From positions 238,478 through 302,477 of the forward strand of contig CAXXDV010000003.1 of assembly GCA_963674745.2 (NCBI GenBank): a stretch of 64,000 nucleotides of DNA, written 5' to 3'. The translations under genes were made by a program, and so were the position numbers. Shown one piece after another: positions 1 through 64,000 of the stretch. A model generated the notes under the pieces. That model made no database searches. It had not been told where the DNA came from and saw nothing but the letters and a program-made list of their open reading frames with translations. Positions within the stretch are counted from its first letter, which is position 1; each line of letters begins with the position of its first letter. The DNA comes from Desulfosudaceae bacterium. Its GTDB lineage: Bacteria; Desulfobacterota; Desulfobacteria; Desulfobacterales; Desulfosudaceae.

Positions 1-167
1 ACGAATGGGCCGAAGGCACCTACCTGGAACCGGACAAACGCTACGGTTATGTTTATCTGAATACAACGGCCAAGGCACTGTATGATTATCCGCTGAGTGA
101 CCCGGATGAATCCGGTGAAAATCATGATCATGATTCTGCGGAAAAGTATACACAGGAATACAAGTGG

Positions 168-854
168 TTGAAATACATGATCGAAAACACCGATGATCAT
201 TCGTTTTCCATTATAAACCGGTTTATTGACAACGACGCGGATGTACTGGAATTCGGTTCCGCGGCCGGCTATTTCACCCGCTACTTGACCGAGGAACGCA
301 ATGCTGCGGTGGATATTGTGGAAATAGACAGCGATTGCGCCGCCAAGGCGGCTGTATACGCTCGTGATTCCTACATCGGGGACATAGAGCAGTATGGATG
401 GAAAGACGCTTTTTCGGAAAAGCGTTATGACTATATTCTCTTTTCCGATGTACTTGAACATCTGCGGGATCCCTGGCGGACGCTGAAGGAATCCGTGGGC
501 ATGCTCAAGCCCGGTGGCCGGATCATTTTATCCGTGCCCAACATTGCCCATACGCAGATCCTGTCCAGCTTATATAACAATGATTTTTCCTATTCCGACG
601 TCGGTATTATGGACAGGACCCACCTTCGTTTTTTTACCGAAGCCACCCTTCGGGAATTGATTGATGAGGCCGGCCTGAACGCCGGTGAGGTGGTTCCGGT
701 AGAGGCCCCGGTGTTGCCGAAAAACTGCGGCACACGCTGGAATAAAATATATGTGCCGGCCAGGCTGTGGGAAGCACTCGCCTCCAAAGAACACGCCAAT
801 GCCATTCAATTTGTGGCATGTTGCCAGAAGGAAGATCACGATGGTGACAAATAA
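168..854 (+). CDS. Class I SAM-dependent methyltransferase
   Basis: The ORF carries the motif VLEFGSAAGYFT (SAM-binding motif I) and LKPGGRIILSVPN. The reading frame is open from nt 3 to 167, so this may be the C-terminal domain of a longer protein starting left of the window. An alternative ATG lies at 177. Confidence 0.75.
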   Translation: MKYMIENTDDHSFSIINRFIDNDADVLEFGSAAGYFTRYLTEERNAAVDIVEIDSDCAAKAAVYARDSYIGDIEQYGWKDAFSEKRYDYILFSDVLEHLRDPWRTLKESVGMLKPGGRIILSVPNIAHTQILSSLYNNDFSYSDVGIMDRTHLRFFTEATLRELIDEAGLNAGEVVPVEAPVLPKNCGTRWNKIYVPARLWEALASKEHANAIQFVACCQKEDHDGDK

Positions 855-1638
855 AGCAAAAGTGACGCGCGAACTGCACTGGGAAAATGACAATATCTTT
901 AAAATAGATGACGTGACTTTTGTTGTGGAAGCGGGAGACGGGTTATACAATGCAATCTCCGAAGAACAGACATTTGTTATCGGCAAGTCCCGCCGTCAGC
1001 TGGAAACGATCCAGGGATTGGACTTTCGTAACCCGGTTAAACGGGTTTTTGACCTGGGTATTTACAAGGGCGGCAGTGTCATGTTTTATCACAAACTGTT
1101 TTCCCCGGAAAAGATTGTCGCCGTTGATATTGACAACAAGCCGGTTGAACCCCTGGATGCTTATATCAGCGCCAACGGGCTCGACCGTACAATCCGTACC
1201 TATTATGGCGTGGACCAGTCAGACCCGGACGCGATGGGGGAAATCCTGCGGAAAGAGACGGAAGGACAGTTTTTCGACCTGGTGGTGGACGATGCTTCCC
1301 ATTTGCTCAAAGAGACCCGGGCGTCTTTTAATATGCTCTTGCCCCATGTCGCGCCCGGTGGATACTATATCATTGAAGACTGGGGCTGGGCGCATTGGGA
1401 AGGCGAACACTGGCAGGGGAAAGGTGGCCCCTGGCCGAATGAGCCGCCTTTGTCCAACCTGGTTTTTGAGTTGACCATGCTGCTGGCTTCACGCCCGTTC
1501 GTCGTCGAGTCCATTTTTCTGTTGCCGGCTTATGCCGTAATAAAACGGGGAACGGAAGCACTTGACCGCAAGTCGGGGCAATTCGATATTTCAAACAGCT
1601 GTCTGAATCGCGGCAAACAGGTGCAGTTCCTCGATTGA
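841..1638 (+). CDS. SAM-dependent methyltransferase (CmcI / rhamnosyl O-methyltransferase-like)
   Basis: I place the start at the internal ATG at 841, which overlaps the previous stop (ATGGTGACAAATAA). Motifs are VFDLGIYKGGSVMF, DLVVDDASH and GGYYIIED. The 751 start would overlap the upstream gene by about 100 nt. Confidence 0.65.
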   Translation: MVTNKAKVTRELHWENDNIFKIDDVTFVVEAGDGLYNAISEEQTFVIGKSRRQLETIQGLDFRNPVKRVFDLGIYKGGSVMFYHKLFSPEKIVAVDIDNKPVEPLDAYISANGLDRTIRTYYGVDQSDPDAMGEILRKETEGQFFDLVVDDASHLLKETRASFNMLLPHVAPGGYYIIEDWGWAHWEGEHWQGKGGPWPNEPPLSNLVFELTMLLASRPFVVESIFLLPAYAVIKRGTEALDRKSGQFDISNSCLNRGKQVQFLD

Positions 1639-1654
1639 CCGTTCCTGAAAATGT

Positions 1655-1681
1655 TGTAGGGGCAGGCCCCCGTGCCTGCCC
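1655..1681. repeat. GC-rich hairpin repeat TGTAGGGGCAGGC-CCCCGT-GCCTGCCC
   Basis: This is a perfect 8-bp stem. The 27-mer is identical to 41324..41350. Confidence 0.8.
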
Positions 1682-1777
1682 GGCAGAAGGAGTCAGGGGC
1701 TGGGGGTCAAATCAGCTCGTGAAATATCCGGGTTAAAGCAGAGCAACCGTTTTGGCGAAAGCGCCGGGCGGGCAAGG

Positions 1778-2485
1778 ATGAACATGAAACCGGCTTTATT
1801 TCTTCATATTCAAAAGACGGCCGGCACATCTGTGGTGAAGATGTGCCGTGAATATTATGGAGAAACGCTTGTTTCGCATATCGATTACCGCGGGCGTAAA
1901 CCCGAATCCTTTGAGGAAACGGGTTTTGTTTCCGGTCATTTCGGATATGGTTTTGCCCGACCGCTGATGGGCTCCCGATACAGCTTTACCTTTCTCCGTG
2001 ATCCCGTGGAGCGCGTTTTATCGTTCTATTATTTCTGTTGCCGGTCCGATCCGGATGCCTATGAAATTTACCGGCTGACACAGGAAAATACAATAAATGA
2101 TTTTCTGGACATGGGCCTGGATAATCCCCGGGTCAAAACCCATATCTGGAACCATCAGACCTGGCAACTGGCCTGTGGATGGGGGAATCCTTCCCAAAAA
2201 AGCATATTGGATTACGACGGGGAGGCGATGCTGGGCGAAGCCAGAACACATCTGGCTGAATTCGATTATGTCGGTTTTACAGAATCGTTTGATCAGGATA
2301 TTCATGTCATATTAAACAGTTTAGGCATCAGCCGATCCGCAAAGGCTTTAAAGACCAATGCGGGCGGTCCCAGACCCCGGAAAACCGATTTGTCCTCGTC
2401 CATCCGGGAACGGTTGGCCCGGCTGACGGAGCTGGATCAGACGCTGTACGATTCTGCTCTGGCCGGACGTTTAAAACGCGTCTGA
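1778..2485 (+). CDS. Sulfotransferase family protein
   Basis: It has the N-terminal FLHIQKTAGTSV motif (the HIPKTGGTS-type PAPS-binding motif of the Sulfotransfer_2-like family) and FTFLRDPVERVLSFY. Confidence 0.75.
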   Translation: MNMKPALFLHIQKTAGTSVVKMCREYYGETLVSHIDYRGRKPESFEETGFVSGHFGYGFARPLMGSRYSFTFLRDPVERVLSFYYFCCRSDPDAYEIYRLTQENTINDFLDMGLDNPRVKTHIWNHQTWQLACGWGNPSQKSILDYDGEAMLGEARTHLAEFDYVGFTESFDQDIHVILNSLGISRSAKALKTNAGGPRPRKTDLSSSIRERLARLTELDQTLYDSALAGRLKRV

Positions 2486-2571
2486 ACAGAATCCGGAACA
2501 CCGCCGCCCCCGGCCTGGCGGATTGGTATTGATGCCTTCCGGCTCAGCCGGTTGAGTTAAGGTGGAAATCG

Positions 2572-4551
2572 TTGTTTATGAGCGAACGAAAAGATCAGAC
2601 CGTATACCTTCATCTGGGAACGTATAAAACCGCCACTACTTTTCTGCAGCGCGTTTTGTGGAAGTCATACGATAATCCCGGCGGCGATATTTATTATCCC
2701 CGGGCCGGCATTTACGGAAACGCCCATCATTACCTGACAACAGAAAGTTTTCCGGGTTGGACCAACGGCGTGACGCCGGAAGAATACGAGCAGGCCTGGA
2801 AGCATTTGCTGGCGGATATCAGCGGGAGTAAGGCCGCATCTATTGTTATCAGCTCTGAGATGTTCTGCTCGCTCTCTTTGGCCCGGATACGTTATATAAG
2901 GGAGACGTTGCGCGACTACCCGGTGCGGGCGATTGTCTATTTAAGGCGCCAGGACCAATATATCTCTTCGATGGCGGCGCAAATGGTCAAAGGGTGTAAC
3001 GGCAAACCTGAATACTACACGGACTTGAACCGCGCCGTAAAATTCGTCCGGTCCGAAAAACAGTTTGATTATGAAATCATTTGTGACAAATGGGCATCAG
3101 TAATCGGGAAAGACAATCTGGTGGTGCGTCCTTTTGAGCGGAAGCAATTGCATAAAGAAGATATCCTGGCCGACTTTTTCCATTATCTGCTGGGCATGAC
3201 TGTCCCTCAAAGCGCCGTTCTCCCGGAGCGAAACATAAATCCCCGGCTTTGTCGTGATGCCCTTGAATTCAAACAACTGGTTAATCGTCTGCCGACCGAC
3301 AGGGATACCAAAATCGCCACCCTGCCCGGTCTTCTGGAATATTCACGGAAAATAGATTCCGGAACACAGAACATTTATCAGGAGCATGTGTTGCTGCCGC
3401 TGCCTGAGCGCCGGAAAATCCTTCACCAATGCGCGGACGGCAATGCTAATATTGCCCGCACCTATCTCGGACGGGAAGACGGTGTGTTGTTTATGGAACC
3501 GCTGAACGAACCGGTCGTTGAGTGGAAGCCATATCCCGGGTTAAATGTCGACACGATTGAGGCCATGGTCGGCTATCTGGGTGAGACCAATCCCGGTGTG
3601 GTAGAGCTTCTGGCGCGGGCGGCATTGTCAGCTGACAAGAATGATGCCCAATTGCTGCCTCTGGTTAAAGTGTTAAAAAGATACGTGAATAAAAACAGGT
3701 CGATCGCTTCATTGATGCCGACATCTTTGTTGCGTTCCCGCCCCATTCGTGTGCTGGGGCGATTTCTGGCCAAAACAAAGAAGGCTCCGGCGGTGGCGGC
3801 GCCTAAACACCAGCCGGAACAGGAAATCGCAAAACAGTTTGTCCCGGCCTTATTCCTGCATATCCGAAAGACAGGCGGTACCTCGATTGTCATGCAGGCC
3901 ATGGACCACTATGGCTATGAGAATGTGTGTGGTCATGGTGACTACATGGGCAAGCCGCCGCCGCATTTTAAAAATTTACCTTTTGTTTCCGGGCATTTCG
4001 GGTTTGATTACGCCAGGGAGTTGATGCCCGGTCGGTTTTCGTTTACGTTTTTAAGGGATCCGGTCGAAAGGATTCTTTCCCTGTATTCTTTCTGCCGGGT
4101 TCAGGACCCGGAGGAATTCCCCATCTACCGGGCGGCTTCGGATCATGACCTGGACGGATTTCTGCGGGCGGCTGAAGATGACGGCCTGGTCCGGGCTTAT
4201 ATCTGGAACAGCCAGGTCTGGTGCCTGGCCGCCGGACCCGGTTACGTTGAGACGCTGGAAACAGTGGCACAACCCGACGAAATGTTCAATCAGGCCCTTG
4301 AAAACATCAAACAGTTGTCGTTTGTCGGGATGATTGAGACCTTTGACGCGGACGCCGGATATATTATGCGGGCCTTGAACATGAACGCCGGCGAAAAAGT
4401 CAGAAAAGACAATGTCACCCGGGACAGGATTTCGGTTGAAGGCCTTCCGGAAAAGACGTTGCAGCTGTTAGCGGACCTGACCGAATGGGACCGGAAACTT
4501 TACGACACCGTCCGGCGCAAAAGAGACCGGTTAGCATACCAGGCGGATTGA
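2572..4551 (+). CDS. Two-domain protein with tandem sulfotransferase-type domains
   Basis: The N-terminal half carries YLHLGTYKTATTFLQ (a P-loop-like sulfotransferase-type motif). The C-terminal half carries LFLHIRKTGGTSIV and FTFLRDPVERILSLY, and is paralogous to 1778..2485. The start is either TTG 2572 or ATG 2578. Confidence 0.7.
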   Translation: MFMSERKDQTVYLHLGTYKTATTFLQRVLWKSYDNPGGDIYYPRAGIYGNAHHYLTTESFPGWTNGVTPEEYEQAWKHLLADISGSKAASIVISSEMFCSLSLARIRYIRETLRDYPVRAIVYLRRQDQYISSMAAQMVKGCNGKPEYYTDLNRAVKFVRSEKQFDYEIICDKWASVIGKDNLVVRPFERKQLHKEDILADFFHYLLGMTVPQSAVLPERNINPRLCRDALEFKQLVNRLPTDRDTKIATLPGLLEYSRKIDSGTQNIYQEHVLLPLPERRKILHQCADGNANIARTYLGREDGVLFMEPLNEPVVEWKPYPGLNVDTIEAMVGYLGETNPGVVELLARAALSADKNDAQLLPLVKVLKRYVNKNRSIASLMPTSLLRSRPIRVLGRFLAKTKKAPAVAAPKHQPEQEIAKQFVPALFLHIRKTGGTSIVMQAMDHYGYENVCGHGDYMGKPPPHFKNLPFVSGHFGFDYARELMPGRFSFTFLRDPVERILSLYSFCRVQDPEEFPIYRAASDHDLDGFLRAAEDDGLVRAYIWNSQVWCLAAGPGYVETLETVAQPDEMFNQALENIKQLSFVGMIETFDADAGYIMRALNMNAGEKVRKDNVTRDRISVEGLPEKTLQLLADLTEWDRKLYDTVRRKRDRLAYQAD

Positions 4552-4617
4552 CCAAAGCGCCGATAATCCGGATATCTTTCCCGGGTGAGTCACCTTGAAC
4601 CCGAGTCCCTGGCAAAA

Positions 4618-4643
4618 GGGCACCCACAGGGGGGTGCCCCTCA
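4618..4643. repeat. GC-rich hairpin repeat (GGGCACCC-ACAGGGG-GGGTGCCC, opposite orientation)
   Basis: It belongs to the same family as 1655..1681. Its stem variant is shared with 26557 and 50794. Confidence 0.75.
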
Positions 4644-4807
4644 TTAATTACGTCCTGCGCCTTGCACGAGCGCCCAAATCAACATGTGAAATATGCGGGC
4701 TAAGGGGTTTTGCTTATTGCAAGTCCGGACATAAAACAATATAATGCGTTGAAATAATATAATATAGGTCGGCAATAAGATTAAAACGCCTGGCCAGGAG
4801 GTGGTTG

Positions 4808-6001
4808 ATGACAGACCTGTCTGAAAACAGCGGTTCTCCCCGCTATGTTTACAACAGCCAGAAAACATATCTGGATTTACTTGTAAAGTCCGTTTTGGGG
4901 CTGATTTATGAAGACCCGCCTTATCCGCGTTTCGGGGATGAAGTGTTTAATCTGGATACCCGGCTAAAAGGCCTGGATTGGCCGACAAAGGCCCTTACCA
5001 TGGTCGGCCTTAAACGGTTGATGAATGCCCGGCAACTGGCTGAAAATGTAATTTGGGAAAACGTGCCCGGCGATTTCCTCGAAGCCGGTGTCTGGCGGGG
5101 CGGCGTCGGTATCATGCTGCGGGGGGTTTTGTCGGCCTACGGTGTATCTGATCGTTGTTTATGGCTGGCCGACTCTTTTGAGGGGTTGCCACCGCCGGAC
5201 AAAGACGCTTATCCGTCAGACAGTGCCTCCGAGTTTCACACCTGCCCGGAACTGGCGGTGAATATCGATCAGGTTAAAGGGAATTTTCGAAAATACGATC
5301 TGCTTGATGACCAGGTTGTATTTCTCAAAGGGTGGTTCAAGGACACCCTGCCTCAGGCGCCAATAGACAAGATCGCCCTGTTGCGCCTGGACGGGGACTT
5401 GTATGAATCAACCATGCAGGGCCTGGTTTCGTTATATGATAAAGTCAGTGACAACGGATATATCATTATTGACGATTATCATTGCGTGCCCCAGTGCGCC
5501 CAGGCGGTTGAGGACTTCTGCGCCAAAAGAAACATTTCCCCGGTCTTAAACGAAATCGACGGTGTCGGTGTCTATTGGCGCAAGCAATCCGCTTCGTCCG
5601 GATTGGCAGCGGATGCGTCCGGCGGCGATACAGGGGCGGCGGCAGACAGCGACGTGATGCAGCAGGACACGCATTATGTCAGAATCAATCAGGTCTTGAA
5701 TAAGCGTTATGTCCAACTGGCTGAAAGGGATGCCATGATCGCCGAAAGAGATGCCCGACTGGCCGAAAAAGACGCCCTGATCGTGGAAAAGGACGTGGCG
5801 CAGGCGGAGTTGATCGCGGACCGTGACGAGCAGTTGGCCGAGCGTGATGCCCGGTTTGCGGAACAAAAAGCATTGCTGGCCGAACGTGACGTCAGCATAC
5901 AGAATCTGGAGCATACCATTGAGTTGATGGAATACTCCAGGTCATGGCGTATTACCGCGCCATTGCGATATATCACAGGCCTGCTTTCCGGAAGAAAGTA
6001 A
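4808..6001 (+). CDS. TylF/MycF/NovP-family O-methyltransferase with C-terminal coiled-coil tail
   Basis: Motifs are GDFLEAGVWRGG and LRLDGDLYEST. The C-terminus holds about 9 heptads of xAERDAx followed by SRSWRITAPLRYI. The SD CCAGGAGGTGG precedes ATG 4808. Confidence 0.8.
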   Translation: MTDLSENSGSPRYVYNSQKTYLDLLVKSVLGLIYEDPPYPRFGDEVFNLDTRLKGLDWPTKALTMVGLKRLMNARQLAENVIWENVPGDFLEAGVWRGGVGIMLRGVLSAYGVSDRCLWLADSFEGLPPPDKDAYPSDSASEFHTCPELAVNIDQVKGNFRKYDLLDDQVVFLKGWFKDTLPQAPIDKIALLRLDGDLYESTMQGLVSLYDKVSDNGYIIIDDYHCVPQCAQAVEDFCAKRNISPVLNEIDGVGVYWRKQSASSGLAADASGGDTGAAADSDVMQQDTHYVRINQVLNKRYVQLAERDAMIAERDARLAEKDALIVEKDVAQAELIADRDEQLAERDARFAEQKALLAERDVSIQNLEHTIELMEYSRSWRITAPLRYITGLLSGRK

Positions 6002-6006
6002 TAAAT

Positions 6007-6951
6007 TTGTGTGTCAGTGTCATCATCGTCAATTATAACAGCGGCCGGCTGCTGGCACGATGCCTGAAGTGTCTTGCGCGGCAGACAGTGACGCCGCAAC
6101 AGGTGATGGTTGTCGATAATGCCAGTACCGATGGCTCCTGTGATCTGATTGAAACGCTCGACGGGATGACGCTTGTCCGGGCGGAGACAAACCTGGGGTT
6201 TGCCGCGGGAAACAATCTGGCACTGGCCCGGTGTAGCACCCCGTTTGTCGCGCTTTTAAATCCCGATGCCTTTCCCGAACCCGACTGGCTGGAATCACTC
6301 CTGGACGCGGCGGAGAAATATCCGCAATACGCCATGTTCGGCAGCCGCCTGGTGTCGGCGGAAAACCCCCGCCTGCTGGATGGTGACGGGGATTATTACC
6401 ATGTCAGCGGTATTGTCTGGCGGGAAGGCCATATGCGGCCGGTTAAAGCGCCGTCAGCGCCTCGGGAGGTCTTTTCCCCGTGCGCGGCAGCGGCCTTGTA
6501 TCGGACCGAAGCCGTTAGGGAAGCCGGCGGTTTTGACCCGGATTTTTTCTGCTACCTGGAAGACATTGACCTGGGTTTTCGTCTGCGCTTGAAGGGGTAT
6601 CGTTGCCTGCAGGTGCCGCAGTCCGTGGTTTACCATATGGGGTCGGCCGTTACCGGGGGGAAACGGGGTGATTTTGCGGTATATTACGGTCATCGAAACC
6701 TGGTCTGGGTATATTTCAAAAATATGCCGTCGTATCTGTTCTGGCTGTTTTTACCGCTGCATGTTTTCATGAACCTGATCAGCCTCGGCCTTGCTTTTAA
6801 AAGAGGCCAGAGCAGGGTCATGGCGCGGGCCAAGTTCGACGCCGTTACCGGTATTCCCCGGGCCTGGCGGAAAAGAACCGGGATACAGGGAGACCGCAGG
6901 GTTTCCGCCATTAACCTTTTTAAAGTTATGGATAAACGCATTCTCCGCTGA
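6007..6951 (+). CDS. Glycosyltransferase family 2
   Basis: Motifs are VSVIIVNYNSG, VVDNASTDGS, NLGFAAGNN and a DxD-like EDIDL. The start is uncertain: TTG 6007 is chosen because ATG 5944 overlaps the previous gene by 58 nt. Confidence 0.8.
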   Translation: MCVSVIIVNYNSGRLLARCLKCLARQTVTPQQVMVVDNASTDGSCDLIETLDGMTLVRAETNLGFAAGNNLALARCSTPFVALLNPDAFPEPDWLESLLDAAEKYPQYAMFGSRLVSAENPRLLDGDGDYYHVSGIVWREGHMRPVKAPSAPREVFSPCAAAALYRTEAVREAGGFDPDFFCYLEDIDLGFRLRLKGYRCLQVPQSVVYHMGSAVTGGKRGDFAVYYGHRNLVWVYFKNMPSYLFWLFLPLHVFMNLISLGLAFKRGQSRVMARAKFDAVTGIPRAWRKRTGIQGDRRVSAINLFKVMDKRILR

Positions 6952-7007
6952 CATGGGGTGTACGGAATCCGTGAACGGACATAAAATCCGGGAAAAGAAC
7001 TGAAAAT

Positions 7008-7910
7008 ATGTCTCTGGTATCCATTATTATCGTCAATTTTAATGCCGGGCAGGGGCTGGTCTCCTGCGTGTCTTCCATCATTGATGCGACCGATGGGGGC
7101 GAGATTATCGTGGTCGATAACAATTCCGCGGATACCAGTATGGATGATCTTGTGGCCGCTTACGGCAGCGAAAAAAGACTGAAAATCATTCGCAACAATG
7201 CCAACCTGGGATTTTCAAAGGCCTGTAATATGGGCACCAGGGCGGCTTCCGGTGACTTTTTGCTGTACCTGAACCCGGACTGTCTTATCGAAAAACAGAC
7301 AATTCCTGAACTGAAGGCTGTTTTTGAGCAACACCCGGATGCCGGCATGGCCGGCGGCCGGCTGCTGAATCCGGATGGATCGGAACAGGCCGGCAGCCGG
7401 CGGGATATCCCCACCCCCTGGCGGTCGTTCGTTCACCTGTCCGGTCTTGTATATTTTAGCAAGTTATTTCCCGGGGTGTTTTCGGGTTTTTTACGCCACC
7501 GTGAGTCCGTGCCGGAGGCCGAGATTGAAGTCGAGGCGGTTTCCGGTGCCTGCATGATGGTGCCGCGAAAGATTATTGACGATGTCGGCGGATTTGATGA
7601 AGCCTATTTTCTGCACGTGGAAGACCTTGACTGGTGCCTGAGGATACGGCAGAAAGAATGGAAAATATTTTTTGCACCCCGGGCCCGGGTGACGCATGCC
7701 AAGGGCGTGTGCAGCGCGCGGCGACCGGTATTTGTTGAGTGGCACAAACACCTGGGGTTGACCCGGTTCTTCTGGAAGTTTTTCAGGCACCAGGGGTTTG
7801 GCCTGGTGTTGCCGGTGGCCGTGGCCGGCATCTGGAGTCATTTTCTGCTGGTAGCGGTGTTCCGGTTTGTGAAAAGAGGGTTGCCTATCGATGGCCCCTC
7901 GACTCCTTGA
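7008..7910 (+). CDS. Glycosyltransferase family 2
   Basis: Motifs are VSIIIVNFNAG, VVDNNSADTS, NLGFSKACN and VEDLDW. Confidence 0.85.
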   Translation: MSLVSIIIVNFNAGQGLVSCVSSIIDATDGGEIIVVDNNSADTSMDDLVAAYGSEKRLKIIRNNANLGFSKACNMGTRAASGDFLLYLNPDCLIEKQTIPELKAVFEQHPDAGMAGGRLLNPDGSEQAGSRRDIPTPWRSFVHLSGLVYFSKLFPGVFSGFLRHRESVPEAEIEVEAVSGACMMVPRKIIDDVGGFDEAYFLHVEDLDWCLRIRQKEWKIFFAPRARVTHAKGVCSARRPVFVEWHKHLGLTRFFWKFFRHQGFGLVLPVAVAGIWSHFLLVAVFRFVKRGLPIDGPSTP

Positions 7911-7983
7911 ACCCTGGAACCCTGCGCGTCAATTGAATTTGGAAAGAACCTTAAAAAGAAAACATTAGACAGGTTAGAAAGAT

Positions 7984-8862
7984 ATGTCCGAAACAATCCT
8001 GGTGGCCGGAGGGACGGGTTTTACCGGCAGTCACACGGTGCCGTTGCTGGCCCGCCGGGGTTACAAACTGCGTTGCCTGGTTCGACCGGACAGTGACACC
8101 CGGCACCTGGAAAGCATCGGGGTGGAACTGGTGCATGGCGATCTTGACGCCCCGGAAAGCCTGAGCCGGGCCTTTTCCAACGTTTCCGCTCTAATCAGTA
8201 TGGTCGGCCTTCATACCGGGCATGCCGTCCCGCTGGTGGATTTGGCGGTCGCAGGAAACATTAAAAGAGCCCTGTTTGTCAGCAGCACATCTGTTTTTAC
8301 CCGGCCCGAAACAAAGACCAAAATCAATCTGGTAAAAGCGGAAAAGCATATCCTTGCCAGCGGGCTGGACCATACAATTATCCGGCCGACCATGGTTTAC
8401 GGCACCGATCAGGACGGCAATATCAGCCGTTTGATCCAATATCTGGCCCGATGGCCGGTGCTGTTTATCCCCGGCCCCGGGACCTGTCTGGTGCAGCCGA
8501 TCTTTGTGAAAGACGTGGCCGGGGCTATTGCCGATGCATTTCAGGCGTCCGTAGCTATCGGCAGAAGCTACAATATATCCGGTCGGGCGCCGTTGACTTT
8601 CAATGCCCTGGTGGATACGGTGTTATCCGTGCTGAAACGAAAAGTCGTCAAAGCCCATCTGCCGGTTTCACCGCTGGTCCGTGCCTGCAAATGGGGCGAA
8701 TCCAGAGGGTTTCCGTTTTTTGTGCGGGCGGACCAGATTGAACGGCTGAACGAAGACAAGGCCTTTGCATATGATGAAGCGGCCAGGGATTTCCAGTTTT
8801 CGCCGGTTCCCTTTGAAACCGGTGTAAGACGCCAGATTGAATCCATGGACTTGGGGCTGTAA
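7984..8862 (+). CDS. NAD(P)-dependent epimerase/dehydratase (SDR fold)
   Basis: It has the N-terminal ILVAGGTGFTGSH Rossmann motif. Confidence 0.75.
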   Translation: MSETILVAGGTGFTGSHTVPLLARRGYKLRCLVRPDSDTRHLESIGVELVHGDLDAPESLSRAFSNVSALISMVGLHTGHAVPLVDLAVAGNIKRALFVSSTSVFTRPETKTKINLVKAEKHILASGLDHTIIRPTMVYGTDQDGNISRLIQYLARWPVLFIPGPGTCLVQPIFVKDVAGAIADAFQASVAIGRSYNISGRAPLTFNALVDTVLSVLKRKVVKAHLPVSPLVRACKWGESRGFPFFVRADQIERLNEDKAFAYDEAARDFQFSPVPFETGVRRQIESMDLGL

Positions 8863-9032
8863 AAGCCTTTTTGGTTCGCAACTTGATGATTTCGGGCGGC
8901 TGCAAAACCCCTGGCTAAATTTCTCGAACTCGGGCTGACGCCCTCGAACAGCGAGAAATTTTTTACGCCAGGGCTTTTTCATCCTTTATCCCCGAAACCA
9001 TCAAATGTTGCTCACCAAAAAGGACTTTTACA
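8859..9032. repeat. Rod-like, roughly 174-nt palindromic element
   Basis: The outer arm GTAAAAGCCTTTTTGGTTCGCAACTTGATGATTTCGGG pairs with CCCGAAACCATCAAATGTTGCTCACCAAAAAGGACTTTTAC. An inner hairpin is formed by AAATTTCTCG...CGAGAAATTT. The element starts inside the TAA stop of the upstream gene. Confidence 0.65.
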
Positions 9033-9160
9033 GGGTGGGCGTACCTTTTGTGGAAGATAATGCGTTTATTTTGTGGCATTTTGTTGATTATCTTTCCAAA
9101 CAAAGTTATCTAAATCAAAAGCATGTCTCTTAGAACAAAAATGAGAGTAATATCCTCGTG

Positions 9161-10141
9161 ATGGTCAACAACTTGTCAATATATGGCCTGGCGTTGGCGG
9201 CAGGTGGCGCCGGTGCTCTGGCCGTGGCGATTTTCGGGAAGAAGTGGGCCCTGCTGGATAAACCAAACGAACGCAGTTCCCATCAGCGGGCGGTTCCCAG
9301 GGGTGGTGGCATCGGGATTCTGGCCGCTTTTATCGTTTGTTCGTTGTTACTGTCCGTTCCTCCTGGTTTTTGGGTTCCGGCCGCTATCCTGGCGCTGGTC
9401 AGCTTCATTGGCGACCGGTTTGAGGTCAGTGTATCCATACGGCTGCTGGCCCAGTTTTTCATGGCTTTGTGCTTTCTTTATTTTGCCGGCGGGATCCATG
9501 TTAAAAGCTTCCCATGGGTGGTTTTACCGGTTTTTTATCTGTTGTTTATCGTGGGGACGGCCAATTTTTACAATTTCATGGACGGTATCAACGGTATTGC
9601 CGGTATCACGGGAATGGTCGCTTTTGGCCTGATGGGCGCATACGGCGTCTTAAACGGCAAGGACGCCGCCATGATTACCTTATGCCTTTGCCTGGTCTGG
9701 GCCTGTGTCGGCTTTCTGCCCTTTAACCTGCCGCGGGCCCGTGTGTTTCTGGGGGATGTCGGCAGTATTCTGATGGGATTTGTTTTTGCCTGCCTGGTGG
9801 TCAGGTGGGCCGCCTCGTTTTCCGAAATTCTTGTACTTTCCGGCTTCCTGTTCCTTTTTTATGCCGACGAGCTGGTCACGCTGGTCGAGCGGCTTTGCGA
9901 CGGTGAATCTCCGACCCGGGCCCATCGCCGGCATTTGTACCAGGTCCTGGCCAACGAAGGGGGGCTGGCACACTGGCGGGTAAGCACGGGATACGGGCTG
10001 GCACAGTTACTGATCGGGCTGGTTGTATGGAAGGTCGGTGATAGTGGCAGGCTTCCGCTTCTGGGGGTACTGATTCTGTTTCTGATTGTTTTTATTGTGG
10101 TCAATAACAAAATCAAAGATCGCTATTTACCGCGAGGGTGA
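9161..10141 (+). CDS. Polyprenyl-phosphate N-acetylhexosamine-1-phosphate transferase (MraY/WecA/WbpL family, GT4)
   Basis: It is a multi-TM protein with the NFYNFMDGINGIAG and FLGDVGS motifs. An alternative GTG start lies at 9158. Confidence 0.85.
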   Translation: MVNNLSIYGLALAAGGAGALAVAIFGKKWALLDKPNERSSHQRAVPRGGGIGILAAFIVCSLLLSVPPGFWVPAAILALVSFIGDRFEVSVSIRLLAQFFMALCFLYFAGGIHVKSFPWVVLPVFYLLFIVGTANFYNFMDGINGIAGITGMVAFGLMGAYGVLNGKDAAMITLCLCLVWACVGFLPFNLPRARVFLGDVGSILMGFVFACLVVRWAASFSEILVLSGFLFLFYADELVTLVERLCDGESPTRAHRRHLYQVLANEGGLAHWRVSTGYGLAQLLIGLVVWKVGDSGRLPLLGVLILFLIVFIVVNNKIKDRYLPRG

Positions 10142-10144
10142 TTT

Positions 10145-10942
10145 ATGGGGATAATACTTTCCAAGTTTGTTCCGGTTTTTCTGTTCCCGCTGGGCCTGAG
10201 CATTGTGCTGCTGGTTATCTGCCTGTTCGGTTTATGGGGGCTGAACTACAGACAAAGAAAAAAGAAAGTCGCTTTTCTGCTGGTTGTCTGCCTGGTCATA
10301 CTGTGGACAGCCGGTTGCCCGCTGGTTGCGGACCGTCTGATGGCGTCTCTGGAAGGCCGCTATGTCTCAAAAGCGGTTTCGGCTTATCCCGGGGCGGGCA
10401 CGATTGTCGTTTTAAGCGGCGGTGTGGCCGGACAGCAGACCGGTAGGCGGGCGGTCATTCCCGGGCGGGCCTTTGACCGGTTATATCTGGGTTATCAGCT
10501 TTATCAGGCCCAAAAGGCACCGCAGGTGATACTGTCCGGCGGCGGTGTTCTGTGGAAACGCAAATCCGGGGCCTTGTCCGAGTCCGAAAGAATGTTCGCC
10601 CTGGCCCGGCAACTGGGTGTGCCGCAAAAACATCTGGTCATCGAAAGCCACAGCCGGAATACCCGGGAAAATGCCTGGTTTTCAAAGGAAATCCTCCGGG
10701 ACAGAGGCTGGGACAACAACGTCCTGCTGGTTACGTCGGCCTTTCACATGCCCCGGGCGCGGGCCTGTTTCGAAAAACTGGGCATGACGGTCATCCCCTG
10801 TCCCGCCGACTTTAAAGGGGATCCTTTTCACCTGCCGACCGGCCTTGACTACCTGCCCGATGCTGCGGCCCTGGAAAAGACGACCATTGTTTTGAAAGAG
10901 TATATCGGGTGGGTGTACTACCGGCTTCGCGGCTGGCTCTGA
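10145..10942 (+). CDS. DUF218 (YdcF/ElyC/SanA-like) protein
   Basis: It has N-terminal TM segments, then VVLSGG, SESE and SRNTRENA motifs typical of DUF218. Confidence 0.65.
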   Translation: MGIILSKFVPVFLFPLGLSIVLLVICLFGLWGLNYRQRKKKVAFLLVVCLVILWTAGCPLVADRLMASLEGRYVSKAVSAYPGAGTIVVLSGGVAGQQTGRRAVIPGRAFDRLYLGYQLYQAQKAPQVILSGGGVLWKRKSGALSESERMFALARQLGVPQKHLVIESHSRNTRENAWFSKEILRDRGWDNNVLLVTSAFHMPRARACFEKLGMTVIPCPADFKGDPFHLPTGLDYLPDAAALEKTTIVLKEYIGWVYYRLRGWL

Positions 10943-10956
10943 TTATCTGCTTTTCT

Positions 10957-12189
10957 TTAATCGGCGGTGTGCCGTTTTTTTGAACGTCCGGGTCGGGCCA
11001 GGTTCCGGTCGATTTCCCTTAACGGCAAGGGGCTTTTCAAGAACTTCTCTCCGATTTCATAGATCACCACATCCGGTTGGTATGTCTCGACAAGGTCCAT
11101 TATCGGGTACCTGCTCAGTTCCGAATGACGGATGTGAATGACTTCCTTGATGATGCAGTGCAGATAAGGCGCGATAAAATTACTGAAAGAATCCCTGACC
11201 AGCAGCAACCGGCTGTCGGTGTCAAGGGCCGTGTTGATGATTCGTTGCGGTGCCATCCCCTGGCGCACGCGTATCTTTCTGGTGATCCGGACATCCTCGG
11301 GCGCTTTTTGTCCCAGGTGCCTTTCCAACGTCTGTTTGCGGGGCACGGAATTAAACCACGGCTGGTTGTCTTTTAGATAACAGGTTTGCGGATATTCCAG
11401 CCAGCCGTACAGGGTATTGTCTCCGGGCGTCTCATGGTAAGAGATGGCGTCAGTTAAAACAGCGCCCGGTATTTTCAATAATGTTTGCAAATGGGCGGCT
11501 GTTTCCTGGAAGGCGTAAAAACCACCGACACTGTTCCAGTGTGTTCCGCCGGGAAAATACAATGCCTCCGGACCGGACTTTTTTTGCAGCAGTCGTGCGG
11601 TCGGATCGATAACAGTAACCTGTCGCCGCATGAGTCCTTCACGTATAAGGTCGCGTCGGGATGGCGCGTCAATCCCCCGCTGGGCCCAGTCCGGCAGCTT
11701 TTCAGGGTAAATCGTGTGCTTGTCCGGCGCTACCAGCAGCATAAAGGGAATGCCTTTGTCTGCCAGCGCGTCGCGCAGGGTCACGAAAAACCTGATCGCT
11801 TTTGGAATATCCCCACGACTTTCCCAGTCCAGTCTGCGGTGCTGGGTAAGTGCATCGCAGGACTGATCGCCTAAAAACAGCCAGCCGTCTTTGCCGATGG
11901 TTACCCGGTCGGGCTTGGCGGAAACGCCCAGATCGGCATACAGCCGGGTCATCGCCTTGATCAGTTCAAAGCGAAAAATGACCCTGTCATTGAACCATTC
12001 CTCCAGGGCTTCTGATTCTTTGTCAAAACGGATGGAAAAAGTCGGTGCGGGTGCCGGTTTTCGGCGTTCGATGCGGGAGAAACGTTTCGTATCCGGCGCC
12101 TTGAACATGCCCAGCATGGGAAACACCAGCACGATCAGGAGCCCCAAAATGCAGCATATATCAAATATGGAAGAATGGTTTTTGGGCAT
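10957..12189 (-). CDS. AlgJ/AlgX-like polysaccharide O-acetylation protein (SGNH-like)
   Basis: It has an N-terminal TM anchor and the VAPDKHTIYPEKLP motif. It is adjacent to an MBOAT gene and only 2 nt separate the two. Confidence 0.6.
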   Translation of the reverse strand: MPKNHSSIFDICCILGLLIVLVFPMLGMFKAPDTKRFSRIERRKPAPAPTFSIRFDKESEALEEWFNDRVIFRFELIKAMTRLYADLGVSAKPDRVTIGKDGWLFLGDQSCDALTQHRRLDWESRGDIPKAIRFFVTLRDALADKGIPFMLLVAPDKHTIYPEKLPDWAQRGIDAPSRRDLIREGLMRRQVTVIDPTARLLQKKSGPEALYFPGGTHWNSVGGFYAFQETAAHLQTLLKIPGAVLTDAISYHETPGDNTLYGWLEYPQTCYLKDNQPWFNSVPRKQTLERHLGQKAPEDVRITRKIRVRQGMAPQRIINTALDTDSRLLLVRDSFSNFIAPYLHCIIKEVIHIRHSELSRYPIMDLVETYQPDVVIYEIGEKFLKSPLPLREIDRNLARPGRSKKRHTAD

Positions 12190-12191
12190 GG

Positions 12192-13688
12192 CTAAAACCG
12201 GAAATAAATAAATGGATTATAGGCCCCGTTATATAGATGTATCATGGAAAGAAACATGACAAGGCCGCCCCATACCAGAAGTGATGCCTGTAACAAGGTA
12301 TAACACGGGTTGAAGCCGCCCTGCCGAGGCTGCCATTGCTGTTTCAAACGGGTAAAGGCGACAACCGGCAGGCCGGTGGCAGCCACCACGCCCACGATCA
12401 TGGAAAGCAATACCGGAGCAGAGGCGAATTCCGAAAAAGAGCGGGCATAAGCGTAAGAACCCGGGTCGCCCAGAAGGGCTCTGGTATAAAGCCAGGCCTG
12501 GCTCATATCTTCGGACCGGAAAACGATCCAGCCGGTCATTACGACCAGCAACGCGTATCCATGCCGGAAGACGTGAGGTGTCCGCTGGAGAACGCGTTCA
12601 AATCCGGCCCGTTCAATAACCAGGAACAGACCGTGCCAGCCCCCCCAGAGCACAAAGTTCCAACTGGCGCCATGCCACAATCCGCATAGCAGAAAGACAA
12701 TCCAAAGGTTCAGGTAAGTACGCCGTTGGCCGGCTCGATTGCCGCCCAGGGGGATGTATAGATAATCCCGCAGCCAGGTGGAAAGGGAAATGTGCCAGCG
12801 CTGCCAGAATTCACGGATTGACTTTGAAATATAAGGATAGTTGAAGTTCTCAGGAAAATGAAAACCCAGCATCAGCCCAATCCCGATGGCCATATCGGAA
12901 TAGGCGGAAAAATCAAAATAGATCTGCAGGGTGTATGCCGCGATGCCCCACCAGGCAACGGCCGTTGAAAGCTGATTCGGGGGCATGTTGAATATGGCGT
13001 CAGCCGCCTGGGCGATGATGTTGGCGAGGAGGACTTTTTTGGCCAGGCCGACAACAAAGCGTCTGGCACCGGCTGCGAATTGTGACCGCTCATTGCTTCG
13101 TTTGACAAGTTCGGCGGAAATTTGATTGTAGCGGACGATGGGGCCTGCCACCAGCTGGGGGAACATGGAAATATAACAGGCCAGCTGGTCAAAGCGCCTG
13201 GTGGCCACGGCAGTGCCGCGGTACACGTCAATGATGTAGCTGAGCGCCTGAAAGGTATAAAAACTGATCCCCAGCGGCAGGCTGATTTCCGCCACATCGC
13301 GCAGCCGTGTCGCGTCGATGCCCAGCCATTGTGCTATGGCGGCAACGTTGTTCAAGGCAAAGTTGGCGTATTTGAAATAACCCAGAAAACCGAGGCATAA
13401 AACCACGGTGACAGCCAGAACCCATTTGCGGCCGGCAGATTTTCCATTGCCTTCACCGCTCTGCGTTTCTGCCTCACCGTTGCTCAATAGAATACCGGCA
13501 ATCCACACCACAGCGATCAGGGCCACCATTCCGATTACCAGTTGCGGTTCACCCCAGGCGTAAAATATGAGGCTGAAGACCAGTAAAACCCCGTTGCGCA
13601 ATCGTACAAACCGGGCAGGCACCAGAAAATATGCGGCCAGCATTAACGGTAAAAAAAAATGCAGGAATATAAGCGAACTGAAAACCAT
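12192..13688 (-). CDS. MBOAT family O-acyltransferase (AlgI/DltB-like)
   Basis: It is a multi-TM protein with FWQRWHISLSTWLRDYLYIPLGGNR, the canonical MBOAT His motif. Confidence 0.9.
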   Translation of the reverse strand: MVFSSLIFLHFFLPLMLAAYFLVPARFVRLRNGVLLVFSLIFYAWGEPQLVIGMVALIAVVWIAGILLSNGEAETQSGEGNGKSAGRKWVLAVTVVLCLGFLGYFKYANFALNNVAAIAQWLGIDATRLRDVAEISLPLGISFYTFQALSYIIDVYRGTAVATRRFDQLACYISMFPQLVAGPIVRYNQISAELVKRSNERSQFAAGARRFVVGLAKKVLLANIIAQAADAIFNMPPNQLSTAVAWWGIAAYTLQIYFDFSAYSDMAIGIGLMLGFHFPENFNYPYISKSIREFWQRWHISLSTWLRDYLYIPLGGNRAGQRRTYLNLWIVFLLCGLWHGASWNFVLWGGWHGLFLVIERAGFERVLQRTPHVFRHGYALLVVMTGWIVFRSEDMSQAWLYTRALLGDPGSYAYARSFSEFASAPVLLSMIVGVVAATGLPVVAFTRLKQQWQPRQGGFNPCYTLLQASLLVWGGLVMFLSMIHLYNGAYNPFIYFRF

Positions 13689-13749
13689 TGTCGTTAAGAA
13701 ACTGTTTATTAATAAAAAGGTTGATGTAGTCGTAAAAAGTCATCATTTG

Positions 13750-13873
13750 GATGGCAAAGTAAAAAGTTCAAGATCAAGGCGCGCAAATCCTGAGGAATGC
13801 AGCGTACATAGAAGTACGTGAAATTCCGAAGGATGAAGCGCAACGCAGATATTGAACTTTTTACGACGCCATC
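13750..13873 (-). repeat. GATGGC...GCCATC structured repeat, copy R1
   Basis: The outer stem pairs GATGGCAAAGTAAAAAGTTCAA with TTGAACTTTTTACGACGCCATC. The core is the reverse complement of the cores at 17119..17255 and 47400..47523. Confidence 0.75.
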
Positions 13874-13996
13874 AAGGTTAACGATCTGTTTTTGTTGCAT
13901 AGTCAATAACAGCGGTCCCATTTCTTGTCAATGCTTTTTCTCCACCCCGGGTTCTGACGAAAATATTGACACCCGCGGACGCCCTTGTTATGGATA

Positions 13997-14773
13997 ATGG
14001 CCATGAGTCAGAAGGAATCGATTAATAATCTTAAAGAAAAATTTAAAAGCCTTGGTAAAAAATCCAGGTCTTTTGTAAACAGATACACTATGGCAAATAA
14101 CGACAAAATACTGTTTGTGCATATCCCTAAAACGGCCGGGATATCAATCTATAATGCCCTGGCCGAAGCCGTCGGAGGACATGACCGGGCGATACGTTTC
14201 CCAAGGAATTCAGAAGAAGAAAGAGAAAAGTACCTCTCCATGACCAGGACAGAGGTACGGTCATATAACCTTTTATCCGGGCATTTCCCGCTCCCCTTTT
14301 TCTTAAGACAGCCAATTTCCGATTACAAAGCGGTCACGGTGTTCAGAAACCCGGTGGACCGTGAACTTTCAGCTTATTTTTACATTAAAACGGATCCGGA
14401 TCATCCTTTAAATACGGAGTGGTTCAGGTCTTTAAATTTGTATCAATATATCGAGCATCGTCAAGAAAAAGGCAATGCCAACCCGCAGTGCCTGTTCATG
14501 TGCGGCGAAAGGTCATTTGAAAAGGCAAGAAAAGCCGTTGATGAACAGCTTTTCCTGACGGCACCGCTTGATTATGTTAAAGACTTTCTGGAGGTGCTTG
14601 CAAAGCGGCTGGAGATTCCCATTAATCCCCCTGAGAGAGCCAATAAAACCTCTTTCCGCCTGACAGTTGACGAAATCCACCCGGACATTAAAGCCGGGTT
14701 TGAATCGTTGACCCGGGAGGACCAAAAGCTTTACGAATATGTTAAGGAGAAGTTTGAAAAAGAATTTCTTTAA
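13997..14773 (+). CDS. Sulfotransferase family protein
   Basis: Motifs are LFVHIPKTAGISI and VTVFRNPVDRELSAY. The start is uncertain among TTG 13985 and ATG 13997, 14003 or 14090. Confidence 0.75.
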   Translation: MAMSQKESINNLKEKFKSLGKKSRSFVNRYTMANNDKILFVHIPKTAGISIYNALAEAVGGHDRAIRFPRNSEEEREKYLSMTRTEVRSYNLLSGHFPLPFFLRQPISDYKAVTVFRNPVDRELSAYFYIKTDPDHPLNTEWFRSLNLYQYIEHRQEKGNANPQCLFMCGERSFEKARKAVDEQLFLTAPLDYVKDFLEVLAKRLEIPINPPERANKTSFRLTVDEIHPDIKAGFESLTREDQKLYEYVKEKFEKEFL

Positions 14774-14853
14774 AAAAATGGTAAAGTGCTATAATTTGTT
14801 CAGAATTGGCATTTGGGGGAATTCCTGGCCGGGCAGAATAAGAAAGAGGGGTT

Positions 14854-15921
14854 ATGGGACAATTGAATGACAAACGGGTACTGGTGACCGGCTGTTGCGG
14901 TACGGTCGGCGGAGAACTGGTCCGCCAACTGCTGTCGGACTATGCCGTTAAAGAACTGGTGGGGCTGGACAACAATGAAAGTGAACTGTTTTTTACCCAG
15001 CAGCGCTACAATGATTATTCGGCGCATTTTTTTCTGGCTGATGTCCGGGACCAGCAACGTTTGATACGGCTGTTTTCAGGGGTGGATATCGTTTTTCATG
15101 CGGCTGCTTTCAAACACGTTATCCTGTGCGAGGTGTCGCCGTTCGAAGCCGTTCAGACCAATATCAACGGTGTACAGAATGTTATCCTGGCCGCTACTGA
15201 AAACCGGGTCAAAACAGTTGTGTTTACCAGCTCGGACAAGGCCGTCAACCCGACCAATGTCATGGGGACCTCCAAGCTGATGGGCGAACGGTTGATGACG
15301 GCCGCCAACAGTAACCTGCGCGGTGGTTTATCGGCGTTTATTTCCACCCGTTTTGGAAACGTTCTCGGGTCCCGGGGATCGGTAATTCCCATTTTCAGGG
15401 ATCAGATCCGCAAGGGCGGGCCGGTTACCATTACTGACGAGGAGATGACACGGTTTATCATGAGTATCCGACAGGCAGTGCAGCTGGTCATTGATTCCGT
15501 GGCCCTTGCCAGGGGTGGCGAAGTCTTTGTCACCAAGATGCCGGTTATCCGCATCCTGGATCTGGCCCATGTCATGATCGCAGAACTGGCGGGAAATTAT
15601 GGCCATTCGCCGGAAGATATAAAGATCGAAATCATCGGTAGCAAGCCCGGTGAGAAACAATACGAAGAACTGATGACCGGTGAGGAGGTTCGCCGTTGTG
15701 TTGAACTGGAGCGGTATTTCGTGGTCAAGCCGGCCTTTACCTCACTTTACCGGGACCTGACCTATTCCTATCCCGATGTGATCAACGGCGTGGTTGACCG
15801 GCCTTATCATTCGGCCAATGAGCCCGCCCTGGACCGTGAGCAGCTGCGCCGTTTCCTGATCGATAACGAACTGCTGGAGGGTGAGGAAGAAGATACGTTC
15901 CGGCCGGACAGGCGCTATTAG
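14854..15921 (+). CDS. Soluble CapD/PseB-like nucleotide-sugar 4,6-dehydratase (SDR)
   Basis: Motifs are KRVLVTGCCGTVGGEL, SSDKAVNPTNVMGTSKLMGE and RFGNVLGSRGSVIP. Confidence 0.8.
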   Translation: MGQLNDKRVLVTGCCGTVGGELVRQLLSDYAVKELVGLDNNESELFFTQQRYNDYSAHFFLADVRDQQRLIRLFSGVDIVFHAAAFKHVILCEVSPFEAVQTNINGVQNVILAATENRVKTVVFTSSDKAVNPTNVMGTSKLMGERLMTAANSNLRGGLSAFISTRFGNVLGSRGSVIPIFRDQIRKGGPVTITDEEMTRFIMSIRQAVQLVIDSVALARGGEVFVTKMPVIRILDLAHVMIAELAGNYGHSPEDIKIEIIGSKPGEKQYEELMTGEEVRRCVELERYFVVKPAFTSLYRDLTYSYPDVINGVVDRPYHSANEPALDREQLRRFLIDNELLEGEEEDTFRPDRRY

Positions 15922-15932
15922 GGGTTGTGGTT

Positions 15933-17120
15933 ATGTCGAACATTCTGATTCTCGGTGGTGACGGTTATCTGGGCTGGCCGACGGCCATGTATTTTTCCGC
16001 CCGCGGCCATGACGTCACGGTGGTCGATAATTATTTTCGTCGAAATGCCTGTACGGAACTGGATGTGGGCATGCTTTACCCCATCCCGACACTTGTTGCC
16101 CGGGCCAAAATCTGGCATGAAAAAACCGGTAGAGAGATCCGGGTGGTCATCGGCGACCTGACGGACCCCGAGATCATGCGGGGCCTGTTTGACGGCCGGG
16201 TGACCTATGTCTGGCCCCCGGAAAAGGCTTTTGCGGGCATCCCGGAAACGGTTTTTCATTATGCCGAACAACCTTCGGCGCCTTATTCGCTGATCAATTA
16301 CAAGTATGCCAATATCACGATTACGAATAATCTTCTGGTGACCAACAACCTGGTGTTCGCACTCAAGGATTTTGCGCCGTCGACCCATGTGGTCCATATC
16401 GGCACCATGGGTGAATACGGCACGCCTGATATTGATATTGAAGAAGGATGGCTCGACATCACCCACAAGGGCCGGACGGATCGGTTTCTGTTTCCCCGAC
16501 AGGCAAGTTCTCTGTATCACACCACCAAAATTATGGATACAGACCTGATGTGGTTCGGGGTGCGCATGTGGAACCTGCGGATAACCGACCTGATGCAGGG
16601 TCCGGTCTACGGTTTTAAGACCGAAGAAACCGGCGATGATGAGCGGTTGTACACGCTTTTTAATTATGATGAGATTTTCGGCACCATCATCAACCGGTTT
16701 GTCCTTCAGGCGGTTGTCGGGTATCCGCTGACGGTTTATGGAAAAGGGGGGCAGACACGCGGTTATCTGAATATTAACGATACCCTGCAATGTGTTTACA
16801 AGGCCTTTGAAACACCGGCCAAAGCAGGTGAACTGCGGATTTTTAATCAGATCATGGAAACCTTTTCGGTCAATGAACTGGCGGAAAAGGTGCGAGCCGT
16901 GGGTAGTGCCCGGGGACATGAGGTGACGGTCGACCATATTGAAAACCCCCGCAAAGAAGCCGAGGAACATTATTACAATCCGGTTTACCAGGGCCTGATT
17001 GATATCGGTGTCGAACCCCATTATCTGACCGATGAGGTACTGGCATCTTTTTTTGAGGCGGTTGAAAAGTTTCGGGATAATGTGCGTCGGGATGTGATTT
17101 TCAGGGGCGTCAAGTGGTGA
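15933..17120 (+). CDS. sqdB: UDP-sulfoquinovose synthase (SQD1/SqdB/Agl3 family)
   Basis: Long collinear similarity to plant SQD1 as I recall it: ILGGDGYLGWPTAMYFS..VDN, EQPSAPYS, IGTMGEYGTPDIDIEEGWLDITHKGRTD..FPRQASSLYHTTK (YxxxK) and DLMQGPVYG. The ATG at 15933 lies 2 codons downstream of GTG 15927. Confidence 0.85.
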   Translation: MSNILILGGDGYLGWPTAMYFSARGHDVTVVDNYFRRNACTELDVGMLYPIPTLVARAKIWHEKTGREIRVVIGDLTDPEIMRGLFDGRVTYVWPPEKAFAGIPETVFHYAEQPSAPYSLINYKYANITITNNLLVTNNLVFALKDFAPSTHVVHIGTMGEYGTPDIDIEEGWLDITHKGRTDRFLFPRQASSLYHTTKIMDTDLMWFGVRMWNLRITDLMQGPVYGFKTEETGDDERLYTLFNYDEIFGTIINRFVLQAVVGYPLTVYGKGGQTRGYLNINDTLQCVYKAFETPAKAGELRIFNQIMETFSVNELAEKVRAVGSARGHEVTVDHIENPRKEAEEHYYNPVYQGLIDIGVEPHYLTDEVLASFFEAVEKFRDNVRRDVIFRGVKW

Positions 17121-17255
17121 TGGCTTCGTAAAAAGCCCAAGATCGGCGTTGCGCTGCATCCTTCGGAACTTCATGTACTTCTATGTACGCTGCATTCCTC
17201 AGGATTTGCGCGCCCCAATTTTATATCTGGGGCTTGAACTTTTTACTTTGCCATC
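17119..17255 (+). repeat. GATGGC...GCCATC structured repeat, copy R2
   Basis: It begins inside the sqdB TGA stop (TGATGGC). The core GCGTTGCGCTGCATCCTTCGGAACTTCATGTACTTCTATGTACGCTGCATTCCTCAGGATTTGCGCGCC is inverted relative to R1. Confidence 0.75.
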
Positions 17256-17291
17256 AGGATTTTGTACGAGGGAGTTAATAGGTGATTATGC

Positions 17292-17320
17292 TTGACAGTC
17301 TGGTGTAGTTTCGTTTAGAT
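17292..17320 (+). promoter_or_regulatory. Candidate sigma70-type promoter
   Basis: TTGACA (17292..17297), a 17-nt spacer and TTAGAT (17315..17320), upstream of the ComEA-like gene. This is a sequence match only. Confidence 0.3.
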
Positions 17321-17448
17321 CAGAATGCGAATAAAATTGGGGGCGAACAATAATCATATTGTTTTACCGGGGCTGATCAGCAGGCCCGGCGCCTGGAAAA
17401 GGCATGACGCTTTTTCCGGTATTTCAACACATTACATGGAGGTAAGAA

Positions 17449-17772
17449 ATGATGACAAAGAAATTCGCAGGTTTATTGTGTCTGGTGGTTCTCGCTCTGG
17501 TCGCTTTGTCCGGCCCTACGCTGGCCGACAGTCAGCAAGAAGGACTGGCTGAAAAAATCAACATTAATACGGCATCGGCTGATGCCCTGATGCAACTGAG
17601 CGGCGTGGGGCGCGCATACGCCAACCGGATTGTTGAATATCGAGAAACGCAGGGATTGTTTTCTCATATTGAAGAAATAAAGAATGTTAAAGGTATCGGT
17701 GACAGGATTTTTGAAAAAAATAAAGATCGTATCACTGTGGAAATCAAAACAAGCAAGAAGACTGATCAATGA
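17449..17772 (+). CDS. ComEA-family helix-hairpin-helix DNA-binding protein (secreted)
   Basis: It has a signal peptide, then ININTASADALMQLSGVGRAYANRIVEYR...IKNVKGIGDRIFEKNK (tandem HhH). The SD GGAGGT lies upstream. Confidence 0.75.
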   Translation: MMTKKFAGLLCLVVLALVALSGPTLADSQQEGLAEKININTASADALMQLSGVGRAYANRIVEYRETQGLFSHIEEIKNVKGIGDRIFEKNKDRITVEIKTSKKTDQ

Positions 17773-17815
17773 GGCAGATGATGTAGCATCAGTCGCTGTT
17801 TTGTTCGCCCTCGGC

Positions 17816-17870
17816 AATGTGCGGTATGGCACTGCGGCATGTACCGCGACCATGCCGCACATTTGTTTTT
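17816..17870 (+). terminator. Rho-independent terminator candidate
   Basis: AATGTGCGGTATGG pairs with CCATGCCGCACATT and is followed by TGTTTTT, about 45 nt after the ComEA-like stop. Confidence 0.55.
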
Positions 17871-17938
17871 GACGGCTTCGTAAAAAAAATAATGGAGCCG
17901 TCAAACGGCCGTTCGCCCGTTTATGGAAAACAGAGTCA

Positions 17939-19867
17939 ATGAAGCGCTTGTATTTTACCAGAAACAGCGTGGTTGTCATTCTGACCGACTTTCTTCTGGT
18001 CGGCCTGGCCTTTTATCTGTCTTTTCTTCTGCGTTTTGATTTTCAGATTCCCCGGCACCATGCCGAGGCGCTGTGGGATGTCTTCCCGCTGGTCCTGCTG
18101 ATCAAGCCGGTAATTTTTTATTATTTTGATTTTTACCGGGGTATGTGGCGATATACCAGTCTTTCCGATCTGTTGAACATCTTTAAAGCAACGATTTTCA
18201 GCAGTCTGATTATCGTGGGCGCCATATTGTTTCTCAATCGGTTCGAAAATATACCCCGGTCGGTGTTTCTGATTGACTGGCTGCTGACAGGCCTTTTTGT
18301 GTCCGGTTTCCGGATCATGATCCGCTTATATTTTGAATACAGCACCGGCGCCAGGCTGACCGATATTTTCAGGATATTGCTGACCGCTGTTTTTCAACGC
18401 GGCAAGGCCGGTGAGACAAAGAAATTGTTAATTGTCGGCGCCGGCAATTGCGGCGAAAAAATTCTTCGTGAAGTCCAGTCCGATTCGCGGCTGGGCTATC
18501 ATGTGATGGGCTTTCTGGACGATAACCCCGCCAAGATCGGCATGAAAATCCATGGCGTAACCGTCCTTAACAGCGTCGCCTTCTTAAAAAATATCGTCGC
18601 CAGGGAAAACGTCGCCGAAGTCATCATTGCTGTCCCCTCGGCAACTTCCGGCCAGATGCGGCAAATCGTCCAGTATTGTGAAGACAGTGGCGTGAAGTAC
18701 AGAACCGTGCCGGGGTATGCGGAACTGGTCAACGGCAGAATCTCGATTTCAGCGGTTCGTGAGGTCGCCTACCAGGATCTGCTGGGCCGGGAGGCGGTTA
18801 CCCTGGACATCGATCAGATCGGTGCCTATTTGAGGGGGCAGAATGTTATTATTACCGGTGCGGGCGGTTCCATCGGTTCCGAACTCAGCCGCCAGGTCTG
18901 CCGTTTTAATCCCGCCCTGGTGATCCTGTTTGAACGGGCGGAAACGTCCCTGTATGAAATTGATCTTGAATTGCGTGATGTCTTCAGGGCCTCGGACATC
19001 GACCTGGTAGCGGTGTTAGGAGACATCCAGGACCGGCGTCAGCTTGATGCCGTATTTGAAAAATACGCACCCGGCGTGGTTTTTCACGCGGCCGCCTACA
19101 AACATGTGCCCATTCTCGAAGCCCACCCCTGGAAGGCGGTCAAGAATAATATCTGCGGCACGCAGAATCTGGTGGAAATATCGCTTGCGCACCATGTTGA
19201 ACGTTTTGTTTTTGTGTCCACCGACAAGGCGGTCCGTCCCGCCAACGTGATGGGTGCTTCCAAGCGGATTGCCGAGATCCTTTTGCAAAGTCAGGACCAC
19301 GGCAGTGATGCCGGCACACAGTTTAAAATCGTCCGTTTCGGCAATGTCATCGGCAGCGCCGGCAGCGTTATCCCTTTGTTTAAAAAACAGATTGCCAGGG
19401 GTGGTCCGGTGACGGTGACCCATCCGGAAGTGACCCGTTATTTCATGACCATTCCCGAAGCCTGCCAGCTGATACTACAGGCCGGCGCCATTGACAGCCA
19501 GCAGGGCAGTAAAACCGAAGTGTATATCCTCAAGATGGGCACACCGGTTAAAATTGTAGACATGGCACGTGACCTGATTCGGCTTTCCGGTTTCAAACCT
19601 GAAGAGGATATAAAGATTGAGTTTACGGGCCTGCGTCCCGGTGAAAAGCTATACGAAGAGCTGATGACCGCGGAAGAAGGCCTGGTTCCGACATCGCATA
19701 CAAAAATTCTGGTGTTAAACGGTCATGAATCCGACCTGACCGTTTTGAATGAAAAGATTGTCCAGTTGATGAGATCGGCCGAAAACCAGGACGATGAGAA
19801 AATCAGGGCCGTTTTAAAAGAAATTGTTCCCGAATTTCAACCCGGAGAAAATAATGAGAAACACTGA
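17939..19867 (+). CDS. Membrane-anchored CapD/WbpM/PglF-type UDP-HexNAc 4,6-dehydratase
   Basis: It has four N-terminal TM helices, then LIVGAGNCG, VIITGAGGSIGSEL, STDKAVRPANVMGASKRIAE and RFGNVIGSAGSVIP. Confidence 0.85.
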   Translation: MKRLYFTRNSVVVILTDFLLVGLAFYLSFLLRFDFQIPRHHAEALWDVFPLVLLIKPVIFYYFDFYRGMWRYTSLSDLLNIFKATIFSSLIIVGAILFLNRFENIPRSVFLIDWLLTGLFVSGFRIMIRLYFEYSTGARLTDIFRILLTAVFQRGKAGETKKLLIVGAGNCGEKILREVQSDSRLGYHVMGFLDDNPAKIGMKIHGVTVLNSVAFLKNIVARENVAEVIIAVPSATSGQMRQIVQYCEDSGVKYRTVPGYAELVNGRISISAVREVAYQDLLGREAVTLDIDQIGAYLRGQNVIITGAGGSIGSELSRQVCRFNPALVILFERAETSLYEIDLELRDVFRASDIDLVAVLGDIQDRRQLDAVFEKYAPGVVFHAAAYKHVPILEAHPWKAVKNNICGTQNLVEISLAHHVERFVFVSTDKAVRPANVMGASKRIAEILLQSQDHGSDAGTQFKIVRFGNVIGSAGSVIPLFKKQIARGGPVTVTHPEVTRYFMTIPEACQLILQAGAIDSQQGSKTEVYILKMGTPVKIVDMARDLIRLSGFKPEEDIKIEFTGLRPGEKLYEELMTAEEGLVPTSHTKILVLNGHESDLTVLNEKIVQLMRSAENQDDEKIRAVLKEIVPEFQPGENNEKH

Positions 19868-21569
19868 TGCTGCGCCTGTCGGCGAATCGCTTCTGGTCAA
19901 CCTTCTGGTTGATGACCATAAAAGCACGTCTTTAAAAGAACAGGCACTCGGATTTCAGGAGATTATCGTAAACAACAGGCAGTTGTGTGATCTTGACCTG
20001 ATGGCCACCGGTGTATTTACGCCTTTATCCGGATTTATGACCCGTGCCGATTACGAAAGTGTGCTCGAGGGGATGCGTCTGGTTGATGGCCGGCTTTTCC
20101 CTATCCCTGTCTGCCTTGATGTTTCTGCGAAGCAGGCGGAGTCTTTTGACATCGGGCAGCCGGTGGCCTTGAGAGACCAGGAGGGGCTGCTGCTGGCGGT
20201 TATGACAGTTGAAGATGTATGGCACGTGGATCGTAAACGGGAAGCAAAGGCGGTTTACGGTACAACGGACACAAATCACCCGGGAGTGCACTACCTGATG
20301 TCCGTATGTAAGGACTGTTACATCGGCGGTCGGCTGGAAGTGGTTCAGTTGCCGATTCATTTCGATTCCCGGCAATTAAGGCGAACGCCTCTGGAGATCA
20401 GGCAGTTATACAAAAAACTGGGCTGGCAGCGGATTGTCGGCTTTCATACCCGGCAACCCATTCACCGCCCCCAGTTTGAAATGACCATGCGGGCTATGAG
20501 AAGCGCCAGGGCCAACCTGCTTTGCCTGCCGAGTGTGGGGATGACCGATCCGGGTGATTTTGATCATTATATCCGGGTCAGGTGTTACAAGCGGGTGGCC
20601 GACTATTATCCGCTGGATGCTTTTGTGCTGAACCTGCTCCCCATGGCCATGCGAATGGCCGGGCCAAGGGAAGCACTGCTGCATATGATCATTGCCGCCA
20701 ATTTCGGGTGTACGGATTTTATCATCGGCCCGGATCATGCCAGCCCTGAAAAAAAGGAGAATGGCGGTGTGTTTTATGGGGCCGGACTGGCAGTTGAAAC
20801 AGCCACCGCTTATTCCGCTGAGGTGGGGGTTCATGTCATTCCTTTTAATGAAATTGTGTATCTGCCGTTTGAAGACGACTATCTGCCCGTTGACGAGGTG
20901 CCCGAAGGCAGTCAGTGTATTTCCCTGTCCGGTGCAATGATTAAAAAACGGTTGGGAACAGGCAAGAAGATCCCTGAATGGGCGACGTTTCCGGAAGTGC
21001 TGGAAGAACTGGAACGGGCCTATCCCCCGCCTGCCAAGCAGGGATTTACCGTTTTTCTGACCGGTCTGTCAGGCGCCGGTAAATCAACTGTCGCCAAAAT
21101 TCTGTACGCCCGCTTTCTTGAAATCGGTACCCGGCCCGTGACCCTTTTGGACGGTGATATCGTAAGGCATAATCTGTCCAGTGAGTTGAATTTTTCAAGA
21201 GAACACAGGGATATCAACGTCAAACGAATCGGCTTTGTGGCCGGTGAAATAACCAAGAATCGGGGTATAGCCATTTGCGCACCCATTGCCCCTTATACCG
21301 TCACCCGAAACGAAGTGCGACAGGTCATCGAGGCCTATGGCGGTTTTATCGAAGTATATATTTCAACACCTATCGCGGAATGTGAAAAGCGGGATCGAAA
21401 AGGCATGTACGCCAAGGCCCGGGCCGGATTGATTACAGGGTTTACGGGTATCGACGATCCTTATCAGGTACCGGAGACACCGGACATTGCGATTGATACC
21501 ACCAACCTGACACCGGATGAGGCGGTCCAGGAGATTTTGGTTTTACTCGGTGAGAGGGGCTATATTTAG
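19854..21569 (+). CDS. Bifunctional ATP sulfurylase / APS kinase (PAPS synthase-type fusion)
   Basis: The N-terminal domain is ATP-sulfurylase-like. The C-terminal APS kinase carries the P-loop FLTGLSGAGKSTVA and LDGDIVRHNLSSELNFSREHRDINVKRIGFVA. ATG 19854 is preceded by GGAGA and overlaps the previous stop. Confidence 0.85.
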   Translation: MRNTDAAPVGESLLVNLLVDDHKSTSLKEQALGFQEIIVNNRQLCDLDLMATGVFTPLSGFMTRADYESVLEGMRLVDGRLFPIPVCLDVSAKQAESFDIGQPVALRDQEGLLLAVMTVEDVWHVDRKREAKAVYGTTDTNHPGVHYLMSVCKDCYIGGRLEVVQLPIHFDSRQLRRTPLEIRQLYKKLGWQRIVGFHTRQPIHRPQFEMTMRAMRSARANLLCLPSVGMTDPGDFDHYIRVRCYKRVADYYPLDAFVLNLLPMAMRMAGPREALLHMIIAANFGCTDFIIGPDHASPEKKENGGVFYGAGLAVETATAYSAEVGVHVIPFNEIVYLPFEDDYLPVDEVPEGSQCISLSGAMIKKRLGTGKKIPEWATFPEVLEELERAYPPPAKQGFTVFLTGLSGAGKSTVAKILYARFLEIGTRPVTLLDGDIVRHNLSSELNFSREHRDINVKRIGFVAGEITKNRGIAICAPIAPYTVTRNEVRQVIEAYGGFIEVYISTPIAECEKRDRKGMYAKARAGLITGFTGIDDPYQVPETPDIAIDTTNLTPDEAVQEILVLLGERGYI

Positions 21570-21572
21570 TAT

Positions 21573-22010
21573 GGGTTCGGGGTTCGGGGTTCGGGGTTCG
21601 AGGTTTGGGGCGCCGGTTTCAGGGCTTTAAAACATGGTTTTAAAGTTTTAGGGTTTTAAGTGTTATGTGATTAAGTGGTTAAGTGGTTATGTGACTCCCG
21701 GATGAGACCGGCAATGCGTTGCGGGCTGTTGAAAAACGCCATGATCAACTAAAAGAGAAATGTCTGCTGTTCAAAAGCCCTTGCTATTATTGACTTTAGC
21801 AAAGCTTGACTTATCGACTCTGCGCTATTCGGGGTTTTTCAACAGCCCGAATGCGTTGCGAGTGTCCGAAGGACAAGAGCTAACAGAGAAAAGTATATTG
21901 TAAGGGCTCAAGGGGAAAAAAATGAGTGATTAAGGAATTTAACCCCTTAATCACTTAATCACATAAACACTTAACCACATAAAACCCTAAAACTTTAAAA
22001 CCTTAAAACC
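21573..22010. repeat. Composite simple-sequence inverted repeat A
   Basis: The left arm has (GGGGTTC)n followed by GGTTTTAAAGTTTTAGGGTTTTAAGTGTTATGTGATTAAGTGGTTAAGTGG. The right arm is its imperfect reverse complement, CTTAATCACTTAATCACATAAACACTTAACCACATAAAACCCTAAAACTTTAAAACCTTAAAACC. Confidence 0.75.
21723..21848. mobile_element. MITE-like insertion nested in composite A
   Basis: It has 15-nt perfect terminal inverted repeats GGGCTGTTGAAAAAC/GTTTTTCAACAGCCC, flanked by the direct repeat AATGCGTTGCG (21712..21722 and 21850..21860). It has no coding capacity. Confidence 0.4.
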
Positions 22011-22035
22011 TGGAAGACGGCCGGGTGTGCGCCGC

Positions 22036-23403
22036 TTATTTCGGCGATAAGTTAATCGTCAAACCGTCCCGGGTGGGTGTAAAAACCGGGGTCAGGGCTT
22101 GACTGGTTCTCAAATCCGCGACAATTCTCAGTTTATCCGCATGTTGTCCGAGTCTTACGCGGCTGATATAACCGGTGGCCACCTTTTTCTCCAGAAACGG
22201 CGGCTTTTCCCATTCGCCCGGTAAATCAATGACCAGCCTGGGCGGGCTTGAAAGCGGAAAAGATTTATATTCCCCAACAGGGCCGTTTGCCATGATCTTT
22301 ACCTGAAGCGAATCGCCGGTTTTTCTAAAATCAATATCAGACAGTTTATGCACCATGTTCGGGTCAGCCACGATGGTGGCCGCTGCCGGTGGTTTTGGGG
22401 CAGGCGGTGCGGCCGGTGTCGGTTTTGGAGGAGTTGGCTTTACGGGCTGTGCCTGTGTCGTTACAGGTTCGGCGGGTTGAGCTGGAGCAGTAGTGGTTGA
22501 GGTCGGCGGGATCTCTCTGGCCGCGGGTTCCGGAGATGGTTTCGTTTTAACCACAAGTTTTGGCCGGGACGTGGGCACAGGGCTGGTCGTCGGTGTCGGT
22601 ATGGACCTGGACGCGGGAGCCGGTTTGGCTGCAGGTTTTGGCCTGGCTGTGGGTTTGGGCTCGACCGCAGGCGCAGGCGTGGAGACTGTTGCGATGGGTT
22701 GGCCCGAATCTTTAGAGGATGCCATTCGGGGTTCGCCGGGTTGTTTCTGCAGGAGCAACACGATCACAACCACCAGTGCCACCAGAACCAGCGACAGCAC
22801 GACAACCATGCCGATTAAAGGTCCTTTTTTGCCGGCTTTTTTCTTTTTGGCCGGTTTCATTTTGCTTTTTTTGGGGGCCGGCTCTTCTTCCTCCTCGTCC
22901 TCCTCTTCCTGGTCCTCCTCCTCTTCTTCCTCAAGCTCGGAGAAATCAGCCAGGTCTTCAATCTCCGGAACCGCTATTTTCTTTTTCGGCGTTTCTTTTT
23001 TAACGGGTTGCGGGGCTTCTTCTTCCACTTCCTCCATTTCTAATTCCACTTCGAGTTCTTCAGGGTCTTCTGTTACCGCTTCTGTATCATCCCCGTCTAA
23101 CTCGAGTTCAAAGTCATTCGGAGAACTGTTGCTTTCTTTTGGCGGGTCTTTATATTCTGCGGCAGGCGTTTCGCCGGATTCCTCAGAAATAAACGTATAA
23201 TCGTCATCCTCATCGTTGCCCTCCATACCGGGAGGCGACAATGAAATGGTTTCTTCATCTTCAGGTGCCTGCCGGACGATGGTGCGTTCTGTCAATTCGA
23301 GAATTTCCCAATCATCATCCATGGACATCATCTCGCTCAGTTCTTCAGTCGCTTCCGGCTTGCCTTTTTTGGAATCCTGATCGGGCTTCTTTTTTTTTGC
23401 CAT
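22036..23403 (-). CDS. AMIN-domain membrane protein with acidic and Pro-rich low-complexity regions
   Basis: The start is placed at ATG 23403, preceded by GGGGGAG. It has a D/E-rich N-terminus, a lysine patch, one TM (LIGMVVVLSLVLVALVVVIVLLL), a P/T/A-rich linker and a C-terminal AMIN-like domain (LQVKIMANGPV..PPRLVIDLPG..RVRLGQH..LRIVADL). Confidence 0.7.
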   Translation of the reverse strand: MAKKKKPDQDSKKGKPEATEELSEMMSMDDDWEILELTERTIVRQAPEDEETISLSPPGMEGNDEDDDYTFISEESGETPAAEYKDPPKESNSSPNDFELELDGDDTEAVTEDPEELEVELEMEEVEEEAPQPVKKETPKKKIAVPEIEDLADFSELEEEEEEDQEEEDEEEEEPAPKKSKMKPAKKKKAGKKGPLIGMVVVLSLVLVALVVVIVLLLQKQPGEPRMASSKDSGQPIATVSTPAPAVEPKPTARPKPAAKPAPASRSIPTPTTSPVPTSRPKLVVKTKPSPEPAAREIPPTSTTTAPAQPAEPVTTQAQPVKPTPPKPTPAAPPAPKPPAAATIVADPNMVHKLSDIDFRKTGDSLQVKIMANGPVGEYKSFPLSSPPRLVIDLPGEWEKPPFLEKKVATGYISRVRLGQHADKLRIVADLRTSQALTPVFTPTRDGLTINLSPK

Positions 23404-23629
23404 ATTCTCCCCCATGGCGGAAAGGTTAGAATCTTGGTAATTAATTAAATATATCTTGTTTGACATAAAAAGTCTAATAATTTTCGTCAATGTATGCCCA
23501 CGGTGGTCGTTTCGGTTTAAAAAGTCGCGCCAGGAAAAGCGGCAGAATATGTATTTACTTGATTTTTAAGGCACAAGACGGAAAGATGAACATTTTTTAA
23601 TGTAACCAGGTGGTTGACCTGTTTCTGTG

Positions 23630-23818
23630 TTAAGTAGCAGAATGCGGGTTAAAACAGGAGATACTTTCGGCCAGAACGGTGCGGACTTTATCGAGCATAA
23701 GACACTTTTCAAAGCAGGCCGGGAACTCGTTTTTTCTCTCACAATCCCGGCATGGGCTTTTAACAAAATAGCCGACTTCAAAATCAAACTTCGATCTGTT
23801 TGCTGTTATTTCATACAT
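23630..23818 (-). CDS. Hypothetical small Cys-rich protein
   Basis: This is a 62-aa ORF with CRDC, C..x3..C and one further Cys. It lies downstream of glpC on the same strand. I recognise no family. Confidence 0.3.
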   Translation of the reverse strand: MYEITANRSKFDFEVGYFVKSPCRDCERKNEFPACFEKCLMLDKVRTVLAESISCFNPHSAT

Positions 23819-23898
23819 AGTTAATATTTATCACAGGATTTTCTAAAAGTAAAATTACTATAATTGGATCCTTTCCAATTCCCTTGACCCCTCAACCC

Positions 23899-25104
23899 CT
23901 ATTCGTTATTCATGGCCTCGGCCAGTACCGAGACCGGGTGCTTGACCGGATACCGGGTGTTGGCTTCAATCTGCCATTTGCAGGTTTCACAATCGGTGAT
24001 GACAATGTCGGGATTGACCTGGTTGATCTGATCAAAAAGATGTTGCCCGATCTGTTGGCCGATATCGTGAAATTCTTTTTTAAAACCGTAGGTGCCGGCG
24101 ATACCGCAGCATTCTGAATGCAGCACGACCAGGTTCAGGCCGGGAATGGCTTTTAATACCGCTATGGTATGGATCATTCCACCGGTCCGATCCAAATGAC
24201 AGGGCGAATGATAGGCCGCCGTCAGGTTGACCGGTTGCATGGGCGGCAGGTTGTTGTTTTTAATTTCCCGGTGCAGAAACTTGGTGATGAATTCCAGCCG
24301 GTCGTCAATGGCGCCGGTATCCATGGACAACAGGTGGGGATAGTCCTGCTTGACGGTCAGGACACATGAGGAAGACGAAAAAACGATTTTCATGTCTGAA
24401 TCATCGCTGACGGCGCGGCGCAGGCTGGTAATGTTGAAAGCCGCATTTTTTCTGACTTGCGTAAAATTGCCGGCAGCAATCAGCGGTACGCCGCAGCACT
24501 TCTGGGGTGGCGTTAGCACACCGATGCCCATGGCATTGAGCACGGCAATAACGCTTTTTCCCAGGGCATGGTCATAATAATTGACATAACAGCCGTGGAA
24601 ATATACCACTTTCCGGGGAAATGCCTGTTGTTCCTGATGACGTGTTGTGTTGCCGGCCGTGAATGTGCCCCGGTCGAATTCGGGCATGGAGGCTTTATCG
24701 CTGATCCCCATGAACAGACTCAACAAAAATTTGGTCACCTTCAGTTTGATAAGCGGGTTGACCATCAGGGAAAAGGTTGCTGCCAGCCGGCCGGTGATGT
24801 CCGTGCGGGTCAGAAAAAAATCCCGCAGGCGGTGCTTTTTTTTCAGGCGGATGTTCCTGGCCCGGTAGATAAAATCGGTTATCCGGACGCCCGAGGGGCA
24901 GACGGTTTCACACCGTTTGCAGTTGTTACAGTAAGACAGCGACTGGTCAATCAGAAACGGTGATTTAATGCGCATCCGTTCCGCGTCCGGGCCGGAATAC
25001 TTGGGGCCGGGATAAAGGTCCGTGGCTCTGGCAACCGGGCAATAAGCCGTGCATATGGTGCACTTGATGCAGCAGTCAAAGCTGGTATTGTCGAGGTTGA
25101 TCAT
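23899..25104 (-). CDS. glpC: Anaerobic glycerol-3-phosphate dehydrogenase subunit C
   Basis: It has two ferredoxin motifs, CIKCTICTAYCP and CNNCKRCETVCP, plus two Cys-rich CCG-type repeats (CCG..). It overlaps the glpB stop by 4 nt. Confidence 0.85.
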   Translation of the reverse strand: MINLDNTSFDCCIKCTICTAYCPVARATDLYPGPKYSGPDAERMRIKSPFLIDQSLSYCNNCKRCETVCPSGVRITDFIYRARNIRLKKKHRLRDFFLTRTDITGRLAATFSLMVNPLIKLKVTKFLLSLFMGISDKASMPEFDRGTFTAGNTTRHQEQQAFPRKVVYFHGCYVNYYDHALGKSVIAVLNAMGIGVLTPPQKCCGVPLIAAGNFTQVRKNAAFNITSLRRAVSDDSDMKIVFSSSSCVLTVKQDYPHLLSMDTGAIDDRLEFITKFLHREIKNNNLPPMQPVNLTAAYHSPCHLDRTGGMIHTIAVLKAIPGLNLVVLHSECCGIAGTYGFKKEFHDIGQQIGQHLFDQINQVNPDIVITDCETCKWQIEANTRYPVKHPVSVLAEAMNNE

Positions 25105-26438
25105 GACCCGTCCCTGTCCTCCGGATGTGTCTTGTCACGCACATGGGCGGCGATCTGTTTGGCCGCTTTGTAGCCGGTGGTAATGGCCACGCCCCCGCCG
25201 CTGCCCTCACTGACCGGGTTGTAGCCCGAAAGTACCGCACCGGCACAGTAAAGATTGGTGACGGTCCGGCCGGAAGCGGTTTCGGGGCTCAAGTTGCCGT
25301 CGGTCTTCACGCCGGCCCGGAGAAAGTCGTGACTTTTGGGGGAAAAAAATGTCTCTGCGGACAGGGCCGTACAGTCGGGGGGGATATCCAGCCGGCAGTC
25401 AAACACCGGTTCGGTCATGCGGCCGTAGCGGCTGGCCAGCCCTTTTGAAAAAAAACTGCCGCTGGCCAGAACATAACAGGCGGCCCTGATATCGTCCTCC
25501 TGGTTTTGGGTATGGACAGAAACGACCCGGTCATTTTCAACAATTCCGCTTTCGATGGTTTCACTGGCGATAAAGATTCCCCCCTGGGCGGTGAAGCGGG
25601 ATTTGAGGGCGTTGTCCAGTCGCATGCCCAGGATGGACGGCGGCAGTGTGGGGATTTCGTAAATCAGCCGGTCGGTTGCCCGGCGCAGTTCATCCACTAT
25701 TTCCGGGTAGCGGTTTAAACCGAGAAAGGCCGGTAACGCAATGATATCGGATTTTCCGGCTGCTACGGCAATGGCCCGGGCCACATCCTGCAGGTCTGCC
25801 GCGGCATCCAGGATCCGGGCCACGTCAACAGACCGCATATCCGCGGTACCGTAGGCGGCTGTTTTTTGACCGGGCAGTTCGATCTCGGCACAGGTGACGG
25901 GGCAATGGGAAAAAAGTTTGTGCCTGTTCAGGTTGGCCGCCGCCAGGACAGGATGAAAATCCCGGAAGCCCTTAATGTTCAAAATGGCGATGCACGGCTT
26001 TTTTTCAAACACGGTTTTGATTTCCCGGGTGAACACGCTGGCCGGGGAAAAGAAGGTCGGTTTCAGGGTGCCGACGGCGGTAACGTGAAAATGGTTATCG
26101 CGACTGTTGGAATGCAGCCGGAATCCCTGTGTATCGGTTTCCCGCTGAAAGAAATCCATGGCTTCGACAACGTCGTCCAGGCCGCATTTGGTGTAAGGGT
26201 GTTCGGGATTGGCTTTGGTGAAATCCGGCAGGGCCTCAATGGGAGAGAATACCACTTCCCGGCCCGGGTGATGACCCAGCAGGTCAATCGATCCGGATGA
26301 GAAATGGAGCGCGCTCATGCCCGAAGAGATGACGGCGCAGGAAAGCCCTTCGGCCAGGCACTTCAGTCCGCAGGTCAGTCCCGCCAGCCCCCCGCCGATG
26401 ATGACGCAGTCGTAGTCATTCTCGTAAGCGATATTCAT
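25101..26438 (-). CDS. glpB: Anaerobic glycerol-3-phosphate dehydrogenase subunit B
   Basis: It has the N-terminal FAD motif DCVIIGGGLAGL, a size of about 445 aa, and a position between glpA and glpC. Confidence 0.8.
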   Translation of the reverse strand: MNIAYENDYDCVIIGGGLAGLTCGLKCLAEGLSCAVISSGMSALHFSSGSIDLLGHHPGREVVFSPIEALPDFTKANPEHPYTKCGLDDVVEAMDFFQRETDTQGFRLHSNSRDNHFHVTAVGTLKPTFFSPASVFTREIKTVFEKKPCIAILNIKGFRDFHPVLAAANLNRHKLFSHCPVTCAEIELPGQKTAAYGTADMRSVDVARILDAAADLQDVARAIAVAAGKSDIIALPAFLGLNRYPEIVDELRRATDRLIYEIPTLPPSILGMRLDNALKSRFTAQGGIFIASETIESGIVENDRVVSVHTQNQEDDIRAACYVLASGSFFSKGLASRYGRMTEPVFDCRLDIPPDCTALSAETFFSPKSHDFLRAGVKTDGNLSPETASGRTVTNLYCAGAVLSGYNPVSEGSGGGVAITTGYKAAKQIAAHVRDKTHPEDRDGS

Positions 26439-26447
26439 AGTCTATAT

Positions 26448-26660
26448 GTTAAGCCACAGTAAGTGTTAAGATTGTCGTTAAAGGCAAAGGGGTTTAAATT
26501 TTAAGGTTTTTATCGCTAATGCTGTAGGGGCGGCCCCCTGTGGCCGCCCGGAAAAAGGGCACCCACAGGGGGGTGCCCCTACAACATCAGCGGGCTGCGT
26601 CGAAAAATATAAAACATTCGTGTTAATACCCTAAAACCCTAAAACTTTAAAACCTAAAAC
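26448..26660. repeat. Composite repeat B (simple-sequence arms plus GC-hairpin dyad)
   Basis: The arms are GGGGTTTAAATTTTAAGGTTTTT and CCCTAAAACCCTAAAACTTTAAAACCTAAAAC. They flank TGTAGGGGCGGCC..GGCCGCCC and GGGCACCC..GGGTGCCCCTACA (26523..26583). The element lies inside the glpA-glpB gap. Confidence 0.7.
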
Positions 26661-26668
26661 GAGAAATT

Positions 26669-28320
26669 TTAAATTTCCTCCACCATTTCCACTCCGTCGC
26701 CTTCACCCGAAGATCCGGCCACGATTTTTCCCATGCCGAACATGCCTTCGCATACCCAGTAGGCGAATTCAGCCTCCCGCAGCGTATCTCCCCACAGAAC
26801 CGGGCGGATGCCTTTCCACCGTTCTTCTAAGAAATCGATCAACATTTTGGTGGCCTCACTGCCGTCCGTGCCTTTAAAATCAATAAACGCGCCGGCGCAG
26901 CGGTAGGCGCATAAAAGGCCCTGGCAGGGGCCCATGCCGATCCGGGTCCGGCGGCGCAGGTCCACGATATCGGTCACATTTAATTTATCAATCGCATAGG
27001 CCACTTCCCTGGCCGTGACCATTTCGCACTCGCAGATCAGGTTTTCATCCGCCCCGCCGCCTGCCAGAATGTCCCTGGCCCGCGTGCCGTGGCGGTAATA
27101 GGTGGATTCAATGACCGATTCACCGAAGTGCCGCCGTCGTTTGATGAGCGCCGGTTGTTTCTCCGACCCGGGCAGGGGCAGGCGGTGGGTTTCGCATTTT
27201 TTGTCAACACCCAGCTTGGGGCAGGCCAGGTCGGTTGCCTGTTCAGCCATCAGCCGGTAGGTCATGAGTTTGCCGCCGGCAATGGTGATCAGATTATCCA
27301 CCCCGTCCCGTTCTTTATGGTCCACCAGCACGATGCCCCGGGTGATGTCCCGGCCGTAGGTGTCTTTGCCGGTGGCCACCAGCGGCCGGACACCGCAGAA
27401 GGCCCGCAACACACGGGTCTTCGACAGGTTGGGCACCAGTTTTTCACCGTCATCCAGAAGGGTTTTTATCTCCTCCGGTGTCACCGTCAGATCTTCAATG
27501 GCGTCGTAAGGAATCTTCTGCGAGGTGGTGCCGATCAGCGAAACCGTATCCCCGGGAACAAGTATGTCCCCGTCACCCGGTTTGCGGCAGCGATTGATGA
27601 CCACGTTGTTAATCCGGTAATCGAGGATGACCATGGCCCCTTTGGACGGGAACATGGCCAGTTCAATGCCCGCCAGTTGGCAGATCTGCTGCCCCCAGAC
27701 ACCGAGGCATTGATGATGATCCGGCCGTGGATCTCAAACTGACGGCCGGTTTTTCTGTCCAGACAGCGTACACCGGTGACCGTCGTTTGATTCATGATGA
27801 ACGCTTCTACACGGCTGTGGGTTTTGACCCGGGCGCCGTGCTCGACCGCGTCGAGCACATTGGCGGATGCCAGGCGGAAAGGGTCGATGGTGGCGTCCGG
27901 TACGGCAATGGCCCGGGTGATGGCGGCGTTGAGGTTGGGCTCGCATTCAAGGGCCTGATCACGGGTGATCTCTTTGGCCCCAATACCGGTCCGGCGGCAG
28001 GCGTCCAGAAGCTGTTCATGATATCGGGGGTCGTCGTCCGGCAGGGTGACAAACAGGCCGCCGGTATCTTCAATACAGTGCCGTGCGATGGCTTTTAGAA
28101 TTTTGTTTTCGGAAATGCATTCCCTGGCCGATGTTTCGTCCTTGACGGCATATCTCGCTCCGGAATGCAGCAGCCCGTGATTCCGGCCGGTGGTGCCGGC
28201 CGCGAAGTCGTGTTTTTCAACCAGCACGCAATCGATACCCCTTAAGGCACAGTCCCTGAGGATGCCGCAACCGGTGGCCCCGCCGCCGATTATGATTGCG
28301 TCTGTTTCAATTCGTTCCAT
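26669..28320 (-). pseudogene. glpA: Anaerobic glycerol-3-phosphate dehydrogenase subunit A, disrupted by a 1-nt frameshift
   Basis: ORF 27535..28320 (AIIIGGGATGCG..., ending ...IINAS) and ORF 26669..27655 together make one GlpA. The frame-2 reading GVWGQQICQLAGIELAMFPSKGAMV continues the protein directly after IINA. One G appears to be missing in GCCTCG(G)GTGTC at + coordinates about 27702..27705. Confidence 0.8.
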
Positions 28321-29189
28321 CGCTGGTCGACTTCCTGCTGGATTTTTTCAATCTTGTCCTTCGACAGGGCCTTGAAACGTGACTGTCCGGACAGGTATTC
28401 TGTCACTGGTTTACGGTCTTTTTTAAGCAGCTTTTTTGACGCGTCGGTCAGGGTCAGGGTGTTGTTTTCAAATTCGTAAAGTTCGTACAGGCCGGATTCC
28501 ACGGCCAGTTTGCCCATTTTTACGGTCAGGCGCGGTTCAAATCCCCAGCCCGACGGGCAGGGCGTATGAATGTGAAAGTATTTGATGCCGGTCAGTGTTT
28601 TGGCCTTTATCAGCTTGTTATAAAAATCCAGCGGGTATGAGGCCGAACAGGAGGCCACGTAGGTAACGTCGTGGGCGGCGATGATTTTGGCCACATTTTT
28701 TCGCTGCTGGGGTTTACCGCTGATGGGCGTGGTGGTGGTCAGGGCCCCGGCCGGGGTGGTGCCGGACCGCTGGATGCCGGTGTTCATGTATGCTTCGTTA
28801 TCATAACAGAAGTAGATGAAGTTTTCATTCCGTTCACAGGCCCCGGACAGGGCCTGGATGCCGATGTCGCTGGTTCCGCCGTCGCCGGCCCAGGCCGCGA
28901 CAATGGTGTCTTCCTGCTTGCGGGCCCGGAGTGCGGCCTGCACGCCCGAGGCGGCAGCAGCCGTGGAGGCGAAGGTGACGTTCAAACAGGGCAGCTGGGT
29001 GGCCGCAATGGGATAAAGCCCCTGAAGCACCGTCAGGCAACTGGGCGGCACCACCAGGATGGTGTTCCGGCCCAGGGCTTTGAGCCCGATGCGGTAAATC
29101 AGGGAAAGGCCGCATCCGGAGCAGGCCCGATTACCGGGATGGACCAGTTCTTCAACCGGCAGGTCTATGGCTTTTGTAACAGTGGTCAT
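28290..29189 (-). CDS. porB: 2-oxoacid:ferredoxin oxidoreductase beta (TPP-binding) subunit
   Basis: Motifs are CSGCG and the TPP motif GDGGTSDIG. It is about 299 aa, typical of four-subunit POR/VOR enzymes. Confidence 0.85.
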   Translation of the reverse strand: MTTVTKAIDLPVEELVHPGNRACSGCGLSLIYRIGLKALGRNTILVVPPSCLTVLQGLYPIAATQLPCLNVTFASTAAAASGVQAALRARKQEDTIVAAWAGDGGTSDIGIQALSGACERNENFIYFCYDNEAYMNTGIQRSGTTPAGALTTTTPISGKPQQRKNVAKIIAAHDVTYVASCSASYPLDFYNKLIKAKTLTGIKYFHIHTPCPSGWGFEPRLTVKMGKLAVESGLYELYEFENNTLTLTDASKKLLKKDRKPVTEYLSGQSRFKALSKDKIEKIQQEVDQRWNELKQTQS

Positions 29190-29201
29190 AATATCTAATC
29201 C

Positions 29202-30404
29202 TTAATTTATATCTGATAGTCCTATCCATTGCGGCGATTCGGCGCTGGCGGTTTCCGGGTCGGCGCAAAATTCGTTCAGGGCGTTCTGCAGATCGGCGGT
29301 TGTTATGGTTCGGCCGCCCAGGCCCACGATGCAATTGTGCAGGCAGGGCCGACGGGGTCGGTTATACAGGGCGGCTTTGATTTCACCGGCCAGAGGGCCT
29401 TCATATCCGTAGCTGATGGCTTTTTCAAAAACCAGCACACCCCGGGCATTCTCCAGGGCCCCGGCAACTTCTTCCGCGGGAAAGGGCCGGTAAACACGCA
29501 GGGCAATCACCCCCACCTTGACGGATTTTACCCGCAGGGTGTCCACCACCTTTCTCAGCTGCCGGGAGAGCGATCCCAGGCAGATGGTGATAAACTCGGC
29601 ATCTTCACAACAATAGGCCTCATAAAAGGGATTTACTTCCCGGTTGAACTCGGCCGAAAAGTCTTTGGCCGTCTGTTCGATGACGGTCAGGGCCCGCCTT
29701 TGATCCTGCTGCAGGTTATGCCGGATTTCCATGTAAGCCGGGGCCGTGTCTCCCCTGACATCCGGTCGGGTGTAAGGCAGAGTGACCGTGTTCAGGTTCA
29801 TGGGGGATGACGGATCGAGCAGGACATCGGGCGCTGAATCGGCCAGAAAAGTGTCGACTTTTTCCTGGTCCGGTATCTCAAAGGGCATGTAGGTATGAGA
29901 CAACAGGTAACCGTCGTAACAGACCATAATGGGGATACGGACGGTTTCGGCGATACGGAAGGCCTGGATGACGGTATCGATGATCTGCTGGTGATTGGCG
30001 GCGTGAATCTGGATCCAGCCGGTGTCCCGCTGGGACATTGAATCCTGGTGGTCGTTCCAGACCGACCAGGGCGCGCCCACGCCCCGGTTGGCAACGCACA
30101 TGACGATGGGCAGACGCGCACCCGCGGCCCAGTGAATCTGTTCGTGCATGTAGAGCAGGCCGTTGGCACTGGTGGCGGTAAAAGCCCGGGTGCCGGCGCT
30201 GGAAGCGGCGATGCACACGGACAGGGCGCTGTGTTCACTTTCCACCGGAATGTATTCGGCGGCCATTTCACCGGAGGCCACAAATTCGGAAAGCTTTTCG
30301 GTCAGCGGCGTCTGAGGGGTTATGGGATAAGCCGCGATAACCTGTGTCCGGGCCAGTTTGACGCCGGTGGCCGCGGCCGTGTTCCCTGTTTCAATGCAAT
30401 GCAT
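29202..30404 (-). CDS. porA: 2-oxoacid:ferredoxin oxidoreductase alpha subunit
   Basis: It is 400 aa with GNTAAATGVKLA..VIAAYPITPQT at the N-terminus, and it sits between the delta and beta subunits. Confidence 0.85.
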   Translation of the reverse strand: MHCIETGNTAAATGVKLARTQVIAAYPITPQTPLTEKLSEFVASGEMAAEYIPVESEHSALSVCIAASSAGTRAFTATSANGLLYMHEQIHWAAGARLPIVMCVANRGVGAPWSVWNDHQDSMSQRDTGWIQIHAANHQQIIDTVIQAFRIAETVRIPIMVCYDGYLLSHTYMPFEIPDQEKVDTFLADSAPDVLLDPSSPMNLNTVTLPYTRPDVRGDTAPAYMEIRHNLQQDQRRALTVIEQTAKDFSAEFNREVNPFYEAYCCEDAEFITICLGSLSRQLRKVVDTLRVKSVKVGVIALRVYRPFPAEEVAGALENARGVLVFEKAISYGYEGPLAGEIKAALYNRPRRPCLHNCIVGLGGRTITTADLQNALNEFCADPETASAESPQWIGLSDIN

Positions 30405-30477
30405 GGCGATTGACTCCGTTCGTATTTAATAAGTTATAATTTTTCTAAACTTGTCAGTAAAAGAATAAAAGCCTTAA

Positions 30478-30699
30478 GGGTTGAGTTGTTTAGGGGTTGA
30501 GTCGTTGAGGGCTTTTTTATTCAAATACCTCAACCCCTCAACCCCTCAACCCCTCAACAACTCAACAACTCAACTTCTTTACGCTTGCCTCCTCGAACCC
30601 TGAACCCAGAACCTTGACAAAAGGGCACGGCACGCCGTGCCCCTACGACATTTGCGAACGACCGGTGAACCTCGAACCTCGAACCCTGAACCTCAAACC
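30478..30699. repeat. Composite repeat C inside the por operon
   Basis: GGGTTGAGTTGTTTAGGGGTTGAGTCGTTGAGGG pairs with CCTCAACCCCTCAACCCCTCAACCCCTCAACAACTCAAC. (GAACC)-type runs flank the hairpin GGGCACGGCACGCCGTGCCCCTAC (30623..30646). Confidence 0.75.
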
Positions 30700-30989
30700 T
30701 CCTCTTCCGTCTCATTGACCATGATAATGGCACCGGCCGGGCATTCTTCGGCACAGATACCGCAACCCTTGCAGTATTCAAAATCAAATGTCGGCGGTAT
30801 GGTCCGGGTGATAACCCCTTCCGGACAATACATCCAGCACAGAAAACAGACCTCTTTGTTCGATTTGGCCGGAAGGCATTTGCTGGTATCAAGCACCGGC
30901 CGCTCCACCCGCCAGGAACCGGTATGGCCGGCATCGCCGGGGCCGGGCTCACTGTGGGAAATTTGTTCTGCGAATTTATTTTTCTTCAT
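30693..30989 (-). CDS. porD: 2-oxoacid:ferredoxin oxidoreductase delta (2x[4Fe-4S]) subunit
   Basis: Motifs are CLPAKSNKEVCFLCWMYCP and CKGCGICAEECP. It is 98 aa. Its last codons lie in repeat C. Confidence 0.8.
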   Translation of the reverse strand: MKKNKFAEQISHSEPGPGDAGHTGSWRVERPVLDTSKCLPAKSNKEVCFLCWMYCPEGVITRTIPPTFDFEYCKGCGICAEECPAGAIIMVNETEEEV

Positions 30990-31558
30990 TTCTTTTCTCC
31001 AACAATCGTGGCGTCAAAAGCCAGTCGGGCTGATTCGACATTTTTGGCGGCATGTTTTCCTTTGAACTCTTTTCCGATAGCGTCCAGCAGGGGGGCGATC
31101 TGCACCAGCCCGGTGGCTTTGGCAAAGGCGCCGATAATGCCGGAATTAACGATGCCCCGGGGCAGGCCCGCCTGCACGGCGATTTCTCCGATGTCGGCCA
31201 CGGCTGTTACCGCGCCGGGAAAGGGAAACTCGTCGGGTTGTTTAGGGGTGTTGATGATCACCATGCCGCCCGGTTTGATGCCGGCCGCGGCCGCGGCTTC
31301 ATCAAACAGCCGCTCATCGAGCACCACCACGATATCGGGCTGCTCGATGGGGGAAAGGTCATAGACCTCTTCTTTGGATAGTTTTAATGAGGTAAATACC
31401 GGTGCGCCCCTTCTTTCGGTACCGAAAGTGGGGATCATGGCCACGCCCGGAAATCCCGAGGCAAAAGCCACGCCGGCCACGATCTTGGCCGCGGTGATGG
31501 CGCCCTGGCCGCCGCGTCCGTGCCAGCGGATGTCGAGTTCGTTTTTGTTCATGTTCAT
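30986..31558 (-). CDS. porG: 2-oxoacid:ferredoxin oxidoreductase gamma subunit
   Basis: It has the RWHGRGGQG motif and is 190 aa. It overlaps porD by 4 nt. Confidence 0.85.
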   Translation of the reverse strand: MNMNKNELDIRWHGRGGQGAITAAKIVAGVAFASGFPGVAMIPTFGTERRGAPVFTSLKLSKEEVYDLSPIEQPDIVVVLDERLFDEAAAAAGIKPGGMVIINTPKQPDEFPFPGAVTAVADIGEIAVQAGLPRGIVNSGIIGAFAKATGLVQIAPLLDAIGKEFKGKHAAKNVESARLAFDATIVGEKK

Positions 31559-31612
31559 TTATGTGTCCTGTATTTGTTTGTTAATCCTTTTTTGAATTCA
31601 ATTGTTCAATCC

Positions 31613-31747
31613 GGTTTTAAGGTTTTAGAGTTTTAGGGTTTTATGTGATTAAGTTTTTATGTGGTTATGGGATTGGGGATCAACCGCTTCAATTCTTTAC
31701 CTAAACCTTAAAACTCTAAAACTCTAAAACCCTAAAACCCTAAAACC
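31613..31747. repeat. Composite repeat D (arms only)
   Basis: GGTTTTAAGGTTTTAGAGTTTTAGGGTTTTATGTGATTAAG... pairs with ...CCTTAAAACTCTAAAACTCTAAAACCCTAAAACCCTAAAACC. Confidence 0.7.
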
Positions 31748-31808
31748 TTTCCCTTCATTCCGCGGCACAGCGCTTAGTTATTTCCAAGACTGGCCCCGTA
31801 GGCAGTTG

Positions 31809-33329
31809 CTATAATGTGCTTTTTTCTGTCCATCCCCGGGAGCGTTTCACGGCTTCTTTCCAGGCATGGTAAAGTTTTTTTCTTTCCGGTCCGGGCATCT
31901 GCGGCTGCCATTCTTTGTCCTTGGCCCAGTTGGCCGTAAGGGATTCTTTTTTGTCCCAGTATCCCACGGCCAGGCCCGCGGCATAAGCCGCGCCCAGCAC
32001 GGTCGATTCGGTCACGGCCGGGCGGATCACCGGTATCTGCAGCATGTCCGACTGAAACTGCATCAGAAAATCGTTGGCGGCCATACCGCCGTCCACCTTC
32101 AGGGACTTTAAATCAATACCCGAGTCCTTGGCCATGGCATCGAATATTTCGGCTGCTTGAAAGGCGGTCGCTTCCAGCGTCGCCCGGGCCAGATGGCCTT
32201 TGTTGGCGTAATGGGTCAAACCGATCAGCAACCCCCGGGCCGTGCTGTCCCAGTGCGGGGCGAACAGGCCGGAAAAGGCCGGCACAAAATAGACGCCGCC
32301 GTTGTCGTTCACGGTCCGGGCCAGATCCTCAACCTGGGGTGACTCGATAATCAGCCCGATATTATCCCGCAGCCACTGCACCAAAGAACCGGCAATGGCG
32401 ATGGATCCTTCCAGGGCGTAAATTGCCGGTTCCTGACCGATTTTGTAAGCAACCGTGGTCAGCAGGCCATGGCGTGAGGGCGTGATCTTCCGGCCGGTAT
32501 TGACCAGCATGAAACATCCGGTGCCGTAGGTGTTTTTGGCTTCCCCCGGCTCGAAACAGACCTGGCCGAAGAGGGCGGCCTGCTGGTCGCCTAGAATGCC
32601 GGCCACGGGTGTACCTTCATCAACGCCCCAGCCCGAACATAAATGGCCGTATACGTCGCTCGAGGGTTTTATTTCGGGCAGCATGGTTTCGGAAATACCC
32701 ATGACCTTCAGAATGTCCTTGTCCCATTCCAGGGTGTGCAGGTCCATCAGCAGGGTCCGGCTGGCGTTGGTTACATCGGTGACGTGGACCCCTTTGTCCG
32801 GACCGCCGGTCAGCCACCAGACCAGCCAGGTGTCCATGTTGCCGAACAGGGCGTTTCCCTGCCCGGCGGCCTGCCGGGCTTCTTCACAGTTGTCCAGGAT
32901 CCATTTTATTTTAGGCCCGGAAAAATAGGTGGCCAGGGGCAGGCCGGTTTTGTCCCGGAACCGGTCGACCCCGCCGTCCGCGGCCAGCTCGCGGCAGATG
33001 CCGTCGGTGCGGGTGTCCTGCCAGACAATGGCATTGTAAAACGGTTGGCCGGTCCGTTTGTCCCAGACAACCGTTGTCTCGCGCTGGTTGGTGATGCCCA
33101 CCGCGGCAATGGCATCAGGGAGAATATTCTTTTTCTCCAGGGCGCCGGCAATGACGGCGGCCGTGTTGGTTTTGATCTCCATGGGATCGTGCTCGACCCA
33201 GTCCGGCTGGGGGTAAATCTGACGATGCTCGAGCTGATGGCTGGAGACGATGGTGCCCTTCCGGTCAAATACGACAAAACGGGTGCTGGTGGTACCCTGA
33301 TCTATGGCGGCGATATATTTCCCGGTCAT
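31809..33329 (-). CDS. glpK: Glycerol kinase
   Basis: Full-length match to the GlpK pattern: [37 protein letters not shown] and [15 protein letters not shown]. Confidence 0.95.
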
Positions 33330-34162
33330 GGTTTGCTTCCTTTCATCACATCGATCATGGAAAATACGGTTCCCTTATCTTTCCGGTCACAGGCCCGGTT
33401 CAGAAAAACAATGGCGTCGGCCGTGCCGCCGGCGTAAATGTCCCGTCCATTAATATTATGGGTGAATTCGAATTTTACGGTCTGGTCGGCTGACACCAGG
33501 GTGTAGGTGTGCCAGGCGTGTCCGCCGAGATATGCTTCGGGAATGTGCCAATCCCTGGCCTGTTTTTCCGGATCGCGTTCCTTGATGATATCGTTTTCCG
33601 AAAAACGGATGCCCATGGCGTTGAAATAGCCGACCATGGCTTTGGCCGTGCCGCTGGTGTCGGCTTTGCCCTGTTGATGACTTTCCTTGATGGCCAGTGA
33701 ATATCCGTCAAACATGCCGGGAAATTCCCGGGCGGCATATTCCATCATGGCCTGGAAGCCGACGATCTGTTTGGCCATGTTGGGCGCGATCACGGCGCTG
33801 ATATCTGATTGACGGACCGTTTCAGCCAGCTTTTCCCGGTCACCGCCGGTGGTGCCCATGACAAAGGGCAATTTTTGCCGGCAGTAGAATTCACAATTGT
33901 CATTGACCGAGGAAGGGTGGGTGTAATCGACCGTGATGAACCGGCCGCGGGTGGCTTTGATTTCTTCAATGGCCGCTTCTTTTTTGTCCGGACGGACCAG
34001 GCGCACCGTGACCGGTCCGATGGATACTTCCGGCTGCTCGATCTCCGGTCCGGTCAACGACCAGGGGATAAGCGCGAACCGGTCGTCATTGACCAGGCGG
34101 TCGGCTATCCTGGAAGCCACATTGCCGGGCAGGCCGTTTATCATTATTTCAATGGGTTTCAT
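33326..34162 (-). CDS. 4-hydroxy-tetrahydrodipicolinate reductase-like protein (DapB family, plant/cyanobacterial-like type)
   Basis: Motifs are [17 protein letters not shown] and [20 protein letters not shown] 34162 is preceded by AGGAAAGGA. The stop overlaps the glpK start (ATGA). Confidence 0.65.
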
Positions 34163-34239
34163 GCCATTTCCTTTCCTGTTCACAAACCCAAATATATTAG
34201 CAGGAAAAAGACCGTATTTCCAGCTTGTAAATAAAAATT

Positions 34240-35288
34240 GGTTTTAAAGTTTTAGGGTTTTAGGTTTTAAGGTGGTTAAGTGATTAAGTGATTAAGTGAT
34301 TAAGTGATTATGTGGGCCCGGGTTTTCGAAAGGTTACGCTTTATATGCTCAGCTTTGACAGATCGAAAATTTGTTCTTTTTACCAGCATTTAGGGGTGAT
34401 AAGCGTTAGCGCATCCACTATTGAATTTTGAGAAAAGCATGTTAACCTAAAGATGTGCCGGAAGATCTTGTAGTTGGAATTATTTTGGTTTTTATAGCAA
34501 TTTCATAAAAAACAAGGCATGACCCAACTGGGGTCGGAGCAACTTGCACGGCCGGAGGTGCCCGCCTTTCCAGCCTTATGTGAAAATTTTAGATAAAGTT
34601 AAGGCTTGTAAATGCTATCAGACATTTGGAGTGACAACATGACTAACAGTTTTTTCGGAAAAATCATAATTTATTCATTTAGTGGTTTCATTATTGGTAT
34701 TTTGATTCTTATTGCAGCATTGAAAACTGAGACTATACCGATTTTAGGAGCTTTTTTGACTTTATCCATAAACCTGCGAGCTGGTTGGCTTATTTTTGGT
34801 CAGATATACTAAAATTGCCCCCACAGAGTGAATTAGCTTTCGCAGTCGTGCCAATGGTCGCAGCAGTATTGCAATGGACCTTTTTGGGCTTTCTCTTTGG
34901 GTTATGGAAAAAATAAAAGTTCTTGTGTTTTGCACCCCGGCAACAAGTTGCCGGGGCCACCCGAGGCCGGGGCAATTAGAACTGACGGGGTTATTTGTAC
35001 GGCCGGGGTGGCACTGACAACTTGTTGTCAGTGTGCGAAGCAAAAGAGGACTTTGAGAAACAGCCACGCCATTGGGCACGGCACGCCGTGCCCCTACATA
35101 GTCATTTCGAATTTCAATCCTTAAACTTTAAAATCCCTACCTCTCCAGAAAACCTGACAACTTACCCATCTAATCACCTAAAACTTAAAAACCCAACACA
35201 CTCGCACAGCAGGCCCTTAATCAAATAACCACCTAACCACTTAATCACCTAAAACCTTAAAACCTTAAAACCCTAAAACTTTAAAACC
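34240..35288. repeat. Composite repeat E enclosing about 0.8 kb of AT-rich cargo
   Basis: The left arm (34240..34316) includes GGTTTTAAAGTTTTAGGGTTTTAGGTTTTAAGG followed by about four GTGATTAA units plus variant units. The right arm (35214..35288) is its imperfect reverse complement. The interior contains hairpin GGGCACGGCACGCCGTGCCCCTAC (35074..35098). Confidence 0.6.
34612..34812 (+). CDS. Hypothetical two-TM peptide (possibly a gene remnant)
   Basis: This 66-aa hydrophobic ORF lies in the AT-rich interior of repeat E. A second hydrophobic reading (34815..34917) in another frame suggests a decayed membrane-protein gene. Confidence 0.25.
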   Translation: MLSDIWSDNMTNSFFGKIIIYSFSGFIIGILILIAALKTETIPILGAFLTLSINLRAGWLIFGQIY

Positions 35289-36991
35289 TTGCATGCCTTT
35301 TCGGCGGTGGCGGCAAGCTTCGGAAACAATTCGGTAACATTCGCTTCCAGGGCGCGGATATTCCTTATCAAACTATCAACCGCCGCGGGGATATACGGTT
35401 CAAACTGGGTTTTGTGCTTTTTGCGGGTCAGAAAGCCGAAGGCGCCCAGGGCCTGGAGGTTCCGGGTAACGGCGCAGCAGGCATAGCCTTTGTGGAAATC
35501 GTTTGTATTTACCGATTGTTGAGATGATAATCCAATGATGTAATCGTCCAGCAGCTGTCTCTGAGTATCTACTTGAAGATTGACGTAGGGATCGATCAGC
35601 AGAGACGCCAGGTCATACTGGATGGGCCCGCGGCGGGCGCCCTGAAAGTCGATAAAAAAAGGCTGATCATTGCTGATCATGATGTTGCGGGACTGCATGT
35701 CACGATGAACGAGGCCGGAGACGGCATATCTCAAGGTCAGGTCGGCCAGGCGGGAAAATTCTTCTTCCAGGCTCATGTCGGCGGGGTCCAGGCCGAGGTA
35801 GCCGGCCAGAAATTCGTCTTTAAAATACCGGCATTCCCGGTCAATGATGACGTTACGGTCATAGGACGGGGTCTGGTATGCCCAGGCATCATCAAAATCT
35901 TCGGCACCTTTGATGGCCAGTTCCAGCAGCCGCTCGATAACCGGCCGGTAGAGCCGGATGACCGTATCGTCGTCAGTAGCAGCACGGACAGCATCCTGAA
36001 GACTGACGTCACCCAGGTCCGCCATAAAGGCCAGTCCGGCCAGGGGATCGGACAGGTATATCCGGGGCACGGCAATGCCTTTTTTAAACAGATGGCGGTT
36101 GATCATCGTGAAAGCCCTGGCTTCGCCTGTCTCGTCCGTGGTGCAAAGACCCCGATCACACGCAACCAGGGTGCCGGCTGAAGAATGAACACGAAACCAG
36201 CGGGTATCGGAGCCATCGGCGGCAAGAGGTTCAATCTTGGTGACGGTATCAACGCCGAAAGCCGCCTGCAGGGCCTGGCGGCTCATCTTTTCAAAAGCGA
36301 TTTCCCGAAAGGCTTCAGGCGTGCCGATATCCTGCCATTGATGGCCTTGTGCGATACAGGCGGCAATGGTTTGTCCGTCGGCCAGCAGGTCTGAATAGAC
36401 ATCGATGATGTCGACAAAAGTGCCGGGGGGGATACGGTCCAGTAAGCGGGGATGGATGACATGGATACCGGTAAAGGCCAGCAGGCGTTCTCCCCCGGGG
36501 CGGGCATCGGCCGCCCGGTAAAAGCGGGCCACCCGGTCACGATCGTCGACAGCCACGGAGTTGAATCTTTCACAATCGTGCAGGACCATGGTGACGTCAT
36601 GATCATGCCGCAAATGAAAACGGTAAGCACTTTCAAGGTCAATGTCGGTGATAATATCACTGTTGATTACCACAAAGGGGGTGTCGCCGAAAAAACCGGC
36701 ATTGTTTTTCATGGCCCCGGCCGTACCCAGGATGTCCGGCTCGAACGAGAGCCGGACCGGAATGTCGTAGTCGCGACTTTCGCAATGGGTTTTAATTTTT
36801 TTCGCCAGATGATGGGTATTAATGGTCACGCCACTGCAACCGGCCGTTGTCAGTTGTTCGATGATGATATCCAGAATTGGCACATTGTTGATGGTAAACA
36901 GGGGTTTGGGCAGATGGCGGGTATAAGGCCGCAGCCGGGTGCCGTACCCGGCTGCCAGAATCAGGGCTTTCCATGGCGGTAAACGGGTCAT
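35273..36991 (-). CDS. Fused sugar-1-phosphate nucleotidylyltransferase / anomeric sugar kinase (MurU-AmgK-like)
   Basis: The N-terminus has ILAAGYGTRLRPYTRHLPKPLF (NTP_transferase). The C-terminus has LVHRDMQSRNIMI..IDFQGARRGPIQYDLASLLIDPY (APH/AmgK-type kinase). Confidence 0.7.
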   Translation of the reverse strand: MTRLPPWKALILAAGYGTRLRPYTRHLPKPLFTINNVPILDIIIEQLTTAGCSGVTINTHHLAKKIKTHCESRDYDIPVRLSFEPDILGTAGAMKNNAGFFGDTPFVVINSDIITDIDLESAYRFHLRHDHDVTMVLHDCERFNSVAVDDRDRVARFYRAADARPGGERLLAFTGIHVIHPRLLDRIPPGTFVDIIDVYSDLLADGQTIAACIAQGHQWQDIGTPEAFREIAFEKMSRQALQAAFGVDTVTKIEPLAADGSDTRWFRVHSSAGTLVACDRGLCTTDETGEARAFTMINRHLFKKGIAVPRIYLSDPLAGLAFMADLGDVSLQDAVRAATDDDTVIRLYRPVIERLLELAIKGAEDFDDAWAYQTPSYDRNVIIDRECRYFKDEFLAGYLGLDPADMSLEEEFSRLADLTLRYAVSGLVHRDMQSRNIMISNDQPFFIDFQGARRGPIQYDLASLLIDPYVNLQVDTQRQLLDDYIIGLSSQQSVNTNDFHKGYACCAVTRNLQALGAFGFLTRKKHKTQFEPYIPAAVDSLIRNIRALEANVTELFPKLAATAEKACKVLKF

Positions 36992-39618
36992 GCCAGAAGC
37001 ATCAGGTAATTACGGATGGTGTCTTCATAAAAATCGGCCTTGGTCCGGTCGTCGCCCTTGACCAGGGGTTCACCCGAAAAGAACCGCAGCGCGTTTTTGA
37101 TGGTCGGGGTGGAAACCGCTTCTAAGCATTCGATCTCGTTGTTTTTATACATGCGGCGGCCGTGGTTCAGCGCTTTTTTAATCATTTCTTTGGCATCCGA
37201 TGTTTTCGGCTCCTGTCTTAAAAAGGTCAGGGCGATCAAGTAGGACTCAAAATAAGGCGTCAAAAACGAAGAAAAGAGTTTCAGTTTTTTGAATCCGTCC
37301 GAAGTCAGGTCGAAGTTGCCGGGTATTGATTTATGGGGTGTCAGCATGCCCCGTTCAATAAAGGTGCTGACGCTCTTTTTGGTAAAATATTCGGAATCCT
37401 TGTCGGTCTGCAGAACAAATTCATTTCTGAAGAATTTACGCAGAAAGTTGAACTCCTTGTGAATGTCCAGGCTGGCGAACTGAAAATTGTCGATCTTGAG
37501 GATGGACAGGGCCGTAAAAGCGGCCGGAACAAAAAAGATGATGCAGTTGTTTTTATAATATTCCATGGCCGGCCGTTTGCTTTCGTTGACCATGTACAGG
37601 GGGTTTTCCAGGTCCGTGTCAATCTGAAATCGTTCGATGAACTTGCGCTGGATAAACGAATCCAGGGCTATGCTGAAAGCGTGGTTATGATCGCTGGTAA
37701 TCGTGTCCGAAAGCCGGACATCCATTGATTTGAGGCAGACCAGGTAGGTGTTGATGATGTCCATCAGGTACTGATAGGTAAAACGCCGCTGGGGGCAGTT
37801 TAAAATGGCGCTGGAGACGATCCCGTAAGGCGTGATGGTGGTAACGTCATTTATGCGGTTGATCAGGATGCGGGAAAGCCGGTCGATAAACTGCTTTTTG
37901 TCTTCCGCGGATTTGCCGGTCAAAGATGAGCGGGTCCGGGACAGGAATTCGTTCAATGAGACCGGCTCGTTGAAATTGACATACACTTTTCCGTATCGGG
38001 ATTTTAAGGACTTTCTGGCCTTGATCAGGGCCGGCAGGCTTTCCGCCTTTTTTTCACCGCCTTCGGATTCGTGAACGTAGGCAGCCTCCTCGATGATCCG
38101 GTCATAACCGATATTGACCGGCACAAAGATCATGTCCGGGCAGGCACCGTTTTCATAAGCGTCCAGCAGGATGGACAGCAGCCCGGTTTTGGGCGTCAGG
38201 GTTTTGCCGGTTCTGCTGCGGGTACCTTCCAGAAAGAATTCAATACTGAATCCTTCGGCAAGCAGTTTGTACATATATTCTAAAAAAACTTTGGCATACA
38301 GTTTCTGCCCCTTGAACGTCCGTCTCATGAAAAAGGCGCCGCCGCCGCGGAAGATGGTCCCCATGGGCCAGAAAGACAAATTCTGACCGGCCGCGATATG
38401 CGGGCAGGCCATGTTGTTATGGTATAGGACATAAGACAGCACCAGGTAATCGATATGGCTTTTGTGGGTGGGCACAAATATCAGGGGCGCACGTTCGGAT
38501 TCTTTTTTCAGTTTTTCCAGGTTGTCCTGATCGATGGCGATACCGTCGAAAATATGTTTCAGCATCCAGGTCAGGACCAGGTCAAACATCATGATCCAGT
38601 TCAGGTTGTAATCGGCGGCAATTTCATCAAGGAAACGGTAGGCTTCCTTGTTGATGTCGCGCACCTGGCGATCGGTATTTATGGCCATCTCTTCGACAAA
38701 CGACTGCAGCCGGGGGCTGGCCATGATGTTTTCCTTGATTTCTTCCCTGGACTTGATGATCGGCCCGGTGACGCGCTGCCGAAGGCGGTTGATGGACATC
38801 AGCACCATTCGTCGCAAGGCCAGGGCCTGGTTGTCGGCCGACATTTCCCGGATATCGGGCTGACGCAGAAAATCGCGCAGGTCAATGGGGTCGGCCATTT
38901 CAACGAAAATGTTTTTTGATCTGGAGACCAGCAGAAAAAGACGGCGCAGGATGCCGGGCCTTTGCGCCAGGCCGCCGAACATTGAATCCAGAAGGCTGAA
39001 TTTCGCCCTGGCCGGACGCCTGGAAAAGAACATGTTCTGGGGCACGATATAAATCGGGCGATCGATGGATTTCTGAATGGCGATCAGTTCCTGGACGGGG
39101 TTGCTCTTTGATTTGATAAGTCCCCGGTAAAAGGCCTTTCTGCCGAACAAGGAAAAATAGGCCGTGCGGCCATTGGTGAGTTCTTCTTTGAAATACTGGT
39201 TCTTGTACGGAGAAAGAATCGAAAACCGGGTCAGCAGATGATCGATATGGGCCATCACCACCACAAAAATCCTGGATACCGGTTGCGCCAGAAACAACCG
39301 ATAGCCGAGGGCCAGTTCCGGCGCCGGCAGGTCGTGCTTGTGGTATTGCCGGTTGCAGTAAAAAAAATCCAGCTTGCTTTTGTATTTGCCGGCATAAACA
39401 ATGACACCGGTCTGGTTCAGCCGGTTAACCAGATCCGTCATGTCGTTGTTGACCGTTACCCGGGAAAAAAGAAACTCCGTCAGCCGGCTCGATGGCCGCG
39501 CTTTTCCGTTGGGCAGGAAGCTGAGAAAATGATTGTGGGTGCCGCCTAAAAGCCGCTGCCGGCCGTTGCTGAAAAAACGTCCCAAAGCAGCAGATATTTT
39601 TTTGATCCAGTTTGCCAT
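36988..39618 (-). CDS. plsB: Glycerol-3-phosphate acyltransferase
   Basis: It has VPTHKSHIDYLVLSYV (HX4D), FFLEGTRSRTGK and a size above 850 aa. The start is placed at ATG 39618; the ORF extends to 39669. Confidence 0.85.
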   Translation of the reverse strand: MANWIKKISAALGRFFSNGRQRLLGGTHNHFLSFLPNGKARPSSRLTEFLFSRVTVNNDMTDLVNRLNQTGVIVYAGKYKSKLDFFYCNRQYHKHDLPAPELALGYRLFLAQPVSRIFVVVMAHIDHLLTRFSILSPYKNQYFKEELTNGRTAYFSLFGRKAFYRGLIKSKSNPVQELIAIQKSIDRPIYIVPQNMFFSRRPARAKFSLLDSMFGGLAQRPGILRRLFLLVSRSKNIFVEMADPIDLRDFLRQPDIREMSADNQALALRRMVLMSINRLRQRVTGPIIKSREEIKENIMASPRLQSFVEEMAINTDRQVRDINKEAYRFLDEIAADYNLNWIMMFDLVLTWMLKHIFDGIAIDQDNLEKLKKESERAPLIFVPTHKSHIDYLVLSYVLYHNNMACPHIAAGQNLSFWPMGTIFRGGGAFFMRRTFKGQKLYAKVFLEYMYKLLAEGFSIEFFLEGTRSRTGKTLTPKTGLLSILLDAYENGACPDMIFVPVNIGYDRIIEEAAYVHESEGGEKKAESLPALIKARKSLKSRYGKVYVNFNEPVSLNEFLSRTRSSLTGKSAEDKKQFIDRLSRILINRINDVTTITPYGIVSSAILNCPQRRFTYQYLMDIINTYLVCLKSMDVRLSDTITSDHNHAFSIALDSFIQRKFIERFQIDTDLENPLYMVNESKRPAMEYYKNNCIIFFVPAAFTALSILKIDNFQFASLDIHKEFNFLRKFFRNEFVLQTDKDSEYFTKKSVSTFIERGMLTPHKSIPGNFDLTSDGFKKLKLFSSFLTPYFESYLIALTFLRQEPKTSDAKEMIKKALNHGRRMYKNNEIECLEAVSTPTIKNALRFFSGEPLVKGDDRTKADFYEDTIRNYLMLLA

Positions 39619-39867
39619 GATGAGATCCCAAGTGTGATAAGATGTTAAGTCTCGGGTCGAATAAAACACAGTTATTAATTATTCGCTGATACCAGATTGA
39701 GGTGCGATTTGCAACAAGATATAGATCTTTCGTTAATGTTTACAAACCGATCAACCATATCTTCAGATATTGTGAAACAGTTGACGATGACGGATGATCC
39801 AGACTGCTTTTCACCTTGACACAGGTCGTCCGGTTTAGTAGGAAAATAAAAAGTTTAGAGATACCCT

Positions 39868-40030
39868 TATGTGATCGGTCGGTTAACGGAACCCGGTGGA
39901 AATCCGGGGCGGTCCCGCCGCTGTAACCCTGACAGGCGCTTTTTTGGAAGATGGCCACTGTGTCGTTTAAACGATGCGGGAAGGCTGAAAAAGCACGGGG
40001 AAGCCAGAAGACGAGCCGGGCGGTCGATAT
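39868..40030 (+). promoter_or_regulatory. Cobalamin (B12) riboswitch aptamer
   Basis: Conserved core GGTTAACGGAACCCGGTGGAAATCCGGGGCGGTCCCGCCGCTGTAA, GCCACTG...GGGAAGGC and a B12-box-like AGCCAGAAGACGAGCC. It lies upstream of cobT on the same strand. Confidence 0.8.
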
Positions 40031-40110
40031 GTGTGGAACCTGATGGTAAAGGGTTTTGGCAGGAGTTTTATTTGTATTCCTGCCGGAACCCTTTTTTTAT
40101 GGGAAGGTAA

Positions 40111-40189
40111 GGGCGACCCGCCGGAAGGGCGACCAGCCGGTCGCCCCTACACGGGTGCCACGGTCGGTGGGGCGACCGGCTGGTCGCCC
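40111..40189. repeat. GC-hairpin repeats (GGGCGACC..GGTCGCCC variant, 2.5 copies)
   Basis: The copies are GGGCGACCAGCCGGTCGCCCCTACA (40127..40151), GGGGCGACCGGCTGGTCGCCC (40169..40189) and a half copy at 40111. They lie between the riboswitch aptamer and the cobT SD. Confidence 0.75.
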
Positions 40190-40206
40190 TTGCTTTAGGA
40201 GGAAAC

Positions 40207-41271
40207 ATGAAACAGCTTGAAGAAACGATAAATGCGATTGTTCCGGTGGATGAGAAAATTTTTGAACAGGCTCGCCAGCGACTGGCCGACCAGGCCAAGC
40301 CGGCCGGCAGTCTGGGGGTGCTCGAAGACGTTTCGGCCCGTCTGGCGGCCATTACCGGGACCCTGGACGTGCGGTTGAAGAACAAGATCATTATTGTCTG
40401 TGCCGGTGATCACGGTGTGGTTGATGATGGTGTCAGCCTGTTCCCCCAGGAGGTGACCGCCCAGATGGTGTACAACTTTGTGGACGGCGGTGCGTCCATC
40501 AATGTTCTGGCCCGGCATGCCGGGGCCGAGGTCAAGGTGGCCGATCTGGGGGTGAATTATGATTTTGAACCGGATCTGCCCGTATTTCACAAAAAAATCG
40601 GCAAGGGTACCGCCAGTTTCGCTCACGGTCCGGCCATGACCCGGGAAGCGGCCGTGGCCTCAATCTGTGCCGGAATTGAAATCGTGGAAGAACTGTTTGC
40701 GGCCGGTCCGGTGGACATGATCGGCACCGGCGACATGGGCATCGGCAACACCACGCCCTCTTCGGCTATTATCGCGTCCTTTTCCGGCCTTGATCCGGCT
40801 GATTTGACCGGTCGCGGCACGGGTATCGACGATGAAGGCTGGAAGAAAAAAGTGGCGGTTATCCGCCAGGGCCTTGAGGTTAACAACCCGGACCCGGCCG
40901 ATGCCATTGATGTCCTGGCCAAGGTCGGCGGATTTGAAATCGGCGGCCTGGCCGGACTGGTGCTGGGATCTGCCGCCCGGGGCATCCCGGTGGTGTGTGA
41001 CGGCCTGATTTCCACGGCCGGGGCGTTGATCGCCTGCGAGCTGGCACCGACAGCAAAACAATATGTGTTTGCCAGCCATGTTTCGGTCGAGGCCGGACAC
41101 AAATTCATGCATGAGCGTTTGGGACTGGCCCCTCTGCTTGACCTGAAGCTACGGTTGGGCGAAGGCACCGGTGCGGCCATTGCCATGGAGTTGCTGGATG
41201 CGGCCACCCGTGTCCTGGCGGAGATTAAAACCTTTGCCGAGGTGAACATCAGGGATGTGCAGAAAGGATAG
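40207..41271 (+). CDS. cobT: Nicotinate-nucleotide--dimethylbenzimidazole phosphoribosyltransferase
   Basis: Motifs are KPAGSLGVLED, CAGDHGV, GDMGIGNTT and LRLGEGTGAA. The SD AGGAGG lies upstream. Confidence 0.9.
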   Translation: MKQLEETINAIVPVDEKIFEQARQRLADQAKPAGSLGVLEDVSARLAAITGTLDVRLKNKIIIVCAGDHGVVDDGVSLFPQEVTAQMVYNFVDGGASINVLARHAGAEVKVADLGVNYDFEPDLPVFHKKIGKGTASFAHGPAMTREAAVASICAGIEIVEELFAAGPVDMIGTGDMGIGNTTPSSAIIASFSGLDPADLTGRGTGIDDEGWKKKVAVIRQGLEVNNPDPADAIDVLAKVGGFEIGGLAGLVLGSAARGIPVVCDGLISTAGALIACELAPTAKQYVFASHVSVEAGHKFMHERLGLAPLLDLKLRLGEGTGAAIAMELLDAATRVLAEIKTFAEVNIRDVQKG

Positions 41272-41407
41272 GGCAACCACAGGGGGTTGCCCCTACAGGT
41301 CGAGGCGGGCGTTCATGAATCATGTAGGGGCAGGCCCCCGTGCCTGCCCGAAAACGGGTAGGGCGGCCACAAACAGATAGGGCAACCACAGGGGGGTGCC
41401 CCTACAG
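41272..41407. repeat. Cluster of three GC-hairpin repeats
   Basis: The copies are GGGCAACC..GGTTGCCCCTACA (41272..41298), TGTAGGGGCAGGC..GCCTGCCC (41324..41350) and GGGCAACC..GGGTGCCCCTACA (41381..41407). The first copy abuts the cobT TAG stop. Confidence 0.8.
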
Positions 41408-41430
41408 GTCATGGTGACGAGGAGTAATAT

Positions 41431-42072
41431 TTATTCCGATTGCTTGAGGGTCAGGGCACCTGTCGGGCAGACCTCAATGCAGGCCTGGCAGGCGGCTTCG
41501 TCAACGGCCTGGCCTTTGGGCGGCAGCAGCGGGGTGACGACGGTGTCGCTGCCCCGGCCGGTAAAGGTGAACAGGGGCTGCCCGTTTTTATCCCGGCAGG
41601 TGTTGACGCACCGGCCGCATAAAACGCAACGGTCGCGGTTGTAATCCAGAACCGGATGGGATGTGTCGATGATACCGGTCGGTTCATAAGGCGGAAACTC
41701 TTTTGGTTTTAATTTGACCTTGAGAAATTTGGCCAGGTTCTGCAATTCACACTGCTTGTTGGCCGGGCAATGTCCGCAGTCCACATGATGGTTGGACAAC
41801 AGCAGCTTTAACCCGGTCCTTTGCAGTTCCCGGATGGTCTCAGTATCGGTCCACACCTCCATGTCATTTTCCACGATGGTGGTGCAGGCGGTCACCGGCC
41901 GGTCAAAACCCTTAATTTCGACAAAACAGAGACGGCACGAGGCCGGCGGGTTGGGCAGTTCTTTGACCCAGCACAGGTTGGGGATATAGATTTCGCTGTC
42001 CAGCGCCGCCTGAAGCAGGCTGATGCCTTCTTCGGCGTGTATCTCCCAGTTATCGATATATAGTTTTATCAT
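41431..42072 (-). CDS. NuoG/HndD N-terminal-like Fe-S subunit ([2Fe-2S], His-ligated [4Fe-4S], 2x[4Fe-4S]); no catalytic domain
   Basis: Motifs are CRLCFVEI, HHVDCGHCPANKQCELQ, CVLCGRCVNTC and CQACIEVCPTGA. It is only 213 aa. Confidence 0.75.
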   Translation of the reverse strand: MIKLYIDNWEIHAEEGISLLQAALDSEIYIPNLCWVKELPNPPASCRLCFVEIKGFDRPVTACTTIVENDMEVWTDTETIRELQRTGLKLLLSNHHVDCGHCPANKQCELQNLAKFLKVKLKPKEFPPYEPTGIIDTSHPVLDYNRDRCVLCGRCVNTCRDKNGQPLFTFTGRGSDTVVTPLLPPKGQAVDEAACQACIEVCPTGALTLKQSE

Positions 42073-42076
42073 GGCG

Positions 42077-44014
42077 TTATTCTACGGGGGCCTTGGGTTT
42101 TTCAATAATGGGTGCGGTCTCCGGCGGTGACGCTTTTTTGACGGCGTCGTACAGCGGCACGCAGACATTCAGGCACTCACCGCATTTGATGCATTTTTCC
42201 TGGTCAATACCTTTTTTGCGGTTGCTGGTGGTGAAAATGGCTTCTGTCGGGCAACAGCCCACACAGGCGTCGCAGCCGCGGGCGCACTTGTCCAGATCAA
42301 TATAATAGGCGATTAACTCCCGGCACATCAGGGCCGGGCAGACACCGTCTCTGATATGGGCTTCATATTCGTCCCGGAAATATTTGAGCGAGGTGAGCAC
42401 GGGGTTGGGGGCGGTTCTGCCCAGGCCGCACAGGGAGCCCTTCTTGACAGCCAGGGCCAGCTTTTCCATCTGTTCCAGGGTATCTTCCTGCCCATGTCCT
42501 TTGGTGATCTGGTCCAGTGTTTCCAGCAGGTGCCTGGTGCCGATGCGGCAGAAGGTGCATTTGCCGCATGATTCATTCTGGGTAAAATCCAGAAAGTAAC
42601 GGGCCACGTTGACCATGCAGGTATCATCGTTCATGATCACCATGCCGCCGGAACCCATCATAGCGCCGGCTTCGATCAGGGAATCAAAATCAATGGGCGT
42701 GTCCAGAAAGGACTCGGGCAGGCAGCCGCCGGAAGGGCCGCCGATCTGGACGGCCTTGAAGTTTTTCTTGTCCGGTATGCCGCCGCAGATGTCAAAGATC
42801 AGTGACCGCAGGGATTCTCCCATGGGGATTTCCACCAGGCCGGGATAAAGGACATGGCCGACAATGGAAAAAATAGCCGTTCCCGGGCTTTTTTCCGTGC
42901 CGATGGTCTGGAACCAGTCCGCCCCGTTGTCAATGATGGGGGCGATATTGGCCAGGGTTTTGACATTATCGATCAGCGTGGGGTAGCCGTGTAGTCCCTG
43001 TACCACGGGAAAGGGCGGCCGGTGACGGGGCATGCCCCGGTATCCTTCCAGGGACTCGATCAGCGAGGTCTCTTCGCCGCAGACAAAGGCGCCGGATCCC
43101 TGGAAAATTTCCATATCAAAGGAAAAATCACTGCCCAGGATATTGTCGCCCAGCAGGTTGCGTTCCCGGGCCTGCTTCAATGCCCGGTCAATCAGCTTGA
43201 CCGCCAGGGGATACTCGGCCCGGACATAGAAAATACCCCTGTCGGCACCGATGGCCCTGGCACAGATGGCCATGCCTTCCACTATCTGGTGGGGGTTGCT
43301 TTCCAGGATGGTCCGGTCCATGTAAGCGCCGGGATCGCCTTCATCGGCATTGCAGATGATGACTTTATGGTCCGATTTCTGCTCGGCGGCGATTTCCAGT
43401 TTGATGCCGGTGGGAAATCCGGCCCCGCCCCGGCCCCTGAGACCGGATTCGCCGATCGTTTCGATAATGGCATCCGGCTTCATTTCCAGGGCTTTGCCCA
43501 GGGATGTGTATCCGCCATGGGCGATATACTCATCGATTTCGGCCGGATTGATGGTGCCGCATTTATCCATGATAATGCGTTTTTCCATGTTAAACCGGGG
43601 GTACAGCATGACCGACGGCAGGGTGTCATTTTCTTCCATGGCCCCGTAAATATGCTCCAGCAGGGGGTCATGATTTTTAAGAAAGTTTTTGACCAGCATG
43701 ATGGCCTTGCCTTCGTTGACCTGCTGGTACATGATCGGCGGAAAGCCGGATTCCGGAACATCGATGATGACCAGGGGTTCGGCATAGCAGTGGCCATGGC
43801 AGCCGATGGGATGAATGACGGCCTCGATACCCTCCTTTTCAAGCTGGGTTTCAAAGGCGGTTTTGGTTTCCTGGGCGCCGGCGGCCAGGCCGCAGGTGGC
43901 CATGCCGATATGAATTTTTGGTGTCGTGGATTCGGAAAACGCCCGCCATTTCTGATCGGCGGTTTCCTTCAGGGCCCGTAATTTTTCCTGTATCTGGTCG
44001 CTATTCTGCGTCAT
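42077..44014 (-). CDS. NuoF/HndC-like NAD(P)H-binding flavoprotein with extra Fe-S domains
   Basis: Motifs are GLRGRGGAGFPTG, NADEGDPGA, ESCGKCTFCR and C-terminal 2x[4Fe-4S] (CDACVGCCP and CIKCGECLNVC). It also has an N-terminal thioredoxin-like domain. Confidence 0.85.
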   Translation of the reverse strand: MTQNSDQIQEKLRALKETADQKWRAFSESTTPKIHIGMATCGLAAGAQETKTAFETQLEKEGIEAVIHPIGCHGHCYAEPLVIIDVPESGFPPIMYQQVNEGKAIMLVKNFLKNHDPLLEHIYGAMEENDTLPSVMLYPRFNMEKRIIMDKCGTINPAEIDEYIAHGGYTSLGKALEMKPDAIIETIGESGLRGRGGAGFPTGIKLEIAAEQKSDHKVIICNADEGDPGAYMDRTILESNPHQIVEGMAICARAIGADRGIFYVRAEYPLAVKLIDRALKQARERNLLGDNILGSDFSFDMEIFQGSGAFVCGEETSLIESLEGYRGMPRHRPPFPVVQGLHGYPTLIDNVKTLANIAPIIDNGADWFQTIGTEKSPGTAIFSIVGHVLYPGLVEIPMGESLRSLIFDICGGIPDKKNFKAVQIGGPSGGCLPESFLDTPIDFDSLIEAGAMMGSGGMVIMNDDTCMVNVARYFLDFTQNESCGKCTFCRIGTRHLLETLDQITKGHGQEDTLEQMEKLALAVKKGSLCGLGRTAPNPVLTSLKYFRDEYEAHIRDGVCPALMCRELIAYYIDLDKCARGCDACVGCCPTEAIFTTSNRKKGIDQEKCIKCGECLNVCVPLYDAVKKASPPETAPIIEKPKAPVE

Positions 44015-44699
44015 TTTGTTGATCTGCTTTGGCTTTCTTTTTGGCGATGTCTATCTGGGTGAACAGGCCTTCAATTTTACTGGGGGTCATGTAGGCATGG
44101 ACCTTTTCATTCACCAGGGCCACCGGCGCCAGGGCGCAGCAGCCCACACAGGCCACCCGTTCCAGGCTGAATTCCCGGTCTTCCGTGGTCTGGCCCTCGG
44201 TAATGTCCAGCTTGCGTTCAAAGTTTTCCAGGATAATATCAGCACCGCGGACATGGCAGGCGGTGCCCATACAGACCTTGACCTGGTGTTTGCCCGGGGG
44301 GTTGAATCGGAACTGGTTGTAAAATGAAGCCACCCCGACAACTTCACCGGTGGGAATATTTAAATGACCGGCCACCAGGTCCAGGGCCTCAACCGGCAGA
44401 TATCCCAGCTCTTTCTGGGATTTTTGTAAAAGGGGAATCAGTGAACTCCTGTCCCGGGAATATGTTTCCAGAGCCAGACGGATGGTTTCGATTTTTTGTT
44501 TTTCTTCAGCGGTTATGTGGGTCAGCATGACAAATCCAGACAACAAAGATTCAAAATCAAAATTCAAACCAACAATATAATTCCCAACCAGGATTTTTTT
44601 CAAGTCTTTTTTTGGGACATTGCTCAATTCGTCTTTCAAATGTGGGCTTTCAGACAGCAGAAATTTGTCACTTTTCTTGTGATTTTTTCTTGACATCAC
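44001..44699 (-). CDS. NuoE/HndA-like [2Fe-2S] subunit
   Basis: Motifs are VKVCMGTACHVRG and CVGCCALAP. The 57 N-terminal codons are AT-rich and may be non-coding, in which case the start is ATG 44528. Confidence 0.75.
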   Translation of the reverse strand: MMSRKNHKKSDKFLLSESPHLKDELSNVPKKDLKKILVGNYIVGLNFDFESLLSGFVMLTHITAEEKQKIETIRLALETYSRDRSSLIPLLQKSQKELGYLPVEALDLVAGHLNIPTGEVVGVASFYNQFRFNPPGKHQVKVCMGTACHVRGADIILENFERKLDITEGQTTEDREFSLERVACVGCCALAPVALVNEKVHAYMTPSKIEGLFTQIDIAKKKAKADQQNDAE

Positions 44700-44719
44700 G
44701 ACTATACACTAACTATATA
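44690..44719 (+). promoter_or_regulatory. Candidate sigma70-type promoter facing the pilin operon
   Basis: TTGACA (44690..44695), an 18-nt spacer and TATATA (44714..44719). This is a sequence match only. Confidence 0.35.
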
Positions 44720-44818
44720 GATTACAGGTGCACATTTCCGGTTCAAGGATGGACCGTTTGTGACAGAAAACAACCGATTTAAAGCCAGGACAGGGAGGTC
44801 GATCATGAAAATGCTTAC

Positions 44819-44849
44819 AGCCGTTCGAATTTTCCCGAACGGCTTTTTT
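44819..44849 (+). terminator. Intrinsic-terminator-like hairpin in the pilin operon leader
   Basis: AGCCGTTCG, an 8-nt loop and CGAACGGCT are followed by a T-run (TTTTTT). The hairpin lies 120 nt upstream of the fimT-like start, with no upstream + strand gene to terminate. Confidence 0.5.
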
Positions 44850-44968
44850 GTTTTCCCCTTTTTCAAAACACCGGTTGAAGTTTCTATTTCCAGTTTCAGC
44901 GGATTTTTGGCGAAAAAATCCTGTTGCGGGGATTCGCTGCCGGACACTTTCAAAAACGGGCGGATGCC

Positions 44969-45451
44969 ATGAAAGACAATCGTGGCGTAACCCTGGTGGA
45001 AATGTTGACGGCCCTTGCGATCCTGGCAATCCTTTCCGCTGCCGGCGGTGTCGGCCTTCTACGCGGTATGCCCGAACGGCGGATGATGAGTGCCGCCAGG
45101 GACCTTTATTGCGACCTGCGAAAGGCCCAGTCCCGGGCGATTGCCGCGGGCGAGACGGTCACCGTCAATTTCAGCCTGGAAAAAAATATCCTGTCTCTGG
45201 TTGATGCCGGTGGCCAAACCGTCTCAGAAACCCGGTTGCCGGGTTTTATCGATCTTTGTGAAATCAAGGGCGACCGGGACGATGACCGGCGGTTTTATTT
45301 CAATTCCCGGGGCATCAAAACCGGCGTGTCCGGTTCGGTCTGGATCCGGTATCACAAGCCGGGGTATGACTGGCGGCAGGTCCTGGTCAGATCGAGCGGT
45401 TCGATGGCTATCAGGCGGTCAAGTGATAGCGGTAAAACCTGGGAGTATTGA
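44969..45451 (+). CDS. GspH/FimT-like minor (pseudo)pilin
   Basis: It has the prepilin N-terminus RGVTLVEMLTALAILAIL. The start is placed at ATG 44969. Confidence 0.75.
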   Translation: MKDNRGVTLVEMLTALAILAILSAAGGVGLLRGMPERRMMSAARDLYCDLRKAQSRAIAAGETVTVNFSLEKNILSLVDAGGQTVSETRLPGFIDLCEIKGDRDDDRRFYFNSRGIKTGVSGSVWIRYHKPGYDWRQVLVRSSGSMAIRRSSDSGKTWEY

Positions 45452-45452
45452 C

Positions 45453-46292
45453 ATGACGGTAAATAAAAACAACGGATTTTCTTTTTCCAGTGGCTTGACG
45501 CTCGTCGAAATCATTGTCGCCATGGCGGTTTTTTCAATTGCCATGACAGTGATCATCAGGACATTTGTAAGCCAGCAGAATACGCTGGCTCATATCGATC
45601 ATCGTTCGCAGATGAATATTAACGCCCGTAATGCCATGCATATCCTTGAAAGTCATATCCAGATGATGGGGTTTTGCCCCGGAAGCGGGCTGGACAGTGC
45701 GGATGCCATGGATTTTTCGCAGGGCTGCCTGGCCGAGGGCGGGCAGATGGTTTTTTGCAGAAAAAACCCCGAACCCGGCAAACACCATGAAACGCAGACG
45801 ATCAGCATTAATTTATATAAAGCCCATGATAAAGAGGGCTGCGGAGCTGACGGTCTGGCCGACAGTAAGGTAGGGGCCACCGGGTTGATCGTTCAGGGTG
45901 TCAGGGCGGCTGATGATATTGTGGCCATCCGCTTTGCCTATGCTTTTGATGATGATGGTGACGGCTGCCTGGATCTGTCGGCGGCTGATCATATTGTCTG
46001 GGCGGTGGACACGGACCAGGACGGCCGTCTGGATACCGCCCTGGATACGGATGATGACGGTGATGTGGACAGGGATGACAGCATCGGCGGTATTGATTTG
46101 GGTGATAAAATCCGCATCGGCCGTATCAGGGCGGTCAAGGCCTGGCTGCTGGTTCGGTCGCCATCTCCTTTGAAGGGCGCCAAGGACCAGCGGGAATTCG
46201 TGGTCGGTGACCGGCGCTGCAAAGTGGACGATTATTACGGACATGTGCTGCTGACGACGACGGTGCGCTGCAGGAATATGAATGACGGATGA
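45453..46292 (+). CDS. PilW-like minor pilin with Asp-rich Ca-binding-type repeats
   Basis: I use the internal ATG 45453, giving NGFSFSSGLTLVEIIVAMAVFSI (prepilin motif). It also has DDDGDGCLD...DTDQDGRLDTALDTDDDGDVDRDD. The longer 45090 ORF overlaps the previous gene. Confidence 0.7.
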   Translation: MTVNKNNGFSFSSGLTLVEIIVAMAVFSIAMTVIIRTFVSQQNTLAHIDHRSQMNINARNAMHILESHIQMMGFCPGSGLDSADAMDFSQGCLAEGGQMVFCRKNPEPGKHHETQTISINLYKAHDKEGCGADGLADSKVGATGLIVQGVRAADDIVAIRFAYAFDDDGDGCLDLSAADHIVWAVDTDQDGRLDTALDTDDDGDVDRDDSIGGIDLGDKIRIGRIRAVKAWLLVRSPSPLKGAKDQREFVVGDRRCKVDDYYGHVLLTTTVRCRNMNDG

Positions 46293-46390
46293 TGGGTTTT
46301 AGGTTCAAGGTTCAAGGTTCAAGGATTCGGGGTGGTTATGGAGATGTTCGCAAATATTGTAGGGGCACGGCGTGCCGTGCCCTTTTGTCA
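46293..46390. repeat. Composite repeat F (one arm plus GC hairpin)
   Basis: TGGGTTTTAGGTTCAAGGTTCAAGGTTCAAGGATTCGGGG is followed by TTCGCAAATATTGTAGGGGCACGGCGTGCCGTGCCCTTTTGTCA. The latter is the near-exact reverse complement of 30614..30658. Confidence 0.75.
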
Positions 46391-46425
46391 TGGTTATGCG
46401 TTTAAAGGCAAAGGAGGGGGAAAAA

Positions 46426-46830
46426 ATGTTTCAAAATAAAAAAGAAGCGCAGGCGGGTTTTTCCATGATTGAGGTGCTGATTGCGCTGAGTATTTTTGCC
46501 ATCGGGTTTATGGCCATCACGTCGAGTGTGATTGCCGGTTCAAACGCCGGCCGTACGACCGCCATGGCTGATCAGGCTGTTTTCTGGGGGCAGCAGATTA
46601 CGGAAAATTTGGCCGGGATACCGCTGGATGCGCCGGACCTGGATGGGGGCGGTCCGCTGACCATTGTGCGGGAAAACCAGAAGGCGGAAATCACCGTTTT
46701 TGACGCGGTTGATACAGATGGCAACGGAAAAGACGACTATAAGTCCATCGGCCTGAAGGTGTGGGTTAAAAAAGGCGATGCCTATGCCCTGCGCATGGAG
46801 AATTATTACCGGCGATCTGTCAGGGATTAA
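46426..46830 (+). CDS. PilV-like minor pilin
   Basis: The SD AAGGAGGGGG precedes ATG 46426. It has the prepilin motif AGFSMIEVLIALSIFAIGFMAI. Confidence 0.7.
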   Translation: MFQNKKEAQAGFSMIEVLIALSIFAIGFMAITSSVIAGSNAGRTTAMADQAVFWGQQITENLAGIPLDAPDLDGGGPLTIVRENQKAEITVFDAVDTDGNGKDDYKSIGLKVWVKKGDAYALRMENYYRRSVRD

Positions 46831-46849
46831 TTTTTTTAAGGAGGTAGAT

Positions 46850-47401
46850 ATGAATACAGCAGTGAATGACAGGCCGGGGCAGGCGGGTACGATTATCGTT
46901 GTTACGCTTCTGGTCCTGGCGGCTTTAACGGTATCGTCACTGATGGCGGTTAATATGGCCGTCAGTGACGGTACTGTCATGAGAAACAGCAGGACCTACC
47001 GCTGTGACCTGTATCGGGCGGAAACCGGCATTACGGTCGCCAAAGCGGCTCATACCGATTCCTGGCTGGCGTCGGATTCAATTCTGTTTGATTTGTCCGA
47101 GGGCAGTGCCGGTGTTACCGAGGAGGGCTTTTCCATTTCCGGGCTGGACGGCAATGACCTGCCGGCCATGGGGCGTTACGTGATCGCGCGTATTGAAACC
47201 GTGCCTGCCGCCGGGTCCCTGTCGGAAAAATTTTACCCTTTGAGCCACATGGCACCGATGCCCTCGGGATCCGGTTACAGTGCCATGAATTTTGAAATCC
47301 GGCGTTATGGCATCCTTTCAACCGGGTCTTCAAAAAAAGACAGACCCGATACCGGCGTCACGGTGGAGGCCGGGTTGTACAAGGTCTTTAACCGCTTTTG
47401 A
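46850..47401 (+). CDS. PilX-like minor pilin
   Basis: The SD AAGGAGG precedes ATG 46850. It has GQAGTIIVVTLLVLAALTVSSLMAV (PilX N-terminal type) and sits just before pilY1. Confidence 0.6.
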   Translation: MNTAVNDRPGQAGTIIVVTLLVLAALTVSSLMAVNMAVSDGTVMRNSRTYRCDLYRAETGITVAKAAHTDSWLASDSILFDLSEGSAGVTEEGFSISGLDGNDLPAMGRYVIARIETVPAAGSLSEKFYPLSHMAPMPSGSGYSAMNFEIRRYGILSTGSSKKDRPDTGVTVEAGLYKVFNRF

Positions 47402-47523
47402 TGGCGAAGCCACAAGCTCAATCTCTTCGTTGCGCTGCGTTTTTCGGATTTTCACGTACCTGTAAGTACGCTGCAATCCTCAAAACTTGCGCGCCTTGAC
47501 CTTGAGCTTGTGGCTTGGCCATC
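47400..47523 (+). repeat. GATGGC...GCCATC structured repeat, copy R3
   Basis: It starts inside the pilX-like TGA stop. The outer stem pairs GATGGCGAAGCCACAAGCTCAA with TTGAGCTTGTGGCTTGGCCATC. The core is similar to R2. Confidence 0.75.
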
Positions 47524-47592
47524 ACATAAGCGATTTTTTCAACCGGATATTTTCTATTGTTGTTATAGGGCATTTTTGAAGGGGGGATAATC

Positions 47593-50500
47593 ATGATACG
47601 TTTAAAACCGTTAATTACTGTTGGTCTGGCGGCCGTGTTGATGATGAGTATTTGTGCCCCGGCGGTTGCCGACGACAATGATATTTTCGGCTTTTCCTCG
47701 ACCTATGTCGAGCCGAACATTTTGATCCTGTTTGACAATTCCGGCAGCATGAACACAACGGCGGTCAAGGATTGTCGCCAGGAATGCCTCAGACAGCGTT
47801 GTGATGAATGGGGAGAATGCGAAGCCTGGGAAGAACAGTGTTATCAGCGGCGTATCGGGGGCAGGTGGGTTGAAATCTGCCAGGATGTCTGTGTCAGTCG
47901 GCCCTGCAACCAGTGGGTGTGCTCGGAATGGGAGACCGTATGCGAGGAAAAGACCCGGATGACGGTGGCCCAGGAAACGGTCAAAGATATCATTGATCGT
48001 TATGGAGACACGAATCGTTTTGGCATCATGATTTTTCATGACAATACCAGTGATACCAGTAATGGCGGATATTTTGCCGAATTTAAGGGAAAATACCCGG
48101 TCTGCGAAGTCAAGGACAGGTTTATCCGTGATGATGCGGGCGACTTGAAAACCGGCGCTGCCTATGAACAGGCGATTGTTGATTATAAAGCCTATTTGAA
48201 AAGCTTTGTGGATACATTGACGCCGCGCACGTACACGCCCCTGGCCGAGACCCTGGCTGAAGCCGGACTGTATTTTGCCGAAAAGCCTTCCTGGTTTAAT
48301 GCCGAAACCGGCACCTATCCCGTAAGCGGCCGGTATCCCGATGCTGTTGTGGATGCCTATAACCCGGACCAGACCCACCCGCCCATCGAACACCGCTGTC
48401 GGAAAAATTATATTATTCTCATGACCGACGGTGAACCGACCCGTGATGACGCGCCGGTATTAAAAGGAAAGTACATCAATGACGATTTTATCGCAGGCGG
48501 GAAGCTGCCGGCACTGGATGATGTGGCCGGTTATCTGCACGATAATGATATCAATGTCAACTTTGATACCCCGGATTTTTCTCAGAATATTATGGTCTAT
48601 GCCATTGGTTTTCAGGGTGGCGACACGGCCCTGCTTCAGGACACCGCCGATCGGGGAACCGGTGCCGGAAACAACAAGAACGTGGATGACGGAGGGCTTT
48701 ATTTTAATGCCACCAGCCCGGAAGACCTGGATCGGGCTTTTGAAACGATCATGTTTAATATCAGCGAGCGCCGGACGCTTTTTGCCGCTCCGGTTGTTCC
48801 GGTCAGTCACAGCAGTAAAGCCTATGCCGGTGACAATGTGTACATGGCCTTATTCCAACCATCGGCCGAGGGACAATGGATCGGCAATCTGAAAAAATAC
48901 AGCTTGAATCAAAACAATGCATTTTCTTCATGTAATACCCAGGTGCCCATTCTGGACGAGGCGGGTCAGATTAAAGACAGTGCCCGGTCCTGCTGGTCGG
49001 ATACCTCTGATGGATATGCCGTGGACAAGGGCGGGGCAGGGGGAAAACTGTCGGAAAAGCCGGACCGGACACGACGGGTTTATGCCAACATCAGCCTTTT
49101 CCCGGACCTGACCCTGGGAATCAACGCTTTTTCAAAAGAGAATACCGAACTCAGTGCCGATGATTTCAATGTCCCGGATAAAGCAGTGTTGATCGACCGG
49201 GTGCGCAGGGTAAATGATAGCTGGCGACTGGGTGATTTTAATCATTCACGCCCCGCAGTGGCCGTTTATGACGGGCCCTCAACTTATATTTTTGCCGGTG
49301 CCAACGACGGTATGCTGCATTGCTTTGATGATGCCGATGGCGATGAGGCCTGGGCGTTTATACCGGCGGAACAGTTCGGTCGCTTAAAAGAACTCTCAGC
49401 CAGCGAGCATAAATACTTTATGGACGGCTCTCCCGCGATTGCCGACACGGAAAAAGGACCTAGAATCCTCGTCTGCGGTGAACGGCGGGGCGGCAATCAC
49501 TATTATGCCCTTGATATTTCCGATATCAACCGGCCTCAATCTCTTTATACCCATACCATTGAAGGCCAGTCCTGGAAAACGCCCCAGTTCATGCGGGTTG
49601 CCACAGGACCGGAAACACGGCTCGAGGTGTTTCTGATTACCGGCGGTTATGACCAGGCGGTTGATGGCGATCAGCCGGCGGAAGTCGGCCGTTCCGTGTA
49701 TACCATTAATGCGGTATCCGGAGAAAAACAGGGGTTTTCGGCGGATTCTGAAGATTTTGATGCCATGAGCTGTATTGTCAGTGCTTCGGGCCTGGATATG
49801 ATCGATGACGGAATTTTTGTCGTAAATCAGATTTACGCGGCTGACATGGCAGGGTATTTATATGCCTTCAGAGACAACAACAACCCGGAGGCCCCTGGCG
49901 CCCTGGATGGTCAATGGCAGAAGATGCATTTGTTTTCGGTCGTATCCGACGGCAAAAAAATATTTGAAGATGTCGATGTTGTTCCTGAAAAGATCAAAGT
50001 ATTTAACACCGGGGACAATCAGTGGGAACGGGTATCCGGCGATTATGTCTATTTCGGCACCGGTGACCGTGCCAATCCCCTGCGGACAGATCAACAGAAC
50101 CGGTTTTATTGTATTAAAAATGACTGGCGCACCGGCCCTTTGACCGTAACGGGCGTGGTGGGTGAGTATCCCACCCTGGATGATGACCCTGGTGGAGATC
50201 CGGACGGAGATGATGAGGCCCCGGTTATTATAAATGTGACCGACAATAAGATTCAGGACGGTACCGCAGAGGAACAGCTGGCGGTCAGGCAGGCACTTGA
50301 AGCGAATTACAACCGGGGATGGTTTATTGATCTGGAACACACTGGTGAGAAATGCCTGTCCACGCCAATTGTATTTGACGGAGTGGTGTATTTTACAAGC
50401 TATACTCCCGCGCTAGATGCAAATGCCAATGGCGATCCCTGCGCATCAAACAATCCGGGCGCAGGCGTCTCCCGGCTTTATGCGGTTGATTACAGAACCG

Positions 50501-50712
50501 GCGCGGCTGTTTGTGATTTCGGCGGTGATGACAAACTGGACAAGGACGACCGGAGCAAACAGATACTGGACGACCTGGTATCAATCGCACCGTCACCAAA
50601 GATCTTTATTTCCGATCGTGGGCCGAAACTGATTGTCGGCCCTCACAGCGAGGATCCGAAATCGGATCTGGAGGGGGTAAGGCGGTTCTACTGGAAAATC
50701 CACGAAGAATAA
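47593..50712 (+). CDS. pilY1: PilY1-like type IV pilus tip adhesin (vWA plus beta-propeller)
   Basis: It has a signal peptide, the MIDAS motif ILFDNSGSM, ILMTDGEPT and a long C-terminal PilY1-type propeller region. It follows the minor pilins. Confidence 0.85.
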   Translation: MIRLKPLITVGLAAVLMMSICAPAVADDNDIFGFSSTYVEPNILILFDNSGSMNTTAVKDCRQECLRQRCDEWGECEAWEEQCYQRRIGGRWVEICQDVCVSRPCNQWVCSEWETVCEEKTRMTVAQETVKDIIDRYGDTNRFGIMIFHDNTSDTSNGGYFAEFKGKYPVCEVKDRFIRDDAGDLKTGAAYEQAIVDYKAYLKSFVDTLTPRTYTPLAETLAEAGLYFAEKPSWFNAETGTYPVSGRYPDAVVDAYNPDQTHPPIEHRCRKNYIILMTDGEPTRDDAPVLKGKYINDDFIAGGKLPALDDVAGYLHDNDINVNFDTPDFSQNIMVYAIGFQGGDTALLQDTADRGTGAGNNKNVDDGGLYFNATSPEDLDRAFETIMFNISERRTLFAAPVVPVSHSSKAYAGDNVYMALFQPSAEGQWIGNLKKYSLNQNNAFSSCNTQVPILDEAGQIKDSARSCWSDTSDGYAVDKGGAGGKLSEKPDRTRRVYANISLFPDLTLGINAFSKENTELSADDFNVPDKAVLIDRVRRVNDSWRLGDFNHSRPAVAVYDGPSTYIFAGANDGMLHCFDDADGDEAWAFIPAEQFGRLKELSASEHKYFMDGSPAIADTEKGPRILVCGERRGGNHYYALDISDINRPQSLYTHTIEGQSWKTPQFMRVATGPETRLEVFLITGGYDQAVDGDQPAEVGRSVYTINAVSGEKQGFSADSEDFDAMSCIVSASGLDMIDDGIFVVNQIYAADMAGYLYAFRDNNNPEAPGALDGQWQKMHLFSVVSDGKKIFEDVDVVPEKIKVFNTGDNQWERVSGDYVYFGTGDRANPLRTDQQNRFYCIKNDWRTGPLTVTGVVGEYPTLDDDPGGDPDGDDEAPVIINVTDNKIQDGTAEEQLAVRQALEANYNRGWFIDLEHTGEKCLSTPIVFDGVVYFTSYTPALDANANGDPCASNNPGAGVSRLYAVDYRTGAAVCDFGGDDKLDKDDRSKQILDDLVSIAPSPKIFISDRGPKLIVGPHSEDPKSDLEGVRRFYWKIHEE

Positions 50713-50789
50713 AGAGCGTAAATGTTGTTTTTGTGAGTGAAATCCAGCGAGGCAGCCGGTGCACCTGCAAGTTGCAGGGCGTGAACTTA

Positions 50790-50849
50790 TGTAGGGGCAC
50801 CCCCCTGTGGGTGACCTTTCAAGGGCGGCCACAGGGGGCCGCCCCTACA
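50790..50849. repeat. GC-hairpin dyad
   Basis: TGTAGGGGCACCC..GGGTGACC and GGGCGGCC..GGCCGCCCCTACA. These are the same two stem variants as the dyad at 26523..26583, in swapped order. Confidence 0.75.
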
Positions 50850-50887
50850 ACATTCGCTGAAATTGTACATTAAGGGGGAAACCAGAA

Positions 50888-51154
50888 ATGGAAAAATTTC
50901 GAATCTCAAGGAAAGCTTTGACCGTTTGTTGGGGGTGTCTCATTTGTGCCATGCTGGCGATAACCTGTCCCACATTGGCAGATGCCGAAAAGACTGACAT
51001 GCCTTCGGGCAAGATTGTTTTTGAAGATAAAAAGACCGGGGTGAAAATCATAAAAACCAGGGCTGGTGTGATTTTAAAGATCACAACCGACGAGCAGGGC
51101 AGGGTAAGGGTTGAAGAACTCGAAGATGAACCGGCAAAATCAGCAGGCCGGTAA
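50888..51154 (+). CDS. Hypothetical small secreted protein
   Basis: This is an 88-aa ORF with a signal-peptide-like N-terminus (ALTVCWGCLICAMLAITCPTLADA). AAGGGGGAAACC lies upstream. Confidence 0.4.
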   Translation: MEKFRISRKALTVCWGCLICAMLAITCPTLADAEKTDMPSGKIVFEDKKTGVKIIKTRAGVILKITTDEQGRVRVEELEDEPAKSAGR

Positions 51155-51210
51155 GCAGTAATATGTAGCGAATTTCATCTTGCACAAGGAGCCAGGGGCT
51201 CGGGTCCCGG

Positions 51211-51441
51211 TCAACTTACCTGCTTTATGGAAACCGCGCCAATGGGGCAGGCTTCGATACAATCCCAGCATCCCATGCACATGTCCTGAAAAACCATGGG
51301 CGGTTCAAATGGGCCGTCGATCTGTTTAAACACTTTATGTTCACAAACCGACACCGGGGCGCAGCGCCCGTTGTCAGGATCACATTCACGGGGCCGGCAT
51401 TTATCATAGTCCACAATGGCAAATGTTTTTTTGGGCTGCAT
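51211..51441 (-). CDS. Small ferredoxin-like Fe-S protein
   Basis: ATG 51441 is preceded by AAGGAG. Motifs are CRPRECDPDNGRCAPVSVC (an RLI-type atypical cluster motif) and CMGCWDCIEACP. Confidence 0.6.
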   Translation of the reverse strand: MQPKKTFAIVDYDKCRPRECDPDNGRCAPVSVCEHKVFKQIDGPFEPPMVFQDMCMGCWDCIEACPIGAVSIKQVS

Positions 51442-51827
51442 ACGGATATTCTCCTTCAAAAAACCATCGACTTCACTGAACATTATACAATTTGTTTACT
51501 GCCACTTGTTTTCTTTATACTTCATAACGGCCCGATGATGCAACGACCGGCATTGCCATGATTTTCCATAATATTTTCGATAAAATAAACCCGAACAGGG
51601 GTCGTTATTATGCCGCTGTTGCCCTTTGATTTTCGTGTCAACAAATCGATATTATTGAGTTTTAACGCATCATTCGTGATCAGGGGGCCCCTTTTTGTTT
51701 TCCCCGGAAAAGGATCCGCGTTTCCTCAGAATTAGGTTGAATTGACCGGCTATAAGTAATACTGATATTTAACACAGAAATTAAGCTATTCTTAGTTAAT
51801 GCGTTCTAAATTGTGAAACGGGGGAGC

Positions 51828-53345
51828 ATGAATCAGAAAATCGGTTTTGACAACGACAAGTATCTTGAGGAGCAGACCAAGGCGATTCTGGAAAGAGTTC
51901 AGCGGTTTAACGATAAGCTGTACCTTGAATTCGGTGGCAAGCTGTTATTTGACTATCATGCCGCGCGGGTGCTGCCCGGATTTGATCCCAACGTCAAAAT
52001 GAGGCTCCTCCAGAAGCTTAAAGATAAGATTGATGTGATTCTTTGCATCTATGCCGGGGATATTGAGCGGAAAAAAGTACGCGCTGATTTCGGCATTACC
52101 TATGATTCCGACACCCTGAAAACCATTGATGATTTTAAAGAATGGGGTATATCCATTACCGCTGTTGTGATTACCCGTTATGAAGACCAGCCCTCTGCCA
52201 AAACATTTAAGAACAAACTTGAGCGAAGAGGCGTCCGGGTATATACCCATTCATTTACAAAAGGGTACCCGACCAATATTGATCTGATCGTCAGCGACGC
52301 GGGTTACGGCGCCGATGAAATGATCGAAACAACCAGTCCGATCGTGGTTGTGACCGGTCCCGGCCCGGGTAGCGGCAAGTTGGCGACATGCCTTTCCCAG
52401 ATGTATCATGAATATAAAAAAGGCGTTAATGCCGGATATGCCAAATTTGAAACCTTTCCCATCTGGAACCTGCCCCTCAAGCATCCGGTCAATGTGGCCT
52501 ATGAGGCGGCTACCGTTGATTTGAAAGACGTCAACCTGATCGATCATTTTCACCTGGAAGCTTACAACGAAAAAACAGTCAATTATAACCGTGACATAGA
52601 TGCTTTTCCGTTGCTGAAACGGATTATTGAGAAAATAACCGGCAAAGAAACGTTTTATAAATCCCCCACCGATATGGGGGTGAATCGTGCCGGGTTCGGT
52701 ATTGTTGATGATGAGGTGGTGCGTGAAGCGGCCAAACAGGAAATCATCAGGCGTTATTTCAGGTCTTCGTGCGAATATGTCATGGGCCTGATTGATAAAG
52801 ATGTGCTTGAACTCTCAGAGTTGATCATGAAAAATATCGGCGCTGTGGCCGAAGACAGAAAAGTGGTCGCCCCGGCCAGAAAGGCGGCTGAGAAAGCGAT
52901 GCAAAACGGCATGGGGAATAAAGGCATTTACTGTGGTGCGGCGATCGAATTGAAGGACGGCACCATCATCACCGCCGAAAATACCGAGCTCATGCATGCC
53001 GCCGCCAGCCTGACATTAAAAGCGATAAAATATCTGGCTGAAATTCCTGAGAAGCTGGATCTGTTTCCGCAGAATATTGTTGATTCGATTACGCATCTGA
53101 AGAAAGCCGTGCTACACGGTACGAAGACGGACCTTGATTTAAATGAAACCCTGATTGCCTTGAGCATAAGTACCATATCCAACCCCACCGCCCAGTTAAC
53201 GCTGGAAAAACTTGAACTGCTCCATGGATGCGAAGCCCATATAACGCATATCCCGACGCCCGGTGATGAAGCGGGTTTAAGAAAGCTCGGTGTCAACCTT
53301 ACATCAGACCCCAATTTTTCTTCAAGGCGGCTATACATCAGCTAA
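51828..53345 (+). CDS. DUF1846 / UPF0371 family protein
   Basis: Collinear with the UPF0371 pattern as recalled: [72 protein letters not shown] and [14 protein letters not shown]. Confidence 0.8.
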
Positions 53346-53388
53346 CCTTGATGTTTTGTCGGATGGACAAAAAATTTTAAGAAAATTC

Positions 53389-53434
53389 TTGCAATCAGAT
53401 AAGGCGCCCATTAAAGTGACTGACATGTCAGTCA
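53389..53434 (+). promoter_or_regulatory. Candidate promoter plus 18-bp perfect palindromic operator
   Basis: TTGCAA (53389..53394), a 17-nt spacer and TAAAGT (53412..53417) overlap the palindrome TGACTGACATGTCAGTCA (53417..53434) by one base at 53417. Confidence 0.4.
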
Positions 53435-53595
53435 AGAAAATAAAGAGCACCAATCTCGCACTGGATTCCAGTGTCCACCGGAATGAAGAATATATCATGT
53501 CAATTTTATGCCGGATTTCCCGGTCAAGCCGGGCGATGACGGACGGTATTCGCGCAGGGCACTTTTTACATTCATTATAAAACTAAAGGGGGCTG

Positions 53596-54363
53596 ATGAT
53601 GGTTTTAACCGAGTATAAATCGCCGGAAGAAATCAGGCATTCGCTTGGAAAAGCCCGGGGTGTTGTGGTGTTTTCCTGCAGCGGGTGCGCCAACATGAAT
53701 GAGATCGGCGGCCGGCGCGGGTTAAAATTCATGAAAAAACGCCTTTCGGCATGGGGATATTCGGTTGTCGCCGGTGCAACCCCTCCCGGTATCTGCATGA
53801 ACGCGGTTATGGAAAACGCGACTCATAAATGGATTCAGCCGAACAGATCAAAGGTGGACGCGCTTCTTGCCATCTGCTGTGCTGCGGGAATAAAAAACGC
53901 CGCTTATTTTAATCCCGATCTCAAGGTGGTTGCCGCTGCCGATCCCATGGGCGTGGAATGCCTGCTGCCCCACAATGCATATTATGAAGATGCCGGGGAT
54001 TATATGGTGGCCCATGAACTGTGCCTGCCCTGCGGAAGCTGCGTTTTGTCCTTTACCACCGGGATCTGTCCGCTGGTGGCATGCCCGGCAAAATCAAAAT
54101 ACGGCTATTGCAAGAACCCGCCTTACCCGGGGAATGGTTGCACAGTTAAGCCTGATCAAAAATGCGTCTGGGCAATAATCGAAAAACGGGGTGGTGACCT
54201 CGAAGGCCTGGGGAAATTAAAAGAGATTCATGAAAATCCGGATTATGAAAGAATTCCTTCTATTGACACACCGCCCCGGACCGTAAAACAGCACACAATC
54301 GCAGGATACTGCGGCGGTCGGTCACCATCATTCATATCGGATCTTTTACGCTGGGTAAGGTGA
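53596..54363 (+). CDS. MetV-like Cys-rich protein (methylene-THF reductase small-subunit / MTHFR_C-like), paralogue 1
   Basis: Motifs are VVVFSCSGCANM, LAICCAAGIK, CLPCGSCVLSFTTGICPLVACPAKSKYGYC and CVWAIIEKRG. The SD AAAGGGGG lies upstream. Confidence 0.6.
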   Translation: MMVLTEYKSPEEIRHSLGKARGVVVFSCSGCANMNEIGGRRGLKFMKKRLSAWGYSVVAGATPPGICMNAVMENATHKWIQPNRSKVDALLAICCAAGIKNAAYFNPDLKVVAAADPMGVECLLPHNAYYEDAGDYMVAHELCLPCGSCVLSFTTGICPLVACPAKSKYGYCKNPPYPGNGCTVKPDQKCVWAIIEKRGGDLEGLGKLKEIHENPDYERIPSIDTPPRTVKQHTIAGYCGGRSPSFISDLLRWVR

Positions 54364-54405
54364 TCGTTTCTTATAAAGCCATCAGAAATTTAAGAGGGAA
54401 TAAAC

Positions 54406-55179
54406 ATGTTTCAGACAAAATATAAATCCGAGGAGGAGCTGCAATATTCGCTTCGGAATTTTCAGAAAGTGGGCATCATTTCCTGTAATGTATGCTGCAA
54501 CCTGAGTGATTGCGGCGGACAACAGGGGCTGGAATTGATGTCCGGGTTTTGCCGGAACTGGGGGAAAGCGGTCGTGGCGGACTGCCTGATTTTTGGCGGC
54601 TGTGTCGGTACGGTTCATGAGCACGCGGTGAAAAAGCGGATATATCCTCATCAATCCGATATCGATGCGCTGGTTATGATCAGTTGCGCAGCCGGTATTA
54701 AAACGGCCAACCTCTACAGCCCGGGTCTCCCCGTGGTGGCGGCCTGCGATTCATTCGGATCTTATCCCCTGTCGCCGAGGCAGGGCCCCAATGACAGTCT
54801 TACGATACACACCTATTGCCCGATATGCCCCGACGGTCATTGCGTCATGTCTTATACCGCCGGAATATGCCCGGTTGTGCTGTGCCCTGAAAAATGTCGC
54901 TATGGCTATTGTGAAAACCCGCCCCAATCCCCAAACAGGCAATGCACGAAAGATGAAAACATGGCATGCGTGTGGAAAACCATTGAAGAAACCATTGCGC
55001 AAAGAGGCGAAAGCCTTGATTCCCTGAAGGAATTAGAGCAGATCCACGCGGACAAAACCCTGCGGCGGATGCCGACCCCTGAAACGGAACGGGCCGCCGG
55101 CTGGCAGATCAAAATGGCGCAATGGTTCAGCCTGAATGTATTAAATCGCGTGGCGGATTCATTGCATGCCGCCAGGTGA
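54406..55179 (+). CDS. MetV-like Cys-rich protein, paralogue 2
   Basis: It shares the architecture of 53596..54363: GIISCNVCCNL, MISCAAGIK, CPICPDGHCVMSYTAGICPVVLCPEKCRYGYC and CVWKTIEE. Confidence 0.6.
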   Translation: MFQTKYKSEEELQYSLRNFQKVGIISCNVCCNLSDCGGQQGLELMSGFCRNWGKAVVADCLIFGGCVGTVHEHAVKKRIYPHQSDIDALVMISCAAGIKTANLYSPGLPVVAACDSFGSYPLSPRQGPNDSLTIHTYCPICPDGHCVMSYTAGICPVVLCPEKCRYGYCENPPQSPNRQCTKDENMACVWKTIEETIAQRGESLDSLKELEQIHADKTLRRMPTPETERAAGWQIKMAQWFSLNVLNRVADSLHAAR

Positions 55180-55218
55180 TCCCAACGCAAGCGAAAGCAT
55201 TTTTTATAAGGAGAGGAC

Positions 55219-56436
55219 ATGGAAAGAAAACTGTTGAAAAAGCTGCACCGGCTTGGGGACATCATGAATAACGAGTCGGAATTTCCGATGACGGTTATCC
55301 GGTGGTATCTGGTGCCGCCGGTTTACAGATGGTATTTCAAGCCGCTTTACAAGGCCATGGCAGCCGTCCTGCCTGAAGCGGAAATCGATTTTTTACTGAA
55401 GTTGAAAAATGATCGATTGACCAAAAAACAGTTGCGGGAACGGGTGGGCGGTCCTGACGAAACCTTTGACGACCTTTTTAATTCCCTGATAACCAGAAAA
55501 GCCGTTCTCTGGTCGGAGGCCCGCCAGGACGGCGAGGAAGTTTTCAGAATAGCGCCCATGATGCTGGGATGGATGGAGTTAAGCTGCTCTGACGGAAACA
55601 TTACACCGGACAAAGAAGCCTTTTCCCGTGAACTGACGAAGTTTTTTAATAGAGTAAAACTGATGAATTTTTTCGGGGTGCGTAACGTCATTAACCAGAT
55701 TTTTTTCGGTCTGGGGCCGATGTCCGGGATCGCCCGGCTGCCGTTGAAAACAGAGACCGAAGAACAGATCAAGATCCAGGTCGGGCAGTCGCTCGATATC
55801 CCCGAAGCCAGGATATACAGTACCGGCAGCGTTAATAACCTGATTGAAAAATACGGTAATGACGACCAGATCGCCGTCACCAAGTGCCTCTGCCGCCAGC
55901 ACTGGGCACTGGAGGGCGAGCCCTGCCGGTTGGATCTTCCCCTGGAAACCCATTTATGGATTGGGCCGTTTGCCGACCATGTCGTCAAATATGGCTATGG
56001 CCGCCGGGTTTCAAAGGAGGAAGCCTATGAAATAACCAGGACGGTCCGGGACAAAGGGGGAGTGCATGAAATCATGCATACCAGAATGGACGTGAACCAG
56101 GAACCCGGGTTGTCTGTCTGTAACTGCTGCTGGGACTGCTGCACGGCCCTTGGCAATTACAACCGGGGGCTGACGCCCCTGGCCCTTAAAGCCTATTACC
56201 GGGCGGTTATTGCCGATGAAACCAGATGCACCAACTGTGGTAAATGCGTGGAATTTTGCCCGGTGAGTGCCATGCAGCTCAAAAACGGTCGGCTATGGCA
56301 TGATCCGGGTTTATGCATCGGTTGCGGACAGTGCGAATACCAGTGTCCTGAAGATGCGGTCAGCCTGGTGCCGGATGAACGGGTGGTAAAACTGGGTCTT
56401 TTGAAAAAATCAAAAAGAAAACCGGCCTTTCAATAA
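55219..56436 (+). CDS. Uncharacterised Fe-S protein with C-terminal 2x[4Fe-4S] ferredoxin domain
   Basis: Motifs are CLCRQHW..C, CNCCWDCC, CTNCGKCVEFCP and CIGCGQCEYQCP. The SD AAGGAGAGG lies upstream. Confidence 0.65.
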   Translation: MERKLLKKLHRLGDIMNNESEFPMTVIRWYLVPPVYRWYFKPLYKAMAAVLPEAEIDFLLKLKNDRLTKKQLRERVGGPDETFDDLFNSLITRKAVLWSEARQDGEEVFRIAPMMLGWMELSCSDGNITPDKEAFSRELTKFFNRVKLMNFFGVRNVINQIFFGLGPMSGIARLPLKTETEEQIKIQVGQSLDIPEARIYSTGSVNNLIEKYGNDDQIAVTKCLCRQHWALEGEPCRLDLPLETHLWIGPFADHVVKYGYGRRVSKEEAYEITRTVRDKGGVHEIMHTRMDVNQEPGLSVCNCCWDCCTALGNYNRGLTPLALKAYYRAVIADETRCTNCGKCVEFCPVSAMQLKNGRLWHDPGLCIGCGQCEYQCPEDAVSLVPDERVVKLGLLKKSKRKPAFQ

Positions 56437-56494
56437 CCGCTTTTTTACGTCTGTTCAGATCAGTTAACACCCGGGTCGTATTTTTTATCGCCGA

Positions 56495-58612
56495 TTATTC
56501 TTCGGGAATAAACGATTTTCCGTAATCGCACCACACCTTGATGGCAATACTCAGGGGTTGAATCATGGGTACCGTGTAGGTATGGAATTTTTTGGCGTAT
56601 AAATAAGCCCGGGTTCTGGCGACGTGTTGGGAAAACCCCCTCGGGGAGACGATCAACGGTTTTTTGAGGTCTCTTTGCAGATCGAGGAGCCGTTCGGGAA
56701 GATATTCGGACAGATAAGGCACCTGCAGATAAATGGCCGTCATAATAATATCCGTATTGGGGTCTTCATTGATAATCCGCAGGGCTGCCATTAAACGGTT
56801 GTCATCACAGTTACCGAACAGGTCCAACGGGTTGGCTCCGATACCGCTGATGATCCGGGGCTTGTCCTCCGGCCGGGCGGTTTTGATATTGTCCGCCATC
56901 AGCTCCTGAAGCGCTTTCTTTGTCTCGGGCGCGAATTCGGCCAGTTCCATGCACTGTTCGGTCACCCGGTCCGCCAGCAATATCCCGGCGCCGCCCCCGA
57001 CACTGACCACGGCCACCCGGTTGCCTCTGGCGGCCGGCTGGGAGCTGAGCATGGAAAGGGTGTTGACCAGGCCTTTGGGGTCTTCGGTCAGTTTTTCGAT
57101 CAGGTAAAAGCCGGCCTGGCGGCAGCAGGCCTTGAAAGCCTCGTGGCTTCCGGCCAGGGAGGCGGTATGGGACAGGGTGGCTGCGGCACCGCCGCCCGTG
57201 CCGCCCTTGATGACCAGCACCGGTTTCTTGGCGGTGACTTCTTTGCCGATCTGCATCAGCTTCAGGCCGTTGTCATAACCTTCCATGTATATGGCGATAA
57301 TTTTTATCCGGGGGTCGTTTCCCATGTGGGCCAGAATTTCCGCTACGCCAACACTGCTGGCGTTTCCACAGCTGACCCACTGGCCCAGGTCCAGGTTGTC
57401 GGCGGCCAGCATTTCAACCAGTTCCAGGCCCACGCCGCCGCTCTGGGAGATAATGCCGATGCCGCTGGAGCCCTTGATGACACTGGTGCGATGTTCCGGT
57501 ATAAACAGGGTGTTGACTTTGGAAAAATTATCGATGACGCCCATACAGTTGGGGCCGATATAGGCCACGTCATATTTTATGCTCAACTCCAGCAGCCGCT
57601 CTTCCAGGTCTTTGCGGCCGATTTCGGCAAACCCGTCGCTGAAGATAATGGCGCCCCGCCCGCCCGCCTTGCAGAACTGCTCAAAGCTTTTCACCGTGGC
57701 TTCGGCGTTAATGGCAAAGACCGCCAGGTCGGGTGCTTCTGGCAGGGATTCAAAATCAGGATAGCAGGGCAAGCCCTGGACGGATTCCAGCTTGGGGTTG
57801 ATGGGATAGACCCTGGGAATGCCGAGGCAATTTTTCAGGATAATGCCGCCCATGGTACCGGGCCGGGAAGCGCCCACGATGGCAACCGATTGGGGGCTAA
57901 AAATGGCCTGCAGGCTTTTCATCTTGGCTTCGGAAAGATCCGTGCTGGAAGGCACGGCAATGGGGTCGTCGACGATGAGCCGGCAATCCACGATGGCATA
58001 TCCCTGTTCATAAACGATGACGGGATTTAAGTCCAGTTCGTGAATTTCCGGATGCTCCGCCATAAACCGGGATACATTTATCGCCAGTTCAATAACGGCC
58101 TGTTTATCCAGGGCGGGACCGCGAAAGCCTTCCAGAACGGTACCGGCCATGGTCTGGCACAGCATTTCCTCAACATCTTTTTCGGTCAGGATGCCGATAC
58201 CGGGCTGGACGTCGGCCCACAGTTCCACAAACCGGCCGCCATGCCCAATCATGGTTACCGGCCCGAATCCCGGGTCCTGCTTGGCCCCTACCAGAAGTTC
58301 AAACCCGGGATCAGCCATTTTCTGGACCAGGATGCCATCGGGGCGTCCGGCACCAGCCTGTTTTACGTTTTTCAGAAGTTGGTCCAGGGCTTTTTTTAGC
58401 GCTTCTTCGGTTTTGAGGTTTAGAAAAACAACGTCAGCGTCGGTTTTATGAATAATGTCCTTTGATATGGCTTTAACGACGACTGGGTAACCAAGCTCCC
58501 CGGCGACTTCCAGAACCTGTTGCGGATCGTCGGTCATCCGGCCGAGAATGGTGATTCCATGCTCCGCCAGCATTTCAGCGGATTGCGTAAAGTCTAACTG
58601 TGTTTTACTCAT
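56495..58612 (-). CDS. ADP-forming acyl-CoA synthetase (acetate--CoA ligase family, fused beta-alpha order)
   Basis: An N-terminal ATP-grasp (YPVVVKAIS...) is followed by a CoA-binding domain (SVAIVGASRPGTMGG) and a succinyl-CoA-ligase-like domain (GPNCMGV, SQSGGVG). Confidence 0.8.
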   Translation of the reverse strand: MSKTQLDFTQSAEMLAEHGITILGRMTDDPQQVLEVAGELGYPVVVKAISKDIIHKTDADVVFLNLKTEEALKKALDQLLKNVKQAGAGRPDGILVQKMADPGFELLVGAKQDPGFGPVTMIGHGGRFVELWADVQPGIGILTEKDVEEMLCQTMAGTVLEGFRGPALDKQAVIELAINVSRFMAEHPEIHELDLNPVIVYEQGYAIVDCRLIVDDPIAVPSSTDLSEAKMKSLQAIFSPQSVAIVGASRPGTMGGIILKNCLGIPRVYPINPKLESVQGLPCYPDFESLPEAPDLAVFAINAEATVKSFEQFCKAGGRGAIIFSDGFAEIGRKDLEERLLELSIKYDVAYIGPNCMGVIDNFSKVNTLFIPEHRTSVIKGSSGIGIISQSGGVGLELVEMLAADNLDLGQWVSCGNASSVGVAEILAHMGNDPRIKIIAIYMEGYDNGLKLMQIGKEVTAKKPVLVIKGGTGGGAAATLSHTASLAGSHEAFKACCRQAGFYLIEKLTEDPKGLVNTLSMLSSQPAARGNRVAVVSVGGGAGILLADRVTEQCMELAEFAPETKKALQELMADNIKTARPEDKPRIISGIGANPLDLFGNCDDNRLMAALRIINEDPNTDIIMTAIYLQVPYLSEYLPERLLDLQRDLKKPLIVSPRGFSQHVARTRAYLYAKKFHTYTVPMIQPLSIAIKVWCDYGKSFIPEE

Positions 58613-58865
58613 ATCGTTCTTTCTCCTTGTTCCCTCTCAACCCGGAACAACAATTCCGGTTCAGAATCAGATGAATCATTTTCCCTGACAGAGATCCGCA
58701 AAACGGATTCGACCCGGTCATGCAGCCACATGTTTTTCATCATGTGCGCCATAAAAATCCGTATCGATTGTAGTTTTAATAATCGGATTTATCAATACCC
58801 TGCCGGATTCTGTTATAGCTGGTGTTTCAGGATATCCGATGACATGTATTATGGTGCCGGTATGC

Positions 58866-59918
58866 TCATGGCCGGGGCAGATCCGCAGGTTGTTTGACGG
58901 TCATGGCTGTTGTCAGAAGTTCGGTATAGGTGATATTTCCGGACAGGGTCAGGGCGGTATTGCCCTGTACCCAGCTCAGGGATGAAAAAGGGCCGAAAAA
59001 ATTCAGGTAGCCGGTATACGCCCCGATTTTTACCCTGACGCCTGAAGGTTGGCTCCACTGGCCGGCCAGGGCCCGCATCTGGGTCAGGGTGATGTAACGG
59101 CCGTTTTTGTGAACCACGACCATGGCCATGGGCAGGCAATGCCGGCCTCTGATGATTTTTTTCACTTCCAGCCCCCGGGGAAGGTCGGTCGGCATCAGAA
59201 AATCAAAGTTCATTTCTTTTGCGATCTCAGCTTTGGGGCTGCCCGGGTCGGTAATGTCAAAATCAAAGACAACCGCGTTGGGCGGCAGGGTAATCTCAAA
59301 AAGATCGTCCTCGACGCGGATATTGTATTTTATCCGGGTAAATGCCACTTCATACCAGGTATGGTCGGGCCGGTCGAGAATCTGAACACGCAGGGGAACG
59401 GAAAATTCTTTGTCCGTCCACGAGGTATAGGGCAGCAGCCAGGGTTTTTTCTCGGTGGGGCTGGCTTTCCACCCTGTGGCCGGCCGGGCTACCGTCATTT
59501 TATCGCCCAGGAATTGAAAATCGTAATGCCCCCAGAGCCAGGCCACGTCTTCTTCGAGTAATTTTTTATAGTCGGCTTCATCCAGTGGATCAAATCCGGT
59601 GACCCGTATGCCGAAAAGCGATTGGGGCCACCACATGGTCATGGCCCGGCCGTCAAACAAAAACAGCTGACCGGCCAGGGATTTGGGGGCTGTTGTTTCA
59701 GCCCGTACCCGCCATGGTTTTTTATACCATATCTCGGTGACATTTCCGGGGGCGTCGTTACGCCCGAAATGTTCTTCATATGTGCCATGATAGGATGCTA
59801 TGGACATGGTGTTGTCGGCAATCTGGTCGGCGATGACATCGGCCATTATGGTCGAGCAGGAATAAAACGTCATCGCCAGGGATACGGTTATTAACGCTAT
59901 CTTGTTCATTGCGTTCAC
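58866..59918 (-). CDS. LolA-like / DUF4367-like exported protein
   Basis: It has a signal peptide (IALITVSLAMTFYSCS), then an N-terminal LolA/RseB-like pattern (YHGTYEE..., WYKKPWRVRAE, LFDGRAMTMWWP). The family assignment is by pattern recall only. Confidence 0.5.
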   Translation of the reverse strand: MNAMNKIALITVSLAMTFYSCSTIMADVIADQIADNTMSIASYHGTYEEHFGRNDAPGNVTEIWYKKPWRVRAETTAPKSLAGQLFLFDGRAMTMWWPQSLFGIRVTGFDPLDEADYKKLLEEDVAWLWGHYDFQFLGDKMTVARPATGWKASPTEKKPWLLPYTSWTDKEFSVPLRVQILDRPDHTWYEVAFTRIKYNIRVEDDLFEITLPPNAVVFDFDITDPGSPKAEIAKEMNFDFLMPTDLPRGLEVKKIIRGRHCLPMAMVVVHKNGRYITLTQMRALAGQWSQPSGVRVKIGAYTGYLNFFGPFSSLSWVQGNTALTLSGNITYTELLTTAMTVKQPADLPRP

Positions 59919-59923
59919 CTCTC

Positions 59924-62410
59924 TTACCAGAAGATTTTATCGGTTGTGTCAAACATCCATGGCGCGGTTAACAGAAACAGCGCCACTGTGGTTAGAAAAA
60001 AAGGATAGATCCATTTTTGCGGAACCCCGGCAGGGAAACATAATTTTTCCGCCACCACCATCAGACCGTTGACCGGAAAAAACACAAAGACCCCCCAGGA
60101 CCAACGGCCGGTGGCAACCCCGGTCATGGCCGCGGTCATTCCTCCGATCATTGCAAATATCGCCATAACGGCAATCACCGGCCGGTTTCGTCCGTCCAGC
60201 GGAATATAGACGTGACGCAACAGAAAATCACCCAGGGGGATGTCCCAGGCCCGCCATAATCCTGAGGGCGGCAGGGGACCGAAAGGCCTGTACCCAAAGG
60301 CATCCGGAAGCTTGTAGCCGGCCTGGCGCCACAAGGCGTTCGACCAGTCCAGTGCGCCTCTTAACACCAGGTACAGGCACAATAACCGCCCGAATATCAG
60401 CAAAACGTGCAAGGCCGTGGTGCCTGACGCGGTAACGATCCAGCCGGCCAGAAAAAAACCGAGCACCAGTCCGGCCAGCAGCCTGAAAAATCCGGCATAG
60501 CCTGACAGCCAATGGCGTGAAAAATGTACTTTGGTCGTATCCGGTGAAAAACTGTTCTTGTAGTCCAGGGTGGGGAAAAACAGTATGAATGAGATCACCC
60601 GGGCGGTCATCCGGCGCTGAATTGGATCGACCAGCAGTACATCATAACTTTTGAATAGAAAGATAATCGAGAAAAGCATCAGTAGAAACGACCATTCGCT
60701 GTCGGCCGGATGCAGGATCATGGCGGTCAACACCAGGGGGATGGTGATCAAGCTCGGCAACAAAAGGAACAGGCGGGACCCGGCTGGGGACCATTTTTCG
60801 TATGCCACCCGGGCCAAGCGGCCCGTCAGCCAGGTGCCGATCCAGTAAAACAGTACGAAAACGACCAACACCGGTGCCACCGGCGGATATTTGATCGGCC
60901 AGTGGCCGGCGGCGGCATCGGATATCCATCTATATCCCCATATGCCCGCTATCAGCCATATGATGATCGGAATAACAGCGGAAAAAACAGACAACGGACC
61001 GGATACCTTTTGCCATAAAAGATACCAGTAATGGAAAAAGATCCAGAGCAGGTTGCCCGCAGGATAGATAAAAGGCATCTTTCCGCCCATCAGGGGAAAA
61101 GTCTGTTTTTCTTTGCGGGACACCGGCCAGGGTGACCGCGTTTTACCCAGTCGCCTGACCCACATGCGGTAATATGCGCGGTAGGTCAGGTTCATGGCCC
61201 AGAAATCCGCATTCTGGGCAAACCGGAAATTGGCCGCGTTAAACGAACGGGCCAGGATCGACCGAAAACTGTAGAACCGGTCTAAAAATCGTCGGGCGCC
61301 CTGGTAGATTAAATCCTCCGACAAACCGCCGACATCGGCCATTACGTGGGCACCGTCGTATTTGCGTATATCCCGGGTTATCAGTTTATCCTGGTCTTTT
61401 AAGGTTTCATAATCGGGCGTCCCCGGAAACCAGGTGGCGATATTGGTGGAAGCCAGGAACACACCGGCCTCTTCACAGAAACGATAGGTGTCGTCAAAGG
61501 ACTGAACGCTTTGCCCGGTCAGGCCCCACATCAGGCCGGTATGGACAAAAATGCCATGGGACTGGACTTTCCTGATGATGCGGGCATATTCCTCAACCGG
61601 GTTGAATCCTTTTTGGGCCTGGGCCAGTACATTTTTTTCAACCGATTCCATTCCCACAAATACGACTTTGCATTGGCTTCGCTCCAGGTGTTTGAGAAGC
61701 TTGTCGTCATCAAGCGAGGCCAGGGTGGCTTCGCCCATCCATCCCCAGACACCCTTGTTCTCCAGGAGCCGGCAGACCTCGATGATGTAATCCCGGTCGG
61801 CCGCGAAATGCAGGTCTACCGCCTCTACCAGTCCGTGGTCCCAATGGTCAAGCTCTCGCTCGATGGATTCCAGGCTGCGGGTCCTGAAGCCGGGCAGAAA
61901 GTGACGGCCGAAACAAAAGGAGCAACGATGCGGGCATCCCCGCGAAAACTCTATGGGAAAATTCACCCAGTAATATTTACCCGCCTTTTGAAGGTCCCTG
62001 CGGGGCAGGTGCTCGCCCCAGTTTTTAGGCGGTTGCGCCAGCCGATAAACGCCTTTTAAACGACCCTGTTCGGCGTCGGCGATAATCTTTTCTCCCAGTC
62101 CTTCGACTTCGCCGACCACCACCGCGTCAAAATGTTCCAGAGCCCGATCGGTCATGACCGAAGCCGGACCGCCGAGAATAGTGGGTATGCCCAGTTCCCG
62201 GAACCGGTCCGCCAGGTAAAGGGCCCGGGGAAAATTATAGGCCTGGGCGGATATGCCGATCAGGTCGGCGGCAGAAAAATTCACCGGTTCGATATTCTCA
62301 TCGTTGATTTCAACTTCGGCATAGCGACCGATTTCGGCTGCCACTGTCGGCAACCGGACCTGGCGGTAGCGGGGAATGGCCAGCGGCATATCAATGAGAC
62401 GAACGATCAT
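59924..62410 (-). CDS. B12-binding-domain radical SAM enzyme fused to a polytopic MBOAT-like membrane domain
   Basis: The N-terminal part (about 440 aa) has a B12-binding-like domain (LIGISAQAY..GIPTILGGP) and FSRGCPHRCSFCFG (CX3CX2C). The C-terminal part (about 390 aa) has about 10 TM helices and ends in LWRAWDIPLGDFLLRHVYIPLDGRN, MBOAT-motif-like with WH replaced by WD. Confidence 0.75.
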   Translation of the reverse strand: MIVRLIDMPLAIPRYRQVRLPTVAAEIGRYAEVEINDENIEPVNFSAADLIGISAQAYNFPRALYLADRFRELGIPTILGGPASVMTDRALEHFDAVVVGEVEGLGEKIIADAEQGRLKGVYRLAQPPKNWGEHLPRRDLQKAGKYYWVNFPIEFSRGCPHRCSFCFGRHFLPGFRTRSLESIERELDHWDHGLVEAVDLHFAADRDYIIEVCRLLENKGVWGWMGEATLASLDDDKLLKHLERSQCKVVFVGMESVEKNVLAQAQKGFNPVEEYARIIRKVQSHGIFVHTGLMWGLTGQSVQSFDDTYRFCEEAGVFLASTNIATWFPGTPDYETLKDQDKLITRDIRKYDGAHVMADVGGLSEDLIYQGARRFLDRFYSFRSILARSFNAANFRFAQNADFWAMNLTYRAYYRMWVRRLGKTRSPWPVSRKEKQTFPLMGGKMPFIYPAGNLLWIFFHYWYLLWQKVSGPLSVFSAVIPIIIWLIAGIWGYRWISDAAAGHWPIKYPPVAPVLVVFVLFYWIGTWLTGRLARVAYEKWSPAGSRLFLLLPSLITIPLVLTAMILHPADSEWSFLLMLFSIIFLFKSYDVLLVDPIQRRMTARVISFILFFPTLDYKNSFSPDTTKVHFSRHWLSGYAGFFRLLAGLVLGFFLAGWIVTASGTTALHVLLIFGRLLCLYLVLRGALDWSNALWRQAGYKLPDAFGYRPFGPLPPSGLWRAWDIPLGDFLLRHVYIPLDGRNRPVIAVMAIFAMIGGMTAAMTGVATGRWSWGVFVFFPVNGLMVVAEKLCFPAGVPQKWIYPFFLTTVALFLLTAPWMFDTTDKIFW

Positions 62411-62519
62411 CGGCCCTCCACGGGGAAAACGAAAGATTCGAAAAACCTGAATTAATATTTTTTATGACATCATTACTATCTGAAAACGATTTTTAAAAAA
62501 GACGTGAGTTGTTCCGGCA

Positions 62520-63011
62520 TCAAAGAAACTGCATGAAGTGACAGAAAAGAAGGATGATTATCGTGATCACGGCGGCAAAAATAAAGATGCCCATCCATCC
62601 ATCTCTGTCGGCCTTTTTTCGATAATCCTTCAATTTGTTTTCCAGCACAGCCAGTTTGTCTTGTGTTTTGTTATCAGCCGGATTTATTTTCAGTTTGGTG
62701 ATGATTGAATCCAGCCTGGTAGCGGCCGCGTCAGACACACCAACTTCTTCCATCGATAAACTCGTATGGTTCATATAGGAGAGGCAGGCCAGTCCTTCAT
62801 CAATCAGCAAACCAGGAAAATCGGGAAGCGGTCCTCCCGTCAGGATGACAGCCAGTGTTGCTTTATCCGCATGACTGAGCCTGTTGTGGAAATCTTTTAA
62901 AGCGGCATTCTGCTTATCCCATTCATCCGGGTTGACCGCAGAAGATCGGCAGTACTCGCAATAAAAACCCGTCATCGGCGCGCCACAATGAGGACAGACA
63001 CTATCAGCCAA
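62520..63011 (-). CDS. Hypothetical zinc-ribbon protein with C-terminal TM anchor
   Basis: It has CPHCGAPMTGFYCEYC at the N-terminus and a C-terminal helix IFIFAAVITIIILLF. The TTG start is preceded by CAGGAGAAA. Confidence 0.45.
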   Translation of the reverse strand: MADSVCPHCGAPMTGFYCEYCRSSAVNPDEWDKQNAALKDFHNRLSHADKATLAVILTGGPLPDFPGLLIDEGLACLSYMNHTSLSMEEVGVSDAAATRLDSIITKLKINPADNKTQDKLAVLENKLKDYRKKADRDGWMGIFIFAAVITIIILLFCHFMQFL

Positions 63012-63227
63012 AAGATTTCTCCTGTTTCATCGTGTTTTCGGGCAGGAATTTATTCAATCAAATGTTTAAGTATTTTATCATTAATAAGATGAAATTTTCA
63101 ACCGGGATACGGTCCTCTTCGGGTTGGCTATCCGCTATTGACCCCCGCCTTCGATATTGGTAAAAGATGATAATCCTTAAGAAATATTATTGACTTATAA
63201 TTCTGCGCGGAACGGAATAGGGACTGG

Positions 63228-64000
63228 ATGTTAAATAAAGAGATAAGAGGCCTTTTCCCAGATAAATATACTTATTGGAAGACGTCCTGGTTTAAAAAGT
63301 TGTCCGAGGAACGTAATCGTTTCCGGTTTAATGTTCTGATTGTCGCTTACCTGATAGCCATTACCATCCCCTGTATTTTGATTGTTCATGATTTTTTCAT
63401 CGGTCGATCAAACCTGATGATCAATTATTTTTCTTCCCTGGCGGCAATGATCGGTCTGCTGGGATACCTGCTGCGCACGGGAGACGTCAAGCGTATGGCG
63501 CCCGTCAGTCTGTTGGTTTGTGTTGTCGGGTTTCATCTTTCCGTGATTTTGCCGGGCGGTCAATCGACATATTTTTTGATGTTTTTTTCATTTCCTCAGC
63601 TGGCCTTCCTGCTGGCTGGTGTCCGCAGGGGGACATTCTGGACGTTCGGTTTTCTGGCAAGTGCCGTATGCCTTTATGCCGGGGTTGTGATCGGCCTTAT
63701 CCCTTCCTGGCAGGTTGCACTGGAGCCGGTGCAGATGATCGTGGGCCTGGTGACCTATATCATGCTTTTTGTCATTGCCATGGCCACTGAAAAAATGCAC
63801 CAGCTATACCTGTCCCGCACGGTAAAGGGGTTAATTTTTGACAACGAGACCGGGTTGCCTAAAAAGAGAATCCTGGGCCTGACCATCCAACCGGAACGCA
63901 GTTACGTGCTGGCAATTATGCGGATTGCCAATTTCAGCGAACTGATTTCAATTTTCAGCCAGAACCTTTCCGCCCATGTGGTTCGTTTTGCCGCCCAACG
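63228..64000 (+). CDS. Polytopic membrane protein, partial (runs off the window); possible degenerate GGDEF-type output domain
   Basis: My own translation from ATG 63228 is open to nt 64000. It shows about 5 TM helices, then FDNETGLPKKRIL, which resembles the start of GGDEF domains. This ORF is not in the supplied track because it has no stop in the window. Confidence 0.5.
   Translation, partial: MLNKEIRGLFPDKYTYWKTSWFKKLSEERNRFRFNVLIVAYLIAITIPCILIVHDFFIGRSNLMINYFSSLAAMIGLLGYLLRTGDVKRMAPVSLLVCVVGFHLSVILPGGQSTYFLMFFSFPQLAFLLAGVRRGTFWTFGFLASAVCLYAGVVIGLIPSWQVALEPVQMIVGLVTYIMLFVIAMATEKMHQLYLSRTVKGLIFDNETGLPKKRILGLTIQPERSYVLAIMRIANFSELISIFSQNLSAHVVRFAAQ

Follow-up and report, generated by a model that had tools for sequence, protein, structure and literature searches.

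The SQD1-like protein described here resembles SQD1 of Arabidopsis, SqdB of cyanobacteria and Rhodobacter, and Agl3 of Sulfolobus in its extended-SDR fold, its catalytic Thr/Tyr/Lys, His183, the TMG motif and a Glu-Tyr pair. Agl3 is similar also in serving a glycan (an N-glycan) and not a lipid. It releases UDP-Glc-5,6-ene, which it converts to UDP-sulfoquinovose when sulfite is present; the R101A variant of Agl3 is inactive, and R101 lies within the same AEQ-R-SAP motif (PMC4388408). A second precedent is the Pen/Pal pair of the pseudaminic acid pathway of Bacillus thuringiensis. Pen (6bwc) is a UDP-GlcNAc 5,6-dehydratase, and its free ene product goes to a second SDR, Pal (PMC8987622). In the locus described here a short Polysacc_synt_2 enzyme would likewise release UDP-6-deoxy-GlcNAc-5,6-ene for use by a second SDR, but this second enzyme is SQD1-like and not Pal-like, and the locus has no pseudaminic acid genes.

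Sulfated surface glycans of bacteria had been called rare in an earlier note on this DNA. They are rare but not unknown, as loci have been sequenced for synechan (the xss cluster of Synechocystis) and for sulfated capsular polysaccharides of Vibrio sp. KMM 8419 and Cobetia marina, which are likewise polysaccharide clusters with sulfotransferase genes. Compared with their published outlines, the present locus differs in having four sulfotransferase domains, including one whose family lacks a Pfam model, in its APS kinase fusion, its SQD1-like cassette and its three probable methyltransferases, and in its host, which is neither a cyanobacterium nor a marine gammaproteobacterium. The WbdD-type O-antigen systems of E. 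coli O8/O9a depend on an ABC transporter and end their chains by means of a methyltransferase. The present locus may resemble them: it has a WecA-type initiator, and its syntenic relative L167 has Wzm/Wzt and an adjoining glycosyltransferase-methyltransferase fusion, although no transporter gene lies within the stretch analysed here.

Extent of the locus and its backbone genes

The stretch of DNA analysed (the window) is 64 kb long. Positions 1..21569 are the distal (right-hand, about 21.5 kb) part of a surface-polysaccharide locus from a Desulfobacterales-type bacterium, and the domain content points to an O-antigen or capsule-type polymer. Housekeeping genes occupy 22-64 kb, with no exporter gene among the large ORFs of this remainder. 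Profile searches with Pfam and NCBIfam models gave the sulfotransferase, SQD1-like, Sat/CysC, glycosyltransferase, dehydratase and MBOAT/AlgX matches, and all domains named in the earlier note were found where it had placed them. A synteny survey showed that the gene order is kept in close relatives with 86-89% identity in the SqdB-like protein. L167 was picked up as a further syntenic relative via the double sulfotransferase (61% identical); to the left of the shared genes it carries Wzm, Wzt and a WbsX-methyltransferase fusion. Since the window edge truncates the first gene and Wzm/Wzt lie immediately upstream in this one relative, the locus continues to the left, in agreement with the earlier note, which had likewise seen no exporter in the window. 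That the host may be a sulfate reducer is suggested solely by how related MAGs are named.

Features lie on the forward strand unless otherwise stated. The edge-cut gene is represented by a class-I methyltransferase domain at 3..854 (Methyltransf_23, 75 bits), the 3' end of a WbsX-glycosyltransferase/methyltransferase fusion that may modify or terminate the chain. Frame 3 is already open at base 3, and positions 3..842 align in tblastn to residues 447-726 of the 729-aa fusion of L167 (67.5% identity), which matches WbsX with 406 bits and also Methyltransf_23; 168..854 was therefore rejected as a stand-alone gene. The next gene (799..1638, alternative start at 751) encodes a conserved 279-aa protein, a CmcI/rhamnosyl-O-methyltransferase-like candidate. 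Its scores are borderline (Methyltransf_24, 26.2 bits against a cut-off of 26.3; RMNT_CmcI, 23.0 against 23.2), and the orthologue in L167 (70% identical) has no Pfam match, so that it is a methyltransferase only possibly and on weak evidence from sequence. A TylF-type sugar O-methyltransferase (4805..6001; PF05711, 304.8 bits) is kept in the relatives.

The WecA/WbpL-type initiator and two GT2s proposed earlier were borne out by Pfam. The two GT2 glycosyltransferases (5944..6951 and 7008..7910) matched PF00535 with 86.5 and 82 bits. They are followed by an NAD(P)-dependent SDR (7984..8862; NAD_binding_10, 68.6 bits; Epimerase, 62.1 bits), which in the relatives always adjoins the GT4 initiator and may be the 4-ketoreductase acting on the WbpM product. 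The initiator, a WecA/WbpL-type polyprenyl-phosphate HexNAc-1-phosphate transferase (9158..10141), matched Glycos_transf_4 with 102.7 bits, and TIGR02380 (wecA) with 94 bits, which is under that model's cut-off. A DUF218/ElyC-like envelope protein (10145..10942; PF02698, 117 bits) is conserved in the locus and likewise remains under the cut-off of the ElyC model NF007794 (89 bits). Near the right end a long-form UDP-GlcNAc 4,6-dehydratase of the WbpM/PglF type with an N-terminal CoA_binding_3 domain (17939..19867) matched PF02719 with 388 bits. A ComEA-type helix-hairpin-helix protein (17449..17772; TIGR00426, 76.5 bits) occupies the same position in the relatives L081-L085 and is given no part in the proposed pathway.

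The O-acetylation pair consists of an AlgX/AlgJ-type SGNH O-acetyltransferase (10957..12189, reverse strand; PF16822, 77.2 bits) and an AlgI/DltB-type MBOAT membrane acyltransferase (12192..13688, reverse strand; PF03062, 116.3 bits). Both domains were confirmed. The AlgX/AlgJ-type gene is absent from the syntenic relatives L081-L085 and L167, and the MBOAT gene is absent from the syntenic relatives as well. Together with the adjacent sulfotransferase gene (13997..14773), which has no orthologue in these relatives, the pair is a window-specific insertion.

Sulfotransferase domains and the APS kinase fusion

Three domains had been proposed as sulfotransferases from their HI(P/Q/R)KT motif, and each matched Pfam Sulfotransfer_2 (PF03567) above its gathering score of 22 bits. 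The first (1778..2485; 39.1 bits, E 1.2e-9) carries HIQKTAGTS and RDPVERVLSFY and has orthologues in the relatives. The second, with HIRKTGGTS, is the C-terminal half (about 235 aa, 31.2 bits) of a two-domain protein (2572..4551). The third (13985/13997..14773; 28.7 bits) carries HIPKTAGIS and RNPVDRELSAY. In all three the HI-KT motif is followed by a 3'-phosphate-binding-type R(D/N)PV(E/D)R..S.Y motif, so that both PAPS-binding motifs are present.

The N-terminal half of 2572..4551 (about 375 aa), proposed as a fourth sulfotransferase-type domain, has no Pfam match. Its AlphaFold model (pLDDT 87.9) gave nearly only sulfotransferases as top Foldseek matches in the PDB, led by 3rnl (E 1.7e-4) and followed by TPST, NDST and 3-OST, at TM-scores of only 0.3-0.5. 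In the alignment of its family H-x-G-x-x-K-T-x-x-T-x-x-Q and R-x7-S are invariant, two distant members match Sulfotransfer_1/3, and the domain stands alone in many proteins. The predicted fold agrees with the proposal and indicates a sulfotransferase-fold family without a Pfam model.

The fusion at 19854..21569 comprises PUA_2, ATP-sulfurylase and APS_kinase domains and is rated bifunctional by NCBIfam (NF004040, 817.7 bits against a cut-off of 669). The kinase P-loop GLSGAGKST is intact. The sulfurylase domain, however, has FHTRQPIHRPQ and GPDHAS where active fungal enzymes have FQTRNPMHRAH and GRDHAG, and these degenerate motifs recur in the relatives. The earlier note had proposed a PAPS synthase; the fused domains and the kinase were found as described, but because of the degenerate motifs it is doubtful that PAPS is made locally from sulfate. 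Judged by these motifs, the sulfurylase domain is probably inactive and the fusion would only phosphorylate APS to PAPS. Kinase-only precedents are the two-domain APS kinase of Thiobacillus denitrificans (3cr8) and the APSK of Entamoeba histolytica (PMC13213808), in which an N-terminal ATP-sulfurylase-like domain without catalytic features likewise precedes an active-looking C-terminal APS kinase. In its catalytic core, however, the window fusion scores higher with the active sulfurylases of fungi (217 bits) and Aquifex (188 bits) than with 3cr8 (132 bits). With four sulfotransferase-type domains, a local APS kinase gene and an SQD1 homologue, the view that sulfur chemistry takes an unusually large share of this polysaccharide locus is supported.

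The SQD1-like gene and its partner dehydratase

The SQD1-like extended SDR (15933..17120) is encoded 11 nt past the stop codon of its partner dehydratase. It matched Arabidopsis SQD1 (1qrr) over the full length (E 2.4e-115, 49% identity) and keeps T145, M146, E148, Y149, Y182, H183, K186 and H96 (SQD1 numbering). On these points its earlier assignment as SQD1/SqdB-like was correct. It scored only 402 bits with the equivalog model NF041015, however, below the cut-off of 575, and it belongs to a clade in which Arg101 of SQD1 is replaced by Pro in 77 of 77 members. The exchanges R101P, N208M and V211P, which separate this type from SQD1, SqdB and Agl3, are near-invariant or invariant in the clade (n=77), and its members share a mean of 76% identity across phyla. 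Pro is found at the Arg101 position in 66 of 92 full-length family representatives. The Pro101-type homologues form a distinct and widespread subfamily and should not be filed as ordinary UDP-sulfoquinovose synthases. That Pro101 makes room for an N-acetyl group, or abolishes dehydration, is conjecture.

The partner (14854..15921; PF02719, 323.7 bits) is a short Polysacc_synt_2 UDP-HexNAc dehydratase of the Pen/CapE/PseB class. Its best PDB match was Pen (6bwc, E 1.4e-81), with CapE and FlaA1 behind. The motif S-D-K...M-x3-K has Met at the Tyr position of Yx3K, as in the 4,6-dehydratases CapE and PglF and unlike Pen, where this Tyr is catalytic. Its identity to Pen (43%) barely exceeds that to CapE (39%), so that the sequence does not reveal whether the product is a 5,6-ene. 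The earlier note had listed it simply among the CapD/WbpM dehydratases.

Pro-type gene and partner dehydratase occurred together in 74 of 80 related genomic loci, in 53 of them on the same strand and within 300 nt, while the characterised enzymes SQD1, SqdB and Agl3 need no such partner. Other gene families were each present in at most 14 loci, and the neighbouring glycan genes vary. The cassette spans Desulfobacterota, Gammaproteobacteria (Legionella, Stutzerimonas, Halomonas, Marinobacter), Campylobacterota, cyanobacteria (Okeania), WOR-3 and Leptospirales, and the pair also adjoins in Allochromatium vinosum DSM 180. An alignment of the Arg101 type served to retrieve a contrast set of 80 metagenome loci (75 Arg, 3 Pro, 2 Ala), and none of these mainly Arg-type loci gave a Polysacc_synt_2 match; the short flanking sequences of its three Pro-type loci (about 51% identical to the window protein) contained no partner either. 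The signal of co-evolution between the two proteins was only weak (r = 0.10, Mantel p ~0.045).

Since Arg101 is missing, the score is below the equivalog cut-off and the clade is tied to a UDP-HexNAc dehydratase, the sugar made may not be sulfoquinovose. We favour, with slightly better than even confidence and from sequence comparisons, the reading that two enzymes together make a 6-sulfo-6-deoxy-HexNAc-type nucleotide sugar for a methylated, O-sulfated and strain-specifically O-acetylated glycan. The cassette would then point to an undescribed sulfonated sugar.

It is rather unlikely, though to be taken seriously, that the homologue acts on UDP-glucose by itself, as an ordinary UDP-sulfoquinovose synthase, with sulfoquinovose in the glycan and the short dehydratase making an unrelated 6-deoxy-HexNAc (QuiNAc, FucNAc or bacillosamine-type). 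The identity to SQD1 and the conserved T145/Y182/K186, H183, TMG and E148/Y149 fit this reading, as does the annotation of clade members as UDP-sulfoquinovose synthase by JGI. The Mx3K motif of the partner fits true 4,6-dehydratases, and a DegT aminotransferase, present in 14 of the 80 loci, could take up its 4-keto-6-deoxy-HexNAc. However, the arginine essential in Agl3 is Pro throughout the clade, the equivalog score is too low, and a separate WbpM dehydratase for 6-deoxy-HexNAc is already present in the window. A mere hitch-hiker is also hard to reconcile with an adjacency that is kept across phyla while the rest of the locus varies and that is absent from the contrast set.

The absence of this arginine would suit an enzyme that uses no sulfite and handles the product of its partner differently, for example by Pal-like 4-oxidation, 5,6-reduction and epimerisation or with another nucleophile, leaving the locus with O-sulfate but no C-sulfonate. 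Pen and Pal show that an SDR can take up a free 5,6-ene without sulfur chemistry, and the numerous Pro-type family representatives include no characterised member. We consider this improbable, as the clade is very strongly conserved and the SQD1-specific H183, TMG, E148/Y149, Q209 and H96 are invariant or nearly so. Among 11 matches in a PDB sequence search SQD1 was by far the closest and Pal did not appear, and a quarter of the Pro-type loci (20 of 80) contain sulfur-activation or sulfotransferase genes (CysC and/or Sulfotransfer_3-like). A role in membrane sulfolipid (SQDG) synthesis, with a chance placement in the glycan locus, is very improbable even though SqdB is classically an SQDG gene (PMC13436972), because an SqdX-like GT4 was found in none of the 80 Pro-type loci but lies directly downstream in 7 Arg-type contrast loci, and because in many taxa the Pro-type gene sits within polysaccharide loci with Wzm/Wzt, Wzx and glycosyltransferases, at close spacing and apparently in the orientation of its neighbours.

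Proposed pathway

From the domain identities, motifs, synteny and cassette association observed, we infer the following substrates, order of steps and sulfosugar. Assembly would take place on the cytoplasmic side, with undecaprenyl phosphate as the carrier, and a Wzm/Wzt ABC transporter encoded just to the left of the window would probably export the polymer. WbpM (17939..19867) and the SDR (7984..8862) would supply the 6-deoxy-HexNAc with which the GT4 enzyme (9158..10141) starts the chain, and chain extension would fall to the GT2s together with the WbsX domain of the edge-cut gene. In the two-enzyme route, UDP-GlcNAc would first be turned into a 5,6-ene (or 4-keto-5,6-ene) by the Pen/CapE-like dehydratase (14854..15921). 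This intermediate would be oxidised at C4 by the Pro101-type enzyme (15933..17120), which would then attach sulfite to C6 and reduce C4 again, giving UDP-6-sulfo-6-deoxy-HexNAc and not UDP-sulfoquinovose.

The chain would be O-methylated by the TylF-type and the other methyltransferases and O-sulfated by the four sulfotransferase domains, predicted to be cytoplasmic and PAPS-dependent. PAPS would come from the locus-encoded APS kinase acting on APS; if the host is a sulfate reducer, APS and sulfite would be plentiful. In this strain only, the inserted MBOAT/AlgX-type pair and the third sulfotransferase would add O-acetyl groups and extra sulfate.

An SQD1-like enzyme and its conserved dehydratase partner

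The SQD1-like protein encoded at 15933..17120 (+) was homologous to SQD1 over its full length (residues 1-395 against residues 1-382 of 1qrr_A, E = 2.4e-115). Thr145/Tyr182/Lys186, His183 and the T-M-G motif were kept in this protein and in 77/77 members of its clade, and E148/Y149 and H96 of SQD1 were kept in the window protein as well. In the window protein, and throughout the 77 clade sequences, Pro takes the place of Arg101, which is located in the EQ-R-SAP loop. N208 of SQD1 was replaced by Met in 75 of the 77 sequences and V211 by Pro in every one of them. Of 92 full-length sequences representing the whole family, 66 carried Pro and 22 carried Arg at position 101, and all those nearest to plant SQD1 belonged to the Arg type. 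With the equivalog model NF041015 the window protein reached 402.4 bits, which is below the cut-off of 575.

The SQD1-like protein was scanned against one genome per species, which yielded 283 relatives. The best 80, with identities of 67-86%, were kept, and every protein of the window was searched against these Pro-type loci. In this survey of synteny in related genomes only the short Polysacc_synt_2 protein encoded at 14854..15921 (+) was broadly shared; it was found in 74 of the best 80 of 283 loci with 41-91% identity, mostly 53-80%. An ORF-based analysis placed the partner gene at a distance of no more than 300 nt from the SQD1-like gene, on the same strand and either up- or downstream, in 53 of these 80 loci. 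When all ORFs of the best 80 loci were clustered, every other family occurred in at most 14 loci (DegT aminotransferases, a Sulfotransfer_3-like protein, Wzm/Wzt, Wzx, GT4s, WecB/WecC and Gmd). The most interesting element of the locus, overlooked in the earlier note, is the conserved cassette formed by a Pro101 SQD1-like enzyme with a Pen/CapE-like partner.

Among the carriers were Desulfobacterota, Campylobacterota, Okeania cyanobacteria, WOR-3, Leptospirales and Marinimicrobia as well as many Gammaproteobacteria (Legionella, Stutzerimonas, Ectopseudomonas, Halomonas, Marinobacter and Gilvimarinus). In Allochromatium vinosum DSM 180 both cassette genes adjoin each other in a glycosyltransferase-rich locus, at about 238.6-241.0 kb of CP001896. 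Two Okeania loci (L019 and L023) combined a Pro-type SQD1-like gene, the partner and a Sulfotransfer_3-like gene; the Pro-type gene of Okeania is presumably an extra copy besides a canonical Arg-type sqdB. A CysC homologue was present in 10, a Sulfotransfer_3-like gene in 14 and either of them in 20 of the best 80 Pro-type loci, showing that O-sulfation and the cassette recur together, though not always. A mirror-tree comparison of the SQD1-like protein with the partner gave a weak signal (r = 0.10, Mantel p of about 0.045), likely due to the high conservation of the SQD1-like protein and a heterogeneous automatic choice of partner ORFs. As the signal was too weak, co-evolution was set aside as evidence.

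For comparison, metagenomes were scanned with an alignment of Arg-type sequences. This gave 80 loci (75 Arg, 3 Pro and 2 Ala), 31 of which had flanks of at least 1.2 kb on both sides. No Polysacc_synt_2 homologue was found in these 80 mainly Arg-type loci. As the partner occurred in 74/80 Pro-type but in 0/80 mainly Arg-type loci, it is specific to the Pro-type clade. In seven Arg-type loci an SqdX-like GT4 gene was located directly downstream; this is the classical sqdB-sqdX arrangement, which indicates that the Arg-type protein acts as the canonical sulfolipid enzyme.

Possible products of the cassette

The partner has the short Polysacc_synt_2 fold (PF02719, 323.7 bits), and its S-D-K aligns with residues 127-129 of Pen. 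Its best solved relative was Pen of B. thuringiensis (6bwc, E = 1.4e-81), with CapE and FlaA1/PseB behind. The margin was slight, with 43% identity to Pen and 39% to CapE. Instead of the Y-x3-K of Pen the partner has M-x3-K, as do the 4,6-dehydratases CapE and PglF, and for this reason its assignment as a definite 5,6-dehydratase of the Pen type was rejected.

Pen is a UDP-GlcNAc 5,6-dehydratase whose free 5,6-ene serves a second SDR, Pal, as substrate (PMC8987622). Whether the 5,6-ene or a 4-keto-6-deoxy product is released is governed by cofactor geometry (reviewed in PMC8987622). Agl3, the UDP-sulfoquinovose synthase of Sulfolobus, releases UDP-Glc-5,6-ene and forms UDP-sulfoquinovose when sulfite is supplied; its R101A variant is inactive, and the mutagenic primer places the equivalent Arg in an AEQ-R-SAP motif (PMC4388408). 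Activity units of Agl3 were defined by ene formation from UDP-Glc (PMC4388408). If R101A was measured with this assay, the Arg residue is needed for the oxidation/dehydration half-reaction.

From these three precedents combined, namely Pen-Pal, ene release by Agl3 and the assay of Agl3 R101A, it is proposed that the dehydration step has been handed over to the partner, which would make a UDP-HexNAc-5,6-ene. The Pro101 SQD1-like enzyme would then oxidize C4, add sulfite to C6 and reduce C4, giving a UDP-6-sulfo-6-deoxy-HexNAc. The proposal resembles the Pen-Pal system in that an ene is passed to a second SDR, and it differs in the Met residue of the partner where Pen has Tyr. We tentatively put forward the possibility that Pro101 homologues act with Pen/CapE-like partners in an uncharacterised pathway of two enzymes, which would be widespread and lead to a nucleotide sulfosugar of this new kind.

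According to the main rival explanation the SQD1-like enzyme still makes ordinary UDP-sulfoquinovose, while the partner makes an unrelated 6-deoxy-HexNAc. The Met-x3-K of the partner, which matches CapE and PglF, speaks for it. The earlier note had called the protein a UDP-sulfoquinovose synthase homologue, and the full-length homology and the catalytic residues bear out this relationship. However, the loss of Arg101, the score below the equivalog cut-off and the lack of an SqdX-like neighbour count against the function, and we regard this explanation as rather unlikely. A role in SQDG sulfolipid synthesis was rejected, as no SqdX-like ORF was found in the locus regions of the best 80 Pro-type loci.

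The only sulfosugars listed in the literature consulted are sulfoquinovose, present in lipids and in the N-glycan of Sulfolobus, and sulfofucose, present in an alga and in Thermoplasma; sulforhamnose occurs only as a transient catabolic intermediate, and the biosynthetic route to sulfofucose is stated as not known (bioRxiv 10.1101/2023.08.01.551581). No source in bacterial glycans is given in this preprint of 2025, which comes from a sulfosugar laboratory (bioRxiv 10.1101/2023.08.01.551581). In the literature searched there was no report of an SQD1/sqdB homologue in bacterial polysaccharide loci, no mention of its obligate-looking dehydratase partner and no N-acetylated sulfosugar.

If the proposed UDP-6-sulfo-6-deoxy-HexNAc pathway exists, C-sulfonated sugars would be common in O-antigens and capsules of many phyla, including those of Legionella, Stutzerimonas, Halomonas, Allochromatium and sulfate reducers. 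Much metagenomic 'sqdB' would then not report sulfolipid synthesis, which bears on the use of sqdB as a marker gene. The presence of the cassette in glycan loci would mean a further, new class of organosulfonate producers and probably a new sulfosugar. For the sulfonate part of the sulfur cycle this raises the question of which sulfoglycosidases and sulfoglycolytic routes would degrade that sugar, and the cassette would also matter for cultivable carriers, for example Legionella and Stutzerimonas, in their surface chemistry and their antigenicity. The cassette is directly testable, as A. vinosum DSM 180 carries the pair and so do several other isolates.

Sulfotransferase domains and the sulfurylase/APS-kinase fusion

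ORF listing and Pfam/NCBIfam scans confirmed that all domains named in the earlier note were present, essentially at the positions assigned there. The three ORFs with HIPKTGGTS-type motifs belong to a sulfotransferase family, since all of them matched Sulfotransfer_2 (PF03567) above its gathering threshold of 22 bits. The scores were 39.1 bits for 1778..2485 (+, HIQKTAGTS), 31.2 bits for the C-terminal half of 2572..4551 (+, HIRKTGGTS) and 28.7 bits for 13985/13997..14773 (+, HIPKTAGIS). Both H-I-x-K-T-(A/G)-G-(T/I)-S and R-(D/N)-P-V-x-R-x-L-S-x-Y were present in all three domains. We take the H-I-x-K-T loop to be the 5'-phosphosulfate-binding loop (PKxGxT/S type) and the R...S stretch to be the 3'-phosphate-binding motif.

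The N-terminal half of the 659-aa protein encoded at 2572..4551 had no match in Pfam or NCBIfam, and a profile of its family (alignment A1) gave only chance matches to PDB sequences. Curated sulfotransferase HMMs were reached by 2 of 20 family members, both distant, one matching Sulfotransfer_1 (E = 3.7e-5) and the other Sulfotransfer_3 (E = 1.7e-4). Some homologues stood alone, with a length of about 375 aa, and others were fused to WbsX-type glycosyltransferases. In alignment A1 the motifs H-x-G-x-x-K-T-x-x-T-x-x-Q and R-x7-S were invariant (K17/T18/T21 and R123...S131). An AlphaFold model of the N-terminal half (pLDDT 87.9) was used for a Foldseek search, and sulfotransferases accounted for 12 of the 14 best PDB matches with a probability of 1.00 and a best E of 1.7e-4; the TM-scores were modest (0.26-0.48). 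On all these observations the N-terminal half is taken to be a divergent sulfotransferase-fold domain; the evidence from its fold is suggestive and not strong. Its family, which has no Pfam entry, would also be worth curating.

In unrelated bacteria, namely Methylobacillus, Ca. Brocadia and Pseudomonas, the sulfotransferase domains seen here also recurred fused to TylF methyltransferases, to GT2 or WbsX glycosyltransferases and to an ABC ATPase (proteins P0155 and P0157-P0161). These fusions suggest dedicated multi-domain glycan-modifying enzymes.

The gene at 19854..21569 had been described as a fused PAPS synthase providing PAPS locally. Its three-domain architecture (PUA_2, ATP-sulfurylase and APS_kinase; NF004040, 817.7 bits at a cut-off of 669) was confirmed, and the P-loop GLSGAGKST of the APS kinase is intact, while the regulatory domain of the Penicillium enzyme has GYMNSGKDA instead. 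The catalytic residues of ATP sulfurylase, within the signatures QTRNPxHRAH and GRDHAG, are known from the yeast and Penicillium enzymes. The sulfurylase signatures of the fusion are degenerate: it has FHTRQPIHRPQ where active fungal ATP sulfurylases have FQTRNPMHRAH, and GPDHAS where they have GRDHAG. Both substitutions were kept in relatives. T. denitrificans and E. histolytica have fusions in which the sulfurylase-like domain is inactive and the kinase active (PMC13213808); the window fusion is likened to them by its motif substitutions. Because of the conserved degenerate motifs and these precedents, the gene is read as a predicted APS kinase and not as a full PAPS synthase, and it warns against labelling such fusions as full PAPS synthases. 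The names of relatives and the taxonomy, which are the only basis for this view, suggest a sulfate-reducing host. A sulfate reducer would obtain APS and sulfite through its dissimilatory Sat and APS reductase.

Extent of the locus, export and other genes of the window

The ORF listed as 168..854 is incomplete as a gene; frame 3 is open from base 3, and the gene runs off the left edge of the window. In L167, a syntenic locus from a metagenomic relative, a WbsX-glycosyltransferase/methyltransferase fusion of 729 aa matches bases 3..842 with 67.5% identity over its residues 447-726. Immediately upstream of this orthologous gene L167 has an ABC-2 permease (Wzm) and an ABC ATPase (Wzt). No exporter genes were found in the window, where the search to the right of the locus covered the large ORFs, and the suspected continuation of the locus to the left is borne out by the truncated first gene and by the position of Wzm/Wzt in L167. 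By analogy, export is likely to be ABC-transporter-dependent, which would fit with a finished chain that undergoes methylation in the cytoplasm and PAPS-dependent sulfation.

The nearest relatives were Desulfobacterales/Thermodesulfobacteriota MAGs. In the close relatives L081-L085, whose SqdB-like proteins are 86-89% identical to that of the window, the gene order was sulfotransferase(s), TylF, GT, methyltransferase, GT2, SDR, GT4 initiator and DUF218, followed by the short dehydratase, the SQD1-like gene, a ComEA-like gene, WbpM, Sat/CysC and an AMIN protein. The order in L167 was the same up to the end of its contig. The block 10957..14773 (AlgX-type, MBOAT and third sulfotransferase genes) was missing from L081-L085 and L167 and is a window-specific insertion with DUF218 on one side and the short dehydratase on the other. 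The reported AlgI/AlgJ-type O-acetylation pair is real, consisting of adjoining MBOAT (PF03062, 116.3 bits) and AlgX/AlgJ-type SGNH (PF16822, 77.2 bits) genes on the minus strand.

The interpretation of the region as a sulfur-rich glycan locus held in part: its domains and leftward extension stood, but plain sulfoquinovose and a full PAPS synthase are in doubt. Sulfated bacterial polysaccharide loci are already known for synechan and for Vibrio and Cobetia capsules; the locus described here is of this kind and represents a rich variant.

At 8020-9786 L167 encodes a 588-aa radical-SAM/SPASM protein, with a small sulfotransferase on one side and a double sulfotransferase on the other, which has no counterpart in the window. 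The modification genes of this locus family thus differ among strains. A ComEA-type helix-hairpin-helix gene at 17449..17772 (+), between the SQD1-like gene and WbpM, has no obvious link to glycan synthesis; its position is kept in the relatives with 86-89% identical SqdB-like proteins.

To the right of 21.6 kb the window contains housekeeping genes (GlpABC-like, 2-oxoacid:ferredoxin oxidoreductase, glycerol kinase, DapB, PlsB, pilins and others). A GlpA/DAO-type FAD dehydrogenase at 26669..28320 (-) is split into two overlapping ORFs, 27535..28320 (N-terminal part) and 26669..27655 (C-terminal part with BFD 2Fe-2S), and is a single 551-aa gene in L081-L083. The split suggests a frameshift, which would mean either a pseudogene or an assembly error; in the latter case, caution would apply to other reading frames of the contig. 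At 35273..39669 (-) a 572-aa nucleotidyltransferase and APH-type kinase fusion, resembling sugar-1-kinase/uridylyltransferase, overlaps from directly downstream the gene of a PlsB-type glycerol-3-phosphate acyltransferase (893 aa). At 53596..56436 (+) a tandem pair of paralogues with a methylene-THF-reductase C-terminal-like domain (DUF5981) is followed by a 4Fe-4S protein, and a DUF1846 gene (51813..53345) adjoins. The 828-aa protein encoded at 59924..62410 (-) is an unusual fusion, in which residues 153-312 form a radical-SAM domain and residues 716-792 a C-terminal MBOAT segment.

Follow-up and report, generated by a model that had tools for sequence, protein, structure and literature searches.

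What does a gene of the UDP-sulfoquinovose (UDP-SQ) synthase family do in a cluster of polysaccharide genes? We examined this for the gene at 15933-17120 of a 64-kb stretch of DNA (the window). An earlier note had read it as a UDP-SQ synthase in a polysaccharide rather than a sulfolipid context.

The SQD1-like protein and its active site

The intact open reading frame lies at 15933-17120 (+) and encodes 395 amino acids. The entry in the open reading frame list (15927..17120, +, 397 aa) begins with GTG, but the ATG at 15933 is the favoured start: AGGGG is found 9-13 nt upstream of it and homologues begin at the equivalent methionine. Only 11 nt separate this ATG from the TAG stop of the upstream gene (15919-15921).

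A phmmer search against PDB chains aligned residues 1-395 with residues 1-382 of 1qrr/1i24 (E 2.4e-115), and identity to Arabidopsis SQD1 is 47-49% from end to end. An AlphaFold model of the protein (pTM 0.82) gave SQD1 (1i24) as the top Foldseek match (E 8e-38, TM 0.83), with the runner-up family at E ~1e-15, about 22 orders of magnitude worse. The similarity to SQD1 that had been noted by eye over most of the length is thus borne out. The extended-SDR fold of SQD1/SqdB, an N-terminal Rossmann domain followed by a C-terminal UDP-sugar domain, is shared over the full length, and the protein keeps the G8-x-x-G11-x-x-G14, T158-M159-G160 and Y195-H196-x-x-K199 motifs. GxxGxxG, T-M-G and YHTTK are invariant across 83 clade members, as are the long SQD1-specific blocks GTMGEYGTPxIDIEEG, YGKGGQTRGY and NPRxEAEEHYYN. 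[ST]MG...Yx3K is the fingerprint listed for UDP-SQ synthases (PMC8987622, Table 1). Both strings quoted in the earlier note, IGTMGEYGTPDIDIEEGWLDITHKGRTD and YHTTK, were found in the protein.

The NCBIfam UDP-SQ synthase model NF041015 gave 402 bits for the window protein and 484 bits for Arabidopsis SQD1. The score for S. meliloti SqdB, an enzyme shown to make UDP-SQ and 38% identical to the window protein, was 332 bits, lower than that of the window protein, which supports membership of the family. The equivalog cutoff of the model (575 bits) was dropped as a membership test: it would also exclude SQD1 and S. meliloti SqdB and so does not discriminate. The comparisons confirm the predicted product as a full-length member of the SQD1 family.

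Alanine mutants at His95, Arg101, Met145, Tyr182 and Lys186 inactivate Agl3 of Sulfolobus acidocaldarius. In the alignment, equivalents of His95, Met145, Tyr182 and Lys186 are present in the window protein, whereas the equivalent of Arg101 is Pro114 (EQPSAPYS) throughout the clade. Arginine occupies this position in SQD1, Agl3, S. meliloti SqdB and the Pseudonocardia and Microbulbifer homologues; in Microbulbifer a family-1 glycosyltransferase gene is next downstream of the sqdB-like gene. The window protein further differs from SQD1/SqdB by a methionine (Met221) at position 208 (Asn or His in the compared enzymes, Asn208 in SQD1) and by a clade-specific insertion of 13 amino acids before strand 4 (residues 88-100 approximately). 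The positions of Arg101 and Asn208 presumably correspond by homology to K84 and N179 of GalE, and would thus belong to the NAD/sugar pocket. The proposal of a UDP-SQ synthase therefore stands as regards full-length family membership, is weakened by the clade-wide proline, and would take its product, UDP-SQ, from homology.

The surrounding glycan cluster

The gene is part of a 21-kb cluster (168-21569) with the gene content of a surface-polysaccharide locus, and of a same-strand run at 13985-21569 (+). The features are as follows.

168-854 (+), Methyltransf_23 protein
751-1638 (+), CmcI-like methyltransferase (weak match)
1778-2485 and 2572-4551 (+), two Sulfotransfer_2 proteins
4805-6001 (+), TylF-type O-methyltransferase
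5944-6951 and 7008-7910 (+), two GT2 glycosyltransferases
7984-8862 (+), NmrA/epimerase-type SDR, 292 aa
9158-10141 (+), WecA/WbpL-like polyprenyl-phosphate HexNAc-1-phosphate transferase (Glycos_transf_4)
10957-12189 (-), AlgX-like SGNH protein, half of a polysaccharide O-acylation pair
12192-13688 (-), MBOAT/DltB-like protein, the other half of the pair
13985-14773 (+), sulfotransferase (Sulfotransfer_2, weak match), directly 5' of the cassette
14854-15921 (+), Pen/CapE-like UDP-HexNAc C6-dehydratase (Polysacc_synt_2), soluble, 355 aa, with SSDK and MGTSK
15933-17120 (+), SQD1-family (UDP-SQ-synthase-like) extended SDR, 395 aa
17939-19867 (+), long, membrane-anchored CapD (WbpM/PglF-like UDP-GlcNAc 4,6-dehydratase, TDK...MxxxK), 642 aa
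19824-21569 (+), bifunctional sulfate adenylyltransferase/APS kinase (PAPS synthase; NF004040, 818 bits, cutoff 669)

The cluster thus counts a WecA-like transferase, two GT2s, three sulfotransferases, three methyltransferases interleaved with sulfotransferases, the MBOAT/AlgX pair, two CapD-family dehydratases and a PAPS synthase. The WecA/WbpL-like transferase is likely the initiating enzyme, the PAPS synthase would supply the sulfate donor to the sulfotransferases, and the SDR at 7984-8862 may act as 4-reductase on the product of one of the dehydratases. The polysaccharide context reported earlier is upheld by this content, and so are the neighbours then named: a sulfotransferase, a CapD-family dehydratase and glycan genes on both sides. 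The cluster shares its gene order with a relative (L003, 86% identity), against which the AlgX/MBOAT pair and the sulfotransferase at 13985 form an insertion.

No flippase, polymerase (Wzx/Wzy), ABC exporter or synthase was found between 1 and 21.6 kb, but the cluster extends beyond the left edge of the window. The earlier suggestion that sulfite would be readily available in a sulfate or sulfite reducer stays an inference, as no dsr or apr genes were found in the 64 kb, only relatives named Thermodesulfobacteriota. A promoter and terminator scan of 13600-18000 gave no excess over shuffles. The distal end presumably resembles the end of a Pseudomonas aeruginosa-type O-antigen locus (wbpL-wbpM), with a WecA/WbpL-like transferase and the membrane-anchored long CapD placed distally; it differs in that the two-gene cassette described below, a ComEA-like gene and the PAPS synthase are added in or beside it.

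In contrast to SQD1/SqdB genes, this gene has neither SqdX nor SqdD/C beside it. Window open reading frames of at least 150 aa included no Glycos_transf_1 or GT8 protein. S. meliloti SqdD and a Microbulbifer SqdX-like glycosyltransferase, used as tblastn queries, matched nothing in the window, and in 86 related loci their matches were confined to weak, partial ones to GT4 sequences. The observation that the usual lipid partner is not evident thus holds for the whole window and extends to these loci. The SqdB, SqdD and SqdX-like references were homologues from a plasmid collection, which held only distant ones (33-48% identity), Arg-type in the three bacterial ones checked and Pro-type in Haladaptatus.

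A conserved two-gene cassette

In GTDB species-representative genomes, 283 matches were confirmed by tblastn, and the best 80 were examined. These 80 are 67-86% identical to the window protein and span Desulfobacterota, Gamma- and Betaproteobacteria, Campylobacterota, cyanobacteria and other lineages. The clade is tight (67-90% identity) across several phyla, and its carriers include Legionella, Pseudomonas-group bacteria, Halomonas and Desulfobacterota, some of them cultured, such as Stutzerimonas frequens DNSP21, Ectopseudomonas mendocina PSB00032, Desulfosarcina variabilis and Legionella gresilensis. Carriers with complete genomes are A. vinosum (CP001896), Desulfosarcina variabilis (CP159846), Nitratidesulfovibrio sp. 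(AP036014) and Legionella sp. (CP183303). A distant-mode blastn search of complete E. coli genomes with a gammaproteobacterial cassette found no match. The tree in which the SQD1-like protein was placed leaves out Agl3.

Together with the Pen/CapE-like UDP-HexNAc dehydratase gene upstream of it, the SQD1-like gene makes up a two-gene cassette. An ortholog of the dehydratase gene lies directly 5' in 55 of 74 scorable loci and, in most of the rest, no more than a few kb away; the two genes overlap or abut in many loci. These orthologs share 53-92% identity, and all 73 sequences keep SSDK and MxxxK. Between the two cassette proteins, the pairwise-identity matrices correlate (Mantel r 0.40, reached in 0 of 999 permutations). 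Three or four loci with full flanks have no Pen-like gene, and none adjoins the closest outgroup (P0121, 53% identity) as far as its short contig extends. A search for Rosetta-stone fusions of the two proteins returned long family members that carry inteins and one Aminotran_5 fusion.

The cassette is common to many bacterial lineages, within otherwise unrelated O-antigen, capsule or EPS clusters. Genes flanking it (n=111) encode GT2, GT1, Wzx, ABC, Wzz, WecA-like, DegT and APS kinase proteins and differ from locus to locus; Wzx (7), ABC (5) and Wzz (4) genes adjoin it directly, and in Okeania (cyanobacteria) it adjoins a 900-aa GT2. Of the 45 loci that reach 15 kb or more, 23 contain a sulfotransferase, a PAPS synthase or both. 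In some 14 or more related loci, the window not among them, the cassette comes with a GalE/WbpP-like 4-epimerase attached. In about a third of the complete loci (approximately 13 of 42), no additional SDR is encoded within 7 kb.

Among solved structures, Pen (6BWC, E 1.4e-81, 43% identity) comes nearest to the partner. Pen is a UDP-GlcNAc 5,6-dehydratase, and the product that it releases is the N-acetyl analogue of the product of Agl3 without sulfite. The partner keeps S-D-K, while MxxxK replaces the YxxxK of Pen in 73 of 73 orthologues, as in CapE and PglF. The CapD-like neighbour, first taken as ordinary context, turns out to be a partner conserved across phyla, closest to Pen; the sugar may therefore not be plain sulfoquinovose. 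The Pen/Pal pair of Bacillus thuringiensis is likewise encoded by two adjacent SDR genes, and in the window too the second enzyme could in principle use the ene. The cassette differs from Pen/Pal in the MxxxK of its first enzyme, in a second enzyme that is SQD1-like rather than Pal-like, and in having no pseudaminic-acid genes around it.

The predicted sugar and its alternatives

We favour, at a probability of roughly one half, a UDP-sulfoquinovose-type product that serves a sulfated surface glycan rather than a sulfolipid. In this mechanism, the SQD1-like enzyme would use NAD+ to oxidise C4 of a nucleotide sugar, pass through a 4-keto-5,6-ene to which sulfite would be added at C6, and re-reduce C4 to give a UDP-6-deoxy-6-sulfo-hexose. 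By homology to SQD1/SqdB, whose oxidation, dehydration, sulfite-addition and reduction chemistry the protein would share, the likeliest substrate is UDP-glucose and the simplest product UDP-SQ. We infer that the sulfosugar would enter a surface polysaccharide rich in sulfate, methyl and acyl decorations. Agl3 offers a parallel as an SQD1-family enzyme that serves a glycan and not a lipid, a role that gene context suggests for the window protein; it differs in being archaeal, in acting in protein N-glycosylation, in keeping Arg101 and in having no described Pen-like partner. A 2024 review counts only two natural sugars with a C-S bond (PMC11407970). The only one besides sulfoquinovose with sulfur at C6, the 6-C-sulfo-D-fucose of Thermoplasma acidophilum, is also part of an N-glycan (PMC11407970), and no biosynthetic pathway has been reported for it. 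The 4-epimerase attached to the cassette in some related loci might yield the galacto epimer. In the literature searched, no characterised member of the clade was found and no bacterial polysaccharide with sulfoquinovose or another C-sulfonated sugar; such sugars were met in lipids and archaeal N-glycans only.

Several observations sit uneasily with the favoured reading. The R101A mutant of Agl3 is inactive and the clade has proline there, with Met for Asn208. A stand-alone UDP-SQ synthase needs no partner, yet a Pen-like gene is its usual 5' neighbour. Where no other SDR lies near, nothing in the locus would finish a separate 6-deoxy-HexNAc pathway. A serious though less probable rival is a route of two enzymes, in which the Pen-like enzyme would convert UDP-GlcNAc to the 5,6-ene and the SQD1-like enzyme, in the place of Pal, would re-oxidise C4, add sulfite at C6 and reduce C4 again. 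The product would be UDP-2-acetamido-2,6-dideoxy-6-sulfo-glucose (6-sulfo-QuiNAc), destined for a glycan. The pairing of the genes across phyla with non-syntenic flanks, their close spacing, the correlated divergence of their products and the resemblance of the partner to Pen argue for such a route; both steps would be redox-neutral, which fits the loci without an extra SDR, and the two replacements fall in what we take to be the NAD/sugar pocket. On the other hand, SQD1-family enzymes can dehydrate by themselves, so that a Pen-like partner would be redundant, and this partner carries the MxxxK of CapE and PglF instead of the YxxxK of Pen. The tyrosine of HYY, which we take to align with the GalE gatekeeper Tyr299, is retained, a few fully flanked loci carry no Pen-like gene, and no report of 6-sulfo-QuiNAc or sulfoquinovosamine was found in the literature searched. 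Proline at the Arg101 position is, moreover, the commonest state among 50%-identity representatives of the family, and the Pro/Met pair is the commonest family-wide, occurring also in an Anaerolineae member whose gene has housekeeping surroundings and no Pen-like neighbour; the pair is therefore not tied to the partner. The representatives are almost all metagenome proteins. We hold it possible, though doubtful, that the cassette is a widespread, horizontally mobile device for the synthesis of UDP-6-sulfo-QuiNAc, which would be the third C-S sugar in nature, by adding sulfite to a UDP-GlcNAc-derived 5,6-ene; with the GalE-like epimerase attached, it would make the galacto epimer.

The loss of an arginine essential in Agl3, together with the fact that Agl3 without sulfite is a 5,6-dehydratase, could also mean that the clade now carries out a different SDR reaction, one without sulfur chemistry. 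It might act as a UDP-hexose 5,6-dehydratase that feeds the CapE-like enzyme towards a 6-deoxy-L-hexose, or as an epimerase or reductase on the product of the partner. We consider this improbable: identity to SQD1 is close to one half, the T-M-G fingerprint and the SQD1-specific blocks are invariant, sulfotransferases and PAPS synthases co-occur strongly with the cassette, and simpler enzymes for 6-deoxy sugars already exist. With the proline state in the family majority, including the partnerless Anaerolineae member, Arg101 to Pro is also weakened as proof of lost function. Least credible is an ordinary sulfolipid enzyme making UDP-SQ for SQDG, with the transferase (SqdX, or SqdD/C/A) encoded elsewhere in the genome and the glycan neighbours coincidental. 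sqdB and sqdX are indeed unlinked in some cyanobacteria (PMC13436972). However, the gene follows a glycan-pathway gene at 11 nt inside a same-strand glycan run, the association with glycan genes is repeated in 80 or more loci, including the GT2-adjoining cassette of Okeania, and the searches of the window and the 86 loci for SqdX- and SqdD-like genes gave at most weak partial matches. The SqdBDC/SqdA route, moreover, has been reported in Alphaproteobacteria only. Legionella, Pseudomonas-group bacteria, Halomonas and Desulfobacterota are, to our knowledge, not known for SQDG.

Sulfoquinovose is viewed as a lipid product of phototrophs and a component of a few archaeal N-glycans. The presence of the cassette in surface-glycan clusters of many non-phototrophs suggests a second source of sulfosugars that has gone unmeasured, with sulfonated sugars built into the surface glycans of bacteria as well as into photosynthetic membrane lipids. 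This bears on the organosulfonate cycle of anoxic sediments and mats, the home of sulfonate-respiring bacteria, and on how sulfate-reducer exopolymers are charged and bind cations. The O-antigen chemistry of Legionella and Pseudomonas-group isolates may be concerned too, and the cassette may offer the biosynthetic logic so far missing for sulfofucose-type sugars. Cultured carriers put the question within direct experimental reach. If the sugar proved to be 6-sulfo-QuiNAc, sulfate reducers, Legionella, Pseudomonas-group bacteria and other lineages would regularly carry sulfonated amino sugars in their O-antigens or EPS, and these sugars would form an unrecognised organosulfonate pool in anoxic sediments.

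An SQD1-type gene in a polysaccharide cluster

The intact open reading frame at 15927/15933-17120 (+) is an SQD1-like gene, named for the Arabidopsis UDP-sulfoquinovose (UDP-SQ) synthase. The start codon, an ATG at 15933, has AGGGG in front of it and follows the upstream gene's TAG by 11 nt; its methionine is also where the homologues start. Arabidopsis SQD1 aligns with the encoded protein end to end (1qrr, E 2.4e-115), and the AlphaFold2 model (pTM 0.82, mean pLDDT 74) has three SQD1 entries as its top matches (TM 0.83, E about 1e-37), the remaining SDRs following at E about 1e-15 or weaker. The motifs cited in the earlier note were found. GxxGxxG is kept, as is the T-M-G ... Y-H-x-x-K fingerprint, a type that a 2022 review gives as the mark of UDP-sulfoquinovose synthases (PMC8987622). 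By sequence, fold and fingerprint the protein is a member of the SQD1/SqdB/Agl3 family, in which Agl3 is the Sulfolobus acidocaldarius enzyme serving N-glycans. An antisense ORF of 418 aa (15918-17174, -) spans the entire gene, and a comparable one occurs in 11 related loci; most probably it merely shadows a strongly conserved gene and is no gene of its own.

The sulfotransferase and CapD-like dehydratase neighbours described in the earlier note are indeed present, and belong to one polysaccharide cluster.

Genes of the polysaccharide cluster (168-21569, chiefly + strand)
14854-15921, +: soluble CapD-family dehydratase (the Pen-like partner)
15927/15933-17120, +: SQD1-like gene
within 168-21569, - strand: AlgX-like/MBOAT O-acylation pair
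within 168-21569: three methyltransferases
within 168-21569: three Sulfotransfer_2 proteins
within 168-21569: two GT2 glycosyltransferases
within 168-21569: NmrA-type SDR
within 168-21569: WecA/WbpL-like initiating transferase
within 168-21569: DUF218 protein
within 168-21569: ComEA-like gene
within 168-21569: membrane-anchored WbpM/PglF-like dehydratase
within 168-21569: bifunctional ATP-sulfurylase/APS kinase

No flippase, polymerase or ABC exporter was seen in the window, past whose left edge the cluster continues. A relative at 86% identity (L003) is syntenic save for roughly 3.9 kb, which amounts to an insertion of decoration genes in the window (10957-14773: AlgX-like and MBOAT genes on the - strand and a sulfotransferase at 13985-14773); in L003 the Pen-like gene directly follows the DUF218 gene.

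Elsewhere in the window, glpA (26669-28320, -) looks frameshifted or split, since a GlpA-like FAD (DAO) dehydrogenase is divided between two overlapping ORFs, its N-terminal half on 27535-28320 and its C-terminal half on 26669-27655, beside GlpB-like (25101-26438) and GlpC-like (23899-25104) genes. An 827-aa ORF of unusual architecture (59924-62410, -) joins a radical-SAM domain (152-311) to a weak C-terminal MBOAT match (715-791), and at 53596-56436 (+) a 4Fe-4S protein comes after a tandem pair of DUF5981 (MTHFR C-terminal-like) proteins.

A widespread cassette with a Pen-like partner

More than 8000 homologues were found in the protein database at E <1e-30, the best 120 having 76-100% identity and 386-413 aa. 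When one genome was scanned for each GTDB species, 283 matches were confirmed; the top 80 (67-86% identity), assigned by record title, divide into 44 Desulfobacterota or 'Deltaproteobacteria', 27 Gamma- or Betaproteobacteria, 2 Okeania (cyanobacteria), 2 Campylobacterota, 1 alphaproteobacterium and 4 others, many of these 80 loci being MAG contigs and related genomes being non-independent samples. Gamma/beta carriers include Legionella gresilensis, Pseudomonas sp., Stutzerimonas frequens, Ectopseudomonas mendocina, Halomonas, Marinobacter, Gilvimarinus and Cocleimonas. Among SQD1-family members, many of 680-1100 aa carry inteins (Hint, LAGLIDADG; P0124, P0132, P0145, P0156, P0206, P0217, P0257). 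Another, P0232 (821 aa), ends in a class-V aminotransferase domain of cysteine desulfurase/sulfinate desulfinase type, which might point to a link to the sulfur donor.

Among the 74 loci whose upstream sequence is long enough, 55 have an orthologue of the Pen-like gene immediately upstream in the same orientation (53-92% identity, gaps of -53 to +390 nt); in most of the others it lies within a few kb, and only 3 or 4 loci with full flanks lack it. In Allochromatium vinosum DSM 180 (L001, CP001896, 8772-9962) the upstream partner is split into 8772-9548 (77% identity) and 9612-9962, with no gene call there, and could be frameshifted or a pseudogene. In 73 Pen-like sequences the motifs FTSSDKAVNPT and VMGTxKLMGE do not vary. 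The closest solved structure is 6BWC (E 1.4e-81, 43% identity); CapE, an FnlA-like enzyme, FlaA1 and PglF rank behind it. 6BWC is B. thuringiensis Pen, a UDP-GlcNAc 5,6-dehydratase that releases UDP-6-deoxy-GlcNAc-5,6-ene. Between the two proteins, the matrices of pairwise identity show a modest correlation (Mantel r 0.40, reached in 0 of 999 permutations).

Flanks outside the syntenic relative are unrelated between loci and the pair is spread across phyla, which speaks against whole clusters simply having a common ancestor. Among the 111 genes next to the cassette are GT2 (13), GT1-type (8-9), Wzx (7), ABC (5), APS kinase (4), Wzz (4), DegT (3) and WecA-like (3) proteins, plus others, and of the 45 loci that span 15 kb or more, 23 have a sulfotransferase and/or PAPS synthase. 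In at least 14 loci (among them L042, L052, L082, L027, L059-L061, L067, L068 and L076) a GalE/WbpP/WbgU-like 4-epimerase of about 330 aa joins the pair, in the order PEN-SQD-epimerase or SQD-epimerase-PEN; the product there could be galacto-configured (sulfofucose-type). Directly after the cassette, about 13 loci (including L001, L005, L020, L049, L062, L064, L066 and L073) encode a protein of 536-630 aa whose matches to GT1-like and GT2 families are weak, a candidate dedicated transferase that is absent from the window; versions of 780-920 aa occur in L025, L029, L051 and L053. In the filamentous Okeania spp. (L025, L029) the cassette precedes a GT2 of roughly 900 aa, and its SQD1-like gene is presumably a second paralogue beside canonical sqdB.

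Active-site residues and the probable product

Equivalents of Agl3 His95, Met145, Tyr182 and Lys186 are all kept. Arg101, the Agl3 residue here being taken from mutagenesis primers, is not: the whole clade reads EQPSAPYS, and SQD1, Agl3, S. meliloti SqdB, a Pseudonocardia homologue and a Microbulbifer sqdB-like gene read EQR[SA]APYS. The clade also has Met where SQD1 has Asn208. By comparison with GalE structures, SQD1 residues 101 and 208 would correspond to GalE K84 and N179, and the 'gatekeeper' Tyr would be assigned in the same way. A 13-aa insertion (G-R-V-x-Y-x-W...), modelled with high confidence, precedes strand 4 and, given this place at the strand's N-terminal end, is probably a surface feature outside the active site. 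These differences carry limited weight. The protein scores 402 bits, below the NCBIfam equivalog cutoff of 575 bits, but SQD1 (484) and S. meliloti SqdB (332) miss it too, and the latter produces UDP-SQ in E. coli. Pro/Met is also found in most of 88 aligned full-length 50%-identity cluster representatives, one of them an Anaerolineae protein. The family tree is a neighbour-joining one, with Agl3 and cyanobacterial SqdB left out. The Arg-type Pseudonocardia autotrophica homologue (L088, plasmid 5998-10936, 48% identity) adjoins a GT2, a PLP-dependent cysteine-synthase-family protein and an MFS transporter, and may represent a further setting outside lipid synthesis that provides its own sulfur.

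By homology, the tightly bound NAD+ would oxidise C4 of the sugar, a 4-keto-5,6-ene would form, and sulfite would be added at C6 before C4 is reduced, so that UDP-glucose and sulfite would give UDP-sulfoquinovose. This is the mechanism of SQD1/Agl3, and the enzyme is expected to work like SQD1, SqdB and Agl3, although Agl3 is inactive as the R101A mutant. One of the cluster's glycosyltransferases would take up the UDP-SQ, and PAPS-dependent sulfotransferases would put O-sulfate esters on the same polymer. This reaction is the best supported by direct homology, and we put the probability of a canonical UDP-SQ supply for a glycan at about 0.5; it does not explain the near-obligate Pen/CapE-like pairing.

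That pairing would be accounted for if the two enzymes jointly made a 6-sulfo-HexNAc, the SQD1-like enzyme trapping an N-acetylated ene with sulfite after a hand-off like that from Pen to Pal. All characterised Pen/CapE-group members use UDP-GlcNAc via the same 4-keto-5,6-ene, and a hand-off would also account for the frequent absence of a reductase beside the pair; about 13 of 42 complete loci hold no other SDR within 7 kb. We regard this route as tentative, however: the SQD1 scaffold can reach dehydration unaided, the triad of the Pen-like partner holds Met in place of Tyr, and Pro/Met at sites 101/208 is not limited to partnered enzymes, an Anaerolineae Pro/Met protein having housekeeping neighbours and no Pen-like partner.

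A non-sulfur reaction seems unlikely, and a sulfolipid role is very improbable. The earlier note saw no evident lipid partner, and within the window this holds: no GT4 (Glycos_transf_1) or GT8 was present among the scanned ORFs of at least 150 aa in the whole 64 kb, and tblastn with S. meliloti SqdD or with the SqdX-like glycosyltransferase of a Microbulbifer two-gene locus of lipid type gave no match in the window; elsewhere its only matches, in four loci, were weak and partial ones to GT4 proteins.

Sulfosugars in glycans

A sulfosugar in a glycan has archaeal precedent in Agl3 and in the sulfofucose of Thermoplasma. For bacterial polysaccharides the earlier note considered sulfoquinovose not established, and the searchable literature yielded no description of one with a C-sulfonated sugar; recent sulfoquinovose-cycle reviews present SqdB as a sulfolipid enzyme of phototrophs only. 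As far as we can tell, neither the conserved cassette nor its wide distribution has been reported before.

Follow-up and report, generated by a model that had tools for sequence, protein, structure and literature searches.

MetV, the small subunit of the methylene-THF reductases (MTHFRs) of acetogens, receives low-potential electrons, which come from ferredoxin, RnfC2 or HdrABC, and hands them on to the catalytic subunit, and the CCG domains of Hdr-type subunits constitute a disulfide-reductase type of site. To our knowledge, studies of MetV have been confined to its partnership with MetF in acetogenesis, where the nature of its physiological electron donor is a matter of debate; our literature search found no work on MetV-like proteins outside MetF contexts. 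The canonical protein contains two [4Fe-4S] clusters and, by prediction, Zn, works together with MetF and stimulates its reduction of methylene-THF (PMC8760232). In the type IV MTHFR of Moorella thermoacetica (HdrABC-MvhD-MetVF), MetV and Hdr-type CCG subunits are joined in one electron-transfer complex (PMC8760232). Here we analyze a locus of a Desulfosudaceae bacterium in which two MetV-like genes are followed by the gene of another Fe-S protein; it lies in a 64-kb stretch of DNA (the window hereafter).

Organization of the locus

The locus comprises three ORFs on the plus strand, whose coordinates were verified: gene A (53596..54363, 255 aa) and gene B (54406..55179, 257 aa), both encoding non-canonical MetV-like Fe-S proteins, and gene C (55219..56436, 405 aa), encoding a multi-cluster Fe-S protein of a large uncharacterized family. 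A and B are separated by 42 nt and B and C by 39 nt, and AGAGGGA and AAGGAG serve as ribosome-binding sites; the ribosome-binding site upstream of A is AAAGGGGG (53585-53592), and no terminator-like site was found at the B-C junction. The family N-terminus (MVLT.YKS) and the 254-aa database entry P0001 suggest that A probably starts at its second ATG (53599), which gives a protein of 254 aa. A search with the MetF profile detected no MetF in the whole window (the genome has 2.7 Mb). An earlier note, made from the letters of this DNA, had described three ORFs at these coordinates with strong Shine-Dalgarno sequences, short spacers and no adjacent MetF partner, all of which agrees with our results, the absence of MetF extending to the entire window.

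The same note considered that the upstream DUF1846 gene and a divergent small ferredoxin might belong to the operon. We rejected both as members: between DUF1846 and A there are 250 nt (the leader/promoter region of A, 53346..53595, plus strand), DUF1846 is near-universal and highly conserved (>8000 clusters, ~75% identity across phyla) and was never seen near MetV-like genes at other loci, and for the small ferredoxin no conserved linkage to the operon was found. The DUF1846 protein of the window is 87% identical to one from a Desulfobacterales MAG, and has relatives of 96% and 93% identity on contigs of 13.5 kb (P0305) and 54 kb (P0306).

A and B are homologous to MetV over their full length

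A and B are 39% identical from end to end (E = 9e-58), and both match PF12225 (DUF5981, 'MTHFR C-terminal') above its gathering cut-off of 23 bits (A, 55.5 bits, 4.6e-15; B, 40.4 bits, 2.3e-10). They also align end to end with canonical MetV, i.e., beyond the PF12225 domain. In an alignment with 33 homologues (alignment A1, which includes the MetF-linked 216-aa MetVs P0030-35), the motifs SCxxC(A/C)N, (C/S)CAAGIK, CxxCx2-4C-x7-GICP-x3-CP and CVW are present, and the NGPCGG signature is replaced by YGYCKN in A and YGYCEN in B. The paralogy of A and B, the MetV-type layout with each of its motifs, and the exchange of NGPCGG for YGYC(K/E)N had all been read from the sequence in the earlier note and are confirmed by the alignment, as is the relation to MetV by the PF12225 search that it had suggested as a check.

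Twelve cysteines are common to A, B and canonical MetV, ten of which (C67, C95, C143, C146, C149, C158, C163, C172, C182 and C190) are invariant in all 35 sequences; the remaining two, C28 and C31, are kept in at least 90% of the aligned sequences and are only nearly invariant because some fragments are truncated. A Rossmann-like alpha/beta N-domain (residues 1-118 of A, plus strand) holds C28, C31, C67 and C95, and is followed by the Cys-rich PF12225 region (residues 137-217; nt 54004-54246, plus strand) and by a clade-specific C-terminal extension of ~40 aa that ends in ..VR. B has the same 12 cysteines as A, and its PF12225 region spans residues 134-210 (nt 54805-55035, plus strand). The AF2 model of A has a pLDDT of ~90 in the N-domain and of <50 in the Cys-rich part; Foldseek searches with this model returned only generic Rossmann-like matches, and no MetV structure was found in the PDB by sequence or profile searches.

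The non-canonical MetV clade and its gene neighborhoods

By their sequences, A and B belong to a rare and distinct non-canonical MetV clade, which makes up 27 of the 424 superfamily clusters (50% identity; among 1.84 billion representatives). Across 65 loci the signature separated the two clades cleanly: proteins with NG[PIS]CGG scored E>=1e-37 against the A3 profile and were the sole group found next to MetF, and those with Y[GES][PFY]C scored E<=1e-49. MetF was adjacent at none of the 35 non-canonical loci compared to 6 of the 30 canonical loci (p = 0.007). Instead, an HdrD-like protein, consisting of a 2x[4Fe-4S] domain and CCG domains, was adjacent at 16 of the 35 non-canonical but at none of the 30 canonical loci (p = 6.5e-6), and this linkage spans Actinomycetota, Desulfobacterota, Spirochaetota, Chloroflexota and others. 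At one locus (L001) the partners are MerB-like, AF_1499 and 334-aa proteins. A CoA-thioester theme in the neighborhoods (counting ACAD, CoA ligases, ACD, thioesterase, CoA transferase and CoADR, with references drawn from the test set) was not supported, being seen at 10 of 35 non-canonical and at 4 of 30 control loci (p = 0.23).

An A-type gene directly followed by a B-type gene occurs as an orthologous tandem in six other loci (L001, L013, L014, L015, L016 and L075) from Actinomycetota, Bacteriovoracaceae and metagenome contigs. In these tandems each gene is ~54% identical to its own type (A-type orthologues 54-56% to A; B-type orthologues, always directly downstream of the A-type gene, 52-55% to B) and ~38% to the other type. 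The conservation of the pair as orthologues suggests that A and B form a heteromer. A metagenome scan for further close relatives of A yielded two loci, one of which is a duplicate. In L075/L076 the gene order is A-like (255 aa), B-like (256 aa) and HdrD-like (397 aa) with spacers of <50 nt, the HdrD-like gene taking exactly the operon slot that C (405 aa) occupies here.

Gene C and its family

C contains the CNCCWDCC motif and two CxxCxxCxxxCP motifs, as the earlier note had pointed out; its description of the protein as novel has to be given up, because C has at least 257 homologous clusters (90% identity, coverage 87-100%). The family is widely distributed and uncharacterized, with proteins of ~395 aa that combine an acidic winged helix-turn-helix (wHTH), an 8-Cys domain and a 2x[4Fe-4S] domain, and 16 cysteines, including those of CNCCWDCC, are invariant in an alignment of 62 sequences (A2). 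In C, the helical/wHTH N-domain with its putative MarR-like fold (wHTH at residues ~53-112; nt 55375-55554, plus strand) is followed by a middle alpha/beta domain with eight invariant cysteines (C223, C225, C236, C301, C303, C304, C307 and C308; nt 55885-56142) and by the C-terminal 2x[4Fe-4S] ferredoxin domain (residues 330-385; nt 56206-56373, plus strand). The latter matches PF00037 (51.6 bits) and, above cut-offs, PF13237/PF12838, has the other eight invariant cysteines, and superimposes on the ferredoxin domains of PorD and oxalate oxidoreductase with a Foldseek rmsd of 1.0-1.3 A.

The 330 residues outside the ferredoxin module have no Pfam, NCBIfam or PDB relative, and in a PDB profile search and Foldseek no solved relative was found for C except for the ferredoxin domain and the weak MarR-like wHTH; the AF2 model is confident (pLDDT 86.5). 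Matches of residues 1-328 to PPR proteins are spurious (ten weak repeats of ~5 bits each to a 30-residue helix). We also looked for a relationship between C and the proteins that accompany MetV-like genes elsewhere. The CCG domain PF02754 was not detected in C at E<=1, and a profile of residues 1-328 aligned with 17 HdrD-like partners at an hhalign probability of 0.4%; C and HdrD-like proteins align in the ferredoxin module alone, for which reason we rejected a homologous and prefer an analogous replacement of the HdrD-like protein by C. Likewise, the N-terminal 320 residues are unrelated to the MerB-like, AF_1499 or 334-aa partners of L001 (hhalign <0.4%).

A proposed multi-cluster Fe-S oxidoreductase with an exchangeable third subunit

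We give an even chance to the reading that the A-B-C operon encodes a soluble, cytoplasmic, multi-cluster Fe-S oxidoreductase that is unrelated to methylene-THF reduction and has an exchangeable third subunit. A and B would be an anciently duplicated MetV-type pair, most likely a heteromer, each protein carrying, by analogy with MetV, two [4Fe-4S] clusters in the PF12225 half and, on the Rossmann-like N-domain, a further site in which four cysteines bind Zn or an Fe-S cluster. The pair would relay low-potential electrons as MetV does, presumably in the direction of a different partner. That partner would be the HdrD-like protein in most lineages, and its slot would here be filled by C, an analogous, exchangeable terminal or catalytic subunit that probably works with A/B. 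The 8-Cys domain shows similarity neither to CCG domains nor to a solved structure, so that the analogous catalytic role of C is inferred. As for the substrate, a thiol/disulfide/persulfide-type or CoA-linked compound is our leading, if weak, guess from the neighborhoods at other loci.

The earlier note had taken the three genes for an uncharacterized electron-transfer or reductase module, and had named a lack of co-conservation in other genomes as a refutation. The look of an Fe-S redox module remains, but what is conserved is the A/B tandem and its association with an HdrD-like protein, which the note had not foreseen, and not the trio, which was present in no other locus examined; the three closest relatives of C (69-71% identity; L005, L073 and L074) have no MetV-like neighbor. 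Because the trio was found nowhere else, it is the adjacency of the genes in this one genome that links C physically or functionally to A/B. C might accordingly be independent of A/B, being a self-contained Fe-S enzyme or carrier, while the partner of A/B, HdrD-like or other, would be encoded elsewhere in the genome, a reading that we regard as unlikely but worth weighing. None of the six other independent loci with an A/B pair has C beside it, and the C family, with at least 257 clusters at 90% identity, far outnumbers the non-canonical MetV clade with its 27 clusters at 50% identity, so that the majority of C proteins must function in the absence of a MetV-like partner. On the other hand, C lies on the same strand as B and only 39 nt downstream of it, the interval has no terminator-like site, and C stands in the exact slot of the HdrD-like subunit of L075/L076. 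Furthermore, the two families share neighbors: the C-family genes of Helarchaeota have an HdrD-like gene on either side (36-73 nt spacing), and both the MetV-like/HdrD-like pair of L040 and the C relative of L005 have as neighbors a 566-aa CoA-disulfide/persulfide-reductase-rhodanese protein and genes of the Nitro_FeMo-Co/DUF134 type. In two Actinomycetota MAGs (L013 and L022), weak C-family paralogues also lie at a distance of 5-8 kb from A/B-type pairs.

The upstream region and a possible regulatory role of C

A perfect 18-bp palindrome (half-sites TGACTGACA and TGTCAGTCA; 53417-53434) is located 162 nt upstream of A; it is unique in the window, where 0.01 would be expected, and represents a candidate operator as judged from the letters. 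The leader of A also contains a 7-1-7 palindrome (53459-53473) and has a fold z of -2.0; it gave no Rfam match even at E<=1, and thus the region upstream of A contains no riboswitch or leader RNA of a known family.

With such a site at hand, C might be an Fe-S redox-sensing transcription factor that binds the 18-bp palindrome through its MarR-like wHTH and autoregulates the operon, A and B being the regulated redox proteins. The N-domain matches the profile of AdcR weakly (E = 0.007) as well as, in Foldseek, PcaV and a MarR protein (E ~0.04), the order of its secondary-structure elements in the AF2 model is compatible with a MarR-like winged helix, and C-family genes often stand alone. Nevertheless, we consider this role improbable. 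Residues 53-112 have a mean net charge of -4.4 (62 homologues), the 'recognition' helix consists mainly of conserved aromatic/acidic residues (F83, F87, D/E88) and the wing is acidic as well, whereas DNA-binding MarR proteins have a basic recognition helix and wing; an acidic wHTH makes C an unlikely DNA-binding regulator. The 16 invariant cysteines (~4 clusters, the standard 2x[4Fe-4S] wire among them) are more in keeping with electron transfer than with sensing, and the Helarchaeota C genes lie between HdrD-like genes as an enzyme subunit would. No similar palindrome was found upstream of A-type or C-family genes at other loci, which would also speak against the regulator, but because the organisms compared are distant its non-conservation is uninformative.

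Discussion

The weakest alternative, namely that A and/or B are true MetVs of a dispersed methylene-THF reductase whose MetF is encoded elsewhere, can draw on the PF12225 matches, on the retention of every MetV cysteine, on a MetF search that covered 64 kb of a 2.7-Mb genome and on the 27 canonical NGPCGG MetV genes without adjacent MetF in Desulfobacterota MAGs (where this is common, so that MetF adjacency is not obligatory), but is very improbable given that non-canonical genes were never adjacent to MetF (0 of 35 loci, against 6 of 30 canonical ones), that their clade lacks NGPCGG and has its own insertions and C-terminal extension, that it has a different, statistically supported partner (HdrD-like), and that known MetFV enzymes use one MetV and no A/B heteropair (PMC8760232).

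Returning to the A-B-C oxidoreductase, it is possible, if somewhat unlikely, that MetV is the founder of a general electron-input module, with the A/B heteropair as the core of an undescribed Fe-S oxidoreductase family and C as the bearer of a new cluster site. MetV would then not be folate-specific, its module taking in low-potential electrons, and the soluble A/B-core family, spread across several phyla, would have a terminal subunit that can be exchanged: most lineages would use an HdrD-like CCG protein, one hypersaline population MerB-like or AF_1499 proteins, and the present genome a member of the C family. The invariant CxC..C...CxCCxxCC domain of C might hold the new cluster site, as a functional analogue of the non-cubane clusters of HdrB.

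A rare and distinct MetV clade that forms a conserved heteropair, never occurs with MetF and is significantly linked to HdrD-type subunits would widen the role of the MetV fold from MTHFR accessory to modular electron relay, and A-B-C provides a concrete three-gene target for biochemistry. The C family, with its 16 invariant cysteines and a confident AF2 model lacking a structural relative, might provide a new cluster-binding domain of the energy or sulfur metabolism of anaerobes. If the substrate is a thiol/persulfide or CoA-linked, the operon would represent a new branch of Hdr-like redox chemistry.

Comparison with known systems

The closest relatives of A and B are the MetVs of the MetVF-type (type II-IV) MTHFRs of acetogens, with which they share full-length homology, all 12 cysteines and the same two-part build (a Rossmann-like N-domain with CxxC...C...C and a C-terminal part with CxxCxxC-GICP-CP...C...C...CxW), and, presumably, the function of a low-potential electron relay. 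They differ in the signature, Y(G/E/S)(P/F/Y)C in place of NGPCGG, in an insertion at residues 119-135 and the C-terminal extension, and in that the clade forms a conserved heteropair that typically lies beside an HdrD-like protein and never beside MetF. The type IV MTHFR offers a precedent for MetV working with Hdr-type CCG subunits, but neither the window nor the related operons contain a MetF, HdrA or MvhD gene, and the CCG protein of the related operons is of the fused HdrD type, replaced here by C.

With polyferredoxin-type modules (MvhB, FwdF, RnfB, PorD) C shares a standard 2x[4Fe-4S] domain, formed by its last 55 residues, the likeness being limited to ~14% of the protein. Like the CCG subunits of the HdrD/HdrBC type (relatives of GlpC, LdhH, TmcB, HmcF and TfrB), C joins a 2x[4Fe-4S] module to a separate Cys-rich domain, and it stands where the HdrD-like protein, the usual third gene beside non-canonical MetV-like genes, stands in L075/L076. 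Unlike them, it has an 8-Cys domain (CxC..C...CxCCxxCC) unrelated at the profile level in place of the CCG domain, the reverse domain order, its ferredoxin module being C-terminal, and an additional wHTH/helical N-domain.

Gene arrangement and surroundings

The three adjacent genes A (53596..54363, 255 aa), B (54406..55179, 257 aa) and C (55219..56436, 405 aa) lie on the plus strand of the window and together span 53596..56436, with spacers of only 42 nt (A-B) and 39 nt (B-C) and purine-rich ribosome-binding sites (AAAGGGGG for A, AGAGGGA for B and AAGGAG for C). The start of A is probably the second ATG (53599), because its relatives all open with MVLT.YKS and the database entry has 254 aa. 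On its downstream side C faces a convergent gene for an ADP-forming acyl-CoA synthetase (56495..58612). Upstream of A, beyond a 250-nt gap, lies a DUF1846/UPF0371 gene (51813..53345, +), the product of which is 87% identical to a protein from a Desulfobacterales MAG, so that the organism probably belongs to that order. DUF1846 proteins of many phyla share ~75% identity, an exceptional degree of conservation for a family without known function. Homologues of almost uniform length (505 aa) indicate that translation begins not at the listed GTG but probably at an ATG five codons further on (MNQKIG..., about 51828). The earlier note had counted this gene and a small divergent ferredoxin as possible members of the module; we do not regard either as part of it.

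The 250-nt leader of A contains an 18-bp perfect palindrome (TGACTGACATGTCAGTCA, 53417-53434; a single copy in the window, with 0.01 expected by chance) and, near it, a 7-1-7 perfect palindrome (CACTGGA-T-TCCAGTG, 53459-53473). Both are candidate operator sites; neither is conserved upstream of distant homologues.

The rest of the window gives no metabolic context for A-B-C: it encodes pilus, polysaccharide and sulfation functions, a NuoEFG-like module, and CobT downstream of a cobalamin riboswitch. The riboswitch (Rfam RF00174, 79.7 bits; 39863-40034, +) precedes the CobT-type phosphoribosyltransferase gene (PF02277; 40207-41271, +). The NuoEFG-like genes (41431-44699, -), 9 kb upstream of A-B-C, encode a soluble NADH-linked module that is possibly bifurcating; its NuoE-like part is 2Fe-2S thioredoxin-like, the NuoF-like one (645 aa) has an additional ferredoxin domain, and the third resembles the NuoG N-terminus. 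An 828-aa fusion of unusual architecture (59924-62410, -) joins an N-terminal radical SAM to a C-terminal MBOAT-type membrane O-acyltransferase region, and a second MBOAT gene occurs with an AlgX-like SGNH partner (10957-13688, -).

A and B are homologues of MetV

Over their full length A and B share 39% identity (E = 9e-58), and both are members of PF12225 ('methylene-THF reductase C-terminal', DUF5981) by Pfam criteria, scoring 55.5 and 40.4 bits, respectively (gathering cut-off 23). Homology to MetV extends over the full length: in an alignment of their relatives that included, as positive control, the 216-aa NGPCGG clade adjoining MetF (PF02219) and NuoEF-like genes, 12 cysteines were conserved, four in the N-terminal alpha/beta domain (C28, C31, C67, C95) and the others in the PF12225 half (C143, C146, C149, C158, C163, C172, C182, C190). 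The AF2 model of A is confident for the Rossmann-like N-domain (residues 1-118), in which the four cysteines sit at strand C-terminal ends, and poor for the Cys-rich half (pLDDT below 50), as expected where the fold depends on bound clusters. Sequence, profile and fold searches of the PDB returned no MetV relative.

The earlier note's description of two paralogues with the MetV layout holds, since all its motifs were found, including YGYC(K/E)N where canonical MetV has NGPCGG; its statement that no MetF adjoins them extends to the whole 64-kb window, in which a MetF profile had no match. Functional MetV has the NGPCGG motif and is linked to MetF; A and B show neither feature, and we therefore file them as a new subfamily and not as MetV. 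We found no paper on MetV-like proteins outside MetF contexts.

A rare clade with its own partner

Searched exhaustively with HMMER, 1.84 billion representatives yielded only 424 clusters of the PF12225/MetV superfamily, 27 of which (E<=1e-30, 232-257 aa) constitute the non-canonical clade of A and B. Sixty-five de-duplicated loci from genomes and metagenomes (35 non-canonical, 30 canonical) split cleanly by signature, NG[PIS]CGG sequences scoring weakly and Y[GES][PFY]C sequences strongly against the non-canonical profile. MetF was adjacent in none of the 35 non-canonical versus 6 of the 30 canonical loci (Fisher p = 0.007), an HdrD-like gene in 16 of 35 versus none of 30 (Fisher p = 6.5e-6). 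This HdrD-like protein (~400 aa, Fer4_8 + CCG), the characteristic partner of the distinct and rare A/B clade, matched no curated equivalog and is encoded beside loci of Actinomycetota, Acidimicrobiales, Bacteriovoracaceae, Desulfobacterales, Smithella/Syntrophaceae and Spirochaetota. The canonical clade, too, is not strictly MetF-bound, as 27 NGPCGG-type genes lack an adjacent MetF. At one such locus (L064:9531-12182; no MetF within 10 kb) the gene stands between a small 2x[4Fe-4S] ferredoxin and an EutA-like ASKHA (reactivase-type) protein, and many of the 'delta proteobacterium' loci in the set L043-L072 are inferred to be arranged similarly.

An A-type gene immediately followed by a B-type gene was found in six more independent loci (L001, L013, L014, L015, L016, L075). 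Identity to A is 45-56% for their A-type and 35-39% for their B-type products, identity to B 38-41% and 45-55%, respectively. These identities indicate that the duplication is ancient and the pair conserved, the pattern expected of an obligate heteromer. The third gene varies. L075/L076 match the window architecture exactly (255 aa, 256 aa, ~400 aa, short spacers), with an HdrD-like gene immediately downstream in the place of C; L014 has an HdrD-like gene upstream and an additional MetV-like gene, L016 a divergent upstream HdrD-like gene and a membrane AF_1499-like gene, L001 AF_1499 and MerB-like genes, and L015 no recognisable third gene. Only the window has C.

The AF_1499-family protein, hydrophobic and probably membrane-bound, flanks the pair in two unrelated loci (L016:11187-11933, a Bacteriovoracaceae MAG; L001:3458-4324, a metagenome contig), and is a possible membrane anchor for it in these lineages. 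L001:1-11230 carries ten PF12225 paralogues within ~11 kb (the same array occurs in L002, L003 and L078, all hypersaline-type JGI/ENA metagenome contigs), interleaved with two MerB-like organometal-lyase homologues (PF03243; weak NCBIfam matches MerB, SaoL), the AF_1499-family protein (PF27259) and an unknown protein of 334 aa; genes for acyl-CoA dehydrogenase and CoA ligase come next. This extraordinary expansion suggests that MetV-like pairs serve several different partner enzymes.

Protein C and its family

The earlier note had taken C for a novel Fe-S protein, but it comes from a large family of at least 257 clusters (90% identity), whose members usually measure 390-400 aa and carry no annotation beyond '4Fe-4S binding protein'; they occur in Desulfobacterota, Acidobacteriota, Asgard archaea and other groups. 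The AF2 model is confident (pLDDT 86.5) and divides into a helical/wHTH N-domain, an alpha/beta domain in the middle with 8 invariant cysteines (C223, C225, C236, C301, C303, C304, C307, C308) and a standard C-terminal 2x[4Fe-4S] domain. Outside the ferredoxin module, C had no Pfam, NCBIfam or PDB relative except for a weak MarR-type wHTH signal.

C-family genes and the MetV-like clade have neighbour types in common. In Helarchaeota, HdrD-like genes flank the C-family gene, and genes for a 566-aa CoA-disulfide/persulfide-reductase-rhodanese protein and of the Nitro_FeMo-Co/DUF134 type are neighbours of a C relative (L005) as well as of MetV-like/HdrD-like pairs (L040, L053, L018/L019). The recurrent cluster at these loci (L040:5634-17744, L005:245-7545, L018, L019, L053) comprises DUF134, several Nitro_FeMo-Co (NifX/NifB-C-like) proteins, CbiA/MinD-type ATPases with ferredoxin inserts, Mrp/NUBPL, NifU_N, a radical SAM protein and a metallo-beta-lactamase-fold protein, with the 566-aa reductase in L040 and L005. 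It is apparently an Fe-S or sulfur-handling system that has yet to be characterised.

Possible function and comparison with known systems

MetV has two [4Fe-4S] clusters and predicted Zn binding, and takes up electrons from ferredoxin, RnfC2 or HdrABC for transfer to MetF (PMC8760232). By analogy, our preferred reading, to which we give about an even chance, is that A and B form a heteromeric low-potential electron relay; the recipient would be the HdrD-type subunit in most lineages and C in the window, which pairs a 2x[4Fe-4S] wire with a Cys-rich site of its own in an analogous way. The CoADR-rhodanese, thioredoxin/DsbD genes at another locus (L004) and the disulfide-reductase-type partner hint at a thiol or persulfide substrate, and are suggestive only; a CoA-thioester theme was without statistical support (p = 0.23).

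The main rival is that C is independent and the partner of A/B is encoded elsewhere, which we consider unlikely. In its favour, none of the three proteins nearest to C (69-71% identity) is encoded beside a MetV-like gene, and co-conservation of the trio thus fails; of the module proposed in the earlier note, the A/B pair stands, and the trio is so far unique to the window. That C is a regulator, as its wHTH might suggest, is improbable, because in the C family this domain is acidic (mean net charge -4.4) with conserved aromatics on the would-be recognition helix, which argues against DNA binding. Least probable of all is that A/B belong to a dispersed MetFV, a reading weakened by the clade statistics.

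In general, the conservation of a MetV-like heteropair and its tie to HdrD-type subunits in different phyla are of more interest than the window-specific trio. The HdrD-like partner resembles the CCG subunits GlpC, LdhH, TmcB, HmcF and TfrB in a generic way only, and what it has in common with C is the ferredoxin module (hhalign probability 79% there, 0.4% over the rest).
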